DNA of 64,000 nt from Escherichia coli (lineage in GTDB: Bacteria; Pseudomonadota; Gammaproteobacteria; Enterobacterales; Enterobacteriaceae). Positions 1 to 64,000 of the stretch are shown here, piece by piece (positions within the stretch are counted from its first letter, which is position 1; each line of letters starts with the position of its first letter). The translations under genes were made by a program, and so were the position numbers. The DNA is taken from the NCBI RefSeq assembly GCF_036507355.1, contig NZ_AP027877.1; one strand, given 5' to 3'. The notes below the pieces were generated by a model. The model made no database searches. It was not told where the DNA came from and saw nothing but the letters and a program-made list of their open reading frames with translations.

Positions 1-357
1 GGTGCTCTGACGCGGGTCACGCGGCAACGCTTCGTAATCCGCCCAGTTTTTTTCCGCCTGTTTCAGCGAAATACTGGCACTCTCCATCAGCTCAGCAACG
101 GTTGAACCGCTACCAATATTATTCTGATCCATCATGTAGCGGATACCCGCGCGGTTGAGGGTGTTACGCGTCTGCAACAACGCGACCCAGCTGCCATTCA
201 GCGTGGATTGCTGCTGGCGAATGGTTTGTAAAACAGTGAAATTTTCTTTGTCATTCTTTAAGGCATTAAAGAACAGACCGCCTGATGTCAGTTGTAAAAG
301 GCCAAAAACGGCCAAAACCAGCAGTAAGCTGGTCACAATTTTGATACGTTTTAACAT
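1..357 (-). CDS. tsr: Methyl-accepting chemotaxis protein I (serine chemoreceptor), N-terminal 119 codons; gene continues beyond the window start
   Basis: Reverse-strand translation from the ATG at 357 gives [36 protein letters not shown]..., which matches my memory of the Tsr N-terminus. Not in the ORF track because the stop lies outside the window. Confidence 0.85.
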
Positions 358-569
358 GGTTTCTCTTTCCTGTGGACCGATGCAAGATTTTCGGCCAGGA
401 AAGGAAAAACTTTATGAATATCCCGCGGAGATTACGCCGAGTAATTTTATTCACACTCTGAATTTAAAAAGCCATTATTTACATAAATTACTCACAATAT
501 AAATATGTGATATGAATCACATATTTATCGTCACTTAAACGACGCCTTTGCCGCTCAACCGCAAAACTG

Positions 570-598
570 ACCGCTTACATCCCTAAAATAACCACTCA
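570..598 (+). promoter_or_regulatory. Putative BtsR (YehT) binding site upstream of btsT: direct repeat ACCGCTTA-N13-ACCACTCA
   Basis: Direct repeat with 13-nt spacer seen in the tsr-btsT intergenic region; matches the ACC[G/A]CT[C/T]A-N13 motif as I recall it for the yjiY promoter. Confidence 0.45.
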
Positions 599-733
599 GT
601 TATTTACCTTACTTTACGCGCGCGTAACTCTGGCAACATCACTACAGGATAGCGGTCAATTTACCTCCTCAAACGCAACGCAAACCTAGAACGGCTTCGG
701 CCAACTATTAATCAATACATGCCAGGTTTTACT

Positions 734-2884
734 ATGGATACTAAAAAGATATTCAAGCACATACCCTGGGTGATTCTCGGAATCATCGGTGCATTCTGCC
801 TCGCGGTAGTTGCATTACGTCGGGGGGAGCACGTCAGCGCCCTGTGGATCGTGGTCGCCTCTGTGTCGGTGTATCTGGTGGCGTATCGCTACTACAGTCT
901 GTACATCGCCCAGAAGGTGATGAAACTCGACCCCACGCGCGCGACGCCTGCGGTTATTAACAACGACGGTCTGAACTACGTTCCGACCAACCGTTACGTG
1001 TTGTTTGGTCACCACTTCGCCGCTATCGCCGGTGCTGGTCCGCTGGTGGGTCCGGTTCTCGCCGCGCAGATGGGCTACCTGCCTGGCACGCTGTGGCTGC
1101 TGGCGGGGGTCGTGCTGGCCGGTGCGGTTCAGGACTTTATGGTGCTGTTTATCTCCTCTCGCCGTAATGGCGCATCTCTTGGTGAGATGATCAAAGAAGA
1201 GATGGGACCAGTACCGGGGACTATCGCGCTGTTTGGCTGTTTCTTAATCATGATCATCATCCTCGCCGTCCTGGCGCTGATTGTGGTTAAAGCCCTGGCC
1301 GAAAGTCCGTGGGGTGTCTTCACCGTTTGCTCAACCGTACCGATTGCGCTGTTTATGGGTATCTACATGCGCTTTATCCGTCCGGGGCGTGTGGGTGAAG
1401 TCTCTGTCATTGGTATCGTGCTGCTGGTTGCCTCTATCTACTTCGGTGGCGTGATTGCTCACGATCCGTACTGGGGTCCGGCACTGACCTTTAAAGACAC
1501 CACCATTACCTTCGCGCTGATTGGCTATGCGTTTGTTTCCGCACTGCTGCCGGTGTGGCTGATCCTCGCACCGCGCGACTATCTGGCAACCTTCCTGAAA
1601 ATCGGCGTTATCGTCGGCCTGGCGCTGGGTATCGTGGTGCTGAACCCGGAACTGAAAATGCCTGCGATGACCCAGTACATTGACGGTACTGGCCCGCTGT
1701 GGAAAGGCGCTCTGTTCCCGTTCCTGTTCATCACCATCGCCTGTGGTGCGGTATCTGGCTTCCACGCGCTGATCTCTTCCGGTACGACGCCGAAACTGCT
1801 GGCTAACGAAACCGACGCGCGTTTCATTGGCTACGGCGCAATGCTGATGGAGTCCTTCGTGGCGATTATGGCGCTGGTTGCTGCGTCCATCATCGAACCG
1901 GGTCTTTACTTCGCGATGAATACCCCGCCTGCGGGCCTTGGCATCACCATGCCTAACCTGCATGAAATGGGTGGCGAGAACGCGCCGATCATCATGGCGC
2001 AGCTGAAAGACGTTACCGCACACGCGGCGGCGACCGTCAGCTCCTGGGGCTTCGTGATTTCGCCAGAGCAGATCCTGCAAACCGCGAAAGACATTGGTGA
2101 GCCTTCTGTCCTGAACCGTGCAGGTGGTGCGCCGACGCTGGCGGTAGGTATCGCTCATGTGTTCCACAAAGTGCTGCCGATGGCTGACATGGGCTTCTGG
2201 TATCACTTCGGTATTCTGTTCGAAGCCCTGTTCATCCTGACCGCGCTGGATGCGGGTACCCGTTCTGGCCGCTTTATGCTGCAAGACCTGCTGGGTAACT
2301 TCATCCCGTTCCTGAAAAAAACCGACTCTCTGGTTGCCGGTATCATCGGTACTGCGGGCTGTGTGGGTCTGTGGGGCTACCTGCTGTATCAGGGCGTGGT
2401 CGATCCGCTGGGCGGCGTTAAGAGCCTGTGGCCGCTGTTCGGTATCTCCAACCAGATGCTGGCAGCCGTAGCGCTGGTACTGGGCACCGTTGTGCTGATT
2501 AAGATGAAGCGCACCCAATACATCTGGGTAACTGTTGTTCCGGCTGTATGGCTGCTTATCTGCACCACCTGGGCGCTGGGTCTGAAACTGTTCAGCACCA
2601 ACCCGCAGATGGAAGGCTTCTTCTACATGGCAAGCCAGTACAAAGAGAAGATTGCTAACGGTACTGACCTGACGGCGCAGCAGATTGCCAACATGAACCA
2701 CATCGTTGTGAACAACTACACCAACGCGGGCCTGAGTATTCTGTTCCTGATTGTGGTGTACAGCATCATCTTCTACGGTTTCAAAACCTGGCTTGCGGTG
2801 CGTAACAGCGACAAACGTACTGACAAAGAAACACCGTACGTTCCAATCCCGGAAGGCGGCGTGAAGATCTCTTCGCACCACTAA
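734..2884 (+). CDS. btsT: Pyruvate/H+ symporter, CstA family
   Basis: 721-aa ORF; from MDTKKIFKHIPWVILG it matches my memory of YjiY/BtsT. Start moved to the internal ATG. Confidence 0.9.
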   Translation: MDTKKIFKHIPWVILGIIGAFCLAVVALRRGEHVSALWIVVASVSVYLVAYRYYSLYIAQKVMKLDPTRATPAVINNDGLNYVPTNRYVLFGHHFAAIAGAGPLVGPVLAAQMGYLPGTLWLLAGVVLAGAVQDFMVLFISSRRNGASLGEMIKEEMGPVPGTIALFGCFLIMIIILAVLALIVVKALAESPWGVFTVCSTVPIALFMGIYMRFIRPGRVGEVSVIGIVLLVASIYFGGVIAHDPYWGPALTFKDTTITFALIGYAFVSALLPVWLILAPRDYLATFLKIGVIVGLALGIVVLNPELKMPAMTQYIDGTGPLWKGALFPFLFITIACGAVSGFHALISSGTTPKLLANETDARFIGYGAMLMESFVAIMALVAASIIEPGLYFAMNTPPAGLGITMPNLHEMGGENAPIIMAQLKDVTAHAAATVSSWGFVISPEQILQTAKDIGEPSVLNRAGGAPTLAVGIAHVFHKVLPMADMGFWYHFGILFEALFILTALDAGTRSGRFMLQDLLGNFIPFLKKTDSLVAGIIGTAGCVGLWGYLLYQGVVDPLGGVKSLWPLFGISNQMLAAVALVLGTVVLIKMKRTQYIWVTVVPAVWLLICTTWALGLKLFSTNPQMEGFFYMASQYKEKIANGTDLTAQQIANMNHIVVNNYTNAGLSILFLIVVYSIIFYGFKTWLAVRNSDKRTDKETPYVPIPEGGVKISSHH

Positions 2885-2892
2885 CCGTGTTT

Positions 2893-2920
2893 AGCCCCGC
2901 TTCGGCGGGGCTTTGTTCTT
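2893..2920 (+). terminator. Rho-independent terminator after btsT
   Basis: GC hairpin AGCCCCGC-TTCG-GCGGGGCT followed by a T-rich tract. Confidence 0.6.
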
Positions 2921-2933
2921 ATCAGAGTGAACT

Positions 2934-3137
2934 ATGTTTGGTAACTTAGGACAGGCAAAAAAATATCTCGGCCAGGCGGCAAAGATGTTGATTGGCATTC
3001 CAGACTACGACAACTACGTCGAGCATATGAAGACCAACCATCCCGACAAGCCGTACATGAGCTATGAAGAATTCTTCCGCGAACGCCAGAACGCGCGCTA
3101 CGGCAGCGATGGTAAAGGCGGTATGCGCTGTTGTTAA
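2934..3137 (+). CDS. yjiX: Small DUF466-family protein, partner of BtsT
   Basis: 67-aa [36 protein letters not shown]...; matches my memory of YjiX. Confidence 0.85.
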
Positions 3138-3147
3138 TGGAGAGAGC

Positions 3148-4104
3148 ATGAACCCGATTGCAGTTACCCTACTCACCGGTTTTTTAGGCGCGGGAAAAAC
3201 CACCCTGCTGCGCCATATTCTTAACGAACAACACGGCTACAAGATTGCCGTGATTGAAAACGAATTCGGCGAAGTCTCCGTTGATGATCAACTAATTGGC
3301 GACCGCGCCACGCAGATCAAAACGCTGACCAACGGCTGCATCTGCTGTTCGCGCTCCAACGAGCTGGAAGACGCACTACTCGACCTGCTGGATAATCTCG
3401 ACAAGGGCAATATTCAGTTTGACCGTCTGGTCATTGAATGCACCGGCATGGCCGATCCCGGCCCGATTATTCAGACCTTTTTCTCCCATGAGATTTTATG
3501 CCAGCGTTACCTGCTGGACGGTGTGATTGCGCTGGTGGATGCGGTACATGCCGACGAGCAGATGAACCAGTTCACCATCGCCCAGTCCCAGGTTGGCTAC
3601 GCCGACCGTATTCTGCTGACCAAAACCGACGTCGCAGGCGAAGCAGAAAAACTGCGTGAACGCCTGGCGCGCATCAACGCCCGTGCACCGGTCTACACCG
3701 TCACCCACGGCGACATCGACCTGGGCCTGCTGTTCAACACCAACGGTTTTATGCTGGAAGAGAACGTCGTCAGCACCAAACCGCGTTTCCACTTTATCGC
3801 GGATAAACAAAACGATATTTCGTCGATTGTGGTGGAACTGGATTACCCGGTAGATATCAGCGAAGTTTCCCGGGTGATGGAAAACCTGCTTCTGGAATCG
3901 GCAGATAAACTGCTGCGTTACAAAGGGATGCTGTGGATTGACGGCGAACCTAACCGCCTGCTGTTCCAGGGCGTCCAGCGCCTCTACAGCGCCGACTGGG
4001 ACCGCCCGTGGGGCGATGAAAAACCGCATAGCACAATGGTGTTTATCGGGATTCAGTTGCCGGAGGAAGAGATTCGGGCAGCGTTTGCGGGGTTGAGGAA
4101 GTAA
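3148..4104 (+). CDS. yjiA: CobW/HypB-family GTPase (zinc-binding)
   Basis: From MNPIAVTLLTGFLGAGKTT: P-loop GxxGxGK and a CICC motif. The track ORF starts 28 codons upstream; I prefer the internal start. Confidence 0.85.
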   Translation: MNPIAVTLLTGFLGAGKTTLLRHILNEQHGYKIAVIENEFGEVSVDDQLIGDRATQIKTLTNGCICCSRSNELEDALLDLLDNLDKGNIQFDRLVIECTGMADPGPIIQTFFSHEILCQRYLLDGVIALVDAVHADEQMNQFTIAQSQVGYADRILLTKTDVAGEAEKLRERLARINARAPVYTVTHGDIDLGLLFNTNGFMLEENVVSTKPRFHFIADKQNDISSIVVELDYPVDISEVSRVMENLLLESADKLLRYKGMLWIDGEPNRLLFQGVQRLYSADWDRPWGDEKPHSTMVFIGIQLPEEEIRAAFAGLRK

Positions 4105-4115
4105 TTTTGGATGAT

Positions 4116-4147
4116 GGCCGCCATGTGGCGGCCTGAATTATTTTTTG
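4116..4147. terminator. Hairpin plus T-tract between convergent yjiA and the antitoxin gene; possibly bidirectional
   Basis: GGCCGCCATGTGGCGGCC stem-loop followed by TTATTTTTTG. Confidence 0.5.
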
Positions 4148-4440
4148 TTCTGATCGCGCAGCATCGCTTCACGTAAAATTGCGTTCAGGCGAGTTTGATA
4201 GCCTTTACCTGGTCGCTTCAACCATTCCATCACATCAGCATCAATACGCACCGAAGCCTGAGTTTTCAATGGCCGATAAAACTTACCGCGTTCGGCGTTA
4301 GACCATTGCTCATCGCTGGAAGGTGGGATATCACTGTAATCAATATCTTCGTCGGATTTATTCGCCAGCGCCTTCAGTTCGGCCTCATGCTGCACATCGA
4401 GTGTAGAGGAGGTCCCTCGTTTATGTTTAACCATGCTCAT
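4138..4440 (-). CDS. BrnA-like antitoxin
   Basis: C-terminal ...GKGYQTRLNAILREAM resembles BrnA-family antitoxins. Start taken at the internal Met (MSMVKHK); the track ORF extends further upstream and overlaps the toxin gene. Confidence 0.55.
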   Translation of the reverse strand: MSMVKHKRGTSSTLDVQHEAELKALANKSDEDIDYSDIPPSSDEQWSNAERGKFYRPLKTQASVRIDADVMEWLKRPGKGYQTRLNAILREAMLRDQNKK

Positions 4441-4714
4441 AGCGATTCCTCTCTTTACGATCTGCTTTTCGTGCACTGATGATTCGAATAATTTCATTTC
4501 CGCTTTCGAAACGGATGGTATGCGCAACCAGAATAACCACGATGCCGTAAACCAGGCCGATTGTCTGCCAGCGATACTCACCGTTTTCTATGCGTTCTTG
4601 CTGTGACAAATGTTGTGGATCATCAAACAATAACACCGCATCTTCAAAGCGGATGCCATGTTTCACCCGATTACTTTTGGCCTTGTTTTCATCCCATTCA
4701 AACTCCATTGGCAT
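4427..4714 (-). CDS. BrnT-like toxin (DUF497)
   Basis: MEFEWDENKAKSNRVKHGIRFEDAVLLFDDP...IRIISARKA matches the BrnT pattern as I recall it. Toxin gene lies upstream of and overlaps the antitoxin gene. Confidence 0.65.
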   Translation of the reverse strand: MPMEFEWDENKAKSNRVKHGIRFEDAVLLFDDPQHLSQQERIENGEYRWQTIGLVYGIVVILVAHTIRFESGNEIIRIISARKADRKERNRYEHG

Positions 4715-4912
4715 AATTGCCATCCCTAATTGTATATACAAAAATGTATCTACAATTATTCTGCAATTATAGCGTTGATGTTGGAAATAGCATCACGTTT
4801 CGAATAATCAACCATGAAATTGACAATGAGTAAGTTGGACTTGATTCATCCAATAGAATTTCTCGCCTGACATGGCACACTAAACACCTCGCTGTCGGGT
4901 AATGACTCCAAC

Positions 4913-5415
4913 TTACTGATAGTGTTTTATGTTCAGATAATGCCCGATGGCCTTGTCATGCAGCTCCACCGATTTTGAGAACGACAGTGACTTCCGTCCC
5001 AGCCTTGCCAGATGTTGTCTCAGATTCAGATTATGTCGCTCAATGCGCTGAGTGTAACGCTTGCTGATAACGTGCAGCTTTCCCTTCAGGCGTGATTCAT
5101 ACAGCGGCCAGCCATCCGTCATCTATACTACGACCTCAAAGGCCGACAGCAGGCTCAGAAGACGCTCCAGTGTGGCCAGAGTGCGTTCACCGAAGACGTG
5201 GCCACAACCGTCCTCCGTATCCTGTCATACGCGTAAAACAGCCAGCGCTGACGTGATTTAGCACCGACGTAGCCCCAATGTTCGTCCATTTCAGCGCAGA
5301 CAATCACATCACTGCCCGGTTGTATGCGCGAGGTTACCGACTGCGGCCTGAGTTTTTTAAGTGACGTAAAACCGTGTTGAGGCCAACGCCCATAATGCGT
5401 GCACTGGCGCGACAT
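4913..5415 (-). pseudogene. insB: IS1 insB broken into two ORF fragments (4913-5122 and 5155-5415)
   Basis: Copy 2 has a continuous 167-aa InsB ORF; here the same protein is split across two frames. Confidence 0.6.
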
Positions 5416-5609
5416 CCGACGCCATTCATGGCCATATCAATGATTTTCTGGTGCGTACCGGGCTGAGAGGCGGTGTAAGTGAACTGCAGTTGCCATGTTT
5501 TACGGCAATGAGAGCAGAGATAGCGCTGATGTCCGGCAGTGCTTTTGCCGTTACGCACCACGCCTTCAGTAGCGGAGCAGGAAGGACATCTGATGGAAAT
5601 GGAAGCCAC
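5334..5609 (-). CDS. insA: IS1 InsA
   Basis: 91-aa [46 protein letters not shown]... Confidence 0.85.
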
Positions 5610-5923
5610 GCAAGCACCTTAAAATCACCATCATACACTAAATCAGTAAGTTGGCAGCATTACCAAATTTTAATTACACTTAAGGTGTATATTTTCTATG
5701 CAAGCCATCAATTAAAGAGGTGTAATGTGCTGATGACTATTTGTAATCGTTATACATTCTGACCTGGAGTCAGAAGGTATTTCTCTGTCTGTGTATTCGC
5801 AGGCAGTGTGGTTGATTACATGAAATTCAGTACATTTGTCCTTCTCGCCTGCCTTTCGTCATTACCGACGGTATTGAATTTCGTTTTCCCCATTGGGGTT
5901 CTCCGGACAAGGAGTTGTTTGTT

Positions 5924-7156
5924 ATGCCACGTTTTTTTGCCCGCCATGCCGCCACGCTGTTTTTCCCGATGGCGTTGATTTTGTATGACTTTGCTGCGTA
6001 TCTGTCGACGGACCTGATCCAGCCAGGGATCATTAATGTGGTCCGTGATTTTAATGCCGATGTCAGTCTGGCCCCGGCTGCCGTCAGTCTCTATCTCGCT
6101 GGAGGCATGGCATTGCAGTGGCTGCTGGGGCCGCTTTCCGACAGGGTTGGCCGCAGGCCGGTGCTGATTACCGGGGCGCTAATATTTACCCTTGCCTGTG
6201 CTGCGACAATGTTCACAACGTCTATGACACAGTTTCTTATCGCGCGTGCAATTCAGGGCACCAGTATCTGTTTTATTGCCACCGTTGGTTATGTCACGGT
6301 GCAGGAGGCGTTCGGACAGACAAAAGGGATCAAGTTGATGGCGATTATCACCTCCATCGTACTGATTGCGCCGATTATTGGCCCGCTTTCCGGCGCAGCT
6401 CTGATGCACTTTGTGCACTGGAAAGTCCTTTTTGCCATCATTGCGGTTATGGGTTTTATCTCATTTGTTGGCTTACTGCTGGCGATGCCAGAGACGGTGA
6501 AGCGCGGCGCGGTTCCATTTAGCGCCAAAAGCGTCTTGCGCGATTTTCGTAATGTCTTTTGCAATCGGCTGTTCCTCTTTGGCGCAGCAACCATCTCTTT
6601 AAGCTATATCCCCATGATGAGTTGGGTGGCTGTCTCGCCGGTGATCCTGATCGACGCGGGCGGCTTAACAACTTCGCAGTTCGCCTGGACACAGGTTCCG
6701 GTGTTCGGCGCGGTGATTGTCGCGAATGCCATCGTGGCGCGTTTCGTTAAAGATCCGACCGAACCGCGCTTTATCTGGCGTGCCGTACCCCTTCAACTGG
6801 TTGGCCTCGCGCTGTTGATTATCGGCAATCTGCTGTCACCGCACGTCTGGCTGTGGTCGGTGCTGGGCACCAGTCTGTATGCTTTCGGGATTGGTTTGAT
6901 TTTCCCGACCTTATTCCGCTTTACGCTGTTTTCCAATAACTTACCGAAAGGGACCGTCTCCGCATCGCTGAATATGGTGATCCTGATGGTGATGTCTGTC
7001 TCGGTCGAAATCGGCCGCTGGCTGTGGTTTAACAGCGGTCGCTTGCAGTTTCATCTGTTAGCCGTTGTGGCAGGCGTTATCGTCGTTTTCACCCTGGCCG
7101 GATTGCTTAATCGCGTGCGCCAACATCAGGCTGCCGAGCTGGCGGAGGAGCGGTGA
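5924..7156 (+). CDS. mdtM: MFS multidrug efflux transporter
   Basis: From [35 protein letters not shown] matches my memory of MdtM; hydrophobic multi-TM profile. Confidence 0.9.
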
Positions 7157-7196
7157 TTTTTGCGCGATCCTGCCGTCAGGCTCTATTCTTAACATT

Positions 7197-8477
7197 ATGA
7201 ATAAACTCATTGAACTCAGACGCGCCAAAATGTTGGCGCTCTCTTTACTGCTTATCGCCGCTGCTACCTTTGTCGTTACGCTGTTTTTGCCGCCTAATTT
7301 TTGGGTGAGCGGCGTGAAGGCGATTGCTGAAGCGGCGATGGTCGGCGCGCTGGCGGACTGGTTTGCGGTGGTGGCGCTGTTTCGCCGCGTGCCGATTCCG
7401 ATCATTTCTCGTCATACGGCGATTATTCCGCGTAATAAAGACCGGATTGGCGAAAATCTCGGCCAGTTCGTGCAGGAAAAATTTCTCGATACCCAATCGC
7501 TGGTGGCATTGATTCGACGTCACGAACCGGCGTTGTTGATTGGCAACTGGTTTAGTCAGCCAGAAAACGCCCGCCGCGTTGGTCAGCATCTGTTGCAGAT
7601 CATGAGCGGTTTTCTTGAACTAACCGATGATGCGCGTATTCAGCGCCTGCTTAAGCGCGCGGTCCACCGGGCGATTGATAAAGTCGATCTTTCTGGCACC
7701 AGTGCGTTGATGCTGGAGAGTATGACTAAAAACGATCGTCATCAGGTGCTGCTGGATACGCTGATCGCACAGTTGATCGCCCTTCTCCAGCGCGATAAAT
7801 CGCGCAAGTTTATTGCCCAGCAAATTGTTCGCTGGCTGGAGAGCGAGCATCCACTGAAAGCCAAAATTTTGCCCACTGAATGGCTGGGCGAACATAGCGC
7901 GGAGTTGGTTTCTGACGCGGTGAATTCTTTGCTTGATGATATCAGCCGCGATCGTGCGCATCAGATCCGCCATGCGTTTGATCGCGCTACCTTCGCCCTG
8001 ATCGAGAAACTGAAAAACGATCCGGAAATGGCGGCGCGAGCCGATGCCGTAAAAAGCTATCTGAAAGAAGATGAAGCTTTTAACCGCTATCTCAGTGAAT
8101 TGTGGGGGGATTTACGGGAATGGCTGAAAGCGGATATCAACAGTGAAGATTCTCGTGTGAAAGAACGTATCGCGCGGGCTGGTCAATGGTTTGGCGAAAC
8201 GTTAATTGCCGATGATGCCTTGCGGGCGTCGTTAAATGGTCATCTGGAACAAGCCGCACACCGCATTGCGCCTGAGTTTTCCGCATTCCTGACTCGCCAT
8301 ATCAGCGACACGGTAAAAAGCTGGGACGCACGGGATATGTCGCGGCAAATCGAGTTAAATATCGGCAAAGATCTCCAGTTTATCCGTGTCAACGGTACGC
8401 TGGTTGGCGGTTGTATTGGACTTATTTTGTATTTGCTGTCGCAGCTCCCGGCCTTGTTCCCCCTCGGCAATTTATAG
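7197..8477 (+). CDS. yjiN: DUF445 inner-membrane protein
   Basis: From [27 protein letters not shown]; the ATG at 7197 was checked in the sequence. The track ORF carries a 44-codon N-terminal extension that overlaps mdtM. Confidence 0.8.
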
Positions 8478-8592
8478 AAATCCATGAAAAACTAAGTGGC
8501 TAACCGCGAGAGAGATCAAATAAACCACACTAAAAGAATGGTAATAATGTGGCCTCTTTTCATTATCTCCCGTGGTACGGGGAAGGAAAATC

Positions 8593-9254
8593 ATGTCACT
8601 TGTCACCGATCTACCCGCCATTTTCGATCAGTTCTCTGAAGCTCGCCAGAAAGGCTTTCTCACCGTCATGGATCTCAAGGAGCGCGGCATTCCGCTGGTT
8701 GGCACCTACTGCACCTTTATGCCGCAAGAGCTCCCGATGGCAGCCGGTGCGGTTGTGGTTTCGCTATGTTCCACCTCTGATGAAACCATTGAAGAAGCCG
8801 AGAAAGATCTGCCGCGCAACCTCTGCCCGCTGATTAAAAGCAGCTACGGCTTCGGCAAAACCGATAAATGCCCCTACTTCTACTTTTCTGATCTGGTGGT
8901 CGGTGAAACCACCTGCGACGGCAAAAAGAAAATGTATGAATACATGGCGGAGTTTAAGCCCGTTCATGTGATGCAACTGCCAAACAGCGTTAAGGACGAT
9001 GCCTCGCGTGCATTATGGAAAGCCGAGATGCTGCGCTTGCAAAAAACGGTAGAAGAACGTTTTGGGCACGAGATTAGCGAAGATGCTCTGCGCGATGCCA
9101 TTGCGCTGAAAAACCGCGAACGTCGCGCACTGGCCAACTTTTATCATTTGGGGCAGTTAAATCCTCCAGCGCTTAGCGGCAGCGACATTCTGAAAGTAGT
9201 CTACGGCGCAACCTTCCGGTTCGATAAAGAGGCGTTGATCAATGAACTGGATGC

Positions 9255-9258
<4 letters not shown>
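8593..9258 (+). CDS. yjiM: 2-hydroxyacyl-CoA dehydratase component (HgdB-like), N-terminal ORF of a split yjiM
   Basis: MSLVTDLPAIFDQFSEARQKGFLTVMDLKERGIPLVGTYCTFMPQE...; ends ...ELDA at a TGA that overlaps the next ATG. Confidence 0.7.
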
Positions 9259-10520
<1,262 letters not shown>

Positions 10521-10691
10521 AAGAGTATCTGTTTTTATTTCACTCCACGGTCGGCGTCATACAAACCCGCAAGGCGTTGCAGGCAGCGGGCATGACTTTT
10601 CGCGTCAGCGATATTCCCCGTGATTTACGCGGCGGCTGCGGGTTATGCATTTGGCTGACCTGTCCGCCTGGCGAGGAAATTCAATGGGTGA

Positions 10692-11699
<1,008 letters not shown>

Positions 11700-11766
11700 C
11701 AGGCTGGCATGTTTCACCTTTTTGTTATTAACTTGTTAACAACAAAAATGACAAACAAGGTTAAAC

Positions 11767-12945
11767 ATGCCTTCGCCCTCGCATCCCGTAGAACGCTTTT
11801 CTTTCAGCACCGCGCTTTTCGGGATGCTGGTTCTGACCTTAGGTATGGGTTTAGGCCGCTTCCTTTATACGCCTATGTTGCCCGTCATGATGGCGGAAGG
11901 ATCGTTTTCATTTAGCCAGCTCTCGTGGATTGCCAGCGGCAACTATGCGGGGTATCTGGCTGGCAGTCTGCTATTTTCGTTTGGCGCATTTCACCAGCCA
12001 TCGCGCCTGCGCCCATTTCTGTTGGCTTCTGCCCTGGCGAGCGGGTTGTTGATCCTCGCAATGGCATGGTTGCTGCCATTTATTCTGGTGTTATTGATTC
12101 GCGTCCTGGCGGGTGTCGCCAGCGCCGGTATGCTGATTTTTGGTTCGACGCTGATTATGCAGCACACGCGCCATCCTTTTGTGCTGGCAGCTTTGTTTTC
12201 TGGCGTTGGCATTGGCATCGCACTGGGCAATGAATATGTTCTGGCAGGCCTGCATTTTGACCTCTCCTCGCAAACGTTATGGCAAGGCGCCGGGGCGCTT
12301 TCTGGCATGATGCTGATTACACTTACGCTTTTAATGCCCTCGAAAAAACACGCCATCACACCAATGCCATTGGCAAAAACGGAGCAACAGATAATGAGCT
12401 GGTGGTTACTGGCTATTCTGTACGGCCTGGCGGGATTTGGTTATATCATCGTCGCGACTTACCTGCCGCTCATGGCGAAAGATGCAGGCTCACCATTGTT
12501 AACCGCCCATCTCTGGACGTTAGTCGGCTTATCAATTGTGCCTGGTTGCTTTGGCTGGCTATGGGCAGCAAAACGTTGGGAGGCTTTGCCCTGCCTGACG
12601 GCGAATTTGCTGGTGCAGGCTATCTGTGTGCTGCTTACTCTCGCCAGCGACTCGCCTCTCTTGCTTATCATCAGCAGTCTTGGTTTTGGCGGTACCTTTA
12701 TGGGCACGACATCTCTGGTGATGACTATCGCCCGCCAACTGAGCGTACCGGGAAATCTCAATCTTTTAGGCTTTGTGACGCTCATTTACGGCATTGGACA
12801 AATCCTCGGCCCGGCGCTGACCAGTATGCTCGGCAATGGAACATCGGCGCTTGCCGGCGCCACTCTCTGCGGCGCGGCGGCGTTGTTTATTGCTGCGCTT
12901 ATCAGCACAGTACAATTATTTAAGCTGCAAGTGGTCACTTCATGA
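11767..12945 (+). CDS. yjiJ: MFS-type transporter (DUF1228)
   Basis: 392-aa hydrophobic ORF in the K-12 position of yjiJ. Confidence 0.8.
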
Positions 12946-12957
12946 GGAGTGTTTCCC

Positions 12958-13512
12958 TTACCACTCAAGAAATTCGACCGCAACAGTTGATGTCAGCCAG
13001 ACCCCGTTTTCCGCTTGCCAGAAAGGGAGGCCTCGTTTCGCCATTTCCTGTGCTTTGACGGTTAAAATAACCGGCGATCCGTGTCTTGCTCCCACTTTGC
13101 GTGCCGTTGCTTCATCAGCAGAGAGATGTACGTAGTGACGCTCACCTGCAATCAGCCCCTGTTTTTTTATCTCGTCAAGGAAACGGCTTGCCGTACCGTG
13201 GTAGAGAAACTGTGGCGGTGTTTTTTCGGCAAAGGAAATAGCGACCTGCGAAGTCGAATGCCCCTGAACCGCGCGGATGCACCTACCATCACTGGAATAA
13301 CTAAAACGCTTTTTATCGCTGGTGGCAACCACGGTATCCAGCAATGCACGGGTTAACCGCTTGCCCGCTTTTTGGGCACAAAGTATGAGCTTATCGATAT
13401 CCGCCCATCCTTCACGGTCCAGTACGATACCAATCGCCTCCGGTTTGTGTCGGAGGACAAAACTTAAAAACTTGCTCGTATCCGCCAGCTCTTTTTCGTT
13501 GTACTTTGCCAT
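12958..13512 (-). CDS. kptA: RNA 2'-phosphotransferase (Tpt1/KptA)
   Basis: 184-aa [45 protein letters not shown]... matches my memory of KptA. Confidence 0.85.
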
Positions 13513-13749
13513 CGCGTTTTCGTCCCTGGATTATCTGTTTTTTATTTACTATGTCATTGTCACTGGGTTTATGAATTTTCTGCAACTCAATCCTGCGTAG
13601 AACCTTTTCCACACAGCGTAATTTTACCGCTATGCAAAAAACGCATAGTCAGAAACATACTTGCATTTTCCCCATACCCACATGGCTGATAAGGTTTTTC
13701 AGCTCCAGGAATTTTCCTGGCTCAAGCAACACACAAACACAAAAAAACA

Positions 13750-14439
13750 ATGGGGATTGTTATGACACAACAAGGGGATGCTGTAGCCGGGGAGCTGGCG
13801 ACAGAAAAAGTGGGCATTAAAGGGTATCTGGCTTTTTTTCTCACCATAATCTTTTTTTCCGGTGTTTTTTCCGGGACAGACAGTTGGTGGCGCGTTTTTG
13901 ATTTTTCCGTTCTGAACGGATCGTTTGGGCAACTGCCTGGTGCGAACGGAGCCACCACCTCGTTTCGCGGCGCGGGTGGCGCGGGGGCTAAAGATGGCTT
14001 TCTCTTTGCGCTGGAGCTGGCACCGTCAGTCATTCTCTCTCTGGGGATTATTTCAATTACCGATGGTCTTGGCGGATTACGCGCCGCGCAGCAGTTAATG
14101 ACGCCAGTGCTAAAACCGTTGTTGGGCATTCCAGGGATCTGCTCGCTGGCGCTGATCGCTAACCTGCAAAACACCGATGCCGCCGCAGGTATGACCAAAG
14201 AGCTGGCGCAGGAAGGTGAAATTACCGAACGCGATAAAGTGATTTTCGCCGCATATCAAACCAGCGGTAGCGCCATTATCACCAACTACTTCTCTTCCGG
14301 CGTCGCGGTGTTTGCCTTTCTGGGCACGTCCGTAATCGTACCTTTAGCAGTCATCCTGGTGTTTAAATTTGTCGGAGCCAACATTTTGCGCGTCTGGCTT
14401 AACTTCGAAGAACGTCGCAACCCAACGCAAGGAGCGTAA
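13750..14439 (+). CDS. yjiH: Nucleoside-recognition-domain membrane protein
   Basis: 229-aa membrane ORF in the K-12 position; exact start uncertain. Confidence 0.75.
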   Translation: MGIVMTQQGDAVAGELATEKVGIKGYLAFFLTIIFFSGVFSGTDSWWRVFDFSVLNGSFGQLPGANGATTSFRGAGGAGAKDGFLFALELAPSVILSLGIISITDGLGGLRAAQQLMTPVLKPLLGIPGICSLALIANLQNTDAAAGMTKELAQEGEITERDKVIFAAYQTSGSAIITNYFSSGVAVFAFLGTSVIVPLAVILVFKFVGANILRVWLNFEERRNPTQGA

Positions 14440-14441
14440 GC

Positions 14442-14903
14442 ATGACAACTCAGGTCCGCAAAAACGTCATGGATATGTTTATCGATGGTGCGCGCCGTGG
14501 CTTTACTATCGCCACGACCAACCTGCTGCCAAACGTGGTGATGGCGTTTGTCATCATTCAGGCGCTGAAAATTACCGGCCTGCTCGACTGGGTGGGGCAT
14601 ATCTGTGAACCCGTAATGGCGCTGTGGGGATTACCCGGTGAAGCGGCAACCGTCCTTTTAGCCGCATTAATGAGTATGGGTGGCGCAGTCGGTGTTGCCG
14701 CCAGTCTGGCAACCGCTGGCGCATTAACCGGTCACGATGTCACCGTTTTACTGCCCGCGATGTATTTAATGGGCAACCCGGTGCAAAATGTCGGTCGCTG
14801 CCTGGGGACAGCCGAAGTGAATGCCAAATATTACCCGCATATCATTACGGTCTGCGTGATTAACGCATTGCTGTCGATCTGGGTTATGCAGCTTATTGTT
14901 TAA
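14442..14903 (+). CDS. yjiG: SpmB-like inner-membrane protein
   Basis: 153-aa membrane ORF immediately after yjiH, as in K-12. Confidence 0.8.
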   Translation: MTTQVRKNVMDMFIDGARRGFTIATTNLLPNVVMAFVIIQALKITGLLDWVGHICEPVMALWGLPGEAATVLLAALMSMGGAVGVAASLATAGALTGHDVTVLLPAMYLMGNPVQNVGRCLGTAEVNAKYYPHIITVCVINALLSIWVMQLIV

Positions 14904-14915
14904 CAAGGAGTTACC

Positions 14916-16088
14916 ATGATTGATTATACCGCAGCCGGTTTTACCCTACTGCAGGGAGCGCATTTGTATGCGCCGGAAGATCGGGGAATTTGCGATGTCC
15001 TCGTCGCTAACGGCAAAATTATCGCCGTTGCCAGTAATATCCCTTCTGACATTGTACCGGACTGCACGGTTGTCGATCTCAGCGGGCAGATCCTCTGCCC
15101 AGGTTTTATTGATCAACACGTCCATTTGATTGGCGGTGGCGGCGAAGCAGGTCCCACGACGCGCACGCCGGAAGTGGCGTTAAGTCGTCTGACGGAAGCA
15201 GGCGTCACGTCAGTGGTTGGTCTGCTGGGCACCGACTCTATCTCTCGCCACCCGGAATCCCTGCTCGCCAAGACCCGTGCGCTCAATGAAGAAGGCATCA
15301 GCGCCTGGATGCTGACCGGCGCTTATCATGTCCCTTCCCGCACTATTACGGGTTCCGTGGAAAAAGACGTGGCGATTATCGATCGCGTGATTGGCGTGAA
15401 ATGCGCCATCTCTGATCACCGTTCTGCCGCACCGGACGTTTATCACCTGGCTAATATGGCGGCGGAATCCCGCGTTGGCGGTTTGCTCGGCGGTAAACCT
15501 GGCGTCACCGTGTTCCACATGGGCGACAGCAAAAAGGCGTTACAGCCTGTCTATGACCTGCTGGAAAACTGCGATGTGCCGATTAGCAAGTTGCTGCCGA
15601 CCCACGTTAACCGCAACGTTCCGTTGTTTGAGCAGGCGCTGGAGTTCGCGCGCAAAGGCGGCACCATCGATATCACCAGCAGCATTGACGAACCAGTCGC
15701 CCCTGCCGAAGGTATTGCCCGCGCCGTTCAGGCGGGTATTCCGCTGGCACGCGTCACCCTCAGCTCCGACGGCAACGGTAGCCAGCCGTTCTTCGATGAC
15801 GAAGGGAATTTAACCCATATCGGTGTTGCCGGTTTTGAAACGTTGCTGGAAACCGTGCAGGTGCTGGTCAAAGATTATGATTTCAGTATCAGCGATGCCC
15901 TGCGCCCGCTCACCAGTAGCGTAGCCGGTTTCCTTAACCTGAGCGGGAAAGGCGAAATTCTGCCAGGCAATGACGCAGACTTACTGGTCATGACGCCAGA
16001 ATTACGCATTGAGCAGGTATACGCTCGCGGCAAGCTGATGGTCAAAGACGGCAAAGCCTGCGTGAAAGGAACGTTTGAAACGGCATAA
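14916..16088 (+). CDS. iadA: Isoaspartyl dipeptidase
   Basis: 390-aa ORF with amidohydrolase features (HxH in FIDQHVHLIGGGGE). Confidence 0.9.
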   Translation: MIDYTAAGFTLLQGAHLYAPEDRGICDVLVANGKIIAVASNIPSDIVPDCTVVDLSGQILCPGFIDQHVHLIGGGGEAGPTTRTPEVALSRLTEAGVTSVVGLLGTDSISRHPESLLAKTRALNEEGISAWMLTGAYHVPSRTITGSVEKDVAIIDRVIGVKCAISDHRSAAPDVYHLANMAAESRVGGLLGGKPGVTVFHMGDSKKALQPVYDLLENCDVPISKLLPTHVNRNVPLFEQALEFARKGGTIDITSSIDEPVAPAEGIARAVQAGIPLARVTLSSDGNGSQPFFDDEGNLTHIGVAGFETLLETVQVLVKDYDFSISDALRPLTSSVAGFLNLSGKGEILPGNDADLLVMTPELRIEQVYARGKLMVKDGKACVKGTFETA

Positions 16089-16091
16089 ACG

Positions 16092-16140
16092 GTTGTCAGC
16101 CGCCCGAATGGACGTAGAATGCCCGCAAGGGCGGCTGACA
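16092..16140 (+). terminator. Stem-loop after iadA
   Basis: TGTCAGCCGCCC ... GGGCGGCTGACA inverted repeat with a long loop; weak T-tract. Confidence 0.35.
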
Positions 16141-16152
16141 GAGTAAAACGTA

Positions 16153-17064
16153 ATGGATGACTGTGGTGCGGTTTTGCATAATATTGAAACTAAATGGCTT
16201 TATGATTTTCTGACCCTGGAAAAATGCCGCAATTTTTCCCAGGCAGCAGTCAGTCGCAACGTCTCGCAACCGGCATTCAGCCGCCGCATCCGTGCGCTGG
16301 AACAGGCGATTGGCGTTGAATTGTTTAACCGCCAGGTGACGCCGCTGCAACTCTCGGAACAAGGTAAAATATTCCATTCGCAGATCCGCCATCTGTTGCA
16401 ACAGTTAGAGAGCAACCTTGCAGAACTCCGTGGTGGCAGCGATTACGCGCAACGCAAAATTAAAATAGCCGCTGCACACTCTCTTTCCCTCGGGCTGTTA
16501 CCGTCCATTATCAGCCAGATGCCGCCGCTCTTTACCTGGGCAATTGAAGCTATTGATGTCGATGAAGCGGTTGATAAACTGCGTGAAGGGCAAAGTGACT
16601 GTATTTTTTCCTTTCACGACGAAGATTTGCTGGAAGCGCCGTTTGACCACATTCGCTTATTTGAATCTCAATTGTTCCCCGTTTGCGCCAGTGACGAACA
16701 CGGAGAAGCACTTTTTAACCTCGCGCAGCCACACTTTCCGTTACTGAATTACAGCCGCAACTCCTACATGGGGCGATTGATTAATCGCACCCTGACGCGC
16801 CACAGTGAGTTAAGTTTCGGCACCTTTTTTGTCTCTTCGATGAGCGAGCTTTTAAAGCAGGTTGCCCTCGACGGCTGTGGGATTGCCTGGCTACCGGAAT
16901 ACGCCATCCAACAAGAAATTCGCAGCGGGCAGCTCGTTGTACTGAATCGGGACGAACTGGTGATCCCGATTCAGGCCTATGCATACCGGATGAATACCCG
17001 CATGAATCCAGTTGCCGAACGCTTCTGGCGTGAACTGCGCGAGCTGGAGATTGTGCTTAGCTGA
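16153..17064 (+). CDS. hypT: LysR-family regulator (hypochlorite-responsive HypT)
   Basis: 303-aa ORF with an N-terminal LysR helix-turn-helix; K-12 yjiE position. Confidence 0.85.
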
Positions 17065-17449
17065 CATTCTCCAGCGTCGCACTGCGCCAACCGCCATTAT
17101 CCCAGACCAGATCAAACGTTAGCGATTCATCGTCGTGATACAGCATTATCTCAAGGCTGATCGCCAGAGTGTGGCAGTACGCTTCTTTCAAATTAACCTG
17201 CAACGCCGCAATCCGTGGCTCATGAAATAACAGTGCAGAACGCAGCTGACGGCAATACCAGCTCTGGAGATGTTTGTCGCTCGGGTTATGCACTTGCCAC
17301 TCGGGCATGCCTGAAACAAGTAATGACGGTAATGCCGAATGAGGAGAATTAAAAAGAGTGAGGAGATCGCTGCATACTGATTTACGCAGCGGTGACGTTT
17401 TATTGCCTGAAATTTCAGGTAAAACAGCCTGAAGTGATTGGCGCATCAT
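17057..17449 (-). CDS. iraD: Anti-adapter protein IraD
   Basis: From [25 protein letters not shown]; overlaps the hypT 3' end as in K-12. Confidence 0.8.
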
Positions 17450-18120
17450 TTTGCGCACTCCTGACGTTTAGCAACATATGCGGCTTGCCCTGAACACCGG
17501 GCACCACTGTATTGATGCTCATTTTCCATAGCCATTCCCTTTTGTTCATTACATCCATGTCAGTCTGAGACAGGCCTGAATCCTGTCAGCAAAGTATAAA
17601 ACCTTACTTGCCTATGAATATCTACTGACTTTTCAGGAAAAAAGTCATGATTTGATAAAAATCATCAAACTCAAAAAAAAACCGCTAGTATATTCTGAAT
17701 ATTCCGAATAGTTACGTAGATGAAAATACTTGTCACCACCGCTACTTAATTCCGGTGGGAAATTATTTATTTCCGCATAATCAGCCATGTATTATTTAAA
17801 ACAATTAGTTTGTAAATAATATAAATTGATAACATATCAAATACATCAAAAATACCATTCACAGGCATTATTAATATAGACATCAATATAGCAACATCAA
17901 ATTCCAATTAGTAATAAGATATGCTTTTAAATTGCATGCAAATAATTTTAAATGAGCGTTTTTTGATACTTTAGAGTGTTTCCCACCATTTAATATCACT
18001 GTGTAGAGTTGATATCACTACAACAGAAACATGCATGTCATTTGTTTACTTCTCTTTTTACTACAGAAAAATTTATCTATTTTTCTAAGCATCAGTGAAA
18101 TACTCATAAAGGTAACTATT

Positions 18121-18951
18121 ATGTCTATGCCATTAAGCAATGCCCTTCAGAGTCAAATTATTACAGATAATCACTTCCTTCATCATCCAAAAGTCGACAG
18201 TGAGTTAACACGTAAACATGAACGTGCACGCATGGATACGGAAAATATCTATCTTCCGCCTCTTGCTCGTGGCAATAACCATAATTACGATGGAAAAAGC
18301 GTTGTCGAAATTAGAAAACTTGATATTAGTAAAGAGTCCTGGCCATTTAATTATGTGACAGAAACATGCAGAGAATTCAATGGTATTACAACAACAGGAC
18401 GTATGCTCTATCGAAACTTGAAAATCACCTCAGCTTTAGACGAAATATATGGTGGTATATGTAAAAAGGCGCATGCTGCCACAGAGTTAGCAGAAGGATT
18501 ACGGCTAAATTTATTTATGAAAAGCCCTTTCGATCCTGTTGAGGACTATACAGTTCATGAAATAACATTAGGCCCTGGTTGCAATGTTCCTGGTTATGCC
18601 GGAACCACGATAGGATATATTTCAACCCTTCCAGCTTCTCAGGCAAAAAGATGGACCAATGAGCAGCCAAGGATTGATATCTATATTGATCAGATAATGA
18701 CGGTAACAGGGGTAGCAAATTCTTCCGGATTCGCCCTTGCCGCATTACTTAATGCTAATATTGAGTTGGGTAATGACCCAATAATTGGTATAGAAGCCTA
18801 TCCCGGTACCGCGGAGATCCATGCAAAAATGGGATATAAAGTTATCCCGGGTGATGAAAATGCACCACTCAAACGTATGACTCTGCAACCGTCATCTCTT
18901 CCAGAACTGTTTGAATTAAAAAATGGTGAATGGAATTATATTGGTAAATAA
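18121..18951 (+). CDS. yjiC: Uncharacterised protein YjiC
   Basis: From MSMPLSNALQSQIITDNHFLHH (ATG at 18121 checked); preceded by about 650 bp of AT-rich sequence. Confidence 0.7.
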   Translation: MSMPLSNALQSQIITDNHFLHHPKVDSELTRKHERARMDTENIYLPPLARGNNHNYDGKSVVEIRKLDISKESWPFNYVTETCREFNGITTTGRMLYRNLKITSALDEIYGGICKKAHAATELAEGLRLNLFMKSPFDPVEDYTVHEITLGPGCNVPGYAGTTIGYISTLPASQAKRWTNEQPRIDIYIDQIMTVTGVANSSGFALAALLNANIELGNDPIIGIEAYPGTAEIHAKMGYKVIPGDENAPLKRMTLQPSSLPELFELKNGEWNYIGK

Positions 18952-19091
18952 CTACCAGGAAGAATGAGTACTAACATTCAGGTTATACAGATAGCTAAAC
19001 AATCCCCTGCAATTTACAAAGTAATACTCATTGCGACTTCTTAATTTAAGAAAGCGCAAGGAACGTTTACCCTTGCGCTTATTATAATAAG

Positions 19092-19865
19092 TCAGGCGTC
19101 GACTTTATCCAGCGGCCATGAATCAAACAGATAGCCATCAAAATAAATATCGTCAACGTTCGAGAATTCCAGCAGACGTTGCTTAACGTTTTCCAGATGC
19201 TGCCACATTGCCAGCTTCGCCGCTCGGGCATCTTTTTTGATTAACGCGGCGAGGATCTGTTTGTGATCGCCCAACCACTCTTTGCGATACAGGCTGTCAT
19301 CCAGATGGCTGTGCAACTGGATCCACATTGGATTGTTTTCCCGCCACTGCCAGGACTGACGGAACAGCTCCACCAGCATGCTGTTATGCGTTGCTTCGGC
19401 AATAGCGAGATGGAACTGCATGTCACCGCTTTCGCTGCTGCCCGGCGCACTGGAAGCCAGTTCACGCTCTTCCAGTTGCAATGCCTGACGCATTTTGACG
19501 ATATCTTCGCGGGTAGCCTGCAGGGCGGCAAACTCGGCGATGTTGCTCTCAAGAAGCTGTCGCGCCTGCAACAGCTCAAAAGGACCCGCATCATTGCAAA
19601 CGTTGGCATCCGGACTGTCTGTGTTGTGGCTGCCTGAGCTATCAAGAACATAGATACCGGCACCCCGGCGCACTTCCACCAGCCCTTTGATCTCCAGCAT
19701 GATCAGCGCTTCACGTACCACCGTCCGCGTGACATCAAGCATTTCTGCAATTTCACGCTCCGGCGGCAACCGTTCGCCAGGATTGTACGGCGTCTTTATG
19801 ATCAGATCGCGGATCATCGCCCCGACTTCCTGGTAAGGTCTTTGCGCAGAGGTGGCAGATTTCAT
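19092..19865 (-). CDS. uxuR: GntR-family repressor of the uxu operon
   Basis: 257-aa ORF MKSATSAQRPYQEVGAMIRDLIIKTPYNPGERLPPEREIAEMLDVTRT... Confidence 0.9.
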   Translation of the reverse strand: MKSATSAQRPYQEVGAMIRDLIIKTPYNPGERLPPEREIAEMLDVTRTVVREALIMLEIKGLVEVRRGAGIYVLDSSGSHNTDSPDANVCNDAGPFELLQARQLLESNIAEFAALQATREDIVKMRQALQLEERELASSAPGSSESGDMQFHLAIAEATHNSMLVELFRQSWQWRENNPMWIQLHSHLDDSLYRKEWLGDHKQILAALIKKDARAAKLAMWQHLENVKQRLLEFSNVDDIYFDGYLFDSWPLDKVDA

Positions 19866-19901
19866 GGTGTTGTGTCCGTTAGGTGCGGTTAATCAAATTT
19901 T

Positions 19902-19937
19902 TGCCGGATGCGGCGTGAACGCCTTATCCGGCCTACA
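19902..19937. repeat. REP element
   Basis: GCCGGATGCGGCGTGAACGCCTTATCCGGCCTAC palindromic unit. Confidence 0.7.
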
Positions 19938-20079
19938 ACGGGCAATTTTACGGCACCCGTTAATCTCAAACTATACCATTAGCACTGGAAGTTGGCACGT
20001 ACAGGTGGGCAAAAAAACGAAAACTGGTCAACCAAATATCAGTTTGATTGACCAGTAAGTCTGTAGGGTAATCAGTTAG

Positions 20080-21540
20080 TTACAGCGCAGCCACACACTC
20101 GCGCGCACCGCGTTCGCACAGCTGCTGATATGCCGCCGTCACCGCGCCAACAAAGTCGGCATTCTGCGGCAGATCATCGGCAAAAATACCGCTCAGGCCC
20201 AGCAGCGCTTTCACGCGGTCTGCGCCCTGATACTGCGCGTTAATCTTCTGGAACTCGGCCAGCATCGGGTCGACCACGTCAATGGCATTACCCTGCTCAT
20301 CCACGCCCTGGGTGTAACGCATCCAGCCAGCCACGCCCAGCGCCAGGTGACGCCAGCTGCCGCCGTTTTGCAGGTGCAGACGCACCGGATCCAGCAGACG
20401 CTGCGGTAACTTCTGGCTGCCGTCCATCGCAATCTGCCAGGTACGGTGACGCAGAGACGGGTTGCTGAAACGCTCGATCAGCAGCGTCGCATAGGCGTTC
20501 AGGTCCGTACCTTCCGGCATCGACAGCGTTGGCGCTTGTTCCTGCATCATCAGGGCAAAGGCCGCTTTGCGATAATCCGGGTTAGTCATGGTGTCGGCAA
20601 TAGTTTCATAGCCGCCGAGGTAACCGAGGTATGCCAGGAAAGAGTGGCTGCCGTTCAGCATACGCAGCTTCATCATTTCGAACGGCACAACGTCTGCAAC
20701 GAACTGTGCGCCCACTTTATCCCAGTCCGGACGACCATTAACGAAGTTATCTTCAATCACCCACTGACGGAACGGTTCGCAGGCAATGGCGCACGGGTCA
20801 TAAACACCCAGCTGGTCAGCAATTTCCTGTAAGGTTTCTGGCGTCGCCGCCGGAACGATGCGGTCAACCATGGTGCACGGGAAGGTGACGTTCTCTTCAA
20901 TCCATGCCGCCAGCTGCGGGTCACGCGCCTGAGCCAGCCCCAGTACCGCGACCTTCGCCACATGACCGTTTTCACGCACGTTATCGCAGGACATCACCGT
21001 AAACGCTTTCAGCCCTTTTTCACGACGCAGACGCAGGGCTTCGACGATGTAACCAATCGCAGACTTCGGCGCAGTCGGGTTTTCCAGATCGTGCTTGATC
21101 AGCGGGTTATTGAGATCCAACTGACCGCTTGCCGCATCAGCGCAGTAGCCTTTTTCCGTGACCGTCAGAGAGACAATCGCCGTCTGCGGACGCGCCATCG
21201 CGTTGAGAATACCTTCGCAGCCGTCGATTTCCGGATGCAGCGCTTCTTTCATCGAACCGATAATTTTCAGTTCGGTGCTTTCCGCGCCTTTTTCCGCCAC
21301 GGTGTACAGCAGTTGCTGTTTTTTCAGGTTTTCAATCAGCACACGGTCGTTACCTGGCATCAGGTTAACTTCGCAGATACCCCAGTCGCTGTCGGTGCTT
21401 TCCAGCAGATGATGGGTATACAGCGCCTGGTGCGCGCGGTGAAACGCCCCGCAACCGAGATGCACAATGCGTGATTCCAGACGAGAATGCTCCCATGACG
21501 GGCGGGCAACCGGCAGATTGCTGTCAACAATAGTAGTCAT
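20080..21540 (-). CDS. uxuB: D-mannonate oxidoreductase
   Basis: 486-aa ORF in the uxuA-uxuB-uxuR arrangement. Confidence 0.9.
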   Translation of the reverse strand: MTTIVDSNLPVARPSWEHSRLESRIVHLGCGAFHRAHQALYTHHLLESTDSDWGICEVNLMPGNDRVLIENLKKQQLLYTVAEKGAESTELKIIGSMKEALHPEIDGCEGILNAMARPQTAIVSLTVTEKGYCADAASGQLDLNNPLIKHDLENPTAPKSAIGYIVEALRLRREKGLKAFTVMSCDNVRENGHVAKVAVLGLAQARDPQLAAWIEENVTFPCTMVDRIVPAATPETLQEIADQLGVYDPCAIACEPFRQWVIEDNFVNGRPDWDKVGAQFVADVVPFEMMKLRMLNGSHSFLAYLGYLGGYETIADTMTNPDYRKAAFALMMQEQAPTLSMPEGTDLNAYATLLIERFSNPSLRHRTWQIAMDGSQKLPQRLLDPVRLHLQNGGSWRHLALGVAGWMRYTQGVDEQGNAIDVVDPMLAEFQKINAQYQGADRVKALLGLSGIFADDLPQNADFVGAVTAAYQQLCERGARECVAAL

Positions 21541-21620
21541 CGTAAACTCCAGAATCCGTCTTCAGAGAGTGACGGCAAGGAAGAAGGAACCGGCACGGCG
21601 CGCAGCCATGCCGGTGGATA

Positions 21621-22805
21621 TTAACGGCTAAAGAAAGCGCGCTGGATCGCCAGTTCGACACCGCGAACTTCGGCCAGGCCTTTCAGACGACCAATTGCGG
21701 AGTAACCTGGGTTAGTTTTCTTCTTCAGGTCGTCCAGCATCTGATGACCGTGGTCCGGACGCATCGGGATCAGGTCTTCTTTGCCTTCCGCTTTACGACG
21801 GTGTTCCTCTTCAACAATCGCTTTCACCACTTCGTACATATCAACGTCACCGTTCAAGTGCGCCGCTTCGTGGAAGGTTTTCGGGTTATCTTCACGCATG
21901 GTGGAGCGCAGATGGGTGAAGTAAATACGCGGACCGAACTGCTTGATCATATCAACCAGATCGTTGTCAGCACGCACGCCGTAGGAACCGGTGCACATGG
22001 TGAAACCGTTCGCCATGCTGTTTACGGTATCAACCATCCACTGCATATCTTCAATGGTGGAAACAATGCGCGGCAGGCCGAGGATCGGGCGCGGCGGATC
22101 GTCCGGGTGAACAGCCATACGGACGCCAACTTCTTCGGCAACCGGAATAATCGCTTTCAGGAAGACGGCAAAGTTTTCGCGCAGTTTGGCTTTGTCGATA
22201 TCTTTATATAGCTCCAGGTGCTTACGGAACTGGTCGAGGGTGTACCCTTCTTCCGCGCCCGGAAGACCAGCAATGATGTTACGGGTCAGACGCGCTTTGT
22301 CTTCGTCGCTCATAGTGGCGAAGCGAACAGCTGCCTGAGCAATTTCTTCTTCGGTGTAATCCGCTTCCGCGCCTGGACGTTTCAGGATATGCATTTCGAA
22401 TGCAGCGAATTCGATCTGGTCAAAGCGCAGAGCTTTGGAGCCGTCTGGCAGCACGTATTCGAGGTCAGTACGGGTCCAGTCGAGCACCGGCATGAAGTTG
22501 TAGCACACGGTGCGAATGCCGCACTGCGCCAGGTTGCGCAGAGTCTGCTGATAGTTAGCGATCCACTGCTCATAGTTGCCAGTGTGGGTTTTGATATCTT
22601 CGTGAATTGGCACGCTTTCTACGACAGACCATACCAGGCCTGCGTCTTCAACGATCGCCTTGCGTTTGAGGATCTCTTCAACGGACCATACTTCGCCGTT
22701 CGGGATATGGTGCAGCGCGGTAACCACGCCAGTTGCGCCCGCCTGACGGACATCAGCTAAAGAAACCGGATCGTTTGGGCCGTACCAGCGCCAGGTCTGT
22801 TCCAT
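21621..22805 (-). CDS. uxuA: D-mannonate dehydratase
   Basis: From [28 protein letters not shown]; the track ORF carries a 12-codon extension. Confidence 0.9.
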
Positions 22806-23144
22806 GATTTTTCCTCTTTCACATAGTGGGTTCCACAGCAAAGAGACGCGGAACCCTGGAGTTGTTTAGGTATCCGGATGAACAACCAGACCGCAGCCGT
22901 GGCGTTGCATCGGATGAGATGGCGTATAAGTTCTACCTTTTGGTAATACATGTCAACCCGAATTCTAAAATTGGTTAACCACATCACAAGAATTTCACTC
23001 TCCTGGTTGTTGCTGCAAATTGCAGCAAAGGGTAATCGATGGTTATTGATCAGAGGATGTGACATTCATCGCAACAATGGTTGACCAATTTACATAACAT
23101 GTCGCCCAAAATAACAACGGTTCAACCAGGTAAGGTAAAACGTT

Positions 23145-24488
23145 ATGCATGTGCTTAACATTCTCTGGGTGGTATTCGGCATTGGTCTGATGCTGGTACT
23201 GAATTTGAAGTTCAAAATCAATTCAATGGTGGCTTTGTTGGTGGCGGCGCTGTCCGTCGGGATGCTGGCGGGCATGGATTTGATGTCGCTGCTGCACACC
23301 ATGAAAGCGGGCTTCGGCAACACGCTGGGGGAACTGGCTATCATCGTGGTGTTCGGTGCGGTCATCGGTAAATTGATGGTCGACTCCGGCGCGGCTCACC
23401 AGATAGCACATACGCTGCTGGCACGTCTCGGTCTGCGCTATGTACAGCTGTCGGTGATTATCATCGGCCTGATTTTTGGTCTGGCGATGTTCTATGAAGT
23501 GGCCTTTATCATGTTAGCGCCGCTGGTTATTGTCATTGCCGCCGAAGCTAAAATTCCGTTCCTGAAACTGGCGATCCCGGCAGTAGCAGCTGCCACTACC
23601 GCACATTCACTGTTCCCACCGCAGCCGGGTCCTGTGGCGCTGGTGAATGCTTATGGCGCAGATATGGGGATGGTTTATATCTATGGCGTACTGGTGACGA
23701 TCCCAAGTGTAATCTGCGCTGGTCTGATCCTGCCGAAGTTCCTCGGCAATCTTGAGCGCCCAACGCCATCATTCCTGAAAGCAGATCAACCGGTAGATAT
23801 GAACAATCTGCCCTCTTTCGGCGTTTCGATTCTGGTGCCGCTGATCCCGGCGATCATTATGATCTCCACCACCATCGCCAATATCTGGCTGGTAAAAGAT
23901 ACCCCTGCCTGGGAAGTGGTTAACTTTATCGGTTCCTCGCCGATTGCAATGTTTATTGCGATGGTGGTTGCATTCGTACTCTTTGGCACCGCACGTGGTC
24001 ATGACATGCAGTGGGTGATGAACGCTTTTGAAAGTGCGGTGAAAAGCATTGCAATGGTGATTCTGATCATCGGTGCGGGTGGCGTGTTGAAGCAAACTAT
24101 CATCGACACCGGCATTGGCGACACCATCGGCATGTTGATGTCCCACGGCAATATCTCGCCCTACATTATGGCATGGCTGATCACTGTGCTAATTCGTCTG
24201 GCGACGGGTCAGGGTGTCGTTTCGGCGATGACCGCCGCCGGGATTATCAGTGCTGCAATCCTTGATCCAGCAACCGGTCAGCTGGTTGGCGTGAATCCGG
24301 CGCTGCTGGTGCTGGCGACGGCTGCGGGTTCCAACACCCTCACCCACATTAATGATGCCTCATTCTGGCTGTTCAAAGGTTACTTTGACCTGTCGGTAAA
24401 AGACACGTTGAAAACCTGGGGACTGCTGGAGCTGGTCAACTCCGTGGTTGGGCTGATTATTGTGTTGATTATCAGCATGGTAGCGTAA
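23145..24488 (+). CDS. gntP: GntP-family gluconate/fructuronate transporter
   Basis: 447-aa hydrophobic ORF between uxuA and fimH, as in K-12. Confidence 0.9.
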
Positions 24489-24553
24489 AAGAACACCAGA
24501 GCCTGCCAATGGCGGGCTCTGTTCGGATTGTCGGCAAAGTGCGCTTTGTTTAT

Positions 24554-24592
24554 GCCAGATGCGACGCTGACGCGTCTTATCTGGCCTACAAA
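24554..24592. repeat. REP element
   Basis: GCCAGATGCGACGCTGACGCGTCTTATCTGGCCTAC. Confidence 0.7.
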
Positions 24593-24661
24593 GGGCTAAC
24601 GTGCAGGTTTTTAGCTTCAGGTAATATTGCGTACCTGCATTAGCAATGCCCTGTGATTTCT

Positions 24662-25564
24662 TTATTGATAAACAAAAGTCACGCCAATAATCGATTGCAC
24701 ATTCCCTGCAGTCACCTGCCCTCCGGTACGTGCGTAATTTGCCGTTAATCCCAGACTTACCGCCGAAGTTCCTACTGCTCCTAACGATACCGTGTTATTC
24801 GCTGGAATAATCGCACCGTTGCGCGTCAACTGTACGCCGACGCCCTGCGCTGGTGAAAACGACGCGGTATTGGTGAAAATCGAGTTGCCCGCATCTGCGG
24901 TTGTGCCGGAGAGGTAATACCCCAGGTTTTGGCTTTTCGCACAATAAACGGTAAGAGGAATTGGCACTGAACCAGGGTAGTCCGGCAGAGTAACGGTGAC
25001 ATCACGAGCAGAAACATCACAGCCGCCAGTGGGCACCACCACATCATTATTGGCGTAAATATTCCACACAAACTGGAAATCATCGCTGTTATAGTTGTTG
25101 GTCTGTCGCAAAATAAGCACGGCAATTAATGAGCCAGCTTTAATCGCCACCCCGCCCGCACTGCTCACAGGCGTCAAATAAAGCGCCACCGGCCACGGCT
25201 TATCCGTTCTCGAATTATAAACAACCCGCGGCGTTTCGCTGGTGGTCGGAAATGGATAGCTACTGCCACTATATTTTACGGTCCCGGAAAAATTAGATAA
25301 CACGCCGCCATAAGCCGAGCCTCGTTGCAGTGTGACATAGTCTGTAATGGTTTCCGGATAATCGTTATGGCAAAAGATTTGCGTCGAAAGATCTACGACC
25401 AGGTTTTGCCCCACATTCACGGCAGGCGCAAGGTTTACATAAACATTAGCGCTGCCACCACCAATAGGGATAGCGGTACCATTGGCGGTTTTACAGGCGA
25501 ATGACCAGGCATTTACCGACCAGCCCATCAGCAGTACAGCAAACAGGGTAATAACTCGTTTCAT
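24662..25564 (-). CDS. fimH: Type 1 fimbrial adhesin
   Basis: 300-aa ORF MKRVITLFAVLLMGWSVNAWSFACKTANGTAIPIGGGSANVYVNLAP... Confidence 0.9.
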   Translation of the reverse strand: MKRVITLFAVLLMGWSVNAWSFACKTANGTAIPIGGGSANVYVNLAPAVNVGQNLVVDLSTQIFCHNDYPETITDYVTLQRGSAYGGVLSNFSGTVKYSGSSYPFPTTSETPRVVYNSRTDKPWPVALYLTPVSSAGGVAIKAGSLIAVLILRQTNNYNSDDFQFVWNIYANNDVVVPTGGCDVSARDVTVTLPDYPGSVPIPLTVYCAKSQNLGYYLSGTTADAGNSIFTNTASFSPAQGVGVQLTRNGAIIPANNTVSLGAVGTSAVSLGLTANYARTGGQVTAGNVQSIIGVTFVYQ

Positions 25565-25583
25565 TACAATTATCTCTTCGGGT

Positions 25584-26087
25584 TCAGCTGTAGGTATAGG
25601 TGATGCTAATCACTGCCTGAATGGTTCCCTGAGTGGCTCCGCCATTTACCGTCAATGCTCTGACCTGTAACGGGAAGTGCGCTGATTGTGAGGAATCATC
25701 CACCTGAACTGTTTTGGTTGCGCCAGTATTCAATGTGTTGCCACTGTCATCCTGTAGCTCTAACTGGATGTTTTGCGCGGTCCCCTGGTTTTTATAATAT
25801 CCGGTATTGTCGGCTGCCCCGCTGAAGCTGGCAGTGACCCTCGACGTTCCCACCGGACAATTAGTCAACTCAAGCGCAACATCATGCCAGGCCGATGCCG
25901 CCCCGGCAGACATCAGACTGAAAGAATAAAGATCGCCGAGATCAACCGTGGCATTGGTGGTGGAAACTGTGCACGGTTTGGCGACGACCTTACCGTTCAC
26001 CGTGATGGTGACATCGGCTGCCTGTATCGTCGCACTTGCGAGCGCCAATATTGCCGCCAATAAATACCCACGTTTGCGCCATTTCAT
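25584..26087 (-). CDS. fimG: Type 1 fimbrial minor subunit
   Basis: Pilin-like ORF with signal peptide; start taken at MKWRKRGYLL. Confidence 0.85.
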   Translation of the reverse strand: MKWRKRGYLLAAILALASATIQAADVTITVNGKVVAKPCTVSTTNATVDLGDLYSFSLMSAGAASAWHDVALELTNCPVGTSRVTASFSGAADNTGYYKNQGTAQNIQLELQDDSGNTLNTGATKTVQVDDSSQSAHFPLQVRALTVNGGATQGTIQAVISITYTYS

Positions 26088-26099
26088 GAGCATCTCCAG

Positions 26100-26630
26100 T
26101 TACTGATATTCAAGAGTGAAGGTAGCCGTGGCATTGATATGCCCCGCAGTGACAGGCACCTGTGTCGCCATTAGCCGGGCGTAAAAATTCAACGTATTTG
26201 GTTTACCCGGCGTCAGGGTCGTCCACGAAATCGCGGACGATGGAGCATTAAGGGGTATCTGATTTTGCTGCTCATTCAGAAGCTGTATTCCCAATCCCGA
26301 AGCCGCTGACACCGTATTTTCAAGTGCAAGCAGGTTGGCATTGTGGCTATCTGCAACACCGGTAAACCCAACCTTTACGGCAGAAAGGGCGTTACCACAG
26401 GGTGACAGCAAAATACGAAATGGAACGACAGGAGTCGTTGCGCCAATGTTGTTAAATTGCTTCGCCGCGTTTTCCATCAGATCAACAGTAAAATTGGTTG
26501 ATTCAGCGGCCACACTACAGCCGTTATCTCTGACATAGCCGCGGATAGTAATCGTGCTATCCGCAGCCAAAACGCGACTTACCGCCAGCCACAAAAAAGC
26601 GCACAGAAGATAAAAAGGTTTGTTTCTCAT
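26100..26630 (-). CDS. fimF: Type 1 fimbrial minor subunit
   Basis: From [17 protein letters not shown]...; pilin-like. Confidence 0.85.
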
Positions 26631-26639
26631 CACGCCCCC

Positions 26640-29276
26640 TTAACGACATTCAGCTGATAGCTGGGTTAATAACTGCTGCTGACTCTCTGGTGGCAGTTGA
26701 TAATTGGCGATACAGTGAGCATTTTCCTCTTCTCCCCATTTCACCTGAACTTTTCCCGCTAGAGGCATTCCGCTGAGGTAAACCTGACCATTATCCGCAA
26801 CAATGCCGCTACTCTGGCTACTCTCTGATGTCACCATCGCCCCAAACGGCAGCGGCTTATTATTGTGGGTTAGCGTCATGAGCAGTTTTATCCCAACGCG
26901 CGCTTTAAACTCTGCTCGCACGATCGCCCCACGAGTGGGAACAACGTTAGCGACCGCGTTATCTAAATCGACGTTATCAGCCAGGGTATTGGTATCCAGC
27001 GCCACTCTGTTTTCCCGATATTCGGTGGCATAAGGCAGCACGGCATAACCGCGCCAGTCGGTACGCACCCCCGTCTGGTTTTCGACTTTTGCATCTTTTG
27101 CGCCAGGCGCTTTAACAAGTACCACCGTATCGTTTAACGGCTGCCCCAGCGTTACACCATTGGCATGAGCCAGTACCCCACCGCTGACTCCGTAATAGAG
27201 CTGCTTAATATCATCGCTATGGCTGTAACCGATATTGGCATTGCCGTAACCACCGCGATAATTCAGCGTGGCGTAGCCTGTACTTCCGCTATTACCATCA
27301 CCTCCCCCGGCATAGCCGGTTTGCACGCAATAGCTGAGGTTGTTGTCTTCCAGCAACGTACCGTATACACCAGCCAGATTGGTCATCCGACCGTTGAGAT
27401 CGTGTGACATGCTGTAGCTGGCACTGGCATGTCGCCACTGAGATTTACTGTCAGAACGCAGCCAGTGGCTGAAAGGAATATTGACGTTAAGCGCTAACAT
27501 CTGATCACGTCCTTTTTGCCAGGCGTTTTTCGTCAGGCTATAGCTGAGCGTCCAGTTGATATCTTCGAACGCAGTATTTAAACCAGCCTGGAATTGCTCA
27601 TCGACATTACTCGTTCCCCAATAAGTTTGATGGCTACCACTCAAATACAGTGTTGATGAGCGCCCGAGTTGCTGAGTAACGGTGAGTTGTAATTTCCCGC
27701 GTTTGTTATAAGCGAGGTTGTAATAGTCGGTGAATTTCGGCTTAACCTGAATAACTCCATCCTGTGTTTCGATGTTGTAGCCATTCATTCGACTGTATGT
27801 TGTATCAGCGAAATTAAAATATCCGCTGGTCGAATAACGGTAACCCACTAACTGAATATTCGTGCCTGACTCATTGAGCGATTTGTTATAGAGAAAACGC
27901 ACCGATTGTCCGTCATGCTGACTGTCATCGGGAAGTGTGGAATTAGCCTGAGTCATATCCACAGACAGAGCGCCCAGTGCCCCCATATTTTTCCCGATAC
28001 CAAAATTAAAAGCACGATAACGATCTGCCAGTTGCGTTCCACCATATATTGTCCAGCCAGCCGGAAGGCCGTGGAGTAATGTACTTTGGAAAAAGCGGGG
28101 TTTTTCCTGTTGCGCATTTCCACTACGGTATTCTCCTGCCATAATGGAATAACGAGTATGCCCTTCACGTTGCAAAAGCGGGACTGACGAATAGGGTACG
28201 GTAAAAATCTGCGTGCTGCCGTCAGCCTCTTTAATCGTTACCTGCAAGTCACCACTATTACCTGCGGCATAGATATCGTTGATGGTAAAAGGCCCCGGCG
28301 GCACCGTACTATTATAAATGTCATACCCATTTTGTTTAATAGTGACCTGTGCAGTACCACGAGCAATACCGTGGATCACCGGGGCAAATCCTCTTTGGCT
28401 ATCGGGTAACATATTGTCATCTGAGGCCAATTGTGCGCCGCGAAAGTTAATACCATCGAAAATATCGCCCTGAGTATAACCATCACCCAGCGTCAGCCGG
28501 GAACGTAACGGTATTATGTCTCGCTCAAGCCAGGTATTGATATGCTGCCATTTATTTTTGCTATTTGATGAACTGTCGCTACTGTTATAACTCCAGCTGG
28601 TATTGTCGCGTAAACGCCACGCACCAATATTTAACCCACTCTGTAGGTTTAAATATGCATAATGGCTGTTACCCCCAATCCGATTCTGTACACTATTTCC
28701 GCTGAAATTATAATTGAGCAATCCGGCATTAATACCGGGATCCCATAACTCAGGAGGAATATAACCACGCGCGCGATTACTCATAAATGCCTGAGGGATC
28801 GTCAGGTTGAGTCGCTGCTGACCAACATCTAAATGCGCAGTAGCGTCCTGGACCATTGTGGTTAATGGCACGCAGGCATCATCCGCCAGCAGATTCATAC
28901 CGGAGACAGAAGCCGTATTCAGCCCCATACTGGCAAGTTGCGCGCGTGTCAGGCAGGGAACAATCCCTTGTTCGCTGTCGCCCGTATTAAATGTGACATC
29001 ACGCGTTGCCATATAACCATTATTCAAATAGATATCGACGCGATACGTCCCTGGCGGTAATTCTTGCCCATTTTCAAAACGCGATAAATCGGCCACAGCC
29101 TGGGGATCATCCGCTAAAAAACGCGGGTTAAAATAGAGTTCGGCAGATGACAAAGGTGCCTGTGCGGCAAAAGCACAGGCGACAACGAGCCGGACAAAAA
29201 AACCAGCCAAACGATGCTTACGAATATGCAAGCATTGTGTGTTTCGCTGGTAAAGTCTTAAATTCAGATATGACAT
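26640..29276 (-). CDS. fimD: Fimbrial usher
   Basis: 878-aa outer-membrane usher ORF. Confidence 0.9.
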   Translation of the reverse strand: MSYLNLRLYQRNTQCLHIRKHRLAGFFVRLVVACAFAAQAPLSSAELYFNPRFLADDPQAVADLSRFENGQELPPGTYRVDIYLNNGYMATRDVTFNTGDSEQGIVPCLTRAQLASMGLNTASVSGMNLLADDACVPLTTMVQDATAHLDVGQQRLNLTIPQAFMSNRARGYIPPELWDPGINAGLLNYNFSGNSVQNRIGGNSHYAYLNLQSGLNIGAWRLRDNTSWSYNSSDSSSNSKNKWQHINTWLERDIIPLRSRLTLGDGYTQGDIFDGINFRGAQLASDDNMLPDSQRGFAPVIHGIARGTAQVTIKQNGYDIYNSTVPPGPFTINDIYAAGNSGDLQVTIKEADGSTQIFTVPYSSVPLLQREGHTRYSIMAGEYRSGNAQQEKPRFFQSTLLHGLPAGWTIYGGTQLADRYRAFNFGIGKNMGALGALSVDMTQANSTLPDDSQHDGQSVRFLYNKSLNESGTNIQLVGYRYSTSGYFNFADTTYSRMNGYNIETQDGVIQVKPKFTDYYNLAYNKRGKLQLTVTQQLGRSSTLYLSGSHQTYWGTSNVDEQFQAGLNTAFEDINWTLSYSLTKNAWQKGRDQMLALNVNIPFSHWLRSDSKSQWRHASASYSMSHDLNGRMTNLAGVYGTLLEDNNLSYCVQTGYAGGGDGNSGSTGYATLNYRGGYGNANIGYSHSDDIKQLYYGVSGGVLAHANGVTLGQPLNDTVVLVKAPGAKDAKVENQTGVRTDWRGYAVLPYATEYRENRVALDTNTLADNVDLDNAVANVVPTRGAIVRAEFKARVGIKLLMTLTHNNKPLPFGAMVTSESSQSSGIVADNGQVYLSGMPLAGKVQVKWGEEENAHCIANYQLPPESQQQLLTQLSAECR

Positions 29277-29342
29277 TATTCCTCCGGTTTAAAATCACCC
29301 GGCAGTCAATTCTTTTTATTCAGGCGAAAAATTCCCCCTGCG

Positions 29343-30068
29343 TTATTCCATTACGCCCGTCATTTTTGGGGTAAGTGCACCATAATCATTTATTGTTCGG
29401 TAAGTAATATTGCTTCCTGCATCAGAAGGCAATTTAACCGTGCTTTCGCCCATTGGAGGCACCAAGGCATTTTCAAGAACCCGTGCTCCGGCATTCAACT
29501 CTGTTACCGTCAGGTAATAGGGTGTCGGGTTAATCAGCGTCAGAGAATTCGCGCTACGACGAAATCTTAATTTTTCTGCGGCCTGATCGGGTGGCAACGC
29601 TAATTTAGCCGGACGATAGTACAGTTTAATGCGGCTGATAATTGCGAGCTGTAGCGTATTCTCAGTCAATTTTGATTTATCCATTGACGGAATCGCTTTA
29701 ACGTTCATCCAGAATAAACTTTCCCGGTCCTGTGGCAAGTGGTTATTTGTTGCATCAAGAATACGTAAGGTATTCTCTTTTTTTCCCTTCATCGCAAACA
29801 GAGGAGGCGTCACGATAAAACGACCATCCTTTACACCATCGGCATTTTCCACCCATGATTGAATTAAATAGGTACTATTTTCATCATTATTTGTCACGGC
29901 AAGTTGCACTTGTTTTTGCCCTGCCGGATAAATTACGCGAGTCGCACCTAAGGCCACTCCCGCTTCAGCGCGTCCGGCAACCATCATTGCCATGAACATC
30001 AGGATACCTGCCAGCAAGCAGAATGTTATTTCCTGCGATTTCCTTACATTGACGTTTTTATTACTCAC
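29343..30068 (-). CDS. fimC: Fimbrial periplasmic chaperone
   Basis: 241-aa PapD-like chaperone ORF. Confidence 0.9.
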   Translation of the reverse strand: MSNKNVNVRKSQEITFCLLAGILMFMAMMVAGRAEAGVALGATRVIYPAGQKQVQLAVTNNDENSTYLIQSWVENADGVKDGRFIVTPPLFAMKGKKENTLRILDATNNHLPQDRESLFWMNVKAIPSMDKSKLTENTLQLAIISRIKLYYRPAKLALPPDQAAEKLRFRRSANSLTLINPTPYYLTVTELNAGARVLENALVPPMGESTVKLPSDAGSNITYRTINDYGALTPKMTGVME

Positions 30069-30104
30069 TGTCCTGTTCCTGTTATCACATTATCTGCTGA
30101 ACAA

Positions 30105-30644
30105 TTACTGATAGGTTAAAGAGAACCAGGCCTGGGCATTGGCGATGCCGCCAGTAACCCGATGCCCGGTAGCACGATATTTGGCGATGAAATGTAGCGA
30201 AGTAGAGCCTGAGTAAAGCCGTTTCCAGTTTGCTGGAGGACGATTAATCGGTACGAGGTTTCCTTCATCATCAAACAACGCTACGCCAATATTGGTGGCT
30301 ATCCCTGGCCCCTCTCCCACGGAAAGCACATCCGGATTTTTACCATCCGCGACACCGTGAAACGCCACACCTACACGTTCGCTCACCACCGTGCTACATT
30401 CCCGTAAATGAATAACAAAAGGCACCGGTGCGCTATCTTCCCCTACCGCATGAAACCGGTTACTGCTGATTTGCCCCATATTGACCGTCATTTGTTTATC
30501 ACCGGCTTCAATCCGGCAAGTTTCCGCAATAATGACGCCCTGAAATTGCATATTTCCGCCGGGCAACGTGGTATTCCATTTATTTCCGGCCAGAGCAAAC
30601 ATTGGCAGCAACGACGCTAATAGAAATAATCTCTTCCTTTTCAT
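30105..30644 (-). CDS. fimI: Fimbrin-like protein
   Basis: Start taken at [16 protein letters not shown]; the track extension overlaps fimA. Confidence 0.8.
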
Positions 30645-30708
30645 CGTTATTTTTATCGCACAAGGGTGGGCATCCCTGCCCGTAATAACGTCCCTGAACC
30701 TGGGTAGG

Positions 30709-31263
30709 TTATTGATACTGAACCTTGAAGGTCGCATCCGCATTAGCTGCGCCAGGGGTTGCGACACCGGTTGCATAATAACGCGCCTGGAACGGAATGG
30801 TGTTAGTACCGTTATTCAGGGTTGTTTGCTCACTGAATGTCGCACCATCCAGCGTCAGCGCAGCACCCGTTCTGTCCAGGATCTGCACACCAACGTTTGT
30901 TGCACTACCTGCAGCAGAACTCTGCAGAGCCAGTACTTTAGGATGAGCACTGTCAATCGCAGTCCCCAAGAAGGCAACAGCGGCTTTTGTGGCAACACTG
31001 GTATCGCAATCATTCAGCTGAATGTTAAAACCGACAGCAGAGCTGGTTGCTCCAGTCTGCTTCAGACTAGCGGTACGAACCTGGCCCAACTGAACGGTTT
31101 CATCAACAGAGCCTGCATCAACTGCGCAAGCGGCGTTAACAACTTCCCCTTTAAAGTGAACGGTCCCACCATTTACCGTCGTGGGTGTAGTTTCAGCCAG
31201 AGCCGCTGTAGAACTCAGGGACAGAGCCGACAGAACAACAATTGCCAGAGTTTTAATTTTCAT
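30709..31263 (-). CDS. fimA: Type 1 fimbrial major subunit
   Basis: [23 protein letters not shown]...ATFKVQYQ. Confidence 0.9.
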
Positions 31264-31382
31264 ACTGCTTTCCTTTCAAAAAACTATTTCTAAATCGACA
31301 TGGGCAGTCGTTCCGTACACTTTGTTTTGTCAACGAGTTTGACTGCCAACACTGCACAGTTTCCCCCCAAAAGATGAAACAT

Positions 31383-31696
31383 TTGGGGCCATTTTGACTC
31401 ATAGAGGAAAGCATCGCGCACAAACTTTTTCAGTTTATTTGTTGGCTTGATATTCTATTGTTATCTTTATTTATAGATTTTTATATTGCATGAGGTGGTT
31501 TTTGGAGAGAAGAATGAGGAAGTTGCTTCGAGACACAGAAACGTTAGCTTTACATTTAGCGGAGGTGATGTGAAATTAATTTACAAGAGAAATGATTTAC
31601 ATATCAAACAGTTAGATGCTTTTTGTCGTTTTATAATATTTTTATGCTTGAGAAAAAATACGTAACTTATTTATGATATGGACAGTTTTGGCCCCA
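31383..31696. promoter_or_regulatory. fimS: fimS invertible promoter element, 314 bp, bounded by 9-bp inverted repeats TTGGGGCCA / TGGCCCCAA
   Basis: Inverted repeats read at 31383-31391 and 31688-31696; sits between fimE and fimA; contains a TTGAGA-N18-TATGAT promoter-like element on the + strand (31648-31677). Confidence 0.8.
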
Positions 31697-31744
31697 ATTG
31701 TCTTGTATTTATTTGTTTTTTACCTTTACTATCAATAAGTTAAA

Positions 31745-32341
31745 TTAAACCTCTTCTCTTTTTAATTTTTCGTTTATGAGATTATTTCTTTCCCATAATC
31801 CGGCAAAACGAGCAGCATTACTGGTGGTATAACGCACAGTATGGCGAATATTTCGATGCCCGAGATAATCCTGAATTAAACGGGTATCTGCACCACGCTC
31901 CGCCAGTTCATAACCGCAAGCATGCCTTAACATATGAGGATGAGTCTGCGTTACGGTTCCAGCTTCAATACCGGCATCACGAATAATGCGATAGGCCTGC
32001 TGGCGAGAAAGCCGACTCCCGCGGCGAGAAATAAATATGGCGTCGGTCCGGTCAGCGCCTTTCCAGTTAGCACGTTCCAGGGTCCAGCGTTCCACAGCTT
32101 CACGCTCATCAAAACGTAACGGGTGAACGGTAGAAAATCCGTTCTTCAGTCGGCGAATATTTATTCGACCTTCATTAAGGTCAAGATCCTGATAATGCAG
32201 ATCAAGCAGTTCACTAATACGCATCCCATGCCGATATGCCAACAGAATAAGACAATAATCTCTGGCTCCCGTTGCCCCGTAACAAACCGCCTGCATCATG
32301 GCCTGAACTTCTTTACCGGTAAGATAACGACGTTTACTCAC
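31745..32341 (-). CDS. fimE: Fim-switch tyrosine recombinase (ON-to-OFF)
   Basis: 198-aa ORF with a ...HMLRHACGYELAERG...LGHRNIRHTVRYT tyrosine-recombinase C-terminus. Confidence 0.9.
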   Translation of the reverse strand: MSKRRYLTGKEVQAMMQAVCYGATGARDYCLILLAYRHGMRISELLDLHYQDLDLNEGRINIRRLKNGFSTVHPLRFDEREAVERWTLERANWKGADRTDAIFISRRGSRLSRQQAYRIIRDAGIEAGTVTQTHPHMLRHACGYELAERGADTRLIQDYLGHRNIRHTVRYTTSNAARFAGLWERNNLINEKLKREEV

Positions 32342-32818
32342 AATAGTAGTACTCCTAACTGAGATATATTTGAATGAATACCTATAGGAAACCTCAATCG
32401 GTCAAAATTAGCCCAATAGATAAAAAGATAACCACACACGAAGTGATGTGGCTATCAGTCAATTACATTAAATATCATACAAAAATAAAATATCACTGAT
32501 GTGATAACATCTATTTTCATTGATTTGATTCAATATAACAATAGATTGCAGTGGATTAACTTCCAGTTGCTTAAAAAATAAAGGAAAAAGTGCAGAAACA
32601 GGAGAGTTTAAGTGATGTGTAAATTTATGAATGATTTTGTTTATTTATTTTGAAGAACATAAACCATTGTATTTTGTATGGATATGGTTAACTTAATGTT
32701 TATTATGATAATTAAGAATCATACTTACAATAACATCAATTAATAAATGGTTAATCATTTTTGATATATCGTAAGAATAATGTAGTTTTTAACACCATCC
32801 CTGGTATCTCAACTATCT

Positions 32819-33421
32819 CTATAAAACAGCGTGACGCTGTCGTCCTCTGGCTCTATCCCAGATGCCGTAAAAACGCCCTGCATTGCTGGCGGTATACCAG
32901 ACAGTATGACGAATATTGCGATGCCCAAGATAATCCTGGATAAGTCGCGTATCTATTCCCATATTCGCCAAAGCAAAACTACACGAATGGCGTAACATGT
33001 GCGGATGAATCTCCAGTGACAACCCGGCATTACCACCGGAAGTCGAGATAATATGGTAAAACTGTTGCCGAGAAAGCGGATTCCCCTTACGCGATAAAAA
33101 TACCCACTCGCTCTCAGCATGCGGGTACGAAGTACGGATACTCAACCAGTTTTTTAAAGCCTGAACTTCTTTATTCAATAGCGGGTGCGTTGTTGAAAAG
33201 ACTTTTTTTAATCGATGGATATATATACACTTTGCCTTAAGATCAATATCCGAAATCCTCAATCGACAAATTTCACTCGCCCGGAAACCATGAATAAAAC
33301 AAAGCAAAGTCAGACAATAATTACGTGCTGCATGAGGCCCGGTATTTGCTGCTTTAAGGAGTGATTCGATTTCACTATGGGTCAGGAAGTTCCTTTTTTT
33401 GTTATCAGCCTTATTCTTCAT
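32819..33421 (-). CDS. fimB: Fim-switch tyrosine recombinase
   Basis: From MKNKADNKKRNFLTHSEIESLLKAAN; paralogue of fimE. Confidence 0.9.
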   Translation of the reverse strand: MKNKADNKKRNFLTHSEIESLLKAANTGPHAARNYCLTLLCFIHGFRASEICRLRISDIDLKAKCIYIHRLKKVFSTTHPLLNKEVQALKNWLSIRTSYPHAESEWVFLSRKGNPLSRQQFYHIISTSGGNAGLSLEIHPHMLRHSCSFALANMGIDTRLIQDYLGHRNIRHTVWYTASNAGRFYGIWDRARGRQRHAVL

Positions 33422-34436
33422 CGTTTTTCCCTTATAATTACAGACGCGCACTAGCTGTGCTGGGTTAGCAATAATCCAACATTTTTATCCTGATTATGTT
33501 TATAAAAGCGAACGTTTGCTTAATAACTAACGTAAGTGGACCAGTTCTTCTGAGTGAACTTAAATGGAGTAGCAACAGTTAATTATAATAACGTTGCCAT
33601 ACAAACGCCATGCTCTTGCATGCTATGTACCTTTATATATTTATCAATCGGATACGAATCTAATAATAACCCTCATCATTAATGCAACTAATCTTATCTA
33701 TATATCATGTGATATGTTCTGTAACAAGTAAAATCAACATAAAAAATTCAGCAAAATTTAATATTCGTTCAACTAGCCGTCTCACATATGACATTATTAG
33801 TCAACTCCATTTGCCACAAAATGGCTATTTCATGGAGCGCAGTAATTTCTTAGTGGCTATTATCATGCTAATTCTTAGGTCCCTAGCGATTATTCCTGGC
33901 TGATTCGTCAGCTTACGCCATGAGATTGTTACATTCATTTTTATCCTGGAGATATGGGGGAACGCAGGAGATGATTTTTTCATCTACATTCGTTGGTAAA
34001 TATAGCTTTGGTCACTACGACTTAAACCTTCCTCAATCACAGCCATTCGCCGGGCGATACGGCAAACAAACTAAGTGAAACATCATCCTGAAAACACCAA
34101 CATCAACAAGCCTCTCCAGATCGACTTCAGAAGTGACCAGTTACAAGCCACAAACCAAGAAACATATTTCATGATGAGAATTATGCTCAGCCTGATGGCG
34201 GGTAAACACTGATTTTCACCAAGCTCACGGAGTTAGCTTGCAAAGCTTTCCTTGTTTAGACTATAAATAAATTATTTATAAAACAAATAGTTAAACGAAG
34301 ATCTTTAGTTTTTGAAGACCACCGCAAGTGTTCGTCTGGCTTCACATGGCATCTTCCTCTTAGAAAAATATCGACATATTTTGTGACACGAATTGCAAAT
34401 CTGGTTTTGTTGTATGGATTGCGTGATTTTTGTTCT

Positions 34437-34460
34437 GGTATAACAGGTATAAAGGTGCAC
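34437..34460. promoter_or_regulatory. Putative NanR operator (GGTATA repeats) in the fimB-nanC intergenic region
   Basis: GGTATAACAGGTATAAAGGT seen; resembles the NanR GGTATA-repeat operator as I recall it. Confidence 0.4.
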
Positions 34461-34875
34461 CAAGATAGTCAATGAGACAGGGCATCTTGCAATCTATGGC
34501 AAACATCACTTCAGTTCTTTCTCATCGGGTGATGAAAACGCACTTCAGTCTGAAAGGAATATGAAAATGAGATCAACAGACACTCTATTTTATGACTCCG
34601 GGTAAAATGGATTGAGTAAGTGATATAGCTTACGAACATTCAAATCAATTAAACATCAGAAGAGATTTTATACTCAGGTATTTAATCTGGATCTCTGTTT
34701 ATTTAAATAATGTGAAACGAGAATTTTCACAGGAGACCTTATACAAAAAATATAAAATACAGTTACCCGTTGCCAAAGACACTATAAGCCTGGCAAAAAA
34801 TATTACACAACATAAATGCTAATTGTTTATGCGGGCTTTGTATTGCTTTCTGTATCCTACAAATGAGTGAAATTT

Positions 34876-35592
34876 ATGAAAAAGGCTAAAATACTTTCTG
34901 GCGTATTATTACTGTGCTTTTCGTCCCCATTAATTTCTCAGGCTGCGACACTGGACGTACGTGGTGGATATCGTAGTGGAAGCCACGCCTATGAGACTCG
35001 ACTCAAAGTCAGTGAGGGATGGCAAAATGGATGGTGGGCAAGCATGGAAAGTAATACCTGGAATACCATTCATGATAATAAAAAGGAAAATGCCGCACTC
35101 AATGATGTTCAGGTTGAAGTTAATTACGCGATTAAACTTGATGATCAATGGACGGTGCGCCCGGGAATGTTAACGCATTTTAGCAGCAACGGCACACGCT
35201 ACGGACCCTACGTAAAACTGTCCTGGGACGCGACAAAAGATCTTAATTTTGGCATTCGCTATCGTTACGACTGGAAAGCTTACCGACAACAAGACTTATC
35301 TGGTGATATGTCTCGTGATAACGTTCATCGTTGGGATGGATATGTCACTTACCATATTAATAGTGATTTCACCTTCGCATGGCAAACGACGCTATACAGT
35401 AAACAGAACGATTATCGCTATGCAAACCATAAGAAATGGGCGACGGAAAATGCATTTGTTCTACAATACCATATGACGCCCGATATTACGCCATACATAG
35501 AATATGACTACCTTGACCGTCAGGGTGTTTACAACGGCAGAGATAATTTATCGGAAAACAGTTATCGCATTGGTGTGTCATTTAAACTGTAG
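34876..35592 (+). CDS. nanC: N-acetylneuraminic acid outer-membrane channel
   Basis: From MKKAKILSGVLLLCFSSPLISQAATLDVRGGY. Confidence 0.85.
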   Translation: MKKAKILSGVLLLCFSSPLISQAATLDVRGGYRSGSHAYETRLKVSEGWQNGWWASMESNTWNTIHDNKKENAALNDVQVEVNYAIKLDDQWTVRPGMLTHFSSNGTRYGPYVKLSWDATKDLNFGIRYRYDWKAYRQQDLSGDMSRDNVHRWDGYVTYHINSDFTFAWQTTLYSKQNDYRYANHKKWATENAFVLQYHMTPDITPYIEYDYLDRQGVYNGRDNLSENSYRIGVSFKL

Positions 35593-35611
35593 TAGACAGG
35601 AGACAGTCACA

Positions 35612-36718
35612 ATGAATAAAACAATAACGGCGCTTACTATCATAATGGCTTCATTTGCCGCAAACGCGTCTGTATTACCGGAAACTCCTGTGCCATTTAA
35701 AAGTGGTACCGGAGCAATTGATAACGACACTGTCTACATTGGTTTAGGTAGCGCAGGTACGGCATGGTACAAGCTGGATACACAGGCCAAAGATAAAAGA
35801 TGGACAGCGTTAGCTGCATTCCCTGGCGGACCGAGAGATCAAGCAACCTCTGCATTTATTGATGGCAATCTGTATGTGTTTGGCGGCATTGGCAAAAACA
35901 GCGAGGGCTTGACTCAGGTATTTAATGACGTACACAAATACAACCCCAAAACCAATAGCTGGGTTAAATTGATGTCGCACGCGCCGATGGGCATGGCGGG
36001 CCATGTGACTTTTGTACACAACGGCAAGGCTTATGTTACTGGCGGTGTTAACCAGAATATCTTCAATGGCTATTTTGAAGATCTCAACGAAGCTGGAAAA
36101 GATTCAACCGCTATAGATAAAATCAACGCCTACTATTTTGACAAAAAAGCAGAAGATTATTTCTTCAATAAGTTTCTGTTGTCTTTTGATCCCTCAACAC
36201 AGCAATGGAGTTACGCTGGCGAATCTCCCTGGTACGGAACGGCTGGTGCGGCGGTTGTGAATAAAGGTGATAAAACCTGGCTTATTAATGGCGAAGCCAA
36301 ACCAGGATTGCGAACGGATGCCGTATTTGAACTTGACTTCACCGGTGATAATTTAAAATGGAATAAGCTTGATCCCGTCTCATCACCAGATGGCGTCGCT
36401 GGCGGTTTTGCGGGGATAAGCAATGATTCTCTTATATTTGCTGGAGGGGCCGGATTCAAAGGTTCACGAGAAAATTACCAGAACGGTAAGAACTATGCGC
36501 ATGAAGGCCTGAAAAAATCATATAGCGCTGATATTCATCTTTGGTATAACGGGAAATGGGATAAATCGGGTGAATTATCGCAAGGTCGGGCCTACGGAGT
36601 ATCATTGCCCTGGAATAATAGTTTATTAATTATTGGCGGTGAAACTGCAGGCGGCAAAGCAGTGATGGATTCAGTTTTAATTTCTGTGAAGGATAATAAA
36701 GTCACAGTACAAAACTAA
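35612..36718 (+). CDS. nanM: N-acetylneuraminate mutarotase (Kelch-repeat propeller)
   Basis: From MNKTITALTIIMASFAANA (signal peptide); repeated GG motifs. Confidence 0.85.
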   Translation: MNKTITALTIIMASFAANASVLPETPVPFKSGTGAIDNDTVYIGLGSAGTAWYKLDTQAKDKRWTALAAFPGGPRDQATSAFIDGNLYVFGGIGKNSEGLTQVFNDVHKYNPKTNSWVKLMSHAPMGMAGHVTFVHNGKAYVTGGVNQNIFNGYFEDLNEAGKDSTAIDKINAYYFDKKAEDYFFNKFLLSFDPSTQQWSYAGESPWYGTAGAAVVNKGDKTWLINGEAKPGLRTDAVFELDFTGDNLKWNKLDPVSSPDGVAGGFAGISNDSLIFAGGAGFKGSRENYQNGKNYAHEGLKKSYSADIHLWYNGKWDKSGELSQGRAYGVSLPWNNSLLIIGGETAGGKAVMDSVLISVKDNKVTVQN

Positions 36719-36723
36719 CGCTT

Positions 36724-36747
36724 CAGGGCCCCGGTAAAGGGGCCCTG
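36724..36747 (+). terminator. Hairpin after nanM
   Basis: CAGGGCCCC-GGTAAA-GGGGCCCTG. Confidence 0.5.
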
Positions 36748-36782
36748 CTATCAATTTGTCATTTCAATTACGCGAAATTTAT

Positions 36783-37763
36783 ATGAACGCAATAATATCG
36801 CCTGATTATTACTATATTCTTACCGTTGCTGGTCAGTCTAATGCCATGGCGTATGGCGAAGGACTGCCATTACCGGACAGGGAAGATGCGCCTCATCCCA
36901 GAATTAAACAATTAGCGAGATTTGCGCATACGCATCCCGGAGGCCCGTCATGTCACTTTAACGACATTATTCCACTGACTCACTGCCCACACGATGTTCA
37001 GGATATGCAGGGTTATCACCATCCTCTGGCAACGAATCATCAAACACAGTACGGCACCGTTGGCCAGGCACTGCATATAGCACGGAAATTACTGCCCTTT
37101 ATTCCTGATAATGCAGGGGTTCTCATCGTTCCGTGTTGCCGTGGCGGATCGGCTTTTACCGCGGGCAGCGAAGGGACATATTCAGAACGGCACGGAGCCA
37201 GCCATGATGCTTGTCGTTGGGGAACGGATACTCCGCTATACCAGGATTTAGTCAGCAGAACGCGAGCCGCACTGGCAAAAAATCCGCATAACAAATTCCT
37301 CGGCGTATGCTGGATGCAAGGCGAATTTGACTTAATGACCAGTGACTACGCGTCACACCCTCAACACTTTAATCATATGGTTGAAGCCTTTCGTAGGGAT
37401 CTAAAACAATACCATTCTCAGCTTAATAATATTACTGACGCACCGTGGTTTTGCGGCGATACCACCTGGTACTGGAAAGAAAATTTCCCTCATGCGTATG
37501 AAGTTATTTATGGCAATTATCAAAATAATGTTTTAGCCAATATTATTTTCGTCGACTTCCAGCAACAAGGTGAAAGAGGACTGACGAACGCGCCTGATGA
37601 AGACCCGGACGATTTAAGCACGGGATATTACGGTTCAGCGTACCGGTCACCGGAGAACTGGACGACGGCACTGCGAAGCAGTCATTTCAGCACGGCAGCC
37701 CGTCGGGGGATTATTTCTGACAAGTTTGTAGAAGCAATTTTGCAGTTTTGGCGCGAAAGGTGA
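36783..37763 (+). CDS. nanS: 9-O-acetyl-N-acetylneuraminate esterase
   Basis: From MNAIISPDYYYILTVAGQSNAMAYG. Confidence 0.85.
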   Translation: MNAIISPDYYYILTVAGQSNAMAYGEGLPLPDREDAPHPRIKQLARFAHTHPGGPSCHFNDIIPLTHCPHDVQDMQGYHHPLATNHQTQYGTVGQALHIARKLLPFIPDNAGVLIVPCCRGGSAFTAGSEGTYSERHGASHDACRWGTDTPLYQDLVSRTRAALAKNPHNKFLGVCWMQGEFDLMTSDYASHPQHFNHMVEAFRRDLKQYHSQLNNITDAPWFCGDTTWYWKENFPHAYEVIYGNYQNNVLANIIFVDFQQQGERGLTNAPDEDPDDLSTGYYGSAYRSPENWTTALRSSHFSTAARRGIISDKFVEAILQFWRER

Positions 37764-37770
37764 GCGTTCA

Positions 37771-38025
37771 TTAATTTGATTTATTCGCATCCATCAGCGC
37801 TTTTAACTGCTCCGGCGTAAACGGTGGTTTGCGTCGGTGCAACATCGCATGGCAATTAGGGTACACAGGCAGCAAATCATTAACTGGATCCAGCTGGTAA
37901 TCCTCTTTAATGGCTGACAGCGGCACCAGGTGATGCACATGGATAAAGCCTTCAGCGATATCACCATAGATCTTCACCAGATCAACACCGCATATTCCGT
38001 ATGAACCATACGGAGATTTAACCAT
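37771..38025 (-). CDS. Short HNH-nuclease-motif protein (84 aa), possibly a truncated gene
   Basis: HVHHLVPLS...NCHAMLH motif; its start overlaps the divergent next gene on a CATG. Confidence 0.45.
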   Translation of the reverse strand: MVKSPYGSYGICGVDLVKIYGDIAEGFIHVHHLVPLSAIKEDYQLDPVNDLLPVYPNCHAMLHRRKPPFTPEQLKALMDANKSN

Positions 38026-38593
38026 GACCTACAAATACAACCCCTTCTGGCAGCAACGTATTCGTGAGACGGTGCGGCACGCACTGAATGTTCATCCCCG
38101 CCTGACGGCATTGCGGGTTGACCTGCGTCTCCCGGATGTACCGGCAGCAACGGACGCAGCTGTGATATCCCGCTTCATCAATGCCCTGAAAGCCCGAATC
38201 GACGCTTACCAGAAACGTAAGCATCGGGAAGGTAAACGCGTGCATCCCACAACCCTGCATTACGTCTGGGCCCGGGAGTTTGGGGAGTGCAAAGGTAAAA
38301 AACACTATCACCTGATGCTGCTGGTCAACCGGGATACCTGGTGTCGTGCCGGTGATTACCGCGCTCCGGAGTCTCTGGCCGGGATGATTAAACAGGCGTG
38401 GTGCAGTGCCCTGGGAGTGGATGTCGGGTGCCATGCCACGCTGGTGCATTTTCCGGCCTGGCCGGCGGTGTGGCTGGCGCGTAATGATGACACCGGCTTT
38501 CAGCAAGTGCTGGAACGTGCTGACTATCTGGCGAAGGAGTATACCAAAGCTCACTGCACCGGTGAGCGCAATTTTGGCTGTAGCCGGAGTTGA
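38024..38593 (+). CDS. YagK/YfjJ-family (inovirus Gp2-like) island protein
   Basis: 189-aa ORF MTYKYNPFWQQRIRETVRHALNVHPRLTALRVDLRLPD...; family assignment from memory only. Confidence 0.4.
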   Translation: MTYKYNPFWQQRIRETVRHALNVHPRLTALRVDLRLPDVPAATDAAVISRFINALKARIDAYQKRKHREGKRVHPTTLHYVWAREFGECKGKKHYHLMLLVNRDTWCRAGDYRAPESLAGMIKQAWCSALGVDVGCHATLVHFPAWPAVWLARNDDTGFQQVLERADYLAKEYTKAHCTGERNFGCSRS

Positions 38594-38852
38594 GCACGAC
38601 TGGCGCGCCAATATCCGGCAAACCAAAAGTATGGGTTGTTGTCTGGCGGCAACGATGTATCCACTCGCCCACTGACTGTTTTTTACGTCAGTGTTCCATT
38701 GTGTGACAACCACAGTGCTGTAACAGCAACCAGCCTGCTTTACCCAAACTCCAGTCCAGATTTTAACTGAACCGCCATTCACACCCTGACCACGCTGCCC
38801 GTACCGGGACGGCTGTTGCCTGCGTGTCGTCTGGCGGCTAAGGAATATGACT

Positions 38853-39254
38853 ATGTACGCAAAATCCTTTATCGCTCTTGATGGCAACGGACGTCTGACG
38901 GGCGCCCGTACTGCACAGGCCGCACCTTATGCTCACTACACCTGCCACTTGTGTGGCAGTGCACTCAGATACCATCCGCAATACGACACTGAACTTCCCT
39001 GGTTTGAACACACTGACGACAGGCTGACAGAGCACGGTCAACAGTGCCCTTATGTCAGGCCGGAGCGCAGAGAAATACAGTTGATTAAACGTCTGCAGCA
39101 ATTCGTACCGGATGCCTTACCCGTGGTGCGTAAAGCCAGCTGGCACTGCAGACAATGTCACCACGATTATTATGGGGAGCAGTACTGCACACACTGCCAG
39201 ACCGGAGGATTCAGTATTCCCCGGACAACTCAGGAGGAAATATGCGAATTCTGA
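38853..39254 (+). CDS. Cys-rich (double CxxC) hypothetical protein, paralogue A
   Basis: CHLCG...PWFEH...CRQCHHDYYGEQYCTHCQTG; RBS-like AAGGAA upstream of the ATG at 38853. Confidence 0.45.
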   Translation: MYAKSFIALDGNGRLTGARTAQAAPYAHYTCHLCGSALRYHPQYDTELPWFEHTDDRLTEHGQQCPYVRPERREIQLIKRLQQFVPDALPVVRKASWHCRQCHHDYYGEQYCTHCQTGGFSIPRTTQEEICEF

Positions 39255-39676
39255 ACTGTTATATGGCGAATGACAGCAAAGGCCATTTTGTTACGGCGAA
39301 AGAAGCTGCGAAGCACAACCGACAGGACGTTTTGTGCTGTGTGTCCTGTGGATGCCCGTTAACACTTCAGCGGGGCAATGACGGACAACCACCGTGGTTT
39401 GAACATGACCAGATGACTGTCGCTGAAAAAATCCTGCTGCGATGTACCTGGCTTGACCCGGCGGAGAAAGAGGCCCGTCGTTTGCATCTGCAGGGCATGA
39501 CGGTTCCGGATTATACGGTGAAGGTGAGAAAGTGGTTTTGTGTGATGTGTGACGAAGATTATGAGGGGGAAAAGTGCTGCCCACGCTGCGGTACCGGGGT
39601 ATACAGCAGGGCGTGGGGGCGGCAGGAGGTGCCGTCGGAAGATGCCAGGGCTGATAATCCGTTACAGAGGCTGTAA
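39242..39676 (+). CDS. Cys-rich (double CxxC) hypothetical protein, paralogue B
   Basis: CVSCGCP...PWFEH...CVMCDEDYEGEKCCPRCGTG; AGGAGG RBS inside the 3' end of paralogue A; 13-bp overlap. Confidence 0.45.
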   Translation: MRILNCYMANDSKGHFVTAKEAAKHNRQDVLCCVSCGCPLTLQRGNDGQPPWFEHDQMTVAEKILLRCTWLDPAEKEARRLHLQGMTVPDYTVKVRKWFCVMCDEDYEGEKCCPRCGTGVYSRAWGRQEVPSEDARADNPLQRL

Positions 39677-40030
39677 TGGTTGCCTCCGGAGCAGTTTGCG
39701 GTGATGCCTTTCCCGGGAATGGATTGCCAGTGCGGGGACTGTGGAGCTTAATTCCGGTGTTGGTGGCCTTTCCGTTGATTTTATGCCAACAGCCCCCTGT
39801 GACTGACAGGCTGCCTCGTCATTCCATTCGTATCTCCAGTAACAGGGGGTTGTATTGTATTTTATTGTGCCGGTTCAGGTGTGCGTTTCCCGGCGCGTCT
39901 GCACCGGCTTAACCAAATTCAACAGGGATAAAATAGTGGTAAGCGTACAGCCTGAACCGTCTGGTCAGAATCTGACGAATTAGACAAAGTGGTGTCCACC
40001 AAATAAGTAGTGGGAACCAAAGTGTCAGAT

Positions 40031-40411
40031 ATGCAGAAAAATGTGACTCCCGGCAGGCGAAAAGGCTGCCCTAATTATCCTCCCGAATTTAAACAGCTGC
40101 TCGTTGCTGCCTCCTGTGAACCCGGGATATCCATCTCAAAACTTGCTCTTGAAAATGGCATTAACGCCAATCTGTTGTTCAAATGGCGACAACAATGGCG
40201 CGAGGGAAAGCTGCTATTACCTTCTTCAGAGAGCCCCCAGCTACTTCCTGTGACTCTCGATGCAGCTGCCGAACAGCCAGAATCGCTCGCAGAGGACCCG
40301 GAAACCCTCAGTATCAGCTGTGAGGTAACGTTCCGGCACGGGACGCTCCGCTTCAATGGCAATGTCAGCGAAAAGCTCCTGACTCTGCTGATACAGGAAC
40401 TGAAGCGATGA
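40031..40411 (+). CDS. IS66 accessory protein (orfA)
   Basis: MQKNVTPGRRKGCPNYPPEFKQLLVAASCEPGISISKLALENGINANLLFKWRQQW (helix-turn-helix-like). Confidence 0.7.
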   Translation: MQKNVTPGRRKGCPNYPPEFKQLLVAASCEPGISISKLALENGINANLLFKWRQQWREGKLLLPSSESPQLLPVTLDAAAEQPESLAEDPETLSISCEVTFRHGTLRFNGNVSEKLLTLLIQELKR

Positions 40412-40755
40412 TCCCGTTACCTTCCGGGACCAAAATTTGGCTGGTTGCCGGTATCACCGATATGAGAAATGGCTTCAACGGCCTGGCTGCGAAAGTACAA
40501 ACGGCGCTGAAAGACGATCCCATGTCCGGCCATGTTTTCATTTTCCGGGGCCGCAGCGGCAGTCAGGTTAAACTGCTGTGGTCCACCGGTGACGGACTGT
40601 GCCTCCTGACCAAACGGCTGGAGCGTGGGCGCTTCGCCTGGCCGTCAGCCCGTGATGGCAAAGTGTTCCTTACGCAGGCGCAGCTGGCGATGCTGCTGGA
40701 AGGTATCGACTGGCGACAGCCCAAGCGGCTGCTGACCTCCCTGACCATGCTGTAA
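40408..40755 (+). CDS. IS66 TnpB-like protein (orfB)
   Basis: MIPLPSGTKIWLVAGITDMRNGFNGLAAKVQ...; ATGA overlap with orfA. Confidence 0.75.
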   Translation: MIPLPSGTKIWLVAGITDMRNGFNGLAAKVQTALKDDPMSGHVFIFRGRSGSQVKLLWSTGDGLCLLTKRLERGRFAWPSARDGKVFLTQAQLAMLLEGIDWRQPKRLLTSLTML

Positions 40756-40804
40756 ATCTCTTTATCCTGGTTGTCACAGAATAAGCCCGGTAAAATACGG
40801 GCTT

Positions 40805-42190
40805 ATGAACGACATCTCTTCTGACGACATCTTCCTGCTAAAACAGCGCCTGGCCGAACAGGAAGCGCTGATCCACGCCCTGCAGGAAAAGCTGAGCAAC
40901 CGGGAGCGCGAAATAGACCATCTGCAGGCGCAGCTGGATAAACTCCGCCGGATGAACTTCGGCAGTCGTTCCGAAAAAGTCTCCCGCCGTATCGCACAAA
41001 TGGAAGCCGATCTGAACCGGCTTCAGAAAGAGAGCGATACGCTGACTGGTAGGGTGTATGACCCGGCAGTACAGCGTCCGTTGCGTCAGACCCGCACCCG
41101 TAAGCCGTTCCCTGAATCACTACCCCGTGACGAAAAGCGACTGTTGCCTGCGGCGCCGTGCTGCCCGAACTGCGGCGGTTCACTGAGCTATCTGGGCGAG
41201 GATACCGCCGAACAGCTGGAGTTGATGCGTAGCGCCTTCCGGGTTATCCGGACGGTACGGGAAAAACATGCCTGTACTCAGTGCGATGCCATCGTGCAGG
41301 CACCTGCACCTTCGCGGCCCATCGAGCGGGGTATCGCCGGACCGGGGCTGCTGGCCCGCGTGCTGACCTCGAAGTATGCAGAGCACACCCCGCTGTATTG
41401 CCAGTCAGAAATATACGGCCGGCAAGGTGTGGAGCTGAGCCGTTCACTGCTGTCGGGCTGGGTGGATGCATGCTGCCGGCTGCTGTCTCCGCTGGAAGAG
41501 GCGCTTCATGGCTATGTCATGACTGACGGCAAACTCCATGCCGATGATACCCCGGTCCAGGTACTGCTGCCGGGTAATAAGAAGACGAAGACCGGGCGGT
41601 TGTGGGCGTATGTTCGTGATGACCGCAATGCCGGGTCAGCGTTGGCACCTGCAGTGTGGTTCGCTTACAGCCCGGACAGAAAAGGCATCCATCCGCAGAC
41701 TCATCTTGCTTGCTTCAGCGGTGTGCTGCAAGCGGATGCGTACGCCGGGTTCAACGAGCTGTATCGCAATGGTGGGATAACGGAAGCTGCCTGCTGGGCT
41801 CATGCCCGCCGAAAGATCCACGATGTGCACGTCCGCATCCCGTCAGCACTGACGGAAGAAGCCCTAGAGCAGATCGGTCAGTTGTACGCCATAGAGGCGG
41901 ATATAAGGGGAATGCCGGCAGAGCAGCGGCTTGCTGAACGTCAGCGAAAAACGAAACCGCTGTTGAAATCCCTGGAAAGCTGGTTGCGTGAAAAGATGAA
42001 GACCCTGTTCTTCGGCTCTGGCCATGGTGGTGAGCGGGGAGCGCTACTGTACAGCCTGATCGGGACGTGCAAACTGAATGACGTGGATCCAGAAAGCTAC
42101 CTTCGCCATGTGCCTGGCGTCATAGCAGACTGGCCGGTCAACCGGGTCAGCGAACTGCTTCCGTGGCGCATAGCACTGCCAGCTGAATAA
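40805..42190 (+). CDS. IS66-family transposase (orfC)
   Basis: 461-aa ORF with an N-terminal coiled coil and a CxxC...CxxC zinc-ribbon region. Confidence 0.75.
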   Translation: MNDISSDDIFLLKQRLAEQEALIHALQEKLSNREREIDHLQAQLDKLRRMNFGSRSEKVSRRIAQMEADLNRLQKESDTLTGRVYDPAVQRPLRQTRTRKPFPESLPRDEKRLLPAAPCCPNCGGSLSYLGEDTAEQLELMRSAFRVIRTVREKHACTQCDAIVQAPAPSRPIERGIAGPGLLARVLTSKYAEHTPLYCQSEIYGRQGVELSRSLLSGWVDACCRLLSPLEEALHGYVMTDGKLHADDTPVQVLLPGNKKTKTGRLWAYVRDDRNAGSALAPAVWFAYSPDRKGIHPQTHLACFSGVLQADAYAGFNELYRNGGITEAACWAHARRKIHDVHVRIPSALTEEALEQIGQLYAIEADIRGMPAEQRLAERQRKTKPLLKSLESWLREKMKTLFFGSGHGGERGALLYSLIGTCKLNDVDPESYLRHVPGVIADWPVNRVSELLPWRIALPAE

Positions 42191-42428
42191 CACATCCCCG
42201 TCAATACGGCCCTCGCTGTACGCTTACTTTTGTTCGGACTGCTTATGGCCTTTTTCCACTGGTGTAGCAGGAAAGTTAACCGGCTGCCACCATGAGATGA
42301 CGTGTAAACCGTGCAGGCATGTTTTCACGTGGTGACGCTTTCATTGGGGGTCTACGCCGGAACCCCAATATTGTTCACATACATGAATTTGAAAAACTAA
42401 GCGATACTGCTGTCCGTACCTTATAAAC

Positions 42429-43787
42429 TTATTTCAACGCTTCCGGCAGCGTCACAATCCACAGTTCACTGTCAGACTCCGGTTTCTCCAGTGGCTTCAC
42501 TCTGAGGGTCGTTTCAACCTGCTTGTCGTCAAGCGTCAGCTTTCCTTCCGCGTTCACCCGATAATCCTTGAATGTCTTGCCCTCGACCGGATGTTGCATC
42601 GCCACCTTCACGCCAAAGTCGTTATCGTTCGCCACCGCCAGCGTTTTGCTGTCGATCAGCGCCAACCCTTCAGCCTTCTCCTGCTGCCAGCCCAAGGAGC
42701 GCAGATCAACAACCTGCGTTTTCTGCGCAAGGGTAATGCCGCGCTGTGACAGGGTTTTCTCATCATCAAACTCCGGATACTCACCCGGCTTGTCGAAGCC
42801 TGACAGGTCGCTCGCCTTATTGAGATCGACCTCGTAAATCAGGTTACGCATTCTGTTGTTTTTATCTCTTCCCTGTTCGATCAGCAGGATGTGCTGGTTA
42901 TCGAGCGCCACGATGTCTCCGATTTTAGCGTCGCTGTTTTTGCTGTAGGCCGCGCTGTCGATAGGATAACCGTACATCGCGGTTTTTCCGCTTGCCGGAT
43001 CGAAGCTCACCAGACGCGTAAACAGCGCCTTTTTCTTGCTCTTAGCGTCGATATCCAGCGTACTTTGCACGGCGACAATAATACGCCCGTCCGGCATACG
43101 GGTGAGGCCTTCAAAGCCGCGGTTCGCCTGACGCCATTTGAGGATATTTGGCAAACCGCCCGCAATCGCTTTTTCCCCTTCCGCCGCCTGCGGACCGTGG
43201 ATTGCCAGGATTTTCCCTTTACTGTCGATGTTAATCAGGAACGGGCCATACTCATCGCACAGCCAGTAACCTCCTTTACCATCCGGAGTGATCCCTTCCG
43301 TATCCAGCCCGCGATTATCCCCCTTCAGTCTATGTAACGTGTCGCTGAAGGCCACTTCATTGGTGGAGCCAATCACGTCGCTTGCCAGCGGCAGACCGTT
43401 GATCGCGCCTTTATCGTCATGCAGAGGACGGGGATCGATGGCCTCCGCTTTGCCGTTTTGTACACGAATCGTCATCAGCAGCGGCGCGAAATCTGGCGTA
43501 ACGAAAATTTTAGTTTCGTTTTTCCCCTCTTTCGGTGAATCCGCGTTCGGACCGCGATCGGTAATGGTTGCGAATGTCAGGGCATCGCCCTGTTTACCGG
43601 TGAACAGCAGGCCAGAACCTATCCCAACCGGAAGGCCGTTCGGGAATGCACTGGCAAATGCGCCGGCGTAGTTCACGTGCGTGCCTTCTGGAAAACTGAC
43701 GACATAGCGCTCAGCCGTAGGTTGTGCCGCCAGGGCAGAGAAAGAGAGCGTACAACCGATTAGCACGGGAATAATTTTTCTTTTCAT
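42429..43787 (-). CDS. Secreted beta-propeller protein, phytase-like esterase family (tentative)
   Basis: Signal peptide MKRKIIPVLIGCTLSFSALAA; repeated blades with TEGI / FEGL / AEGL and DEYGP motifs. Confidence 0.45.
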   Translation of the reverse strand: MKRKIIPVLIGCTLSFSALAAQPTAERYVVSFPEGTHVNYAGAFASAFPNGLPVGIGSGLLFTGKQGDALTFATITDRGPNADSPKEGKNETKIFVTPDFAPLLMTIRVQNGKAEAIDPRPLHDDKGAINGLPLASDVIGSTNEVAFSDTLHRLKGDNRGLDTEGITPDGKGGYWLCDEYGPFLINIDSKGKILAIHGPQAAEGEKAIAGGLPNILKWRQANRGFEGLTRMPDGRIIVAVQSTLDIDAKSKKKALFTRLVSFDPASGKTAMYGYPIDSAAYSKNSDAKIGDIVALDNQHILLIEQGRDKNNRMRNLIYEVDLNKASDLSGFDKPGEYPEFDDEKTLSQRGITLAQKTQVVDLRSLGWQQEKAEGLALIDSKTLAVANDNDFGVKVAMQHPVEGKTFKDYRVNAEGKLTLDDKQVETTLRVKPLEKPESDSELWIVTLPEALK

Positions 43788-44071
43788 ATTGTTAGCATCC
43801 ATAAAGTGAAGATCACACTACACCATAAAGAAGAAACGAGTCAGGAAAATGACATCGAATGGCAACATGCGCGGGCCTGAGGCCAAAGAAATGTAAAACA
43901 CTGTTGTTATTTGTAACAACGGAAACATTTACGGAAATTATTTGTCTTTCTTCGTGATCAAAAATGCTGTGTCTTGTTGGATTGGAGTGATGAGGGCTGC
44001 GTTTAGGAAACGCCCTATATTGTACGGTTGCATTATCGCGGTAGGGGTAATGCACGTGTCAGTATGATGAG

Positions 44072-44200
44072 CTGACCACACTCACGTGGGTGGACTGGTA
44101 TAACAATCGACGATTGCTGGAAAGGCAGGGCCATATCCCACCGGCAGAAGCAGAAAAAGCTTATTATGCTTCCATCGGAAACGATGATCTGGCAGCCTGA
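44072..44200 (+). pseudogene. C-terminal remnant of a DDE (rve-type, IS3-like) transposase
   Basis: Translates to ...WVDWYNNRRLLERQGHIPPAEAEKAYYAS...*, a typical transposase C-terminus; no upstream body. Confidence 0.4.
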
Positions 44201-44298
44201 GTTCACAGATAAAACACTCTCCAGGAAACCCGGGGCGGTTCACTTAGCCGCGTGTCCATTATTGCTGGATAAGATCATAACGAGGTAATGACTCCAAC

Positions 44299-44802
44299 TT
44301 ATTGATAGTGTTTTATGTTCAGATAATGCCCGATGACTTTGTCATGCAGCTCCACCGATTTTGAGAACGACAGCGACTTCCGTCCCAGCCGTGCCAGGTG
44401 CTGCCTCAGATTCAGGTTATGCCGCTCAATTCGCTGCGTATATCGCTTGCTGATTACGTGCAGCTTTCCCTTCAGGCGGGATTCATACAGCGGCCAGCCA
44501 TCCGTCATCCATATCACCACGTCAAAGGGTGACAGCAGGCTCATAAGACGCCCCAGCGTCGCCATCGTGCGTTCACCGAATACGTGCGCAACAACCGTCT
44601 TCCGGAGCCTGTCATACGCGTAAAACAGCCAGCGCTGGCGCGATTTAGCCCCGACATAGCCCCACTGTTCGTCCATTTCCGCGCAGACGATGACGTCACT
44701 GCCCGGCTGTATGCGCGAGGTTACCGACTGCGGCCTGAGTTTTTTAAGTGACGTAAAATCGTGTTGAGGCCAACGCCCATAATGCGGGCTGTTGCCCGGC
44801 AT
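44299..44802 (-). CDS. insB: IS1 InsB (transposase frame)
   Basis: 167-aa ORF ...[42 protein letters not shown]... Confidence 0.85.
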
Positions 44803-44996
44803 CCAACGCCATTCATGGCCATATCAATGATTTTCTGGTGCGTACCGGGTTGAGAAGCGGTGTAAGTGAACTGCAGTTGCCATGTTTTACGACAGTGAGA
44901 GCAGAGATAGCGCTGATGTCCGGCGGTGCTTTTGCCGTTACGCACCACCCCGTCAGTAGCTGAACAGGAGGGACAGCTGATAGAAACAGAAGCCAC
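44721..44996 (-). CDS. insA: IS1 InsA
   Basis: 91-aa [46 protein letters not shown]... Confidence 0.9.
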
Positions 44997-45065
44997 TGGA
45001 GCACCTCAAAAACACCATCATACACTAAATCAGTAAGTTGGCAGCATCACCGGCCTCGCATTTAA

Positions 45066-45911
45066 TTATTCATTTAAAGATTCAAGAAATGTCCAGCCTT
45101 TATGAGTAACATAATACATTTGTCCTTTTGCCCCTCTTTCAATCACAAAATCAAAGGATAACAGTTCGTTAAGTGCGCCCTCCCAACGGGCTACCTCTCT
45201 AGCCGAACTTCCACCAAAGGATTGATTTCCCGCTTGAATATCCGTGCCACCTAAATGCCTTATCACATAAATTGTTCCGCTATCATCGACACATGCCAAT
45301 TTCAGCAAACTGAGTGCATCGGCGGACAAATTACTTTCTGGCAAAGATTGACTTGTATTCGCATCAGGAGAATTGTTAATGGTAGATATAAGAGAAGACA
45401 AATAAGGGCTACTAGAAATAATTATCGAAAGTTGCCTACGGACTTTGTCTTTGAAATCAGATAAGTCATTAAAAGACTCTATCAATCCCTTTTGCATGCA
45501 CTCAATTTTGAACAATTTAAGAGACTCATATTGTTCTCTATCAAGGCTTTCAGGGGCAACAGGCTTTGAGGAAAAGTAAATCATTGCCGGTTTTCCCGCA
45601 TTCAAATGACGGTGAATTTCTTCGACTGTTCCGCTGGCCTCGTTCCCAGTCGGTGAGCCTAGACGAGTCCAAAACACACCGATTAATAAATCACAATCTA
45701 CTAATAATCTTTGATTAATCAACTCCTGAGGCCTAACTCCTAATTCGGGTGATGTATGAGTTTCCCATCCAATTGGTGTCAACATTACTTTTGAACGAGC
45801 TGAATTTATATCATTCCACTCATGGATCATTTCACGAATGACTTGTCTCTCTTCAGCGACATCACCAGGAGAAGCAATCATTACAGGGATAACAGTTGCT
45901 GTGTAAGCCAT
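45066..45911 (-). CDS. Hypothetical protein with DUF4062-like N-terminal domain and an uncharacterised C-terminal domain
   Basis: N-terminus VMIASPGDVAEERQVIREMIHEW ... DCDLLIGVFWTRLGSP ... SGTVEEIHRHLNAGKPAMIYF resembles the DUF4062 pattern as I recall it; GGAGAG RBS 6 nt upstream; visibly AT-rich. Confidence 0.45.
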   Translation of the reverse strand: MAYTATVIPVMIASPGDVAEERQVIREMIHEWNDINSARSKVMLTPIGWETHTSPELGVRPQELINQRLLVDCDLLIGVFWTRLGSPTGNEASGTVEEIHRHLNAGKPAMIYFSSKPVAPESLDREQYESLKLFKIECMQKGLIESFNDLSDFKDKVRRQLSIIISSSPYLSSLISTINNSPDANTSQSLPESNLSADALSLLKLACVDDSGTIYVIRHLGGTDIQAGNQSFGGSSAREVARWEGALNELLSFDFVIERGAKGQMYYVTHKGWTFLESLNE

Positions 45912-45924
45912 AAACTCTCCATAT

Positions 45925-46485
45925 TCAATCGGTAATAGCTGCTACAGTCGCTCTTGAAACGCCATATTGACGCGCTAACGCACTGATACTCAAACCGCTA
46001 TTCTTTTTCTCTAAAATCTCTCTACGGGCTTCTGACGCGATTTTAGGAGGTCTGCCCAATTTCTTACCTTCGGCTTTTGCTCGTGATAGTCCCGCCTGAG
46101 TGCGCTCAATCAGCAGATCACGCTCCATCTCCGCAACCGCGGCGAGCATAGATAATAGCAACTTCCCAGCGGCAGAAGTGAGATCTGTGTTACCAAGCTG
46201 GTGGACAAGAACCTTGATATTACGGTCAGCCAGCGCCCTTACCGTTTGCAGGACGTCAATCGCATCACGCCCCAGACGATCAAGCTTCGCTACCACCAAC
46301 GTTTCACCATCGCGGATTTTATTGAGCATTTCAGAAAATGCTTTACGTTGCATTGCCGGAACCTTCCCGCTAACAACATCGGCAAACCAGTAATCAATTT
46401 GCCACCCAGCCTGCCCAAGCTCCAGCCGTTGGTTCTCAGTATCCTGCTGCGATGTCGAAACACGTCCGTAGCCAAAAGTTGCCAT
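45925..46485 (-). CDS. Small serine recombinase (resolvase/invertase family), about 186 aa
   Basis: From MATFGYGRVSTSQQDTENQ (catalytic Ser region) with a C-terminal helix-turn-helix (LSISALARQYGVSRATV); GGGGAG RBS upstream of the ATG at 46485. The track ORF carries a 23-codon extension. Confidence 0.8.
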   Translation of the reverse strand: MATFGYGRVSTSQQDTENQRLELGQAGWQIDYWFADVVSGKVPAMQRKAFSEMLNKIRDGETLVVAKLDRLGRDAIDVLQTVRALADRNIKVLVHQLGNTDLTSAAGKLLLSMLAAVAEMERDLLIERTQAGLSRAKAEGKKLGRPPKIASEARREILEKKNSGLSISALARQYGVSRATVAAITD

Positions 46486-46507
46486 TGTTATCTCCCCATC
46501 TGACCCC

Positions 46508-46605
46508 TGCCAGAAAACGAGGCCAACATTAGGATGGCCTGCCAGAAAAGCCAAGGCTATTTTTCCAACAGTGTGAAAGCGTGCGATTGGGAGGTGCCAG
46601 AAAAC
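46508..46605. promoter_or_regulatory. Three direct copies of TGCCAGAAAA(C/G) upstream of the recombinase gene, plus a short GGCCA...TGGCC palindrome; candidate recombinase binding or regulatory site
   Basis: Copies read at 46508, 46540 and 46595; the GGCCAACATTAGGATGGCC palindrome lies between the first two. Confidence 0.35.
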
Positions 46606-47460
46606 GGTCGATTGATGACACCATCAAACACTAACAGTGTGCCCCGGCAACGCGCGCCTGCAACGGTTGTCTCGGATGAGCAAAATCTTAGGGTTTTCTC
46701 AGCGACCCCTGACGCGCGGGCACGCACATGCTCACGGGGGCGCGGGCGAGCTATACAGTTGAGGGAGGGGCAACCATAAGCGTGCAATTTTTCAAGCCGG
46801 GGATTCAGCTATAGGCTAACGGTAGAATGCGGCTTGTAGAGGGTTGTGCGCACATACCCAGTACAATCGCATTACTCCACGCGCACAAACCCCGGAGAGC
46901 CGCTTGCGGTGGGGGTTTAAGAGGTACAATTTTTGGTTCGGGTCATAAAGGACTTTTGAGAGCTGACTTAGCTTATTTAAACTGCATTCGTCTTGGCTAT
47001 GGAGACACGAGGCAGCTCAAGTTTTGTTCAAAACTTTGCAATATTTTGGTTCGATCTCATGTTCTCGTGCTAAAGAAATCAGCACTCGATCAAATTTTCA
47101 TTTTTTTTCTGAAACATTGACATACAGCCTAAGCCTTAAGGCACGTAGGGTTGGTCGAAATTTCCCTTTGACAACCTCAATTTAACCTCAAAATCAACCC
47201 TTGTACTGCAAAGAATCCTAACTAGAATGCTGAACATGTAGGGGGGAATCTTATTAACACACCCTATATGTTGTGCTCATGTATAAATGATGGGCATAAA
47301 AAAACCGGAGTCACCTGCGTGAATCCGGTCTATGAAGCATGACCGCCATGAGTCTGCAAACTCATAACGATTGTTAGCCTCACTATCGTTTCTAACGGCT
47401 CGATTGTGCCCGGCTTGGTTGGTTATGTAAACAGTAAGATAAAATCAAAAGGAACGATCC

Positions 47461-48375
47461 ATGCTTATTCAGAAAAAGCGTATTCGAAATATTGATAATT
47501 ACATACCTAACTTTGATGGCCGTGATATCTACATTGCACATTCTTTGCCAGATGCGGGGAAAACGGACTCTATTGGTTTCTCAAGTCAAAGAGCTTTAGG
47601 TGAAGAAGTCCTCCCCAAGATTTTAGGGCCAATAACCAGATTCAATGCTAATGGCAAATCAGTACCTGACAAAACAGCACCTAAAGAAACTGCATACAGA
47701 CAAATTTCATGGACTAGAAAGCAATGGATCGGAGGGGGCGCAACTCAAGAAGTTACTGACACTCGTGAAATTGAGTATAAGCGCTACAAGAGAATCCTCA
47801 CCCCTCCACCAAGCATAGAGTTAAAGATTGTAGAGAATCTTCAAGGGGAGAAGTTGATCATCTCTCCAAAGCTAAGTTTGACAGCTAACAACAAAGAGTT
47901 AGTGGCTCACTGCATTAATCTTTTTTTAGAGCTTTTTGGGTTGTGCGAAACTGTTGACGACCAACTTAATACCATCGTTAAAAGTAAATCTATAAAACTA
48001 AACTGGAGCCTCCTGCCTCAGGGTCAACAGCCTTGGAGTACTATCGGTTCAAAAATCCTTTCAGCTATTAAGATCAGGGGAAAGGGCAATACCGCTGTTG
48101 TTGAAGGCAGACTTGAACTTATCAATAGTAAAAAACCAGATTTCGTAGCGGTTGGGCAAGCTGGGTTCCAAGGCTACGTGATATTTGGGTTCACAGGCCA
48201 AAACATTTACGTGCTAGAAAGCTCACAATGTAATAACGCAACTTATATACTTAACAATAATTGGCAGCAGTTATCCCAGCTAACTAAAGCCGAAATACTA
48301 GACGGAAACTTGCACCATGCCCGTGTCATCCACCGTGTAAACTGGGCAGCAGAAATACTTAAATACTTACCATAA
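47461..48375 (+). CDS. Hypothetical protein (304 aa), no domain recognised
   Basis: ATG preceded by an AAGGAA RBS at about 8-nt spacing; visibly AT-rich; no homologue recognised by eye. Confidence 0.5.
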   Translation: MLIQKKRIRNIDNYIPNFDGRDIYIAHSLPDAGKTDSIGFSSQRALGEEVLPKILGPITRFNANGKSVPDKTAPKETAYRQISWTRKQWIGGGATQEVTDTREIEYKRYKRILTPPPSIELKIVENLQGEKLIISPKLSLTANNKELVAHCINLFLELFGLCETVDDQLNTIVKSKSIKLNWSLLPQGQQPWSTIGSKILSAIKIRGKGNTAVVEGRLELINSKKPDFVAVGQAGFQGYVIFGFTGQNIYVLESSQCNNATYILNNNWQQLSQLTKAEILDGNLHHARVIHRVNWAAEILKYLP

Positions 48376-48888
48376 AGCGCCGGACGCGCGGGAATGAACC
48401 CCCGCGCACTTTCAAACATACCGCAATAGAATCCATAAAGCCCCGTTGGTGGTAAGACAACAAGCGGAGCCTCTGGCGACTACATCACAGTTATGTCAGT
48501 TAGTGAGGCTTATCAGGATGACCATGTACCCAAGGGGAGCGAGGCCGAACCGCTGGCAGAGCTTGCATATGGTCTGCAAGTACCGTGACCACCATAAACC
48601 TGTTTATCCCCTGCGGCGTCTCGCGACAGCGGCAGAACGGGGGCATCGGGCTAAAATGCGCTTCACTAAAAGTTTTTGGGATTGTTTAGAGACAGTGGCT
48701 ACGTCATAGCTTTCAAGTTGAGTCAGTACGTGTTTGACGCTTGGAACTACACGCCGCTATGAGTTAACATCCCAATTACCACTATCAACCACAGCGGCTT
48801 TTTCAAGGGACATAACAGAGCATTTCTTACAGGCAAAAGAGACAGATTTTATTGTCTAACTACCTGTATTGTAAGGAATTTAGTGACT

Positions 48889-48973
48889 TGGTGCCGAAGG
48901 CCGGACTCGAACCGGCACGTATTTCTACGGTTGATTTTGAATCAACTGCGTCTACCGATTTCGCCACTTCGGC
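48889..48973 (-). tRNA. leuX: tRNA-Leu (leuX type, CAA anticodon)
   Basis: Reverse complement reads GCCGAAGTGGCGAAATCGGTAGACGCAGTTGATTCAAAATCAACCGTAGAAATACGTGCCGGTTCGAGTCCGGCCTTCGGCACCA, a cloverleaf with a long variable arm and CCA end. Confidence 0.9.
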
Positions 48974-49168
48974 ACTGAAGAGGTATGCGGAAAACGTTGT
49001 GGATTATACCTGTCGCACGCCACCATGCAAGCGCCAGCTTGCTCGCACCTCGCTAAGTGCTGAAATTTTCAGCATTGCATACAGCGATGTGTAACCTTTG
49101 TCACACTCCAGGCACCCCGCCCTGCCATGCTCTACACTTCCCAGACAACACCAGAGAAGGACCAAAAA

Positions 49169-50188
49169 ATGTCGATGATAAAAAGCTATGCCGCAAAAGA
49201 AGCAGGCGGCGAACTGGAAGTTTATGAGTACGATCCCGGTGAACTGAAGCCACAAGATGTTGAAGTGCAGGTGGATTACTGCGGGATCTGCCATTCCGAT
49301 CTGTCGATGATCGATAACGAATGGGGATTTTCACAATATCCGCTGGTTGCCGGGCATGAGGTGATTGGTCGCGTGGTGGCGCTCGGGAGCGCCGCGCAGG
49401 ATAAAGGTTTGCAGGTCGGTCAGCGTGTCGGGATTGGCTGGACGGCGCGTAGCTGCGGGCATTGCGATGCCTGTATTAGCGGTAATCAGATCAACTGTGA
49501 GCAAGGTGCGGTGCCGACGATTATGAATCGCGGTGGCTTTGCCGAGAAGTTGCGTGCGGACTGGCAATGGGTGATTCCACTGCCAGAAAATATTGATATC
49601 GAGTCCGCCGGGCCGCTGTTGTGCGGTGGTATCACGGTCTTCAAACCACTGTTAATGCACCATATCACTGCCACCAGCCGCGTTGGGGTAATTGGTATTG
49701 GCGGGCTGGGGCATATCGCTATAAAACTTCTGCACGCAATGGGATGCGAGGTGACAGCCTTTAGTTCGAATCCGGCGAAAGAGCAGGAAGTACTGGCGAT
49801 GGGTGCCGATAAAGTGGTGAATAGCCGCGATCCGCAGGCACTGAAAGCACTGGCGGGGCAGTTTGATCTCATTATCAACACCGTCAACGTCAGCCTCGAC
49901 TGGCAGCCTTATTTTGAAGCGCTGACGTACGGCGGTAATTTCCATACGGTCGGTGCGGTTCTCACGCCGCTGTCTGTTCCGGCCTTTACGTTAATTGCGG
50001 GCGACCGCAGCGTCTCTGGTTCTGCTACCGGCACGCCTTATGAGTTGCGTAAGCTGATGCGCTTTGCCGCCCGCAGCAAGGTTGCGCCGACTACCGAATT
50101 GTTCCCGATGTCGAAAATTAACGACGCCATTCAGCATGTACGCGATGGTAAAGCGCGCTACCGAGTGGTCCTGAAAGCCGACTTCTGA
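49169..50188 (+). CDS. ahr: NADPH-dependent aldehyde reductase (zinc alcohol dehydrogenase family)
   Basis: From [26 protein letters not shown]...GHEVIG...GIGGLGH. Confidence 0.9.
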
Positions 50189-50317
50189 TCCCTTTGCCGG
50201 GTGCCTGTCGCCCGGCACTTAAATCTCTTTGGAAGGCGTCTCGCAATCTGCTGAATTTAGCGGTGAAGAGTGCGCAGCCGTTGCCTATACTCCAGGCAGG
50301 AAACTGGAGGAAATCTC

Positions 50318-51820
50318 ATGAGCGAACCCCTGTTAATTGCCCGCACGCCGGACACAGAACTATTTTTACTGCCGGGAATGGCTAACCGTCACGGGCTGAT
50401 TACTGGCGCAACGGGGACGGGTAAAACTGTCACGCTGCAAAAACTGGCGGAGTCTCTATCGGAAATCGGTGTTCCGGTGTTTATGGCCGATGTGAAAGGC
50501 GATCTGACCGGCATCGCGCAGGCAGGAACGGCGTCGGAAAAACTGCTCGCAAGGCTTAAAAATATCGGCGTCAATGACTGGCAACCGCATGCCAATCCGG
50601 TGGTGGTGTGGGATATCTTTGGCGAGAAAGGCCATCCGGTGCGGGCGACGGTTTCGGATCTGGGGCCGCTGTTGTTGGCGCGGCTGTTGAATCTCAACGA
50701 TGTGCAGTCTGGCGTGCTGGATATCATCTTCCGCATTGCTGACGATCAGGGGCTGTTACTGCTCGACTTTAAAGATTTGCGGGCGATTACCCAGTACATC
50801 GGCGATAACGCCAAATCTTTCCAGAATCAGTACGGAAATATCAGTAGCGCATCGGTTGGTGCCATCCAGCGCGGGCTGTTGTCGCTGGAACAGCAAGGCG
50901 CAGCACACTTCTTTGGTGAGCCGATGCTGGATATCAAAGACTGGATGCGCACCGATGCCAACGGTAAAGGCGTTATCAATATCCTCAGCGTCGAGAAGCT
51001 TTATCAGATGCCGAAACTGTATGCCGCCAGCCTGTTGTGGATGCTCTCGGAGTTGTATGAACAATTGCCGGAAGCGGGCGATCTGGAGAAACCAAAACTG
51101 GTGTTTTTCTTCGACGAGGCACATCTGCTGTTTAACGATGCACCGCAGGTACTGCTGGATAAGATTGAGCAGGTGATAAGGCTTATTCGCTCAAAAGGCG
51201 TGGGCGTCTGGTTCGTTTCGCAAAATCCGTCCGATATTCCGGATAACGTGCTCGGCCAGCTCGGTAATCGCGTTCAACACGCTTTGCGAACTTTTACGCC
51301 CAAAGATCAGAAAGCGGTAAAAGCTGCGGCGCAAACCATGCGGGTCAATCCGGCATTTGATACCGAAAAGGCGATTCAGGAACTGGGCACCGGCGAGGCG
51401 TTGATCTCTTTTCTGGATGCGAAAGGAAGCCCTTCTGTGGTGGAACGGGCGATGGTGATTGCGCCTTGTTCGCGGATGGGACCGATGACGGAAGATGAGC
51501 GTAATGGCTTGATTAATCACTCTCCGGTGTATGGCAAGTACGAGGATGACGTGGACCGGGAATCCGCCTATGAGATGTTGCAAAAAGGCGTACAGGCAAG
51601 CGCCGAGCAGCAAAATAATCCTGCCGTGAAAGGGAAAGAGGTGGCGGTGGATGACGGCATTCTTGGTGGATTGAAGGATATTTTGTTTGGCACTACCGGA
51701 CCACGCGGCGGGAAGAAAGATGGTGTGGTGCAAACAATGGCGAAAAGCGCCGCCCGCCAGGTGACGAATCAGATTGTACGTGGGATGTTGGGGAGTTTGC
51801 TGGGGGGAAGAAGAAGGTAA
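50318..51820 (+). CDS. yjgR: DUF853 P-loop NTPase
   Basis: From [37 protein letters not shown] (Walker A). Confidence 0.85.
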
Positions 51821-51840
51821 GTCAGGCGCGATTTGTCTTT

Positions 51841-51879
51841 GCCTGATGCGACGCTGGCGCGTCTTATCATGCCTACACC
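51841..51879. repeat. REP element
   Basis: GCCTGATGCGACGCTGGCGCGTCTTATCATGCCTAC. Confidence 0.7.
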
Positions 51880-51980
51880 ACTGCAATATATTGGATTTTC
51901 ATGATTTTTCAGGCATGAACGAAGCACACTTTGCTAACAATAATAAAGGGAGCTTTCGCTCCCTTTATTCGTTCATTCGG

Positions 51981-53063
51981 TTACGATTTTCTCATTAACA
52001 GCCACAGGCTGATTAAGAAGAAGCTGGCGCTTGGCAACAGTGCGCCGATGATCGGCGGGATGCCATAAACCAACGTCAGCGGGCCGAAGATCTGGTCCAG
52101 TACATAGAAGACAAAACCGAAGCTGATACCGGTGACCACACGCACACCCATCGGTACGCTACGCAGTGGGCCAAAGATGAACGACAGCGCCATCAGCATC
52201 ATCACCGCCACGGATAGCGGCTGGAAGATTTTGCTCCACATGTTGAGCTGATAACGTCCGGCATCCTGACCGCTCGATTTCAGATACTTCACATAGTTGT
52301 GCAAACCGCTGATAGAGAGTGCATCCGGATCCAGCGCCACCACGCCCAGTTTGTCAGGCGTGAGGTTGGTTTTCCAGGTGCCGCTCACCGTCTGCGAACC
52401 GGTGATCTGTTTCGGATTGGTCAGATCAGATTCATCAATCTGCGACAGACGCCAGACTTTATGTTCCGGGTCAAACTTCGCGGTAGCGGCATAGCGTACG
52501 GATTGCAGACGACGATTCTCGTTAAAGGCATAAATACTGATGCCACCTAACTCTTCGTCACCTTTAACCCGCTCAATGTAGACGAAGTTGTTGCCATCTT
52601 TCGCCCATAAACCTTGCTGGGTAGAGAGCAACGAGCCGCCGTACATCGCCTGCGCACGGTAGTTACGCGCCATCTGCTCGCCCTGCGGCGCGACCCATTC
52701 GCCAATCGCCATCGTCAGCAAGACCAGCGGAATGGCGGTTTTCATCACCGACAGCGCCACCTGCATACGGGTAAAACCAGAAGCCTGCATCACCACCAGT
52801 TCGCTGCGCTGCGCCAGCATCCCAAGACCAAGCAACGCCCCAAGCAAAGCCGCCATCGGGAAGAATATTTGCACATCTTTCGGCACGCTCAGCAAGGTAT
52901 ACATTCCTGCGCCTAACGCGTCGTAGCTCCCCTGCCCGGCTTTTTTCAACTGATCGACAAATTTGATAATGCCCGACAGCGACACCAGCATGAACAGCGT
53001 CATCATGATGGTGGTGAAAATAGTTTTACCGATATAGCGGTCAAGTACGCCAAAAGGTTGCAT
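51981..53063 (-). CDS. lptG: LPS export ABC permease
   Basis: From MQPFGVLDRYIGKTIFTTIMMTLFMLVSL. Confidence 0.9.
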   Translation of the reverse strand: MQPFGVLDRYIGKTIFTTIMMTLFMLVSLSGIIKFVDQLKKAGQGSYDALGAGMYTLLSVPKDVQIFFPMAALLGALLGLGMLAQRSELVVMQASGFTRMQVALSVMKTAIPLVLLTMAIGEWVAPQGEQMARNYRAQAMYGGSLLSTQQGLWAKDGNNFVYIERVKGDEELGGISIYAFNENRRLQSVRYAATAKFDPEHKVWRLSQIDESDLTNPKQITGSQTVSGTWKTNLTPDKLGVVALDPDALSISGLHNYVKYLKSSGQDAGRYQLNMWSKIFQPLSVAVMMLMALSFIFGPLRSVPMGVRVVTGISFGFVFYVLDQIFGPLTLVYGIPPIIGALLPSASFFLISLWLLMRKS

Positions 53064-54163
53064 CACACCGCTCCTTTACGCGAAAAACTGGCGCGCAGGC
53101 GGCGGACCGGCACAGTGTCCCAAAGGTTGAGAACAATCGCCAAAGCCAGATAAATCAGGTTAACGGTCCACATCCACAGCGTCGGGTCCAGCTTACCTTT
53201 ACCGCCGTTCGATTTCAGGGAGGTCTGGATCAGGAAGAAAAGTAGATACAGCAGCATGGCTGGCAGCATCGACAGTACGCGTCCCTGACGCGGGTTAACC
53301 ACGCTCAACGGTACAACCATAAGTGCCATCATAAACACGGTGAATACCAACGTGATACGCCAGTTCAGTTCTGCGCGGGCACGATCGGTGTCAGTGTTCC
53401 ACAATGTGCGCATGTCCATCTGGTCGGTATCGTTCGGGTCGAGCGCCACCGCCTGGTGACCAATGATCGCCTGATAATCCTGGAAATCCGTAATGCGGAA
53501 ATCACGTAACAGTGCAGTGCCTTCGAAGCGCGTTCCCTGGTTGAGAGTGACGACCTGGGAGCCGTCGCGCAGCTGGGTTAAATGTCCGGAATCGGCCACC
53601 ACCACAGAAGGTCGTGCATTACCTTTTGGTCGAATTTGTGCGAGGAACACATCTTTGAAATCGCTGCCGTCAACGCTTTCGATGAACAGCACCGAGCTGC
53701 CATTAGTCGCTTGCTGGAATTGCCCTTGCGCCAGCGCCGCCATGCCAGGGTTCGCTTTCGCTTCTGCTAACACTTCATCCTGATGACGCGATGACCACGG
53801 TCCCGCCCACATCACGTTAACCGCCGCGACGATTGCCGTGAATACCGCAAGGATCATTGCCGCTTTCACCAGAACCGCTTTGCTCAGGCCGCAGGCATGC
53901 ATTACCGTAATTTCACTTTCGGTATACAGTTTGCCCAGCGTCATCAGCAGCCCGAGGAACAGGCTTAATGGCAGGATAAGCTGCGCCATTTCCGGCACGC
54001 CCAACCCGAGAAGGGAGAGCACCAGATTCGCCGGAATATCGCCGTCAACCGCTGCGCCGAGGATCCTCACTAACTTTTGACAGAAGAAGATCAAAAGCAA
54101 GATGAAGAGTATCGCCAGCTGGCTTTTGAGCGTCTCCCGCACCAGATATCTTATGATTATCAC
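53063..54163 (-). CDS. lptF: LPS export ABC permease
   Basis: MIIIRYLVRETLKSQLAILFILLLIFFCQK... Confidence 0.9.
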   Translation of the reverse strand: MIIIRYLVRETLKSQLAILFILLLIFFCQKLVRILGAAVDGDIPANLVLSLLGLGVPEMAQLILPLSLFLGLLMTLGKLYTESEITVMHACGLSKAVLVKAAMILAVFTAIVAAVNVMWAGPWSSRHQDEVLAEAKANPGMAALAQGQFQQATNGSSVLFIESVDGSDFKDVFLAQIRPKGNARPSVVVADSGHLTQLRDGSQVVTLNQGTRFEGTALLRDFRITDFQDYQAIIGHQAVALDPNDTDQMDMRTLWNTDTDRARAELNWRITLVFTVFMMALMVVPLSVVNPRQGRVLSMLPAMLLYLLFFLIQTSLKSNGGKGKLDPTLWMWTVNLIYLALAIVLNLWDTVPVRRLRASFSRKGAV

Positions 54164-54426
54164 TTTAAATACGCCCGTAAAAACTCGTCTTTTGCAGGAT
54201 TTTAGCTTGTTTCATGGCTTAAACGTCATTTATTCTCTTGAGTCGTCGAAATCGTCGCTAAGATAATTATACTCAACGGATTCACCTCTCAGATTTTGTT
54301 CTGACGTGCCAATGCCGTAATAACGTTAAGATTAACACGAAGTCATCGCAACAGCGGACATGAGTTACGAAAGCTTGCAATTCTATCTGTAGCCACCGCC
54401 GTTGTCTTTAAGATTCAGGAGCGTAG

Positions 54427-55941
<1,515 letters not shown>

Positions 55942-55944
55942 TTG

Positions 55945-56275
<331 letters not shown>

Positions 56276-56296
56276 CCACCACAAGAAGCCCCATTT

Positions 56297-56740
56297 ATGA
56301 AAAACGCGACGTTCTACCTTCTGGACAATGACACCACCGTCGATGGCTTAAGCGCCGTTGAGCAACTGGTGTGTGAAATTGCCGCAGAACGTTGGCGCAG
56401 CGGTAAGCGCGTGCTCATCGCCTGTGAAGATGAAAAGCAGGCTTACCGGCTGGATGAAGCCCTGTGGGCGCGTCCGGCAGAAAGCTTTGTTCCGCATAAT
56501 TTAGCGGGAGAAGGACCGCGCGGCGGTGCGCCGGTGGAGATCGCCTGGCCGCAAAAACGCAGCAGCAGCCCGCGCGATATATTGATTAGTCTGCGAACAA
56601 GCTTTGCAGATTTTGCCACCGCTTTCACAGAAGTGGTAGACTTCGTTCCTTATGAAGATTCTCTGAAACAACTGGCGCGCGAACGCTATAAAGCCTACCG
56701 CGTGGCTGGTTTCAACCTGAATACGGCAACCTGGAAATAA
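56297..56740 (+). CDS. holC: DNA polymerase III chi subunit
   Basis: 147-aa [36 protein letters not shown]... Confidence 0.9.
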
Positions 56741-59595
56741 TGGAAAAGACATACAACCCACAAGATATCGAACAGCCGCTTTACGAGCACTGGGAAAAGC
56801 AGGGCTACTTTAAGCCTAATGGCGATGAAAGCCAGGAAAGTTTCTGCATCATGATCCCGCCGCCGAACGTCACCGGCAGTTTGCATATGGGTCACGCCTT
56901 CCAGCAAACCATCATGGATACCATGATCCGCTATCAGCGCATGCAGGGCAAAAACACCCTGTGGCAGGTCGGTACTGACCACGCCGGGATCGCTACCCAG
57001 ATGGTCGTTGAGCGCAAGATTGCCGCAGAAGAAGGTAAAACCCGTCACGACTACGGCCGCGAAGCTTTCATCGACAAAATTTGGGAATGGAAAGCGGAAT
57101 CCGGCGGCACCATTACCCGTCAGATGCGCCGTCTCGGCAACTCCGTGGACTGGGAGCGTGAACGCTTCACGATGGACGAAGGCCTGTCCAATGCGGTGAA
57201 AGAAGTTTTCGTTCGTCTGTATAAAGAAGACCTGATTTACCGTGGCAAACGCCTGGTAAACTGGGACCCGAAACTGCGCACCGCTATCTCTGACCTGGAA
57301 GTGGAAAACCGCGAATCAAAAGGTTCGATGTGGCACATCCGCTATCCGCTGGCTGACGGCGCGAAAACCGCAGACGGCAAAGATTATCTGGTGGTTGCGA
57401 CTACCCGTCCGGAAACCCTGCTGGGCGATACCGGCGTGGCCGTTAACCCGGAAGATCCGCGTTACAAAGATCTGATTGGCAAATATGTCATTCTGCCGCT
57501 GGTTAACCGTCGTATTCCGATCGTTGGCGACGAACACGCCGACATGGAAAAAGGCACCGGCTGCGTGAAGATCACTCCGGCACACGACTTTAACGACTAT
57601 GAAGTCGGTAAACGTCACGCCCTGCCGATGATCAACATCCTGACCTTTGACGGCGATATCCGTGAAAGCGCCCAAGTGTTCGATACCAAAGGTAACGAAT
57701 CTGACGTTTATTCCAGCGAGATCCCCGCAGAATTCCAGAAACTGGAGCGTTTTGCTGCACGTAAAGCAGTCGTTGCCGCAGTTGACGCGCTCGGCCTGCT
57801 GGAAGAAATTAAACCACATGACCTGACCGTTCCTTATGGTGACCGTGGTGGCGTGGTCATCGAACCGATGCTGACCGACCAGTGGTACGTGCGTGCCGAT
57901 GTCCTGGCGAAACCGGCAGTTGAAGCGGTTGAGAATGGCGACATTCAGTTCGTACCGAAGCAGTACGAAAACATGTACTTCTCCTGGATGCGCGATATTC
58001 AGGACTGGTGTATCTCTCGTCAGCTGTGGTGGGGTCACCGTATCCCGGCATGGTACGACGAAGCGGGTAACGTTTATGTTGGCCGCAACGAAGACGAAGT
58101 GCGTAAAGAAAATAACCTCGGTGCCGACGTTGCCCTGCGTCAGGACGAAGACGTTCTCGACACCTGGTTCTCTTCTGCGCTGTGGACCTTCTCTACCCTT
58201 GGCTGGCCGGAAAATACCGACGCCCTGCGTCAGTTCCACCCAACCAGCGTGATGGTATCTGGTTTCGACATCATCTTCTTCTGGATTGCCCGCATGATCA
58301 TGATGACCATGCACTTCATCAAAGATGAAAATGGCAAACCGCAGGTGCCGTTCCACACTGTTTACATGACCGGTCTGATTCGTGACGACGAAGGCCAGAA
58401 GATGTCCAAATCCAAGGGTAACGTTATCGACCCGCTGGATATGGTTGACGGTATTTCGCTGCCAGAACTGCTGGAAAAACGTACCGGCAATATGATGCAG
58501 CCGCAGCTGGCGGACAAAATCCGTAAGCGCACCGAGAAACAGTTCCCGAACGGCATTGAGCCGCACGGTACCGATGCCCTGCGCTTCACCCTGGCGGCGC
58601 TGGCGTCTACCGGTCGTGACATCAACTGGGATATGAAGCGCCTGGAAGGTTACCGTAACTTCTGTAACAAGCTGTGGAACGCCAGCCGCTTTGTGCTGAT
58701 GAACACAGAAGGTCAGGATTGCGGCTTCAACGGCGGCGAAATGACGCTGTCGCTGGCGGACCGCTGGATTCTGGCGGAGTTCAACCAGACCATCAAAGCG
58801 TACCGCGAAGCGCTGGACAGCTTCCGCTTCGATATCGCCGCAGGCATTCTGTATGAGTTCACCTGGAACCAGTTCTGTGACTGGTATCTCGAGCTGACCA
58901 AGCCGGTAATGAACGGTGGCACCGAAGCAGAACTGCGCGGTACTCGCCATACGCTGGTGACTGTACTGGAAGGTCTGCTGCGCCTCGCGCATCCGATCAT
59001 TCCGTTCATCACCGAAACCATCTGGCAGCGTGTGAAAGTACTTTGCGGTATCACTGCCGACACCATCATGCTGCAACCGTTCCCGCAGTATGATGCATCT
59101 CAGGTTGATGAAGCGGCGCTGGCCGACACCGAGTGGCTGAAGCAGGCGATCGTTGCGGTACGTAACATCCGTGCAGAAATGAACATCGCGCCGGGCAAAC
59201 CGCTGGAGCTGCTGCTGCGTGGTTGCAGCGCGGATGCAGAACGTCGCGTAAATGAAAACCGTGGCTTCCTGCAAACCCTGGCGCGTCTGGAAAGCATCAC
59301 CGTGCTGCCTGCCGATGACAAAGGTCCGGTTTCCGTTACGAAGATTATCGACGGCGCAGAGCTGCTGATCCCGATGGCTGGCCTCATCAACAAAGAAGAT
59401 GAGCTGGCGCGTCTGGCGAAAGAAGTGGCGAAGATCGAAGGCGAAATCAGCCGCATCGAGAACAAGCTGGCGAATGAAGGCTTTGTCGCCCGCGCACCGG
59501 AAGCGGTCATCGCGAAAGAGCGTGAGAAGCTGGAAGGCTATGCGGAAGCGAAAGCGAAGCTGATTGAACAGCAGGCTGTTATCGCCGCGCTGTAA
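56740..59595 (+). CDS. valS: Valine--tRNA ligase
   Basis: 951-aa ORF with HIGH-type ([14 protein letters not shown]) and KMSKS motifs. Confidence 0.95.
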
Positions 59596-59615
59596 TCAAC
59601 ACCGTGATGAAAACG

Positions 59616-59645
59616 AAGGCCGGAGCATGCTCCGGCCTTTTTTAT
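59616..59645. terminator. Terminator between convergent valS and yjgN, likely bidirectional
   Basis: AAGGCCGGAGCATGCTCCGGCCTT hairpin followed by TTTTT. Confidence 0.7.
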
Positions 59646-59648
59646 CTC

Positions 59649-60845
59649 TTACAGAAATGGTAAAGAAGGCATAATTCCCCGTGAAATACTGGCTAAGAAG
59701 CCTTTATCTGGTTGTTCTTCTTTATTGATTAAAGGAAGGTCATCCAAATCGCCCAGCAAATACGTATTTTTTGCCTGCCAGTCAATCATCCATATTTTCA
59801 GCAGTGGATAAGCCAGACCGCCCGTAATCCCGGATATCACCACCAACGCACACATGCGATAAAGCATACCGTGGTATGTTAAAGTTGAGCGAAAACGAAT
59901 ACGCCCATCATTCAGTGACAGGTTGCTCATAAAATGATTTCGCAACGACACCGTTAAATAACTGGTGCTAACAGCAATCCCAAAATAATAGATTAACTGC
60001 GCGATTATCATTTTACGTTGCATTTCCATAAATTGCTGTAAATTCTCAATATCATCATTTGCATACACAGAACTATCATACGCATTTAATATTTGATCGA
60101 AGATAATATAACCAGCAACAGCGAGAAAAGGTAATAAAGCTAAAAATGCGAGAATGGCATATTTTATACAATACGTAGTATCTAATTTCACCTTGAAACG
60201 ATGTATACCGAAACTGGTATTGCTCCAGAGAAAACTCATTACCAGACTATATAAAGTACCATTAAAAATACCAATGGAAACAATACCAACTATTGCCATC
60301 AGAACCACAGATATAATAACACTACTTGAACTATTGGCATGTAGCATCTTTGTCGAGATAAAGAAAACAGTCCCCATCCCAATGGCCATTAAAATCGGCA
60401 AGAAAAAGGTTACCCACCAGAACCCTTTCAAAGAGCAATTAAAACTAAATCTTACGCCGTTGAGACTAGTCATCAAGGCCTGATAACGCAGTCCTTTTGC
60501 TGCCATAAATATAAGCAAAACCAACAGTGACAAAGTCAAAACACAGTCAACAAGCGGCATATCTGCTGACACTGTCATTAAGATTGCGAAATAGAAAAAA
60601 ACAAAAACAAGACAACTAACAAAAACATTCCCACCGGTAATCCCATAAGAAAATCGTTGTCCGTTAACTTCCATATTAGCATAGAGATAACGCTTACATT
60701 TCATTAATGCCCATGGTAAATAGATACCTAGCGTTATAATCGTTAACAACACATTCACCACACAAATAAGAAAATATCTCTCACCTGTACCATGAAAAAC
60801 AAACGAATGGGACGGAACATCCATTTCATTAATAATTTGAGCCAT
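59649..60845 (-). CDS. yjgN: DUF898 inner-membrane protein
   Basis: Hydrophobic ORF; start taken at MAQIINEMDV. Confidence 0.8.
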   Translation of the reverse strand: MAQIINEMDVPSHSFVFHGTGERYFLICVVNVLLTIITLGIYLPWALMKCKRYLYANMEVNGQRFSYGITGGNVFVSCLVFVFFYFAILMTVSADMPLVDCVLTLSLLVLLIFMAAKGLRYQALMTSLNGVRFSFNCSLKGFWWVTFFLPILMAIGMGTVFFISTKMLHANSSSSVIISVVLMAIVGIVSIGIFNGTLYSLVMSFLWSNTSFGIHRFKVKLDTTYCIKYAILAFLALLPFLAVAGYIIFDQILNAYDSSVYANDDIENLQQFMEMQRKMIIAQLIYYFGIAVSTSYLTVSLRNHFMSNLSLNDGRIRFRSTLTYHGMLYRMCALVVISGITGGLAYPLLKIWMIDWQAKNTYLLGDLDDLPLINKEEQPDKGFLASISRGIMPSLPFL

Positions 60846-61037
60846 AAAAATTCCCTGAATTAAAAAATTCATTGATATAATTTATAGATACAGACAGTAA
60901 AATGTTCTGCCACGTTACAATACTCTTATCAGTAATAGGCTGGCAAAAACTTTATTGCTTTATAAGACGCTTGCGCACGTAAGAAGAGAGTGGTATTAAA
61001 CAAATGTATAATTACTTTATTTTTATTGGGTTAAACT

Positions 61038-61541
61038 ATGAATAACATTGCGCCGCAATCACCTGTAATGCGTCGCCTGACGTTGCAGGATAATCCTGCT
61101 ATCGCCCGCGTCATTCGTCAGGTATCCGCCGAATACGGTCTTACCGCTGATAAAGGCTACACCGTCGCCGATCCGAATCTTGACGAGCTGTATCAAGTGT
61201 ATAGTCAGCCTGGTCATGCATATTGGGTGGTTGAGTACGAGGGTGAAGTGGTCGGCGGCGGTGGGATTGCGCCATTAGCAGGTAGTGAATCGGACATTTG
61301 CGAACTGCAAAAGATGTATTTTCTTCCGGCTATTCGCGGTAAAGGGCTGGCGAAAAAACTGGCCTTAATGGCGATGGAGCAAGCACGAGAGATGGGCTTC
61401 AAACGCTGCTATCTGGAAACGACCGCTTTTTTAAAGGAAGCCATTGCGCTTTATGAGCATTTGGGCTTTGAGCATATCGACTATGCGCTTGGCTGCACGG
61501 GCCATGTCGATTGTGAAGTGCGGATGCTACGCGAACTCTAA
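61038..61541 (+). CDS. yjgM: GNAT-family N-acetyltransferase
   Basis: 167-aa ORF with GNAT-like ...[20 protein letters not shown]... Confidence 0.8.
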
Positions 61542-61586
61542 AAAAATGCCCGCTAGTGTGTGCTATCGGGCATTTTAATCAATTAA

Positions 61587-62003
61587 TTAGTGGCGAACAC
61601 CGTCATCGTCTTCATCGACAAAATCTTCATCGTCGCCGTCTTCGCCATTGGGATCTTCAAAGTAAGTGCCCCAACCGTCGTACTCAACGTCAAATTTCTC
61701 CGCCAGCGTCATCAGTTGTTCAACCTGGGCATCGATCAGATCGGCATTCAACGCGCACTCGCTGAGGATGTCGCAGCAAATCACGATATCACCATCTTCA
61801 ACTTCCAGCTCTTCTGGATCGGTCACTTCGTAACCGAGTTTAAACGCTTCAACTGCTGCTTTTTCCAGGGTTTCCAGATCGTCTGCGGAAAGATGGTGTT
61901 CGATGGTGTACAGCGCGTCCGGATCGCTGCCATCTTCCAGTAATTCTTCAATAATCAAACGTGTTTCTTCACGCTGTTCTTCCAGTTGTTCCGGGTTTGC
62001 CAT
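61587..62003 (-). CDS. rraB: RNase E regulator RraB
   Basis: 138-aa acidic [40 protein letters not shown]... Confidence 0.85.
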
Positions 62004-62097
62004 GGCTCATTCCTCTTAATGTCCTGCCGATACTCTTATTGTCACACACCACTGACATTGCCTCCACCTTTGTGACAAAGATTTATGCTTTAGACTT

Positions 62098-62140
62098 GCA
62101 AATGAATAATCATCCATATAAATTGAATTTTAATTCATTG
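62098..62140 (+). promoter_or_regulatory. Tandem ARG boxes (ArgR operator) upstream of argI
   Basis: AATGAATAATCATCCATATAAATTGAATTTTAATTCATTG contains two TGAAT...ATTCA-type boxes. Confidence 0.55.
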
Positions 62141-62164
62141 AGGCATTAGCCACAGGAGGGATCT

Positions 62165-63169
62165 ATGTCCGGGTTTTATCATAAGCATTTCCTGAAATTA
62201 CTCGATTTCACGCCAGCTGAACTCAACACCTTGTTGCAGTTAGCCGCGAAGCTGAAAGCCGATAAGAAAAGCGGTAAAGAAGAAGCTAAACTCACTGGTA
62301 AAAACATCGCGCTCATCTTCGAAAAAGACTCGACTCGTACCCGATGCTCTTTCGAAGTTGCCGCATATGACCAGGGTGCTCGTGTTACTTATCTCGGCCC
62401 AAGCGGCAGCCAGATTGGTCATAAAGAGTCGATTAAAGACACTGCCCGCGTGCTTGGTCGCATGTATGACGGTATTCAGTATCGCGGCTATGGTCAGGAG
62501 ATTGTCGAAACACTGGCGGAATACGCTGGCGTGCCGGTATGGAACGGCCTGACCAATGAGTTTCACCCCACGCAGCTGCTGGCGGATCTCCTCACCATGC
62601 AGGAGCATTTGCCCGGTAAAACATTCAACGAAATGACGCTGGTCTATGCAGGTGACGCACGTAACAACATGGGCAATTCGATGCTCGAAGCTGCGGCGCT
62701 TACCGGTCTGGATTTGCGTCTGGTCGCGCCACAGGCATGCTGGCCGGAAGCTGCGCTGGTTACGGAATGCCGCGCTCTGGCACAGCAAAATGGCGGGAAT
62801 ATTACGCTGACGGAAGATGTAGCCAAAGGAGTAGAAGGTGCTGACTTTATCTATACCGATGTGTGGGTGTCGATGGGGGAAGCAAAAGAGAAATGGGCGG
62901 AACGAATTGCATTGCTGCGTGATTATCAGGTGAATAACAAGATGATGCAGTTGACCGGTAACCCGGAGGTCAAATTCCTCCACTGCCTGCCCGCGTTTCA
63001 TGACGACCAAACGACGCTTGGCAAGAAAATGGCGGAAGAGTTTGGCCTACATGGCGGAATGGAAGTGACTGATGAGGTCTTCGAATCTGCCGCCAGCATT
63101 GTATTTGATCAGGCGGAAAACCGCATGCATACCATCAAAGCGGTGATGGTCGCGACGCTCAGTAAATAA
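62165..63169 (+). CDS. argI: Ornithine carbamoyltransferase
   Basis: 334-aa ORF with STRTR and HCLP motifs; called argI rather than argF from the rraB/yjgM context. Confidence 0.85.
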
Positions 63170-63185
63170 TTGATATCGCTATAAA

Positions 63186-63217
63186 GATGCCGGGAAATAC
63201 AAAACTATCCCGGCATC
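63186..63217. terminator. Hairpin between convergent argI and yjgL
   Basis: GATGCCGGGAAATACAAAACTATCCCGGCATC inverted repeat. Confidence 0.5.
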
Positions 63218-63225
63218 ACATTATT

Positions 63226-64000
63226 TTATGCAGTGATAGGTCTATTCTTCCACCCAATTTTTTCTATTGCAGAACGTAAATCTTGCGGTGGATTTAATTT
63301 TTCTAACTGTTTTTCATTAATATAATCATATATATTGATTTTCCCATCCCGCAGGGTTTCCATCTTTCTTGTTCTAATTTTTAATTCATTATCGATCTTT
63401 TCTTCAAAAATCTTAACGACATAACCCGGAAGTTTATTTACAATTTCTTTTGTTTTTTCTTCATCACCATAAACATATCCTAACTCATTAAGATACATCT
63501 GTTCTCCCTCATAACTCTTAAGTAATTGATAGAAGTACCACTTAGCAAAATCAGGTTGCTTCATGAAAAAATCCTTCAAAAAAATATCATTCACTAAAAT
63601 ACTGAGAGGCACTTTATCAAAAACCAATTTAACATCATCAAATAGCCTTAGTATTAAGCGCGATTTTTCTTGATTACTTAAATTAAAATCATTGACATAT
63701 ACAACCAACTTCTCCCAAATCAATTCCTGTAACTCAGGGCTGTTTTTATAGGGTTCTTTATTGAGGTTGAAAAATAATGTCTCAGCTATTTTAGACTGAT
63801 CGCAGTTAAAATCAATATGATCGATCACGGAGCGGGCATGCTTTATCTTTGTAGTATCATGAGAATATTGCATACTTTGATTAAAACACCACTCCAGAAT
63901 TTTTACATCATTAATATATGGCAATTTTAAAAAAGTCTTCAACATCGAATCGATGACCTTTTCGAGATTAACTTTTGCATCATCTAAGGAATCAATAAGA
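63226..64000 (-). CDS. yjgL: Uncharacterised AT-rich protein, C-terminal part; reading frame stays open to the window edge
   Basis: I translated upstream of the track's first Met and found no stop before position 64000; K-12 position of yjgL. Confidence 0.55.
   Translation of the reverse strand, partial: LIDSLDDAKVNLEKVIDSMLKTFLKLPYINDVKILEWCFNQSMQYSHDTTKIKHARSVIDHIDFNCDQSKIAETLFFNLNKEPYKNSPELQELIWEKLVVYVNDFNLSNQEKSRLILRLFDDVKLVFDKVPLSILVNDIFLKDFFMKQPDFAKWYFYQLLKSYEGEQMYLNELGYVYGDEEKTKEIVNKLPGYVVKIFEEKIDNELKIRTRKMETLRDGKINIYDYINEKQLEKLNPPQDLRSAIEKIGWKNRPITA

What the first reader, a model, noticed from the sequence alone, without database searches (positions are those of the whole stretch)
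570..598. Candidate BtsR direct-repeat operator upstream of btsT
ACCGCTTA-N13-ACCACTCA lies about 140 bp upstream of the btsT start, consistent with BtsS/BtsR control of this transporter as I recall it.
Basis: partly seen in the sequence, partly recalled or inferred. Interest (0 to 1): 0.2.

Follow-up and report, generated by a model that had tools for sequence, protein, structure and literature searches.

The report
Known BtsR activator site upstream of btsT
The two 8-base repeats are the already published binding site through which the pyruvate-sensing regulator BtsR (YehT) switches on the pyruvate transporter gene btsT (yjiY) in E. coli, so the finding is correct but ordinary.

Summary
Observation confirmed. 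ACCGCTTA (570-577), a 13-nt spacer and ACCACTCA (591-598) are exactly where stated, on the btsT strand, 136-164 nt upstream of the btsT ATG (734). This stretch of the window is E. coli, and from 491 to the ATG it is base-for-base identical to K-12 MG1655.

Interpretation supported. The published oligonucleotide named 'yjiY YehT bs' (PMC4847170, Table 1) equals window 545-602 exactly.

The pair is not chance. It is the only exact hit in 64 kb. In 78 related Enterobacterales loci the 8-mer is about 175-fold enriched upstream of btsT, always on the forward strand, at a 20/21-bp period.

- There is a third, equally conserved distal repeat. It is GCCGCTCA at 550-557 here and ACCGCTCA in other E. 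coli haplotypes.
- A perfect CRP box lies at 506-521, at a fixed 44-nt offset from the distal repeat.
- A conserved extended -10 (TGGCAACAT, 631-639) lies 35 nt downstream of the last repeat.

I infer a transcription start near 646, which puts the repeat centres at about -92, -72 and -51.

The element works as an activator site rather than a repressor operator. Novelty: already known. Interest: low.

The parts
570..577 (+).
   Evidence: It matches ACCRCTYA with no mismatch. Information content is 1.6-2.0 bits at positions 1-6 across 75 distinct orthologous operators.
578..590 (+). 13-nt spacer, catccctaaaata; the sequence is not conserved, only its length (12 or 13 nt)
   Evidence: Spacer columns carry 0.2-0.9 bits. 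The R1-R2 period is 20 nt in 52 and 21 nt in 23 of the distinct operators.
591..598 (+). Repeat R2, ACCACTCA (promoter-proximal box)
   Evidence: It sits at a fixed 43 nt (start to start) from the conserved -10 hexamer.
550..557 (+). Repeat R0, GCCGCTCA: a third, distal box 20 nt upstream of R1, with one mismatch (G for A at position 1)
   Evidence: R0 is as conserved as R1 and R2 across genera. It reads ACCGCTCA in O157:H7 SS17, in the hpa-type E. coli FDAARGOS_1290 and in Escherichia spp. L001 and L002. It lies inside the published 'YehT bs' oligonucleotide. Binding by BtsR is inferred, not shown.
545..602 (+). Stretch identical to the native part of the published SPR oligonucleotide 'yjiY YehT bs'
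   Evidence: PMC4847170, Table 1, compared.
506..521 (.). Perfect CRP box, TGTGAtatgaaTCACA
   Evidence: the only exact hit in the window, 0.04 expected. A CRP box with 2 mismatches or fewer is present in all 79 btsT upstream regions examined. In 68 of them it starts 44 nt before R0, although the 28 nt in between are not conserved. cAMP-CRP control of yjiY is published (PMC5431176).
631..639 (+). Inferred core promoter: extended -10, TG-G-CAACAT (hexamer 634-639), with no good -35
   Evidence: TGnCAnnAT is conserved 40-41 nt after the start of R2 in 63 of the 79 operators scanned. The generic sigma-70 scan, which requires a -35, finds nothing here. This is an inference from conservation and was not mapped.
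646..646 (+). Predicted transcription start (A, 7 nt after the -10), giving an 88-nt leader
   Evidence: Inference only; no TSS data could be retrieved. With this start, R2 spans -55 to -48, R1 spans -76 to -69, R0 spans -96 to -89, and the CRP centre is at -132.5.
734..2884 (+). btsT (yjiY) coding sequence, the regulated gene

Best explanation

Each 8-nt box is expected to be contacted by one LytTR domain. The 20/21-bp period is two helical turns, so the bound monomers lie on one face of the DNA.

The boxes lie just upstream of a promoter with an extended -10 and no usable -35. When the histidine kinase BtsS senses extracellular pyruvate, activated BtsR occupies the boxes and recruits or positions RNA polymerase. 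A CRP box held at a fixed distance upstream adds catabolite control.

Shown: the sequence, its identity to the published site, its conservation and its phasing. Inferred: the transcription start, the positions relative to it, one monomer per box, and any role for the third box at 550-557.
For: - The motif is exact at the stated coordinates and unique in the window.
- The window is identical to K-12 MG1655 from 491 to the btsT ATG, so published K-12 experiments apply directly.
- The published 'yjiY YehT bs' oligonucleotide equals window 545-602.
- LytTR sites are generally two repeats of 9-11 nt separated by 11-13 nt (PMC4847170 introduction).
- BtsS/BtsR has btsT as its single target (PMC5936718).
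- btsT expression is lost in a Salmonella btsSR mutant (PMC9504724).
- The BtsR motif is reported as conserved across gamma-proteobacteria (PMC5552118).
- In my own footprinting, 78 loci from Escherichia to Rahnella, Erwinia and Pantoea keep forward-strand ACCRCTYA boxes at a 20/21-nt period, while the spacers drift.
- The distance from R2 to a conserved extended -10 is fixed, and the CRP box sits at a fixed offset.
- The module stays intact in E. coli whatever lies upstream: tsr, an orphan ORF or hpaC.
Against: - No binding experiment can be run here.
- The primary footprint and EMSA paper could not be read. The literal consensus and the '13-bp spacer' wording rest on my memory.
- The transcription start is inferred, so the -51, -72 and -92 positions are provisional.
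- btsSR is not in the window.
- Most orthologous sites use a 12-nt R1-R2 spacer rather than E. coli's 13-nt one. The exact spacer length is therefore not critical.
Confidence: 0.95

Rival explanations
1. The functional unit is a three-box array (550-557, 570-577, 591-598) rather than the two-box site described. BtsR would bind as a trimer or as overlapping dimers, and the K-12-type G at position 550 would weaken the distal box.
For: R0 is as conserved as R1 and R2: 1.5-2.0 bits at positions 1-6 in 75 distinct operators. It lies on the same strand at the same 20/21-nt period. It is canonical ACCGCTCA in O157:H7 SS17, FDAARGOS_1290 and Escherichia spp.. It falls inside the oligonucleotide the authors chose as the 'binding site'. 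PMC4847170 says flanking DNA matters for LytTR binding. One Citrobacter locus (L019) has four boxes.
Against: As far as I recall, the literature describes a direct repeat of two motifs. K-12, where BtsR control was established, has a mismatch in R0. No binding data are available here. The authors may already have noted R0; I could not read the primary paper to check.
Confidence: 0.55
2. The repeats are bound by a different regulator, for example the paralogous LytTR regulator YpdB/PyrR, LeuO or CRP, and BtsR acts only indirectly.
For: btsT expression is influenced by YpdA/YpdB, LeuO and CRP (PMC5936718).
Against: [quoted passage not shown] YpdB recognises GGCATTTCAT, a different sequence. CRP has its own perfect box at 506-521. 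The oligonucleotide is explicitly named a YehT binding site.
Confidence: 0.02
3. The two similar 8-mers lie next to each other by chance, or are the remnant of a tandem duplication, and have no function.
For: Single ACCRCTYA 8-mers occur at the chance rate in the window (8 against 6.3).
Against: The phased pair or triple is never produced by shuffling. The boxes are conserved across genera while the spacers are not. That is the opposite of what a decaying duplication would give. The 8-mer is about 175-fold enriched on the forward strand upstream of btsT, with no reverse-strand copy.
Confidence: 0.01

Closest known systems
YehT/BtsR binding site in the E. coli K-12 yjiY (btsT) promoter (Kraxenberger et al. 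2012; oligonucleotide in Behr et al. 2016, PMC4847170)
   Same: It is the same locus and the same sequence. The window is identical to MG1655 from 491 to the btsT ATG and to the published oligonucleotide over 545-602.
   Different: Nothing differs in the site itself. Upstream of about 490 the window has three small differences from MG1655.
YpdB (PyrR) site in the yhjX promoter: direct repeat of GGCATTTCAT
   Same: It belongs to a paralogous LytS/LytTR system. It is also a direct repeat with a period of about 21 bp, it activates a single transporter gene, and binding is sequential and cooperative ('AB-BA').
   Different: The box sequence and length differ (10 nt, 11-nt spacer). YpdB-D53E does not bind the yjiY fragment.
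AgrA, ComE and PlnC-type LytTR boxes of Gram-positive bacteria
   Same: These are two direct repeats of about 9 nt separated by about 12 nt, placed just upstream of a promoter with a poor -35. The general statement is in PMC4847170. The details of the individual systems are from my own knowledge.
   Different: The consensus sequences are unrelated and the signals are quorum-sensing peptides. The three-box arrangement plus a phased CRP box seen here is not, to my knowledge, part of those descriptions.

Membership tests
BtsR (YehT) box of the btsT/yjiY promoter | Direct repeat matching ACC[G/A]CT[C/T]A (consensus recalled from the abstract of Kraxenberger 2012) | tested here: met
   Both boxes match with no mismatch. 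The logo I derived from 75 distinct operators is ACC(G/A)CT(C/T)(A/G).
BtsR (YehT) box of the btsT/yjiY promoter | 13-bp spacer (21-bp period) between the two boxes | tested here: met
   Positions 578-590 are 13 nt. Orthologues use 12 or 13 nt.
BtsR (YehT) box of the btsT/yjiY promoter | Located in the promoter of btsT, on the btsT strand | tested here: met
   The gene is identified as btsT. The boxes lie 136-164 nt upstream of the ATG and 35 nt upstream of a conserved extended -10.
BtsR (YehT) box of the btsT/yjiY promoter | Coincides with the experimentally used YehT binding-site DNA | tested here: met
   The native part of the oligonucleotide 'yjiY YehT bs' equals window 545-602.
BtsR (YehT) box of the btsT/yjiY promoter | Physically bound by BtsR and required for pyruvate induction | not testable with these tools
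   This needs EMSA, footprinting or reporter assays. The published work could not be read in the original.
LytTR-type response-regulator binding site (general) | Two direct (or inverted) repeats of 9-11 nt separated by 11-13 nt (PMC4847170) | tested here: met
   The conserved cores are 8 nt, with partly conserved flanks and 12-13-nt spacers.
LytTR-type response-regulator binding site (general) | Conservation of the boxes, but not the spacers, in orthologous promoters | tested here: met
   boxes carry 1.5-2.0 bits and spacers 0.0-0.9 bits.
CRP-dependent (catabolite-controlled) promoter | TGTGA-N6-TCACA box in a conserved position | tested here: met
   There is a perfect box at 506-521. It is conserved in 79 of 79 upstream regions, at a 44-nt offset from R0 in 68 of them. 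CRP regulation is published. Its centre, near -132 by my inferred start, is unusually far upstream for CRP acting alone.

The most novel reading that the evidence does not exclude
The natural BtsR target may be a rigid module of about 135 bp conserved across Enterobacterales. Its layout is: CRP box, 28 nt, three phased BtsR boxes, 35 nt, extended -10. The distal third box would be functional but undescribed. E. coli lineages differ in it: it is weakened to GCCGCTCA in the K-12-type haplotype carried by about half of complete genomes, and it is canonical ACCGCTCA in the single O157-type and hpa-type genomes I read. That difference could tune how strongly or transiently btsT responds to pyruvate.
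Probability: 0.3. Interest if true: 0.3.

Novelty: already known. Interest (0 to 1): 0.1.

Why it matters
The site is the cis element of the only known BtsS/BtsR target. It underlies the PbtsT reporters used as pyruvate biosensors. Confirming it adds nothing new for E. coli K-12. The comparative picture gives a modest refinement: three boxes, a fixed-phase CRP box, an extended -10, and a module kept intact across different upstream neighbours. That picture could guide reporter design, and it suggests a simple experiment on natural variation in the distal box.

Tried and rejected
- I tried to read the primary paper (PMC3416263), the YpdB paper (PMC3562098), Behr 2014 (PMC4010973) and the Salmonella TSS atlas (PMC3356629). 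None is held.
- Several full-text searches for the literal motif or for a mapped yjiY transcription start found nothing usable.
- The generic sigma-70 scan gave only two weak sites, at 450-478 (+) and 503-474 (-). Both lie upstream of the CRP box and neither is better than shuffles. I rejected them as the btsT promoter in favour of the conserved extended -10.
- I considered a sigma-54 reading of the conserved TGGCA. I rejected it by eye because no GC follows at the -12 spacing.
- I tested for a structured leader. The predicted 5'UTR folds no better than shuffles (z = +1.0), and no Rfam family matches there.
- The second motif hit, at 61224-61252 with 2 mismatches, lies inside an ORF and I dismissed it as chance.
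- I tried to annotate the whole window from strain 720632. It is collinear only to 5664 and then rearranged, so I used that annotation only for the first few kilobases.

Full report
**What is there.**
The left end of the window holds the 5' end of tsr on the minus strand (1-357). A 376-nt intergenic region follows, then btsT (734-2884, + strand), yjiX and yjiA. They lie on the btsT strand, 136-164 nt upstream of the annotated ATG. This stretch is E. coli: 5389 of 5426 complete genomes match the intergenic region. From 491 to the btsT ATG the window is identical to K-12 MG1655.

**Is it more than chance?**
- The degenerate pattern ACCRCTYA-N13-ACCRCTYA has one exact hit in 64 kb. Shuffles give a mean of 0.27 hits even with two mismatches allowed.
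- Single 8-mers are at the chance level, 8 observed against 6.3 expected. The signal is therefore the phased arrangement.
- The only other near-hit (61224-61252, two mismatches) lies inside an ORF.

**Match to the literature.**
The primary paper (Kraxenberger et al. 2012) is not in the held library. Behr et al. 2016 (PMC4847170, Table 1) lists the oligonucleotide 'yjiY YehT bs sense'. Its native part is identical to window 545-602. In that study the fragment was the non-binding control for the paralogous regulator YpdB-D53E, which argues against YpdB as the protein acting here.

The same paper states the general LytTR site architecture: two repeats of 9-11 nt separated by 11-13 nt. Other held papers establish four further points:
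- btsT is the single BtsS/BtsR target (PMC5936718).
- cAMP-CRP and CsrA also control btsT (PMC5431176).
- The BtsR motif is conserved in gamma-proteobacterial yjiY promoters (PMC5552118).
- btsT induction is lost in a Salmonella btsSR mutant (PMC9504724).

The literal consensus ACC[G/A]CT[C/T]A with a 13-bp spacer is from my memory of the 2012 abstract. The window sequence fits it perfectly.

**Comparative footprint.**
A scan of one genome per species returned 80 loci encoding BtsT at 90% identity or more, from Escherichia to Rahnella, Erwinia and Pantoea. Upstream of btsT the exact 8-mer occurs 182 times on the forward strand and never on the reverse strand in 25 kb. In 289 kb of coding sequence and 3' flank it occurs 12 times forward and once reverse. 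Of the gaps between neighbouring ACCRCT cores, 138 of 161 are 20 or 21 nt.

The orthologous regions carry three boxes, not two. All 78 loci with enough upstream sequence, and the window, have a phased triple with at most 3 mismatches in 24 positions. That gives 75 distinct operator sequences. Information content is 1.5-2.0 bits at box positions 1-6 in all three boxes, against 0.0-0.9 bits in the spacers.

It reads ACCGCTCA in O157:H7 SS17, in FDAARGOS_1290 and in two Escherichia species. This third box lies inside the published oligonucleotide. I could not establish whether it has been described as a box.

**Promoter context (inferred).**
A motif TGnCAnnAT starts 40-41 nt after the start of the proximal box in 63 of the 79 operators scanned. 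In the window it is TGGCAACAT at 631-639. I read it as an extended -10. There is no convincing -35, which is what an activator-dependent promoter would show.

A start about 7 nt further on, at A646, gives an 88-nt leader. That places the boxes at about -96/-89, -76/-69 and -55/-48, all on one helical face.

Upstream, TGTGAtatgaaTCACA (506-521) is a perfect CRP box and is unique in the window. A CRP box with 2 mismatches or fewer is present in all 79 regions. In 68 of them it starts exactly 44 nt before the distal box, although the intervening 28 nt are not conserved.

In E. coli the whole module, from CRP box to -10, is retained unchanged in spacing whatever lies upstream: tsr, an orphan ORF or hpaC.

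The predicted leader is not structured (z = +1.0) and matches no Rfam family.

**Mechanism.**
The most likely reading, with confidence about 0.95, is the established one. BtsS senses extracellular pyruvate. Activated BtsR binds the phased direct repeats through its LytTR domain and activates a promoter that lacks a -35. CRP contributes from a phased upstream site.

Shown here: identity with the published site, non-random occurrence, strand and phase constraints, and cross-genus conservation. Inferred: one monomer per box, the role of the distal box, the transcription start and hence the positions relative to it.

**Verdict.**
This is the already known BtsR (YehT) site, so novelty is 'already known' and interest is low. 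The only mildly new element is the conserved three-box plus CRP module and the natural variation in the distal box. Together these amount to a testable refinement rather than a discovery.

Noticed in passing
window 358-550; L082 600-1500; L084 800-900: The DNA upstream of the btsT regulatory module is polymorphic in E. coli. 2632 of 5426 complete genomes carry the K-12-type tsr-btsT spacer seen in the window. 365 carry an O157-type version with an orphan 180-aa ORF that has no Pfam match. In at least one other genome (FDAARGOS_1290) the hpa operon (hpaC) abuts the module. All the junctions lie just upstream of the CRP box.
   Followed up: partly
L001 about 1380-1495; L003; L013; L084 1055-1190: An element of about 123 bp resembling ERIC/IRU (it contains GAATCCCCGGGAGCTTACA...GTAAGTGAC.GGGGTGA) is inserted in the btsT 5'UTR just upstream of the ribosome-binding site. 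It is present in Escherichia sp. E1V33, E. albertii, Citrobacter portucalensis and hpa-type E. coli, and absent from the window. The ERIC identification is by eye, from memory of the consensus.
   Followed up: partly
window 388-414 (minus strand): TAAAGTTT-N11-GCCGAAAA is read on the minus strand ahead of tsr, a close match to the sigma-28 (FliA) class 3 flagellar promoter consensus. I read it by eye and did not test it.
   Followed up: no
window 663-670 and 693-702: The predicted btsT leader contains two short blocks conserved across genera: ACCTCCTC (anti-Shine-Dalgarno-like) and GGCTTCGGCC (a small UUCG hairpin). The leader as a whole is not more stable than shuffles. CsrA control of btsT is published, but I did not map any sites.
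   Followed up: partly
window 4138-5664: Directly after yjiA lie a BrnT/BrnA toxin-antitoxin pair (4138-4714) and an IS1 (about 4898-5664). From memory, K-12 has the mrr-hsd-mcr immigration control region at this position. The annotation is taken from strain 720632, which is collinear with the window and 99.95% identical over 1-5664.
   Followed up: partly
window 4898-11933 and 44284-45051: Relative to strain 720632, the segment 4898-11933 is inverted between IS1 copies. Collinearity is lost again after 25029. Another IS1 copy lies at 44284-45051.
   Followed up: no
window 48889-48973, 54988-55182, 56016-56189 (all minus strand): There is a tRNA-Leu(CAA) gene. There is a full-length match to Rfam Ysr276 (174.7 bits). 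Two tandem naRNA4 (REP-derived) matches follow.
   Followed up: no
L019 about 1297-1365: Citrobacter sp. R56 carries four phased ACCGCT boxes, at -203, -183, -163 and -143, instead of three.
   Followed up: no

What the first reader, a model, noticed from the sequence alone, without database searches (positions are those of the whole stretch)
4105..5923. The immigration-control locus is reduced to a BrnT/BrnA-like toxin-antitoxin pair plus a defective IS1
As I recall K-12, the interval between yjiA and mdtM holds mrr, hsdRMS, symE, mcrBC and several yji genes. Here the two flanking genes are only 1.8 kb apart, and the gap contains just a TA pair and IS1. The strain therefore appears to lack the chromosomal type I and type IV restriction systems at this site.
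Basis: partly seen in the sequence, partly recalled or inferred. Interest (0 to 1): 0.5.

Follow-up and report, generated by a model that had tools for sequence, protein, structure and literature searches.

The report
IS1-deleted restriction locus, BrnTA retained
In this E. coli the well-known variable "immigration control" restriction locus between yjiA and mdtM has been cut down by an IS1-associated 11-kb deletion to a BrnT/BrnA toxin-antitoxin pair and a dead IS1, a common, already annotated allele found in about one fifth of complete E. coli genomes.

Summary
yjiA ends at 4104, mdtM starts at 5924, and the 1,819 bp between them hold only a terminator-like hairpin, brnA, brnT, a 767-bp IS1 and the conserved mdtM leader, which includes the small ORF ytiE. 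K-12 has 19,389 bp here (mrr, hsdRMS, symE, mcrBC, yjiV/T/S/R, rpnD).

The ancestor was not K-12-like. It was a different cassette found in many E. coli: yjiA-brnAT-Mrr-like nuclease-hsdM-hsdS-hsdR-symE-yjiS-yjiR-rpn-mdtM. The window matches that allele up to the base where IS1 begins, and again from the base where IS1 ends. About 11.3 kb is missing and there is no target-site duplication, which is the signature of an IS1-associated deletion.

The IS1 is an IS1F isoform. It carries the premature insB stop seen in every IS1F copy compared, plus an extra 1-bp deletion.

No hsd, mcr or mrr homologue lies anywhere in the 64-kb window, which also spans the neighbouring defence hotspot 37. Whether the strain restricts DNA through systems elsewhere could not be tested. 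NCTC86 has this allele yet carries an active Type III system.

Verdict: real, correctly read, ordinary and already known.

The parts
3148..4104 (+). yjiA (GTPase), the left conserved anchor of the immigration control region
   Evidence: NCBIfam NF008578, 683 bits. RefSeq annotation of the identical sequence. 98.6% identical to K-12 up to the stop codon, where homology ends.
4116..4133 (.). Perfect 8-bp-arm G+C hairpin (GGCCGCCA TG TGGCGGCC) between the convergent genes yjiA and brnA. It looks like a terminator.
   Evidence: Function inferred only.
4138..4440 (-). brnA, antitoxin (100 aa), intact
   Evidence: Pfam PF14384, E=3.1e-17. Residues 14-57 match the antitoxin chain of PDB 7vd7, E=1.4e-16. 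PGAP name 'BrnA antitoxin family protein', WP_000063156.1. pN/pS about 0.08-0.1 against B2 alleles, from few sites.
4427..4714 (-). brnT, toxin (95 aa), intact. It lies upstream of brnA and overlaps it by 14 nt.
   Evidence: Pfam PF04365, E=4.7e-24. PDB 7vd7 toxin chain, E=4e-52. Brucella BrnT 3u97, E=1.6e-4. PGAP name 'BrnT family toxin', WP_001297643.1.
4715..4897 (.). Retained part of the divergent brnT / Mrr-like-nuclease intergenic region. It contains a 14-nt inverted repeat (4727-4740 / 4745-4758) that looks like an operator.
   Evidence: Collinear with the intact alleles L003, L004 and L009 up to ...CGCTGTCG at 4897, which is 13 bp before the nuclease start codon in those alleles. Inverted repeat. 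Operator role inferred.
4898..5664 (-). IS1 of the IS1F isoform, 767 bp, with both terminal inverted repeats intact. insA (5334-5609) and the A6C frameshift motif are intact. insB is inactivated by a TAG stop (5123-5125) and a 1-bp deletion (about 5201). There is no target-site duplication.
   Evidence: Alignment to the canonical IS1 at 44284-45051 shows 73 differences; alignment to K-12 IS1F shows 9. PGAP note 'frameshifted; internal stop'. Flanks are CGCTGTCG | AAATTTTAA.
5665..5923 (+). Conserved mdtM upstream region, including the small ORF ytiE (5727-5762). Homology with K-12 and with the intact alleles resumes exactly at 5665.
5924..7156 (+). mdtM (yjiO), an MFS efflux pump and the right boundary of hotspot #36
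   Evidence: NCBIfam NF011932, 851 bits. Annotation. Hotspot definition from bioRxiv 10.1101/2022.06.09.495481.

Best explanation
The interval is a deletion derivative of one common allele of the E. coli immigration control region (ICR, defence hotspot #36).

The parental allele reads yjiA - brnA - brnT - Mrr-like type IV nuclease - hsdM - hsdS - hsdR - symE - yjiS - yjiR - rpn - ytiE - mdtM. Its type I system is not of the EcoKI family.

An IS1F element now sits with one end 13 bp upstream of where the nuclease gene would start. Its other end lies 258 bp upstream of mdtM. The roughly 11.3 kb in between is gone.

The deletion arose in one of two ways. Either IS1 transposed within the molecule from one of these two sites to the other (an adjacent deletion), or two directly repeated IS1F copies recombined. 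Both routes leave a single IS1 without a target-site duplication.

The event happened once, long ago. The allele has since spread by descent and recombination to about 20% of sequenced E. coli.

What remains is an apparently functional toxin-first type II BrnT/BrnA module. BrnT is a RelE-fold ribonuclease and BrnA neutralises it and probably represses the operon. The IS1F that remains cannot make its own transposase.

Shown: gene content, breakpoints, IS1 defects and prevalence.
Inferred: the direction of the event (deletion), a single origin, the sub-mechanism, and BrnTA activity.
For: Gene content and identities.

K-12 comparison: 19,389 bp against 1,819 bp. K-12 homology ends at the yjiA stop codon and resumes exactly at the IS1 end.

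Intact brnTA-linked alleles occur in three unrelated strains: C 691-04A, R12 and MEI005. The window is collinear with them at 97-99% identity up to 4897 and again from 5665. 11,270 bp (L003) or 11,378 bp (L009) is replaced by IS1.

The lost genes are a type IV Mrr-like nuclease and type I M, S and R subunits (PADLOC). They are only about 24% identical to EcoKI.

There is no target-site duplication.

The identical arrangement covers at least 80% of the query in 1,101 of 5,426 genomes. The left junction is present in 1,112. brnTA sits at this site in 2,112.

The IS1F isoform and its shared stop codon.

Literature: the ICR is a variable cassette between yjiA and yjiN. brnAT is listed among its toxin-antitoxin systems, and only 36% of enterobacterial ICRs carry a type I system (PMC12707154). 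Hotspot #36 is defined as yjiA-yjiO, and 'empty' means three or fewer genes.
Against: No intermediate was found in 5,426 genomes. I looked for an IS1F inserted at either junction with the cassette still present. The two single hits are independent insertions of other IS1 types. Neither the order of events nor the sub-mechanism can therefore be shown.

A single origin is inferred from the identical junctions, not from a phylogeny.

BrnTA activity, its autoregulation and the terminator role of the hairpin are inferred from sequence only. The pN/pS values rest on fewer than 10 substitutions.
Confidence: 0.9

Rival explanations
1. The deletion arose specifically by homologous recombination between two directly repeated IS1F copies, one upstream of the nuclease gene and one upstream of mdtM. 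This would replace one-ended intramolecular transposition as the sub-mechanism of the best explanation.
For: It also yields one IS1 with no target-site duplication. IS1F has a premature insB stop in every copy examined. An event that needs no IS1F transposase at the deletion step is therefore attractive.
Against: No genome with either single insertion, or with both, was found. A transposase supplied in trans by canonical IS1 copies would equally allow an adjacent deletion; an apparently intact copy lies at 44284-45051.
Confidence: 0.35
2. The locus was reduced directly from a K-12-like ICR (mrr-hsdRMS(EcoKI)-symE-mcrBC).
For: K-12 is the textbook reference, and its flanks are 96-98.6% identical to the window.
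Against: K-12 has no brnTA, and its homology with the window ends at the yjiA stop codon. The 793 bp from yjiA to IS1 match brnTA-linked alleles whose type I genes are only about 24% identical to EcoKI.
Confidence: 0.03
3. The short allele is a primitive site that was never occupied, into which an IS1 simply inserted.
For: Many ICRs lack type I systems: 64% according to PMC12707154.
Against: There is no target-site duplication. The framework genes yjiS, yjiR and rpn are missing here, yet they are present in K-12, E. coli C, B2 and other alleles. The retained 183 bp upstream of brnT is the intergenic region that brnT shares with the nuclease gene, cut 13 bp before that gene's start.
Confidence: 0.03
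4. Assembly artefact: the region was collapsed at an IS1 repeat.
For: IS1 is multicopy and can break or collapse assemblies.
Against: The identical arrangement is present in 1,101 independently assembled complete genomes.
Confidence: 0.01

Closest known systems
E. coli K-12 immigration control region (mrr-hsdRMS-symE-mcrBC; Raleigh 1992; hotspot #36)
   Same: Same chromosomal site and the same anchors: btsT-yjiX-yjiA on one side and ytiE-mdtM-yjiN on the other.
   Different: K-12 has 19.4 kb with type IA EcoKI, Mrr and McrBC, and no brnTA. The window has 1.8 kb and no restriction genes. The two alleles share nothing between the yjiA stop codon and the mdtM leader.
brnTA-linked ICR allele of strains such as C 691-04A (O6:K2:H1), R12 and MEI005. 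The literature on CFT073 and O157 calls the type I system at this site family IB (PMC2481252).
   Same: yjiA-brnA-brnT and the first 183 bp upstream of brnT are 97-99% identical. So is the mdtM leader.
   Different: These strains retain the Mrr-like nuclease, hsdMSR, symE, yjiS, yjiR and rpn, about 11.3 kb in all. In the window that stretch is replaced by IS1F. The IB family assignment was not tested here, beyond showing about 24% identity to EcoKI.
E. coli C 'empty' ICR (Sibley & Raleigh 2004, as cited in PMC12707154)
   Same: It is also an ICR without a functional type I system, in a strain known as restrictionless.
   Different: E. coli C has yjiA - DUF262 (GmrSD-like) gene - hsdR fragment - yjiS - yjiR - rpn - mdtM. 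It has no brnTA and no IS1, and it keeps the framework genes. It is an independent route to an empty site. The 2004 paper itself could not be read.
IS1F of E. coli K-12 (fec-linked; insB7 pseudogene)
   Same: 98.8% identical (9 differences in 768 bp) and carries the same TGG->TAG stop in insB.
   Different: It lies at a different site, has an extra 1-bp deletion in insB, and has no target-site duplication.
BrnT/BrnA of Brucella abortus (PDB 3u97) and the enterobacterial complex PDB 7vd7
   Same: Same Pfam families, toxin-first operon, small RelE-fold toxin, and an antitoxin with a C-terminal DNA-binding domain.
   Different: It is only distantly related to the Brucella protein (E=1.6e-4) and close to 7vd7, by my reading of the alignment about 80 of 94 positions identical. 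No activity data exist for this copy.

Membership tests
BrnT/BrnA type II toxin-antitoxin system | Toxin carries the BrnT domain (PF04365) | tested here: met
   Full-length match, model positions 1-77 of 77, E=4.7e-24. Matches PDB 3u97 BrnT at E=1.6e-4 and the 7vd7 toxin at E=4e-52.
BrnT/BrnA type II toxin-antitoxin system | Antitoxin carries the BrnA domain (PF14384) | tested here: met
   Model positions 1-68 of 68, E=3.1e-17.
BrnT/BrnA type II toxin-antitoxin system | Two small adjacent co-oriented genes, toxin first, translationally coupled | tested here: met
   brnT 4427-4714 and brnA 4138-4440 lie on the same strand and overlap by 14 nt.
BrnT/BrnA type II toxin-antitoxin system | Toxin is a growth-inhibiting ribonuclease that the antitoxin neutralises; the complex autoregulates the operon | not testable with these tools
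   The only indications are intact ORFs and a 14-nt inverted repeat at 4727-4758 upstream of brnT.
IS1 family insertion sequence | About 768 bp with roughly 23-bp terminal inverted repeats | tested here: met
   767 bp. Ends are GGTAATGCTGCCAACTTACTGAT and GGTAATGACTCCAACTTACTGAT.
IS1 family insertion sequence | insA, then insB in the -1 frame, with the A6C slippery motif | tested here: met
   insA is 91 aa and intact (NF033558, NF050000). TTAAAAAAC is conserved.
IS1 family insertion sequence | Complete InsAB' transposase reading frame (autonomous element) | tested here: not met
   insB has a TAG stop at 5123-5125 and a 1-bp deletion near 5201. PGAP note: 'frameshifted; internal stop'.
IS1 family insertion sequence | 8-9-bp target-site duplication flanking a simple insertion | tested here: not met
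   The flanks are CGCTGTCG and AAATTTTAA. This is as expected after a deletion or after recombination between two IS copies.
Immigration control region / defence hotspot #36 | Variable segment bounded by yjiA and mdtM(yjiO)/yjiN | tested here: met
   Definitions from PMC12707154 and bioRxiv 10.1101/2022.06.09.495481.
Immigration control region / defence hotspot #36 | Occupied by type I and/or type IV restriction genes | tested here: not met
   tblastn with 16 ICR proteins gave no hit in the window. BrnT has no PADLOC match. By the three-genes-or-fewer criterion this is an 'empty' hotspot.
IS-mediated deletion | Both deletion breakpoints coincide exactly with the IS ends, relative to an intact allele | tested here: met
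IS-mediated deletion | Existence of the pre-deletion intermediate (IS inserted, cassette present) | tested here: not met
   None among 5,426 genomes.

The most novel reading that the evidence does not exclude
The retained parts may not be passive debris; two untested readings are open.

(a) BrnTA may act as an addiction module that sets the left limit of viable deletions. That would explain why the toxin-antitoxin pair, with its promoter and operator, is the only surviving part of the cassette in about 1,100 genomes.

(b) The outward-facing IS1F end (-35 TTGGCA at 5651) together with the flanking TACACT may form a hybrid promoter that changes ytiE/mdtM efflux-pump expression. That could give the deletion allele a selective advantage and explain its high frequency.
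Probability: 0.12. Interest if true: 0.3.

Novelty: already known. Interest (0 to 1): 0.1.

Why it matters
For this strain it means that the classical hsd/mrr/mcr locus contributes no restriction barrier. That is useful when predicting transformability, phage sensitivity or methylome.

It is also a clean textbook example of an IS-associated collapse of a defence island that leaves a toxin-antitoxin pair behind.

It does not open a new question. ICR variability, brnAT as an ICR component and empty ICR states are all documented, and RefSeq already annotates this exact arrangement in more than a thousand genomes.

Tried and rejected
1. I tried to read Sibley & Raleigh 2004 (NAR 32:522). It is not held. 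Instead I fetched the E. coli C locus directly, which took three calls to find. It is a different 'empty' allele.

2. I searched for pre-deletion intermediates with two synthetic junction queries. None were found. The single hits are independent insertions of other IS1 types.

3. The right-junction count (450) is lower than the full-arrangement count (1,101). I attribute this to the limit of 40 pieces per record for a multicopy IS, and I did not use that number.

4. I tried to identify the source genome. The locus is 100% identical to MS15047, B-2207 and LT601384. However, the window diverges from MS15047 beyond about 30 kb, and no complete genome covers 28-52 kb at more than 83%. The genome could therefore not be screened for restriction genes elsewhere.

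5. I suspected that the second IS1 (44284-45051) had truncated a PDC-S60-like defence gene. This was rejected: the 281-aa DUF4062 ORF is full length in genomes that lack the IS1.

6. An Rfam scan of 3000-7500 found nothing. No symR-like or other known RNA is present.

7. NCBIfam has no model that names BrnT or BrnA. Pfam was needed for that.

Full report
**1. What is there**

The window is E. coli chromosome. The stretch 3000-7200 is 100% identical to several complete genomes. RefSeq annotates those genomes as btsT, yjiX, yjiA, 'BrnA antitoxin family protein', 'BrnT family toxin', 'IS1 family transposase (frameshifted; internal stop)', mdtM, yjiN.

I confirmed the gene identities independently:
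- yjiA occupies 3148-4104 (NF008578, 683 bits).
- mdtM occupies 5924-7156 (NF011932, 851 bits).
- brnT occupies 4427-4714 on the minus strand (PF04365, E=4.7e-24).
- brnA occupies 4138-4440 on the minus strand (PF14384, E=3.1e-17).

The toxin gene comes first and overlaps the antitoxin gene by 14 nt. BrnT matches the toxin chain of PDB 7vd7 (E=4e-52) and, distantly, Brucella BrnT 3u97 (E=1.6e-4). BrnA residues 14-57 match the 7vd7 antitoxin chain.

A perfect G+C hairpin at 4116-4133 separates the convergent genes yjiA and brnA. A 14-nt inverted repeat at 4727-4758 lies just upstream of brnT.

**2. The K-12 comparison**

MG1655 has 19,389 bp between yjiA and mdtM. The genes are mrr, hsdR, hsdM, hsdS, symE/symR, mcrB, mcrC, yjiV, yjiT, yjiS, yjiR, rpnD and ytiE.

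K-12 is not the parental state, though. Its similarity to the window stops at the yjiA stop codon. It resumes only at window position 5665, the first base after IS1.

**3. The parental allele and the breakpoints**

The 793 bp from yjiA to IS1 (4105-4897) occur at this chromosomal site in 2,112 of 5,426 complete genomes.

Three genomes that have brnTA at this site but no IS1 were read (C 691-04A, R12 and MEI005). Their order is yjiA-brnA-brnT-'restriction endonuclease' (388 aa)-hsdM-hsdS-hsdR-symE-yjiS-yjiR-rpn, followed by mdtM-yjiN in C 691-04A and MEI005; in R12 no mdtM is annotated and yjiN follows rpn.

PADLOC calls the 388-aa protein a type IV methyl-directed (Mrr-like) nuclease, and calls the other three a type I M, S and R set. 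These proteins are only about 24% identical to EcoKI. The nuclease shares 32% identity with the Mrr catalytic domain. The literature assigns the CFT073/O157 system at this site to family IB (PMC2481252). I did not test that assignment.

The window is collinear with these alleles up to ...CACCTCGCTGTCG at 4897, which is 13 bp before the nuclease start codon. It is collinear again from AAATTTTAATT at 5665, which is 258 bp before mdtM. Between those points, 11,270 bp (L003) or 11,378 bp (L009) is replaced by IS1.

The IS1 flanks, CGCTGTCG and AAATTTTAA, are not a target-site duplication.

This is the expected footprint of an IS1-associated deletion. The direction of the event is also clear. yjiS, yjiR and rpn are conserved in K-12, E. 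coli C and the brnTA-linked alleles, and they are missing here.

**4. The IS1**

The element spans 4898-5664 and is 767 bp long. Both terminal repeats, insA and the A6C frameshift motif are intact.

Compared with the canonical IS1 at 44284-45051 it has 73 differences. These include a 1-bp deletion (near 5201) and a TGG->TAG stop (5123-5125) in insB.

It is an IS1F isoform, differing at only 9 positions from the K-12 fec-linked IS1F, whose insB7 is annotated as a pseudogene. The TAG stop is shared by K-12 IS1F, by the fec-linked copy in MS15047 and by the ICR copy in strain F1267. The 1-bp deletion is shared with MS15047 but absent from F1267.

'Defective IS1' is therefore correct. The element was probably already non-autonomous when it arrived, which implies it was mobilised in trans or that two copies recombined.

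I looked for surviving intermediates with synthetic junction queries. None were found. The sub-mechanism stays open.

**5. Prevalence and prior knowledge**

The whole arrangement covers at least 80% of the query in 1,101 of 5,426 genomes. The left junction is present in 1,112. Carriers include NCTC86 (Escherich's original isolate), B7A, AW1.7 and PCN061.

A 2025 EcoSal Plus review describes the ICR between yjiA and yjiN as a cassette-like defence island. It lists brnAT among its toxin-antitoxin systems and reports type I systems in only 36% of enterobacterial ICRs (PMC12707154). Hochhauser et al. define hotspot #36 as yjiA-yjiO and call islands of three or fewer genes 'empty'.

E. coli C, the classical restrictionless strain, reaches emptiness by a different route: yjiA-DUF262 gene-hsdR fragment-yjiS-yjiR-rpn-mdtM.

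**6. Restriction genes elsewhere**

tblastn with 16 proteins from the K-12 and brnTA-linked ICR alleles found nothing in the 64-kb window.

The window also spans the neighbouring hotspot 37, from uxuR (19092-19865) past leuX (48889-48973) to lptG (51981-53066). That hotspot contains fim genes, nan-like genes, IS66, a canonical IS1, a serine recombinase and a DUF4062 protein. It contains no restriction-modification system.

The rest of the genome could not be examined, because no complete genome in the collection matches the whole window. NCTC86 carries the same ICR allele yet has an active Type III system, Eco86II (PMC8259958). 'Lacks restriction at this site' is therefore established. 'Restrictionless strain' is not.

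**7. Function of what remains**

The intact ORFs, the coupled gene arrangement, the inverted repeat upstream of brnT and the low pN/pS of brnA suggest that the BrnTA module is still active. pN/pS for brnA is about 0.08-0.1 against the B2 alleles, but it rests on few sites. At least one related genome, F1267, has a brnT nonsense mutation.

Two further ideas are speculative:
- BrnTA addiction may have limited how far the deletion could extend.
- The IS1 end may create an outward promoter-like site at 5651-5680 facing ytiE/mdtM.

**8. Verdict**

The mechanism is an IS1F-associated deletion of about 11.3 kb from a brnTA-linked ICR cassette (confidence 0.9). This is a common allele that is already annotated and already described in the literature. 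Interest is low.

Noticed in passing
window 5727-5762 (+): The 11-codon small ORF ytiE is identical to the K-12 copy and survives just downstream of the IS1 end. K-12 carries an extra 11 bp (TTGCAGTCTCG) further downstream, which is absent from the window and from the B2 allele.
   Followed up: partly
window 5651-5680 (+): A sigma-70-like site with its -35 (TTGGCA) inside the IS1 terminal repeat and its -10 (TACACT) in the flank, pointing towards ytiE/mdtM. It could be a hybrid promoter. This is a consensus match only.
   Followed up: no
window 44284-45051: A second, canonical IS1 (98.8% identical to the copy PGAP names IS1B in MS15047 and 90.6% to the locus copy). Its insA and insB frames are intact, so it is a possible trans source of transposase for the defective IS1F.
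   Followed up: partly
window 19092-53066: The window spans the whole of defence 'hotspot 37', from uxuR to lptG, including leuX tRNA-Leu(CAA) at 48889-48973. No hsd, mcr or mrr homologues and no complete PADLOC system were found among the ORFs tested. Both neighbouring restriction hotspots are therefore unoccupied in this strain.
   Followed up: partly
window 45066-46554 (-): A DUF4062 protein (281 aa) next to a serine recombinase (209 aa), beside leuX. The DUF4062 protein weakly matches the N-terminal 169 of 906 positions of the PADLOC candidate PDC-S60. It is full length, not truncated by the adjacent IS1. Function unknown.
   Followed up: partly
L010 (strain F1267) 14323-14610 and 14809-15506: In a related genome with the same deletion allele, brnT carries a W50 stop, and the IS1F lacks the 1-bp deletion seen in the window. 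Decay of the remnants is therefore lineage-specific.
   Followed up: partly
NZ_CP025842.1 (strain 720632), 2397659-2404894: The left and right IS1 junctions of this allele lie 7 kb apart on opposite strands. That suggests a secondary rearrangement, either an inversion or an insertion.
   Followed up: no
L008 (E. coli C) 23502-25995: The ICR of E. coli C still encodes a 550-aa DUF262 protein (PADLOC Orf5/HEC-06/SspE-like, that is GmrSD-like) and an hsdR fragment. The classical 'empty' site is therefore not gene-free.
   Followed up: partly

Follow-up and report, generated by a model that had tools for sequence, protein, structure and literature searches.

Do the two small overlapping genes at positions 4138-4714 of the window (the whole stretch of 64,000 nucleotides of Escherichia coli DNA that we analysed) form a toxin-antitoxin module of the BrnT/BrnA type, and is the position of the toxin gene in front of the antitoxin gene an unusual feature? 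Both ORFs are co-oriented on the minus strand, with brnT upstream of brnA. The toxin ORF carries FEWDENKAKSNRVKHG and IRIISAR, and the antitoxin ORF carries GYQTRLNAILR. From the data presented below, we conclude with high confidence that the locus represents a type II toxin-antitoxin operon of the BrnT/BrnA family which is chromosomal and intact, and which is transcribed on the minus strand from a promoter within the 183-bp spacer that precedes brnT. The pair is an already known and annotated type of module in a known location.

Identity of the genes, start codons and gene order

The original prediction, which was made from the letters of the DNA, had described a DUF497 toxin-like ORF that precedes and overlaps a BrnA-like antitoxin ORF, and had named a homology search against toxin-antitoxin databases as one way to check it. 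Here, we found that both proteins matched the expected Pfam families over the full length of the profiles. BrnT matched BrnT_toxin (PF04365, profile positions 1-77 of 77) with E=5.5e-24 and 84.7 bits (curated gathering cut-off 34.5 bits), and BrnA matched BrnA_antitoxin (PF14384, positions 1-68 of 68) with E=4.1e-17 and 62.8 bits (curated gathering cut-off 26.1 bits). The RefSeq annotation of an identical E. coli chromosome agrees, and lists WP_001297643.1 ("BrnT family toxin") at the equivalent of window positions 4427-4714 and WP_000063156.1 ("BrnA antitoxin family protein") at 4138-4440. Since these coordinates coincide with ours, 4138-4714 are the exact outer limits of brnT plus brnA. When the two proteins were scanned against NCBIfam, no family match was obtained; thus, the RefSeq names stem from another rule and family membership is unaffected. 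The predicted layout, with the toxin gene first and an overlap, was recovered as follows:

4427-4714, minus strand: brnT, 95 amino acids, BrnT-family (DUF497, RelE-like) ribonuclease toxin; start ATG 4714-4712, stop TAA 4429-4427
4138-4440, minus strand: brnA, 100 amino acids, BrnA-family antitoxin
4427-4440, minus strand: brnT/brnA overlap of 14 nt, ATGAGCATGGTTAA, read from the sequence

The start codons of both genes had been called ambiguous. This ambiguity is real, but it can be resolved for either gene, in favour of ATG 4714 for brnT and ATG 4440 for brnA. The mechanical ORF list opens earlier (TTG 4741 for the toxin, GTG 4581 for the antitoxin) and the brnT start region contains three nearby in-frame ATGs (MAIMPMEF). 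An AGGGA Shine-Dalgarno sequence is located 8 nt upstream of ATG 4714 (MPMEFEW), and the first residue of chain A in the crystal structure 7VD7 is P2 when counted from this codon. ATG 4440 of brnA (MSMVKHK) is preceded at 7 nt by GAGG, the core of the Shine-Dalgarno sequence GAGAGGA (4453-4447), which is situated within brnT. All ten homologous loci retain the first methionine of brnA; the second one is missing from the Moraxella protein (MSKIV). Three other starts were considered and rejected. ATG 4723 lies within or overlaps the Shine-Dalgarno region of brnT and is missing in the Salmonella orthologue (upstream sequence ...TTAGGGAAAACACATGCCG). TTG 4741 is placed inside the operator palindrome described below, GTG 4581 is placed deep within brnT, and neither of these two starts is conserved.

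From the resolved starts, an overlap of 14 nt (4427-4440) follows, ATGAGCATGGTTAA, with which the toxin closes as ..Y E H G stop and the antitoxin opens as M S M V K. The junction TATGAGCATGGT is common to E. coli, Salmonella and the plasmids of Klebsiella and Xenorhabdus. Its conservation from E. coli to the Xenorhabdus plasmids suggests that translation of brnA may be coupled to that of brnT.

The toxin-first order had been presented as a peculiarity, the reverse of the usual layout. It is reversed when compared with most type II toxin-antitoxin families, yet it is normal for brnTA, and this part of the prediction does not hold. In a 2025 survey of the RelE/ParE superfamily, the order T/A is listed for PF04365 (Table 1 of PMC11980606), and in all ten loci that we compared brnT precedes brnA, with overlaps of 14, 20 or 29 nt. 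These loci included two E. coli alleles and the Salmonella chromosome as well as plasmids of Klebsiella aerogenes, Xenorhabdus doucetiae, Salmonella diarizonae, Xylella fastidiosa, Moraxella osloensis, Iodobacter fluviatilis and Acinetobacter variabilis.

Protein properties, regulatory sequences and proposed mechanism

Over 94 residues, BrnT and chain A of the PDB entry 7VD7 share about 85% identity (E=4e-52), and BrnT is distantly related to Brucella BrnT (3U97_A; phmmer E=1.6e-4). Each of the two 7VD7 chains differs at one residue from a Salmonella Infantis pair which is located between mrr and yjiA and is labelled as equivalent to STM4528/STM4529. Because of this single difference per chain, we infer that 7VD7 is the complex of the Salmonella orthologue STM4528/STM4529. 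When the exact 7VD7 toxin sequence (with a methionine added) was searched in the contig collection, no match was found. A full-text literature search did not return a paper on 7VD7 or STM4528, and a search for DUF497 in combination with Salmonella and crystal structure gave nothing relevant. The Salmonella pair shares with the window pair its position between yjiA and the mrr/hsd genes, the order toxin then antitoxin, the ATGAGCATGGTTAA junction, and the upstream palindrome TTGTATATACAA with TATAAT; its toxin is about 85% and its antitoxin 84% identical.

Judged by homology only, BrnT should adopt a RelE-like alpha/beta fold, in which a four-stranded antiparallel sheet is packed against short helices. 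For Brucella BrnT, Asp6, Glu7, Lys9, Arg41 and Glu78 have been described as important for RNase activity (Heaton 2012 via PMC5086665). These residues align to D8, E9, K11, R48 and E88 of the window toxin, and all five are identical. At the counterpart of Brucella E7, the window toxin has Glu, and the second E. coli allele and the Salmonella toxin have Ala. Since this residue varies among the closest relatives, it may be non-essential in this subfamily. Compared with Brucella BrnT, the enterobacterial toxin also has insertions around residues 31-47 and 66-72.

Residues 14-57 of BrnA align to chain B of 7VD7, which is the antitoxin fragment co-crystallised with the toxin (E=1.4e-16), and by this homology the N-terminal part of BrnA (about residues 14-57) is the probable toxin-binding segment. 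The C-terminal part (about residues 58-100) is a conserved putative ribbon-helix-helix (RHH) DNA-binding domain. We made this assignment because such a domain has been described for the family, in which brnTA is a two-gene operon and the C-terminal RHH domain of BrnA controls its transcription (PMC11980606). The C-terminal motif GKGYQTR.N.ILR.AML is invariant across 10 homologues, and the sequence pattern fits an RHH arrangement (strand-like SVRIDADV, helix 68-74, GKGYQT turn, helix 81-99). An AF2 monomer model of BrnA, which was built from a 10-sequence alignment, contained the helices 68-74 and 81-99 (pLDDT 72-81 there) and no strand; its overall pLDDT was 65 and its pTM 0.26. A Foldseek comparison of this model with the PDB gave 0 matches. 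With this moderate confidence and no Foldseek match, the model does not provide independent support for the RHH fold.

Comparison with Salmonella yielded pN/pS ratios of 0.11 for brnT, 0.13 for brnA and 0.115 for the neighbouring gene yjiA, and from the values of about 0.11-0.13 we conclude that both genes of the pair are kept by purifying selection. These ratios are based on uncorrected pN and pS, because saturation blocked the calculation of a Jukes-Cantor dS between E. coli and Salmonella (pS 0.64-0.75, which means that synonymous sites are nearly saturated). Within BrnA, pN was 0.01 for the C-terminal 43 codons and 0.14 for the N-terminal toxin-binding part.

The non-coding DNA on both sides of the pair contains the following elements:

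4766-4771, minus strand: perfect TATAAT, read by hand, as the probable -10 element of the promoter of brnTA; the -35 element is weak
4727-4758, not stranded: candidate BrnA operator, situated after the -10 element and before the Shine-Dalgarno sequence of brnT
4749-4770, not stranded: tandem 11-nt direct repeat TCTACAATTAT / TCTGCAATTAT (repeat search), which shares positions with both the distal operator arm and the -10 element
4116-4133, not stranded: G+C-rich hairpin GGCCGCCATGTGGCGGCC between the convergent genes yjiA (stop 4104) and brnA (stop 4138)

A sigma-70 consensus scan called no minus-strand promoter upstream of brnT, because no -35 hexamer reaches 4/6. TATAAT is present at the same place in the orthologous locus of Salmonella. 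The candidate operator consists of two 14-nt arms, TAATTGTATATACA (4727-4740) and TGTATCTACAATTA (4745-4758), which were found by the repeat search to be 93% complementary with a 4-nt gap. A perfect 12-bp palindrome, TTGTATATACAA, is located within this inverted repeat at 4730-4741, downstream of TATAAT. Since the C-terminal motif of BrnA is invariant, the inverted repeat is the obvious operator candidate, and the palindrome is likely to be the site at which BrnA binds. At a distance of 16-27 nt from the brnT start, the upstream DNA of Salmonella (twice) and of the Klebsiella, Xenorhabdus and Acinetobacter plasmids contains the motif TGTATATACA, and degenerate forms of it were seen in Xylella, Moraxella, Iodobacter and one Salmonella plasmid; the upstream regions around the motif are otherwise unalignable between loci. 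Salmonella has a second, perfect TGTATATACA as its distal operator arm, whereas the E. coli window reads TGTAGATACA on the gene strand. The Brucella operator is not known to share the TGTATATACA motif. The tandem direct repeat may supply extra AATTG(T/C)AGA half-sites. In strain WP5-S18-ESBL-07 one copy of this repeat is deleted, and brnT is deleted too.

A terminator scan of the plus strand reported the hairpin at 4116-4133 with seven G-C pairs, a 4-nt loop and a T-run, and this hairpin is the terminator of yjiA. The brnTA transcript probably ends there as well, although the minus strand has no T-run after the hairpin.

That BrnT is an active RNase, and that BrnA is a labile protein which neutralises BrnT in a complex, binds the operator and autoregulates the operon, is carried over here from Brucella BrnTA (PMC5086665, PMC10714953, PMC11980606) and from the Salmonella complex 7VD7; our literature search found no experiment on the E. 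coli brnTA allele. By this analogy, BrnT would act as a small RelE-fold ribonuclease, which degrades RNA, blocks translation and thereby arrests growth. BrnA would be made from the same mRNA, and the overlap of its start codon with the last 14 nt of brnT suggests that the synthesis of the two proteins is coupled. BrnA would wrap around BrnT with its N-terminal segment (about residues 14-57) and inactivate it. The C-terminal RHH domain would form a dimer and repress the operon by binding the inverted repeat with the TTGTATATACAA palindrome, which lies after the -10 element and before the ribosome-binding site. Depletion of BrnA, for instance when it is degraded by proteases under stress or when the locus is lost, would then set BrnT free.

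Chromosomal context and distribution

The pair is flanked in the window by the following genes:

3064-4104, plus strand: yjiA, with CobW/G3E GTPase domains (Pfam), convergent with brnTA
4898-5664, minus strand: IS1 element of 767 bp with disrupted insB, 183 bp upstream of brnT (Pfam IS1 domains)

RefSeq lists insB of this IS1 as a pseudogene with the note "internal stop". In K-12, mrr lies directly beside yjiA and brnTA is absent. In other E. coli strains, yjiA, brnA and brnT are followed by a gene for an Mrr-like endonuclease, type I restriction-modification (R-M) genes and symE, and the neighbours of brnTA also include GmrSD and Fic genes. The arrangement in Salmonella matches that of these strains, and brnTA adjoins mrr/hsdR there. 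The segment between yjiA and yjiN is known as the Immigration Control Region (ICR), a defence island, and a 2025 review has already named brnAT among its toxin-antitoxin systems (PMC12707154).

In the window the ICR is missing, and IS1 joins the upstream spacer of brnT to the upstream region of mdtM. The spacer meets IS1 at a point which, in other strains, lies 13 bp short of the start codon of the gene for the Mrr-like endonuclease. When the window was aligned to an ICR-containing strain and to K-12, the IS1 junctions were seen to lack a target-site duplication, which points to an IS1-associated deletion. This indicates that such a deletion removed the ICR and that brnTA, placed at the yjiA edge of the island, is the sole survivor of the defence island here. 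Of 5426 complete E. coli genomes, 1112 share this IS1 junction. In this genome set, the two genes are distributed as follows:

brnA full length: 2110 of 5426 complete E. coli genomes (39%)
brnT full length: 1780 of 5426 complete E. coli genomes
brnT fragments only, with brnA intact: 331 of 5426 complete E. coli genomes

The intact pair thus occurs in 33%, or about a third, of the complete E. coli genomes, the toxin alone has been lost in 16% of the carriers (331/2111), and about 61% of the genomes, including K-12, do not have the pair at all. In the 331 fragment cases, either an internal part of brnT is deleted or its 5' part is replaced by a different ICR cassette. From the loss of brnT with retention of brnA in these genomes, we conclude that the toxin is dispensable and possibly costly. 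In E. coli, the brnTA locus is single-copy and chromosomal. Related pairs are common on plasmids (785 records, mostly Acinetobacter) and rare in phages.

These data bear on the question of why the pair is still there. It might be a selfish addiction module, which persists only because its loss is penalised, brings no benefit to the host and survived the ICR deletion since its removal would have been lethal. The IS1-associated deletion ended 183 bp upstream of brnT and left promoter and operator intact, this exact junction recurs in 1112 genomes, plasmid-borne relatives are common, and the decay order (brnT lost, brnA kept in 331 genomes) is the one expected for an addiction module. However, the IS1 junction represents a single inherited event, and its spared endpoint may be due to chance. 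Moreover, the absence of the pair from about 61% of complete genomes means that loss is tolerated, and both genes are under purifying selection of the same strength as yjiA. We therefore regard selfish persistence as a possible but rather unlikely explanation of the locus.

The locus could also be an inactive remnant, the ORFs of which are intact by chance and the toxin of which is non-toxic, or unexpressed beside IS1. The frequency of toxin-deleted derivatives in E. coli, the weak -35 element and the upstream context altered by the IS1 insertion would be compatible with this. On the other hand, neither ORF is truncated, the five RNase residues are all retained, and pN/pS is about 0.1. The 183-bp spacer (4715-4897) has few substitutions when compared with strains that retain the neighbouring restriction genes, and its -10 element and operator as well as both Shine-Dalgarno sequences are identical to those of ICR-containing strains. 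Over positions 4100-4900, at least 15 genomes are 100% identical to the window and 1091 match at 99% or more. Thus, loss of function is very improbable, and we retain the reading of an intact operon.

The surroundings of brnTA in other strains raise a third issue, which is a role in defence. Phage infection would deplete BrnA, and BrnT would then shut down the infected cell, so that the module would serve mainly in abortive infection against phages or in the control of incoming DNA, rather than in stress response or addiction. The position of brnTA inside the ICR, a documented defence island extending from yjiA to yjiN (PMC12707154), its company of Mrr-like, type I R-M, GmrSD, Fic and symE genes elsewhere, its place next to mrr/hsdR in Salmonella, and the discussion of RelE/ParE-superfamily toxins as defence toxins (PMC11980606) fit this idea. 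In contrast, a PADLOC scan matched neither BrnT nor BrnA to a defence-system model, the literature that we examined contained no phage-defence experiment on BrnTA, and the abundant plasmid homologues (785 records) fit plasmid addiction at least equally well. A defence function is therefore unlikely in our view. It is no real competitor of the intact-operon interpretation either, because it concerns the biological role and not the molecular mechanism.

Related systems and implications

The Brucella abortus BrnT/BrnA system (Heaton et al. 2012, J Biol Chem 287:12098; 3U97) belongs to the same Pfam families for both proteins, has the same toxin-first order (PMC11980606), and has the five RNase-important residues that are conserved in the window toxin. 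Its antitoxin autoregulates the operon via the C-terminal RHH domain (PMC11980606; PMC5086665). Closer relatives reside on small plasmids of Enterobacterales and Moraxellaceae (K. aerogenes p35_E, Xenorhabdus doucetiae XD_p, Acinetobacter), with toxins that are 59-72% and antitoxins that are 47-64% identical to those of the window. These plasmid pairs share the order toxin then antitoxin, an overlap of 14-20 nt, the MSMV start and mostly the TTGTATATACAA operator. They differ in that they are presumably addiction modules and have a much shorter leader between operator and start codon, whereas the window pair is chromosomal and inherited vertically within a defence island. HigB/HigA and MqsR/MqsA resemble brnTA in their reversed gene order and in having an RNase toxin of the RelE/BECR fold (Table 1 of PMC11980606). 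Unlike brnTA, they belong to other Pfam families, and HigA and MqsA use a helix-turn-helix (HTH) domain where BrnA has its putative RHH domain. The Pfam scan of the window pair gave no match to the HigB/HigA or MqsR/MqsA families.

As a discovery the locus carries little weight, because the pair has been named by an annotation pipeline, a Salmonella crystal structure is available and the 2025 review lists brnAT in the ICR. What the present analysis adds are firm start codons, the 14-nt overlap, the conserved operator candidate TTGTATATACAA and the population figures for E. coli.

Finally, the frequent brnT-less derivatives allow a more speculative proposal, which we consider quite improbable at present. 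Chromosomal brnTA might anchor or stabilise the yjiA edge of the ICR, and brnA without brnT might have been selected as an orphan antitoxin against plasmid brnTA addiction modules. In this case BrnA, with its near-invariant DNA-binding domain and the shared TTGTATATACAA operator, would immunise cells against the related brnTA modules of Enterobacterales plasmids or silence them. A corollary would be that brnT itself serves as a recombination breakpoint when ICR cassettes are exchanged, as seen in strain LSC52.

IS1 at the site of the deleted Immigration Control Region

The whole Immigration Control Region (ICR; mrr...rpnD in K-12), a defence island bounded by yjiA and yjiN, is deleted in the window and an IS1 copy marks its loss:

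Window 4898-5664: IS1 copy (767 bp) with insB split into two ORFs
Window 5415-5155 and 5122-4913: the two separate ORFs that make up the insB halves

An internal stop in insB was flagged by RefSeq. The 9-mers bordering the element, TCGCTGTCG (window 4889-4897) and AAATTTTAA (window 5665-5673), are unlike each other and thus, a target-site duplication is absent around this IS1. Among the 5426 complete E. coli genomes the identical IS1 junction was found in 1112. In the interval between IS1 and mdtM, window 5667-5762 is annotated by RefSeq in an identical strain as a small piece of a gene from the dienelactone hydrolase family; it aligns with the K-12 sequence upstream of mdtM, where the micro-ORF ytiE is annotated.

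Genomes that retain brnA but not brnT

Loss of the toxin gene brnT with a full-length antitoxin gene brnA was observed in 331 E. coli genomes, and these are orphan-antitoxin genotypes. When examples were compared with window 4138-4714, two forms of loss were seen. In one of them a deletion internal to the gene leaves a 5' stub of 102 nt (E. coli WP5-S18-ESBL-07, locus L003, 6001-6419, carries an internally deleted brnT). In the other, a different ICR cassette (Fic + GmrSD) takes the place of the 5' part of brnT, and the cassette breakpoint therefore lies inside the gene. E. coli LSC52 (L004, 6001-6352) shows this second form. The promoter region of the pair carries a tandem repeat:

Window 4749-4770: 11-nt tandem direct repeat, TCTACAATTAT/TCTGCAATTAT, overlapping the distal arm of the candidate operator and the probable -10 element

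Exactly one copy of this repeat is also gone from L003.

Replicon assignment and divergence of brnTA

Only three E. coli records of several hundred kb filed as plasmids carry the window brnTA at 95-100% identity (AP026530.1 and NZ_CP128951.1, 655 kb each; CP054241.1, 834 kb), and these appear to be replicons that derive from the chromosome or were wrongly assigned, not genuine plasmids. The plasmid matches also include the 22-kb record NZ_LT985269.1 (100% identity). AFYI01000007.1, a 501-kb chromosomal contig of Salmonella Infantis, had been placed in a phage collection; its brnTA match is chromosomal and not phage-borne.

Alignment of window 4138-4714 with positions 5001-5577 of this Salmonella locus (L006) gave uncorrected synonymous divergences (pS) of 0.75 for brnT and 0.64 for brnA, whereas a much lower value (0.45) was obtained for the adjacent yjiA (window 3148-4101 vs. 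L006 5655-6608). Weak codon bias could explain the high pS of brnT and brnA; alternatively, their alleles in the variable island may be older or have been exchanged.

Follow-up and report, generated by a model that had tools for sequence, protein, structure and literature searches.

The window analysed here is a stretch of 64,000 nucleotides of Escherichia coli DNA (contig NZ_AP027877.1) that carries two copies of IS1. Copy 1 lies between the brnA-brnT toxin-antitoxin pair on its left (4138-4741, minus strand; recognised by Pfam BrnT_toxin and BrnA_antitoxin matches and by RefSeq annotation in relatives) and mdtM, its conserved right neighbour (5924-7156, plus strand; an open reading frame annotated by RefSeq in related genomes). 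Mapping of both terminal repeats places the element at 4898-5664 on the minus strand with a length of 767 bp, and shows the coordinates given in an earlier note on this DNA to be exact to the base. The right-end terminal inverted repeat, IRR (4898-4920, plus strand), is an exact GGTAATGACTCCAACTTACTGAT and adjoins the brnT-side flank; the left-end repeat, IRL (5642-5664, minus strand), is an exact GGTAATGCTGCCAACTTACTGAT and adjoins the mdtM-side flank. Shuffled sequence yielded no terminal-repeat matches, and both the length and the paired repeats are those of the IS1 family (~768 bp with terminal inverted repeats of ~23 bp).

The element reads insA then insB on the minus strand. The insA gene is intact (5334-5609, minus strand, 91 aa) and its product has both the zinc-ribbon and the helix-turn-helix domains (Zn_ribbon_InsA, E 6e-20; HTH_Tnp_IS1, E 5e-30; PF03811 and PF12759, far above cut-offs). 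The A6C programmed -1 frameshift motif, AAAAAAC (5352-5358, minus strand), is likewise intact on reading of the sequence, and is identical in the alignment with copy 2. The insB gene is split into two fragments in different frames, as the earlier note had described by comparison with copy 2, and its DDE_Tnp_IS1 domain (PF03400) is found in two pieces. The N-terminal fragment (5155-5415, minus strand) covers domain positions 1-37 and ends at a stop at 5155-5157; the C-terminal fragment, of 69 aa and in the original insB frame (4913-5122, minus strand), covers positions 63-131 (E 7e-36). The N-terminal fragment loses the frame at a 1-bp deletion, which falls between 5200 and 5201 when the element is aligned with four copies of 768 bp (copy 2, the IS1F of K-12 and copies from the same locus in other genomes).

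A second insB lesion, absent from the earlier note, is an amber codon at 5123-5125 (minus strand), where TGG has become TAG in the insB frame and the translation of copy 2 has W. K-12 IS1F (L005) and the same-locus 768-bp copies (L003 and L004) have this amber codon too, so its origin is not limited to the window lineage; to judge from the copies compared, only the 1-bp deletion is confined to the window-type branch. RefSeq labels K-12 IS1F and the same-locus 768-bp copies 'internal stop', and gives the same copy as in the window, where it occurs in strain 720632, the label 'IS1 family transposase, frameshifted; internal stop'. The uninterrupted InsAB' frame that characterises an autonomous IS1 is thus broken by both the 1-bp deletion and the amber codon. 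Copy 1 cannot move unaided, yet it is still movable in trans, with insA and both ends intact. For annotation purposes, insB is a doubly damaged pseudogene, and the element is a non-autonomous insertion sequence to be labelled IS1F-type.

Assignment to the IS1F subtype follows from comparison with the IS1F of K-12, located between yjhU and fecI: the two are 98.8% identical over 767 bp, their terminal repeats are identical (GGTAATG... at both ends), and they share the insB amber codon. Identity of copy 1 to copy 2 (44284-45051), an intact IS1A-type element, is ~90%. Like copy 1, K-12 IS1F is without a target duplication (flanks ATAAACATGGTC and GAAATCCCCATC; L005 1501-2268). Copy 1 differs from it in occupying another chromosomal site, in its length (767 rather than 768 bp) and the extra 1-bp deletion that frameshifts insB, and at eight further positions. 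Between the window copy and the window-type copy of strain 720632 there is one further substitution, at 4950. K-12 IS1F is reported to be immobile alone and readily mobilised by InsAB' in trans (2025 study, PMC12903888).

The sequences bordering copy 1 on its two sides are unrelated. The left breakpoint flank, TCGCTGTCG (4889-4897, plus strand), lies just upstream of an mrr-like endonuclease gene in the intact comparator L001 (see below), and the right breakpoint flank, AAATTTTAA (5665-5673, plus strand), lies 259 bp upstream of the mdtM ATG. These match at 0 of 9 positions, comparison of all lengths between 7 and 14 bp gave no direct duplication, and the 25 bp to the left of the element and the 25 bp to its right have no k-mer of at least 6 bp in common, which excludes a duplication shifted by a few bases. 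The footprint of a simple IS1 insertion, a direct duplication of 9 bp (8-10 bp), is thus missing. That the 9-bp flanks differ and that a target-site duplication is lacking had been reported in the earlier note, with the caveat that a duplication might be offset by a base or two; exact end mapping brought up no 8-9-bp direct repeat, and the caveat can be dropped. The same end mapping does recover duplications in two positive controls: in strain Ec-91, an unrelated IS1 within brnT has a clean 9-bp duplication with CCCATTCAA on both sides, and a duplicated copy in strain 720632 has a 9-bp inverted duplication, GTGGATTGC.

Strain 10035210-2 (L001) is the intact-locus comparator; it shares the yjiA-brnA-brnT neighbours of the window and has no IS at the site. 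Its gene order is brnT, the mrr-like restriction endonuclease gene, hsdM, hsdS, hsdR, symE, yjiS, yjiR, rpnD and mdtM. The left flank of copy 1 aligns to L001 position 20760 and the right flank aligns from 32031, such that the IS replaces 20761-32030, a segment of 11,270 bp, with base-exact boundaries; the annotated start of the mrr-like gene is 14 bp past the left breakpoint. The right flank runs on uninterrupted in both L001 and K-12 W3110, and W3110 extends it leftwards into rpnD-side DNA that is missing from the window. A single IS without any duplication therefore stands precisely where DNA that is continuous in other strains is interrupted, which is the arrangement expected of an adjacent deletion. 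We consider it very likely that copy 1 marks an IS1-associated deletion of the restriction region; the connection proposed in the earlier note between IS1 and the loss of the restriction locus is borne out by alignment to the intact locus, in which the flanks are 11,270 bp apart and the IS takes the place of precisely the mrr-like/hsdMSR interval. The intact comparators are only ~97.4% identical to the window over the proximal 760 bp of the left flank and 97.9-98.8% identical over longer stretches, so the true ancestor is unsampled and neither the gene content nor the exact size of the deletion is fixed by L001.

In the immigration control region, framework genes (yjiA...yjiPRS) bound a variable block of restriction genes (PMC4498929). 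The locus described here resembles the cassette variation of that region in that the same framework genes flank a variable restriction block, and departs from a cassette swap in that the window haplotype is without the whole variable block and also without the framework genes yjiS, yjiR and rpnD (yjiP). The deletion explains the absence of mrr and hsd genes from their usual place in the window strain and in 448 other complete genomes with both junctions. The brnA-brnT pair itself, which separates yjiA from the restriction region, occurs in 2112 of the 5426 complete genomes; it was not seen beside yjiA in the K-12-like region of strain 14EC001, where mrr follows yjiA.

All genome searches covered 5426 complete E. 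coli genomes, with IS1-rich records undercounted, and the yjiA-brnAT-IS1 arrangement is present in ~1100 of them. The left junction occurs in 1111 of the 5426 and the window-type right junction in 449; a further class of ~650 genomes has the identical left junction and a 768-bp IS1F with another right junction, which we refer to as yghX-type. One junction is therefore constant (1111 genomes) and the other variable (449 and ~650), a pattern that adjacent deletion predicts. The right flank of the yghX-type is a 273-bp extra copy of the yghX 3' end and the start of yghW (L003 3769-4041; also in L004, L006 and L007); a CATGCCG microhomology joins it in frame to mdtM at about codon 10. The native yghX-yghW locus is intact in the one yghX-type genome examined for it (CFSAN061772, L010). 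As side observations, the fusion gives mdtM a foreign upstream region and N-terminus, and native yghX has an IS1-end-like sequence, TAATGATTCCA, 9 bp from the junction.

Window-type and yghX-type genomes differ by 0.8-0.9% within the IS, by 0.9-1.2% in the left 4.9 kb and by 2-3.3% on the right, and the proximal 760 bp of the left flank are 100% identical between them. Given this divergence between the two classes, the insertion appears to be old and to predate their split. Left flanks at least 99% identical to that of the window are found in 1091 records, to be set against the 1111 left junctions, and every such flank appears to belong to an IS-bearing genome. The deletion is not specific to the window strain; it belongs to an old haplotype shared by hundreds of genomes. 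An element of this age could have accumulated several substitutions, and it might be supposed that copy 1 entered by simple insertion, that mutation has since erased its 9-bp duplication, and that the loss of the restriction genes had a separate cause. We give this almost no credence, as the flanks match at none of nine positions and are separated by the full 11,270 bp in L001, the right flank in K-12 W3110 continues into rpnD-side DNA that the window does not have, and nine substitutions within 9 bp are not credible beside a left flank whose proximal 760 bp are invariant between haplotypes.

IS-mediated adjacent deletion has long been described for IS1, and we think it rather more probable than otherwise that copy 1 is the product of such a deletion, made by intramolecular replicative transposition. 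An IS1F copy would first have inserted between brnT and the restriction genes, and its IRL end would then have attacked a site 259 bp upstream of mdtM on the same chromosome. The intervening DNA (~11 kb in the comparator) would have gone, and with it one of the two 9-bp repeats made by the original insertion, leaving the surviving IS between unrelated flanks. Other IS1 copies may have provided transposase in trans, or the insB stop may postdate the event; the 1-bp deletion in insB would have come later, within the window-type branch. A constant left junction with two right partners points to the brnT side as the site of the original insertion and to the IRL end as the one that moved later; this reasoning fails if yghX-type genomes derive from window-type ones.

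Missing duplications have been attributed to adjacent deletion or to inter-IS recombination (PMC11708052), and adjacent deletion has been seen for IS150 in the long-term evolution experiment. The lack of a duplication together with non-contiguous flanks is thus the footprint of either adjacent deletion or recombination between two copies (PMC11708052), and the earlier note's pairing of these two mechanisms is supported by that footprint. Copy 1 is like known adjacent deletions in having a single IS at the joint, no duplication and an exact replacement of contiguous DNA, and unlike them in that its precursor is unobserved here and the element is unable to supply its own transposase. The latter point weighs against adjacent deletion, since an amber-bearing IS1F needs transposase in trans and such supply is inefficient for IS1 (PMC12903888).

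In the alternative, two IS1F copies in the same orientation, both simple insertions with duplications of their own, would have flanked the region, and homologous recombination between them would have deleted the interval and left one hybrid copy that took one flank from either parent. Its end product would be identical, with unrelated flanks and an exact replacement, it is a documented cause of missing duplications (PMC11708052), and IS1 has entered this neighbourhood repeatedly, as in strains Ec-91, AH21 and 14EC001. We regard it as a possible but distinctly less probable origin. It requires two independent insertions by an element that is immobile on its own, it does not by itself explain the second right junction in ~650 genomes, and among the matches listed from the 5426 genomes there is no IS1F at either site beside an intact locus.

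The search for a precursor of the adjacent deletion covered three predicted junctions, those of an IS1F flanked by its target duplication at the left breakpoint, at the right breakpoint or within yghX, with 45 nt of IS1 in each. With IS1-rich genomes undercounted, no IS1F with a 9-bp duplication at a breakpoint beside an intact locus, and no pair of directly oriented copies around the region, was present among the matches listed from the 5426 complete genomes. A longer composite query did not discriminate, since complete, ordinary IS1 copies reached the score expected of a true junction. Strain Ec-91 was the best match of both composite searches and was rejected as a precursor, its IS1 being an unrelated, intact copy in the 5' end of brnT with a duplication of its own. 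In strain STK78-E the geometry of the matches places an IS1 near yghX, roughly 900 bp from the yghX-type junction. As no simple-insertion precursor was found, adjacent deletion and two-copy recombination are not separable from each other, and we infer the two-step history rather than observe it. A recombination between copies 1 and 2 of the window was considered and rejected: they are ~10% diverged and lie in direct orientation 39 kb apart, and their four 9-bp flanks show no mutual match, either directly or as reverse complements.

Strain 720632 shows a related rearrangement. It has the same 767-bp copy, with both lesions, twice (L009 4760-5526 and 11797-12563), in inverted orientation around an inverted mdtM-to-yjiJ' segment, and at the new junctions the 9-bp target GTGGATTGC (window 11925-11933) is present as an inverted duplication. 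An inversion with a duplicated IS and an inverted repeat of the target is the textbook outcome of intramolecular replicative transposition. The duplication in strain 720632 shows that the ends of the element work and that it is mobilised in trans. If the same reaction ended in a deletion, it would give exactly the structure seen in the window, and the 720632 inversion is the strongest mechanistic support for adjacent deletion. It also bears on a one-step origin, in which IS1F was captured into a double-strand break during the deletion, with no staggered cut and hence no duplication made. Such capture has been proposed for duplication-less IS5 and IS481 events (PMC11708052) and would not require normal transposition by a defective element. 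It seems unlikely to us here, because neither IS end has lost a single base, which is what processing by transposase should leave, because the same element made a canonical 9-bp duplication in strain 720632, and because the process has not been demonstrated for IS1.

Duplication-less IS1 copies recur at different deletions in this restriction region. In AH21, an IS1A lies at an hsdM/IS1A/'rpnD deletion (L011 3277-4044), and in 14EC001 another lies at an hsdR'/IS1A/'rpnD deletion in a K-12-like region (L012 3277-4044); both are without a duplication. These two were considered as nested deletions from the same left junction as that of copy 1 and rejected as such, as they are independent IS1A events in which both junctions differ.

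Copy 1 is a natural example of an IS1 that is unable to make its own transposase and has still been moved by others. It is otherwise ordinary, a known IS subtype with a known mechanism, and nothing about it departs from established IS1 biology. The RefSeq annotation of the genomes examined already shows an IS1 pseudogene for this haplotype, and its significance beyond bookkeeping is little; literature searches found no paper describing this particular haplotype or scar. A more far-reaching reading, which we put forward only as a doubtful speculation, is that the scar is a long-lived, trans-mobilisable IS1F whose IRL has repeatedly remodelled the DNA upstream of mdtM, and that the type I restriction loss was selected. 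If this were true, the remodelling events would be the window-type deletion, the capture of yghX-yghW (with a new promoter and N-terminus for mdtM) and the 720632 inversion, and the loss of type I restriction in ~20% of complete E. coli genomes would have been selected, for example by easing the uptake of foreign plasmids.

Two minor observations concern other parts of the window. The left-flank 9-mer CCTCGCTGT (4887-4895) matches a 9-mer in mdtM, CCACGCTGT (5952-5960), at 8 of 9 positions, and the latter sits just beyond the point at which yghW is fused to mdtM in yghX-type genomes; the likeness was spotted by eye post hoc and is probably due to chance. Copy 2 (768 bp), in which insA and insB are intact and which has the same orientation as copy 1, is also without a target duplication (flanks TCATAACGA and GGCCTCGCA). 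Its two junctions occur together in none of the 5426 complete genomes, and the copy seems to mark a recent IS1-linked rearrangement specific to this strain, beside a recombinase-like open reading frame.

Follow-up and report, generated by a model that had tools for sequence, protein, structure and literature searches.

The locus and its two IS1 copies

The window is the whole stretch of Escherichia coli DNA that was analysed, 64,000 nucleotides long. Two IS1 copies, named IS1-left and IS1-right here, lie on either side of a large chromosomal segment that contains the fim genes.

4898..5664, minus strand: IS1-left, a defective IS1F-type element of 767 bp with ends GGTAATGACTCC... and ...GCAGCATTACC, at the brnT/mdtM boundary
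5665..44283, no strand: bracketed interval of 38,619 bp between the two IS1 copies
24662..33451, minus strand: fim gene cluster, fimH to fimB, nine frames, all open, named after the annotation of collinear relatives
44284..45051, minus strand: IS1-right, an IS1A/consensus-type element of 768 bp, near-consensus, at a strain-specific deletion junction

The first part of the interval carries mdtM, yjiN-yjiJ, kptA, yjiHG, iadA, hypT, iraD, yjiC, uxuRBA and gntP, and the second part carries fimHGFDCIAEB, nanCMS, an IS66-family element, a phytase-like gene and an IS3 fragment. About 32 kb of it, from mdtM through nanS, is core genome collinear with K-12. The other ~6.4 kb, cargo of the leuX island, comprises a Gp2-family gene, zinc-ribbon genes, the IS66-family element, the phytase-like esterase and the IS3 fragment. 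The fim ORFs measure 300, 169, 177, 878, 241, 223, 184, 198 and 210 aa, and the IS1 copies lie outside this intact cluster by 19 kb and 11 kb.

With lengths of 767 and 768 bp and both sets of ends present, the two copies correspond to the IS1 family (~768 bp). The imperfect terminal inverted repeats of ~23 bp (GGTAATGACTCCAACTTA... / GGTGATGCTGCCAACTTA...) carry one substitution per end in IS1-left. The arrangement of insA followed by insB' in the -1 frame is found in both, insA is open in both, and the A6C slippery motif TTAAAAAAC (reading GTTTTTTAA on the plus strand) is present in both. The sequence-only reading had described the two copies as equally oriented around about 38.6 kb, and had named opposite orientation as the observation that would speak against it. 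A repeat search returned direct repeats in two families (4898-5197 / 44284-44583 and 5201-5500 / 44588-44887) but nothing inverted, and alignment confirmed that the copies are direct, with insA on the minus strand in both. They lie 39,386-39,387 bp apart from start to start, and the size of the interior, 38,619 bp, agrees with that description.

Aligned with each other, IS1-left and IS1-right are identical at 695/768 positions (90.5%), with 72 mismatches and one 1-bp gap, and these 73 differences are evenly distributed along the whole element. The differing ends (...GCAGCATTACC at 5664 in IS1-left versus ...GCAGCATCACC at 45051 in IS1-right) and the state of insB, broken by a stop codon and a 1-bp deletion on the left versus an open frame on the right, had been read correctly. 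A conversion tract between the two window copies was looked for over the full alignment and none was found. Hybrid or converted copies were also considered and rejected, as the single private difference of IS1-left and the private differences of IS1-right are not indicative of exchange.

Comparison of the flanks revealed no 8-9-bp target-site duplication at either copy, nor across the outer or the inner flanks. This leaves membership in the IS1 family unaffected, and places each copy at a junction that has been rearranged. The sequence-only reading had missed that the duplication is absent at both copies. IS1 is abundant in E. coli genomes (median of ~11 matching places per genome) and both copies are in known hypervariable loci, so that two of them 39 kb apart in the same orientation, for which the chance is 50%, are statistically unremarkable. 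Direct-orientation IS elements around E. coli chromosomal DNA are routine and their deletion potential is textbook knowledge; the arrangement is thus of a kind already known.

IS1-left is an old IS1F-type relic

5334..5609, minus strand: insA of IS1-left, an intact 91-aa frame in the ORF list
4913..5415, minus strand: insB pseudogene of IS1-left, disrupted by a 1-bp deletion near 5200/5201 and by a TAG stop at 5123-5125
4138..4714, minus strand: brnA-brnT toxin-antitoxin pair, which together with IS1-left stands where K-12 has its restriction island

Compared with IS1A/B-type copies, IS1-left differs at 71-75 positions; compared with the fec-adjacent IS1F of relatives, it differs at 6-10 (98.7-99.2% identical; 10 for the copy of strain 1283), and these fec-adjacent copies have the same end, ...GCAGCATTACC. 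This assigns it to the IS1F subtype. The K-12 IS1F has 73 mismatches to the consensus and is essentially non-transposing (PMC12428005). IS1-left is equally distant from the consensus (73 differences) as this type IV IS1 next to fecI. Unlike K-12 IS1F at fec, however, it lies at brnT/mdtM and carries an extra 1-bp deletion in insB, with a length of 767 bp. Also unlike K-12, the window lacks the fec-adjacent IS1F itself.

The same-site relic in strains MS15047, 720632 and EJN001 differs from IS1-left at 1 position, and insB of the same-site copy is annotated in relatives as 'frameshifted; internal stop'. We searched a collection of 5,426 complete RefSeq genomes that does not contain the window's own; the best matches to the window were 99.8-99.9% identical on the left and 98.3% on the right. 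The brnT flank with the relic was found in 1114/5426 genomes, i.e. about a fifth. According to two junction queries the relic is still joined to mdtM in 1111 of these 1114, as two right-flank variants (449 and 662 genomes). IS1-left is therefore an old element common to a large E. coli lineage, which the sequence-only reading had missed. The gap between counts of 1114 and 1005 genomes was considered as a set of rearranged derivatives, and this was rejected; it consists mostly of the second right-flank variant, with ~3 genomes left over.

The flanks of IS1-left are TCGCTGTCG and AAATTTTAA, with no target-site duplication. Homology to K-12 ends in yjiA at 4104 and picks up exactly at the IS1 end (5664/5665). 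At this position K-12 has the 19-kb restriction island mrr-hsdRMS-mcrBC-yjiV..rpnD.

In strain 720632 the relic occurs twice, in opposite orientations, on either side of an inverted segment and with a 9-bp duplication that is likewise inverted; this duplicative inversion shows that the ends of the relic are, to judge from the arrangement, still usable. In strain EJN001 no difference separates the relic from the fec-adjacent IS1F, even the 1-bp deletion being common to both, which suggests that IS1 copies bracketing the region can exchange sequence.

IS1-right marks a breakpoint in the leuX island

44721-44996, minus strand: insA of IS1-right, an open reading frame
44299-44802, minus strand: insB of IS1-right, an open reading frame of 167 aa
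45066..46485, minus strand: flank to the right of IS1-right, with a 281-aa gene and a gene for a serine recombinase, preceded in other strains by different island DNA
48889..48973, minus strand: tRNA-Leu(CAA), leuX, where the island with IS1-right is attached

IS1-right has 4 differences from an IS1A copy of strain 1283, against 71-75 when it is compared with IS1F-type copies. It is like the consensus IS1A/IS1E of K-12 in its 768 bp, its open insA and insB and its standard ends. Unlike these, it lacks an 8-9-bp target duplication (its flanks are TCATAACGA and GGCCTCGCA) and it lies at a junction that is absent from the collection. IS1-right with both flanks was found in 0/5426 genomes, and here as elsewhere in this study such a zero, like the term strain-specific, is bounded by the sampling of complete RefSeq genomes other than the window's own.

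On its left, IS1-right adjoins DNA collinear with strain 1283 up to L002:33260, past which strain 1283 continues with an IS5 fragment, a ymgB-like gene, IS1F and fecIRABCDE. The right flank starts at L003:6001; ahead of this position, strains 102651 and DJH_183sputum have other genes. From this ancestral structure, assembled from two relatives and not from one genome, the DNA missing at IS1-right would include the ymgB-like gene, the fec-adjacent IS1F and the fecIRABCDE operon. A simple IS1 insertion that arose independently in DJH_183sputum, 34 bp away, does have an 8-bp duplication, which makes the absence of one at IS1-right meaningful. IS1-right is thus shown to be a breakpoint without target-site duplication. 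It is itself a deletion scar, another point that the sequence-only reading had missed.

Reif and Saedler in 1975 and Turlan and Chandler in 1995 are said to have described IS1-mediated adjacent deletions and duplicative inversions. One IS copy at the breakpoint and no duplication, as at IS1-right, is the hallmark of an adjacent deletion, and the relic of strain 720632 would represent the sister outcome of this process, a duplicative inversion. We infer that IS1-right derives either from an IS1 adjacent deletion or from a crossover between two IS1A-type copies. The adjacent-deletion mechanism is deduced from the scar only, and two former IS1A-type copies that crossed over would have left the same scar.

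Recombination between the two copies

Given their direct orientation, the pair had been proposed as a substrate for homologous recombination that would delete the fim operon and its neighbours or form a circle. The topological part of this proposal holds, in that a RecA-dependent crossover between the copies is possible and would excise a 38.6-kb circle; the data lend no support to the pair as a meaningful deletion substrate. In its strong form the proposal says that the direct pair is poised, so that mdtM-uxu-fim-nan is lost or circularised at a relevant rate and fim-negative subpopulations arise. Several facts are consistent with it besides orientation. The two window copies share ten perfectly matched runs of at least 27 nt, the longest of 51 nt. 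Judging by natural deletions, cells can do without fim, nan and the island cargo, and the identity of the relic and the fec-adjacent IS1F in EJN001 suggests exchange between bracketing copies. In addition, Shigella lineages exist that lack fim plus uxuABR-gntP (PMC4374849).

The population data nevertheless argue against a poised pair. A synthetic 1967-bp query representing the left-by-right deletion junction had no match in the collection (0/5426 genomes), so that the product expected of a recombination-prone substrate was not seen in related genomes. A far better pair exists in relatives, formed by the relic and the fec-adjacent IS1F, which have 0-6 differences (~99% identity) and lie in direct orientation about 31-45 kb apart; the junction from their crossover was likewise found in 0/5426 genomes. 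The linkage of the relic to mdtM is kept in nearly all relic-bearing genomes (1111/1114), and no conversion tract joins the window copies. At 9.5% divergence, RecA recombination would be expected to fall by orders of magnitude, with additional suppression through mismatch repair. A crossover between IS1-left and IS1-right should therefore be rare, and we consider it improbable that the pair is a poised substrate.

Composite transposon, common origin or chance neighbours

Tn9 and the argF-carrying Tn2901 of K-12 are composite transposons with IS1 copies as direct repeats. The window pair resembles them in having direct IS1 copies around passenger DNA and valid outer termini, and it could be a Tn9-like transposon whose 38.6-kb passenger was moved here, or is movable, as a unit. 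The outer ends at 4898 and 45051 indeed form a correct IS1 terminus pair, IS1-right has intact InsA and InsB frames, and the ends of the relic appear to have been recognised in trans in strain 720632; in principle, the transposase of IS1-right could act on IS1-left or on the outermost termini of the pair. However, the outer flanks TCGCTGTCG and GGCCTCGCA mismatch, so that no single target-site duplication surrounds the unit as it would in Tn9/Tn2901. The passenger is native core genome in place, in the same order and position as in K-12, and the block was found in no other genomic context. Again unlike Tn9/Tn2901, the copies differ in subtype and age and one is transposase-dead. The left copy is present in 1114 genomes and the right junction is unique, so the two ends arrived at different times. 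A composite transposon was rejected as the history of the segment on the mismatched flanks, the native core interior and the different age of the ends, and we regard this reading as very improbable.

A single element could also have given rise to both copies, through replicative intramolecular transposition or a segmental duplication. The copies share orientation and family. Against this stand their 73 differences, their distinct subtypes, each with near-identical relatives elsewhere, and their different population frequencies. A single duplication was rejected on the subtype assignment, and its probability appears negligible. The sequence-only reading had already favoured independent insertions over one recent duplication, and the finding of an IS1F-type copy on the left and an IS1A/consensus-type copy on the right bears it out.

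Very probably, then, the IS1 copies are unrelated, IS1-left being an old IS1F relic and IS1-right a recent IS1A-type element at a deletion, and their pairing is incidental. They would be neighbours only because the mdtM-uxu-fim-nan core segment has a hypervariable locus on each side, with one copy in each. IS1-left would be a transposase-dead relic, fixed in a large lineage, at the border of the restriction-island (ICR) locus, where brnTA and the relic stand in place of ~19 kb of K-12 DNA. At the other locus, IS1-right would have been active recently and would mark a strain-specific deletion in the leuX island. The useful outcome is negative and specific: the pair is mismatched in subtype and age, and is not a transposon.

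Loss of fim in relatives

A comparison with fim-negative lineages had been suggested as a check on deletion between the copies. It did not support such a deletion, as the losses in relic-bearing genomes trace to other single IS1 copies, which the sequence-only reading had also missed. In 307 genomes, many of them clinical isolates, an IS1A stands in place of the window-equivalent segment 24833-33684. The fec-adjacent IS1F adjoins fimH at 25029 in up to 9 genomes, and in MS15047 an IS1B adjoins fimC at 30043. IS1-linked loss of fim is thus common in relatives, in each case via a single other IS1, and in this lineage it would result from rearrangements at such copies. A literature search for a named sequence type with IS1-associated loss of fim returned nothing relevant. 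For studies of fimbriation in the lineage, this means that fim loss is common and comes from a single IS1 landing in or next to fim, not from the bracketing copies.

The transposase-dead relic at the restriction-island boundary may not be inert. The apparent use of its ends in trans and its suggested sequence exchange with the fec IS1F could mean that, together with the IS1 copies of the leuX island, it makes the region a recurrent, lineage-specific hot zone of fim loss, of which the window would be the intact, at-risk precursor. We consider this unlikely, though conceivable, and retain the incidental pairing of unrelated copies as the preferred reading.

IS1-associated fim lesions are known from other strains. 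S. sonnei Ss046 and S. dysenteriae Sd197 have lost all of the fim cluster, with or without uxuABR-gntP (PMC4374849), and the laboratory strain MC4100 has an allele that is named delta(fimB-fimE)632(::IS1). Events of the same kind are found in the relatives of the window; in the window itself, unlike in Shigella and MC4100, fim is intact.

The two IS1 copies and their setting

The sequence-only reading had proposed that two IS1 copies in the same orientation bracket about 38.6 kb including fim, and that recombination between them would delete this segment. The observation is confirmed. A repeat search found exactly two long repeats in the window, both direct (4898-5197 with 44284-44583, and 5201-5500 with 44588-44887), alignment placed insA on the minus strand in both copies, and 38,619 bp are enclosed. 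The interpretation is partly supported: orientation and independent origin are right, and the deletion scenario is formally possible but unsupported. As a kind of arrangement, two direct IS1 copies around fim are ordinary and already known.

Features of the window
4138-4714, brnA-brnT, by collinearity
4898-5664, IS1-left, 767 bp, insA on the minus strand, by sequence reading and alignment
5334-5609, minus strand, insA of IS1-left, open frame
24662-33451, fimHGFDCIAEB, every frame open
44284-45051, IS1-right, 768 bp, insA on the minus strand, by sequence reading and alignment
44299-44802, minus strand, insB of IS1-right, open frame
44721-44996, minus strand, insA of IS1-right, open frame
48889-48973, leuX tRNA

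Gene order was assigned by collinearity with annotated relatives. It runs btsT, yjiX, yjiA, brnA-brnT, IS1-left, mdtM, yjiN-yjiJ, kptA and yjiHG, followed by iadA, hypT, iraD, yjiC, uxuRBA, gntP, fimHGFDCIAEB and nanCMS. Island cargo comes next (a Gp2-family gene, zinc-ribbon genes, an IS66-family element, a phytase-like esterase and an IS3 fragment), then IS1-right, a 281-aa gene, a serine recombinase, a 304-aa gene and the leuX tRNA, beyond which lie ahr, yjgR, lptGF, pepA, holC, valS and onward. The restriction (immigration control) island is located between yjiA and mdtM (PMC4498929). From this collinear order, each IS1 therefore occupies one of two known hypervariable loci flanking the core segment, the restriction island and the leuX island.

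Several minor features were seen along this segment. yjiM (8593-9744) carries a 1-bp deletion at about 9255 relative to strain MS15047, giving two frames (8572-9258 and 9255-9743), and is either a pseudogene or the product of a sequencing error. At 37877-37992, 116 bp take the place of a 4.1-kb block of strain 1283 that contains a phosphorothioate-sensing restriction endonuclease, McrC, a truncated McrB-family gene and an IS1A; nanS, truncated in strain 1283, is complete here. The N-terminal 160 residues of the 281-aa gene product (45066-46485 region) match the PADLOC candidate defence family PDC-S60 (E = 1.7e-26), with a weak DUF4062 match; the gene adjoins the serine recombinase (resolvase) gene, 3 kb from leuX.

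Aligned over 768 positions, the two copies agree at 695 (90.5%); the remainder are 72 mismatches and a single 1-bp gap. Their ends differ as had been quoted, ...GCAGCATTACC in IS1-left versus ...GCAGCATCACC in IS1-right, and insB is indeed broken on the left (1 bp is deleted near 5200/5201, and a TAG interrupts the frame at 5123-5125) and intact on the right. The differences are evenly distributed along the element, 2-10 per 64-nt bin, and these counts gave no conversion tract between the copies. Their total equals the canonical distance of 73 differences between IS1F and consensus IS1 (PMC12428005).

An old left copy and a recent right copy

IS1-left is an old relic. It differs at 1 position from the same-site copy of MS15047, 720632 and EJN001, at 6-10 from the IS1F copies beside fecI in relatives, and at 71-75 from IS1A/B-type copies. 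Of 5426 complete RefSeq E. coli genomes, a set that does not include the window's own, 1114 carry it with its brnT flank. Homology with K-12 breaks off where yjiA ends (4104) and picks up again precisely at the edge of IS1-left (5664/5665), between rpnD and mdtM, so that brnTA and the relic stand in for the 19-kb mrr-hsdRMS-symE-mcrBC-yjiV-yjiTSR-rpnD block of K-12. At 4105-5664 the window lacks the K-12 restriction island with its yjiPRS framework genes (~19 kb, from mrr to rpnD). On the right, the relic is followed either by the region upstream of mdtM in a K-12-like form, which is what the window has (5665-5944; 449 genomes), or by part of a dienelactone-hydrolase gene, the variant found in strain 1283 (662 genomes; positions 10945-11207 of locus L008). 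Together these variants account for 1111 of the 1114 relic-bearing genomes, and the relic is still linked to mdtM in essentially every one. The left flank is the same in both variants, and the two right flanks are mutually unrelated. No target-site duplication was found at IS1-left (TCGCTGTCG | AAATTTTAA), nor with either right flank.

IS1-right is recent. Its genes are intact, it shows 4 differences from IS1A copies, and with both flanks it was found in 0 of the 5426 genomes. On its left side, identity with strain 1283 extends to position 33237 of locus L002 and, past an 18-bp indel, on to 33260, after which strain 1283 continues with an IS5 fragment, a ymgB-like gene, an IS1F and fecIRABCDE. 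The indel is an insertion in the window (CTTAGCCGCGTGTCCATT, 44243-44260); a 38-bp stretch similar to this site recurs at L002 34411-34448. To the right, homology to strains 102651 and DJH_183sputum begins exactly at 45052. In these strains the DNA before that position holds a membrane-protein gene, an HTH gene and further island sequence, including the fec operon in DJH_183sputum. No target-site duplication flanks IS1-right (TCATAACGA | GGCCTCGCA). The simplest reading is that IS1-right lies at the junction of a deletion that removed the fec region; the breakpoint itself is shown, and the lost DNA would amount to ~17 kb or more. Either IS1 adjacent deletion or crossover of two former IS1A-type copies could have produced such a junction. 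DJH_183sputum carries an independent IS1 insertion (NZ_CP123593.1 locus, 9041-9808) 34 bp from this junction, at the window equivalent of ~45086-45093, and that copy is flanked by an 8-bp duplication (GAAATGTC). IS1 has hit this AT-rich spot at least twice.

The claimed independent origin of the copies is upheld by subtypes 73 differences apart and by very unlike population frequencies. A composite unit was rejected on the same subtype distance, on the frequencies of the two ends (1114/5426 versus 0/5426), on unmatched outer flanks, and on an interior that is native core genome in place.

Recombination between the copies

A crossover between the copies is topologically possible and would remove 5665-44283 plus one IS1. 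A constructed version of the predicted junction, with a hybrid IS1 between 600 bp from the brnT side and 600 bp from the right flank, matched 0 of the 5426 genomes. The relic and the fec-adjacent IS1F of relatives offer a better natural experiment, having the same orientation, a spacing of ~31-45 kb and only 0-6 differences; their crossover product, brnT-IS1F-fecI, was likewise found in 0/5426. It is well established that RecA recombination depends on some 25 nt or more without a mismatch, becomes sharply less frequent as sequences diverge, and is counteracted by mismatch repair. The longest identical runs between the window copies are 51, 44, 35, 35, 35, 33, 30, 30, 29 and 27 nt. Taken together, the absent junctions and this background make the window pair a poor recombination substrate.

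Loss of fim was followed in three relic-bearing relatives, EJN001, 720632 and MS15047. Each has an IS1-junction deletion in fim in which the relic is uninvolved. In EJN001 (NZ_CP086338.1), a single IS1A (20684-21450) takes the place of window-equivalent 24833-33684, most of fimH through fimB. This junction occurs at ~100% identity in 307 of the 5426 genomes, many of them clinical isolates, and no description of this deletion was found in the searchable literature. In 720632 the fec-adjacent IS1F adjoins fimH at window-equivalent 25029, and fim, nan and cargo are gone; up to 9 genomes, E. coli C included, have a similar junction. In MS15047 an IS1B links a ymgB-like gene to fimC at 30043. These losses agree with the IS1 lesions and deletions affecting fim that have been described for Shigella (PMC4374849) and with the MC4100 allele on record, delta(fimB-fimE)632(::IS1). 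The general intuition that IS1 threatens fim is therefore sound, but the proposed two-copy route is not the observed one, the three relatives having used other IS1 copies.

The relic is not wholly inert. It is present twice in 720632 (NZ_CP025842.1, 860-1626 and 7897-8663), as mutually identical copies 1 nt from that of the window, lying in opposite orientations on either side of a flipped mdtM-to-yjiJ' segment. At the new junctions there is a 9-bp target duplication, itself inverted (GCAATCCAC and its reverse complement GTGGATTGC), a pattern that marks duplicative inversion, in which an element transposes replicatively within one molecule. Being unable to make transposase, the relic must have received it in trans. 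EJN001 has a relic and a fec-adjacent IS1F (9153-9919 and 40575-41341 of its locus, ~31 kb apart) that are identical, 1-bp deletion included, versus 5-6 differences in MS15047, 1283 and 720632; gene conversion between them may explain this identity. In view of these two cases we keep a small probability that the IS1-right transposase acts on IS1-left, which leaves the verdict on the pair unchanged.

Follow-up and report, generated by a model that had tools for sequence, protein, structure and literature searches.

The type 1 fimbriae of E. coli are governed by fimS, a well-known invertible promoter switch that is bounded by the 9-bp repeat TTGGGGCCA and has been described as 314 bp in size (PMC9820224). 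Two tyrosine recombinases act on it: FimB inverts the element in both directions, while FimE works from ON to OFF only and is dominant (literature, including PMC2647292). Both share the catalytic tetrad R-H-R-Y, the positions of which are given in PMC9820224, and the recombination complex is shaped by IHF, Lrp, Fis and H-NS. Besides a promoter, fimS holds a Rho-dependent terminator, which shortens and destabilises the fimE transcript in the OFF orientation only (PMC2647292). In the O157:H7 clade a 16-bp deletion locks the switch OFF, and EHEC DNA was measured as 100% OFF (PMC6765310). The ipuS/IpuA-IpuB and FimX/HbiF systems of UPEC and the fimS of Klebsiella follow the same logic, i.e. a short invertible promoter segment, short inverted repeats and small tyrosine recombinases (PMC6458436).

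The element analyzed in this study lies in a 64-kb stretch of DNA, referred to below as the window, in which the minus-strand genes are ordered fimB-fimE-fimS-fimA-fimI-fimC-fimD (Table 1). Unlike the ipuS, FimX/HbiF and Klebsiella systems, which differ in locus, in repeats (7 bp in ipuS) and in target genes, it is fimS proper, and as such is already known and ordinary. The 9-mer TTGGGGCCA is present in exactly two copies in the window, one on the plus strand and one as the reverse complement. The distance between the two arms is 297 nt, and the element including both repeats is 315 bp long. The first-pass annotation had correctly recognized the pair of 9-bp inverted repeats, but had described an element of 314 bp (31383-31696), which is one base short at its end.

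At least two matches to a 9-mer of this kind were also obtained in 16 of 100 shuffles, hence the repeat pair alone is weak evidence. The identification of fimS is nevertheless solid, since it is based on homology (304 of 315 aligned columns identical to MG1655) and on the position between fimE and fimA, and not on the repeat or promoter matches. The fimE-fimS-fimA region was matched in 4,725 of 5,426 complete E. coli genomes, and the matching regions are annotated as fimE and fimA. Every testable sequence-level feature that defines fimS was found in the window.

Comparison with the switch of K-12 MG1655 (NC_000913.3, between fimE b4313 and fimA b4314) showed that the two are alike in locus, 9-bp repeats and reference orientation, and identical in the TTGAGA and TATGAT hexamers discussed below and in the BstUI, HinfI and SnaBI landmarks. 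The MG1655 element is 314 bp long, whereas that of the window has one extra A and 10 substitutions. The fimA products of the two strains differ by 17 amino acids, including a 2-residue insertion. In the RefSeq annotation of MG1655 neither fimS nor a promoter feature is annotated.

The 315th base is the extra A, which adjoins the fimE-proximal repeat (TTGGGGCCAAAACTG in the window versus TTGGGGCCAAACTG in K-12). At least eight assemblies made independently (L004-L011) share it, which marks it as a natural allele. The same recurrence rules out a homopolymer sequencing error as the source of the 315-bp length.

The A/T run concerned (31685-31688), which separates the repeat from the promoter end and lies at the inner recombinase half-site, is variable among strains. 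It is 2 nt long in E2528-C1 (313-bp element), 3 nt in K-12 and UTI89 (314 bp) and 4 nt in the window and its relatives (315 bp), while one relative (L012) carries an element of 316 bp.

Table 1. Features located in the 64-kb window, with the evidence or context for each.
Feature	Position	Strand	Basis or context
fimA, major type 1 fimbrial subunit, 184 aa	30709-31263	-	homologues annotated fimA; K-12 protein identity
Region corresponding to the 135-bp Fis/Lrp EMSA probe (primers BSREVBIO + BSFORBIO)	31364-31498		primer mapping; PMC9993118
fimS invertible element, 315-bp allele, OFF as assembled (probable)	31383-31697	-	repeats; MG1655 identity; PSJ-16 reverse complement
IRR, fimA-proximal 9-bp repeat	31383-31391		repeat search
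HinfI site GACTC, 5 bp inside the fimA-side repeat here	31396-31400		orientation assay of PMC6727828
BstUI site CGCG, unique, promoter-distal fimS end, adjoining the fimA-side repeat here	31415-31418		basis of published orientation assay
PfimA candidate: -35 TTGAGA (31648-31653), 18-nt spacer, -10 TATGAT (31672-31677)	31648-31677	+	scan score 10/12
IRL, fimE-proximal 9-bp repeat (TTGGGGCCA when read from fimE to fimA)	31689-31697		repeat sequence matches PMC9820224
fimE, ON-to-OFF tyrosine recombinase, intact, 198 aa, Q88L + A173T vs K-12	31745-32341	-	K-12 comparison
fimB, both-direction tyrosine recombinase, intact, 200 aa, private G74V + G148S	32819-33421	-	K-12 comparison
IS66-family transposase	40805-42190		36.7-48.9 kb interval
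Phytase-like protein	42429-43802		36.7-48.9 kb interval
DUF4062 protein	45066-45911		36.7-48.9 kb interval
Serine resolvase/invertase	45925-46554		36.7-48.9 kb interval
Ysr276	54988-55182	-	Rfam match above gathering score, 174.7 bits
naRNA4, two tandem copies	56016-56091, 56114-56189	-	Rfam matches above gathering score, 82 and 73 bits

A promoter scan of region 31200-31900 returned TTGAGA-N18-TATGAT as the top sigma-70 match (10/12). This site, located 11 bp from the fimE-proximal repeat, faces fimE and points away from fimA. It is the site that the first-pass annotation had reported on the plus strand at 31648-31677, beside the same repeat, and the placement of fimA by that annotation on the minus strand at lower coordinates was confirmed as well. 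The fimA gene starts approximately 120 bp beyond the fimA-side repeat and has no linked promoter.

When the AT-rich fimS was shuffled with its composition kept, 23% of the shuffles contained a match of at least 10/12, so the hexamers alone are not significant, and the number of promoter-like sites in the scan was at chance level (3 found versus 2.3 expected). Neither hexamer varies between the window, MG1655, UTI89 and the O157-type strain. We take them to be the PfimA mapped by Olsen & Klemm in 1994; the work of Hinde (2005) and Kelly (2006) reportedly covers the fimS terminator and mutants of the promoter. A full-text literature search with the hexamers and fimA yielded unrelated papers only. 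The Fis, LRP-2 and BstUI sites occupy one end of fimS, which has been termed promoter-distal (PMC9993118), and the TTGAGA-N18-TATGAT site lies at the other. On the strength of indirect statements in that paper and in PMC2647292, TTGAGA-N18-TATGAT is treated here as a candidate fimA promoter. The promoter/terminator scan, which is blind to Rho-dependent terminators, found no intrinsic terminator, a result that fits a terminator of the Rho-dependent type.

Judging from the published roles of the recombinases and of the terminator, which we presume to hold for the window, the assembled arrangement may be read as follows. The promoter-bearing end abuts fimE, so transcription from the promoter would head for the 3′ end of fimE, leaving fimAICDFGH without a promoter. 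FimB and FimE would recombine within the 9-bp repeats and thereby flip the segment, and in the OFF orientation transcription of fimE would run into the Rho-dependent terminator. The assembly would show the orientation prevailing in the sequenced culture and, fimE being intact, an OFF consensus would be the expected default rather than a peculiarity of the strain.

The orientation of the element was determined with anchors chosen independently of the promoter assignment. In the assay of the Dorman laboratory, the product of primers OL4/OL20 is cut with BstUI, and the published fragments are 539+187 bp (OFF) and 433+293 bp (ON) (PMC9993118). Simulated in silico on the window, this assay gave 540+188 bp, i.e. 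the OFF pattern, and the control genomes gave 540+188 bp (MG1655), 539+188 bp (UTI89) and 293+433 bp (E2528-C1). For the assay of the Dozois laboratory, with primers CMD1258/CMD1259 and HinfI, the published fragments are 411+239 bp (OFF) and 128+522 bp (ON) (PMC6727828). Again the OFF pattern was obtained for the window (412+245 bp), with 412+239 bp for MG1655 and 128+527 bp for E2528-C1. Both genomes used as inverted controls (E2528-C1 and PSJ-16) produced ON patterns in silico.

Three further anchors gave the same answer. The UTI89 reference genome is described as fimS OFF (PMC6458436), and the fimS of the window is collinear with it. The window is also collinear with an O157-type genome bearing the 16-bp deletion that locks the switch OFF, and it has the same orientation as MG1655 NC_000913.3. 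Finally, the published probe for the promoter-distal end is 135 bp long (size and primers from PMC9993118); one of its primers maps inside this end and the other in the fimA-side flank, and in the window they face each other at a distance of 135 bp. Since this probe can be amplified only if the promoter-distal end abuts the fimA flank, this is evidently the arrangement in the window. All five anchors (BstUI, HinfI, UTI89, O157-type and the 135-bp probe) thus indicate OFF.

[quoted passage not shown] The phase-OFF reading of the first-pass annotation is therefore supported by both restriction assays and by the UTI89 and O157-type collinearity; the comparison with reference ON and OFF sequences, which that annotation had put forward as a check, came out as OFF.

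One source disagrees. In a preprint describing a three-primer fimS orientation PCR (10.1101/840991), the product of primers 1+2 (884 bp) is labelled “phase ON”; the orientation of the MG1655 reference yields this product, and the window gives one of 890 bp. Taken at face value, the label would mean that the window is in phase ON and that the functional fimA promoter is located at the BstUI/HinfI end and reads towards fimA. A weak promoter-like site on the minus strand (31607-31578; 9/12) does face fimA, but it belongs to the set of sites found at chance level. Moreover, the assays of two independent laboratories give OFF for the orientation of the window, and the published OFF state of UTI89 agrees with the natural control provided by the locked-OFF O157-type (EHEC) switch, which shares the orientation of the window and, in silico, its PCR and restriction pattern. 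The end abutting fimA is the one that PMC9993118 calls promoter-distal, and the orientation of the window is shared by 95% of assemblies, as would fit an OFF dominance driven by FimE. An ON state of the assembled switch is therefore extremely improbable. Within the preprint, the Results and Methods name different primer pairs for the OFF band, and the stated size of 394 bp differs from the 412-413 bp computed. Given four concordant anchors against it, two of which are tied to phenotype, we judge that the ON/OFF labels of the preprint appear to be swapped.

The frequency of the OFF orientation was examined with an 851-bp probe spanning the switch, which was required to match collinearly over at least 80% of its length in the 5,426 complete E. 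coli genomes. Collinearity with the orientation of the window was observed in 4,458 genomes and collinearity with a probe inverted in silico in 251, i.e. approximately 95% of complete assemblies are OFF and 5% ON. As OFF is the norm in assemblies, it does not set this genome apart.

The best complete-genome match to the probe was strain BEC1-S17-ESBL-09 (L004; 99.9% over 851 bp). The fimD gene of this strain is a frameshifted pseudogene (L004 22675-25300 versus 26640-29276 in the window), while that of the window is an intact ORF of 878 aa.

Since invertible segments can be heterogeneous in sequenced DNA (PMC6458436), the assembled orientation might in principle have been created by reference-guided scaffolding or polishing, or by an arbitrary choice from a roughly 50:50 mixture of reads. 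We consider such an artefact very unlikely. The element is only 315 bp long and has unique flanks, so that single reads span it, and its orientation is exactly collinear, with clean junctions at the 9-bp repeats. In addition, all of L005-L012, independent short-read assemblies from this lineage, are OFF, which fits a real OFF majority.

The genome of PSJ-16 (NZ_AP027632.1), assembled ON, contains the exact reverse complement of the 315-bp element of the window within identical flanks. The allele is thus base-for-base the same in the two strains, but in PSJ-16 it is inverted, with the promoter facing fimA, and is accompanied by a wild-type FimB (WP_000790583.1) and a K-12-type FimE. The existence of both orientations shows that the 315-bp allele flips at its repeats in nature.

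The locked-OFF switches of O157:H7 type (e.g. strain 472, NZ_CP018245.1) resemble that of the window in orientation, repeats and promoter hexamers. They carry the 16-bp deletion, whereas the window does not, and its DNA substrate is intact. Consequently, any lock in this strain would have to lie in the recombinase and not in the DNA.

The recombinases of the window were compared with those of K-12 and with related proteins. FimB has two substitutions, G74V (codon 33200-33202) and G148S (codon 32978-32980). In an alignment of 124 representatives of the FimB family (36-55% identity), column 74, two residues past the near-invariant K72, contains G in 83 and S in 39 sequences, and V in none. Column 148, four residues past the catalytic R144 of the H141-x-x-R144-H145 box, contains G in 121 of the 124 and S once. 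The columns of FimB H141, R144, H145 and Y171 (FimE numbering) are near-invariant in this alignment, and none of the substitutions in FimB or FimE of the window affects a tetrad residue.

The FimE substitutions Q88L and A173T were considered and rejected as meaningful: both family columns are variable, and the allele, the exact protein of which was found on 8 contigs, is common to a small lineage.

The exact FimB of the window was found on a single contig among approximately 15 billion proteins, and lineage relatives sharing the FimE allele carry either wild-type FimB or the F12L variant. The best match to the fimB-fimE region among complete genomes was 99.3%. In the 16.25 kb that the window has in common with its closest full-length relative, just three differences are window-private, namely 33201 (G74V), 32980 (G148S) and 33937; the last of these lies upstream of fimB, at 516 bp from its start codon.

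These observations suggest, tentatively, that the switch of this strain could be genetically biased or locked OFF by an impaired FimB acting beside a normal FimE, a reading that we regard as possible though unlikely. In its favor, FimB is the one recombinase encoded in the window that can switch fimS ON, no third FimB-like or Fim-type recombinase gene being present there (the leuX-proximal island included), and its two private substitutions affect near-invariant positions of the catalytic domain. On the other side, conservation speaks only indirectly to the activity of FimB, one family member has S at column 148, and recombinases of the FimX, HbiF or IpuA type could lie elsewhere in the genome, beyond the window. 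The clustering of the private SNPs was noticed post hoc; for three SNPs to fall within 958 bp in a 16-kb stretch, p is roughly 0.01. The orientation itself gives this reading no support, because OFF is the default anyway and would be expected in approximately 95% of genomes whatever the status of FimB. OFF-to-ON switching may be impaired in this strain, but it is rather doubtful that the switch is locked or strongly biased OFF through a recombinase defect with a sound DNA substrate.

In several relatives the fimB region is interrupted. The alignment of three of them (L007, L008 and L016) to the window stops at 33236, inside fimB, with IS1 (InsA) adjoining, and contigs of two others (L009 and L017) end at window positions 32712-32716, between fimB and fimE. 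In this lineage fimB seems to have been disrupted repeatedly.

The tRNA-Leu(CAA) gene leuX (48889-48973, minus strand) is located approximately 15 kb from fimB. In K-12 the leuX-fimB interval is presumably much larger than in the window. The region between 36.7 and 48.9 kb holds nanC/nanM/nanS-like genes, together with the four further genes listed for this interval in Table 1.

The assembled orientation of the switch captures the prevailing state of the sequenced culture at one moment, and does not predict the ability to produce type 1 fimbriae. The practical yield of the analysis is the base rate among complete E. coli genomes (approximately 95% OFF and 5% ON) and a quick in silico test with published primers for annotators who label fimS orientation. 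If the impairment of FimB were real, it would point to recent selection against switching type 1 fimbriae ON, and would have a counterpart in the fimB IS insertions of related lineage isolates and of ST131. If confirmed, the two substitutions would represent a natural point-mutant route to the silencing of type 1 fimbriae, of modest weight, beside the 16-bp deletion of O157 and the IS insertions in fimB.
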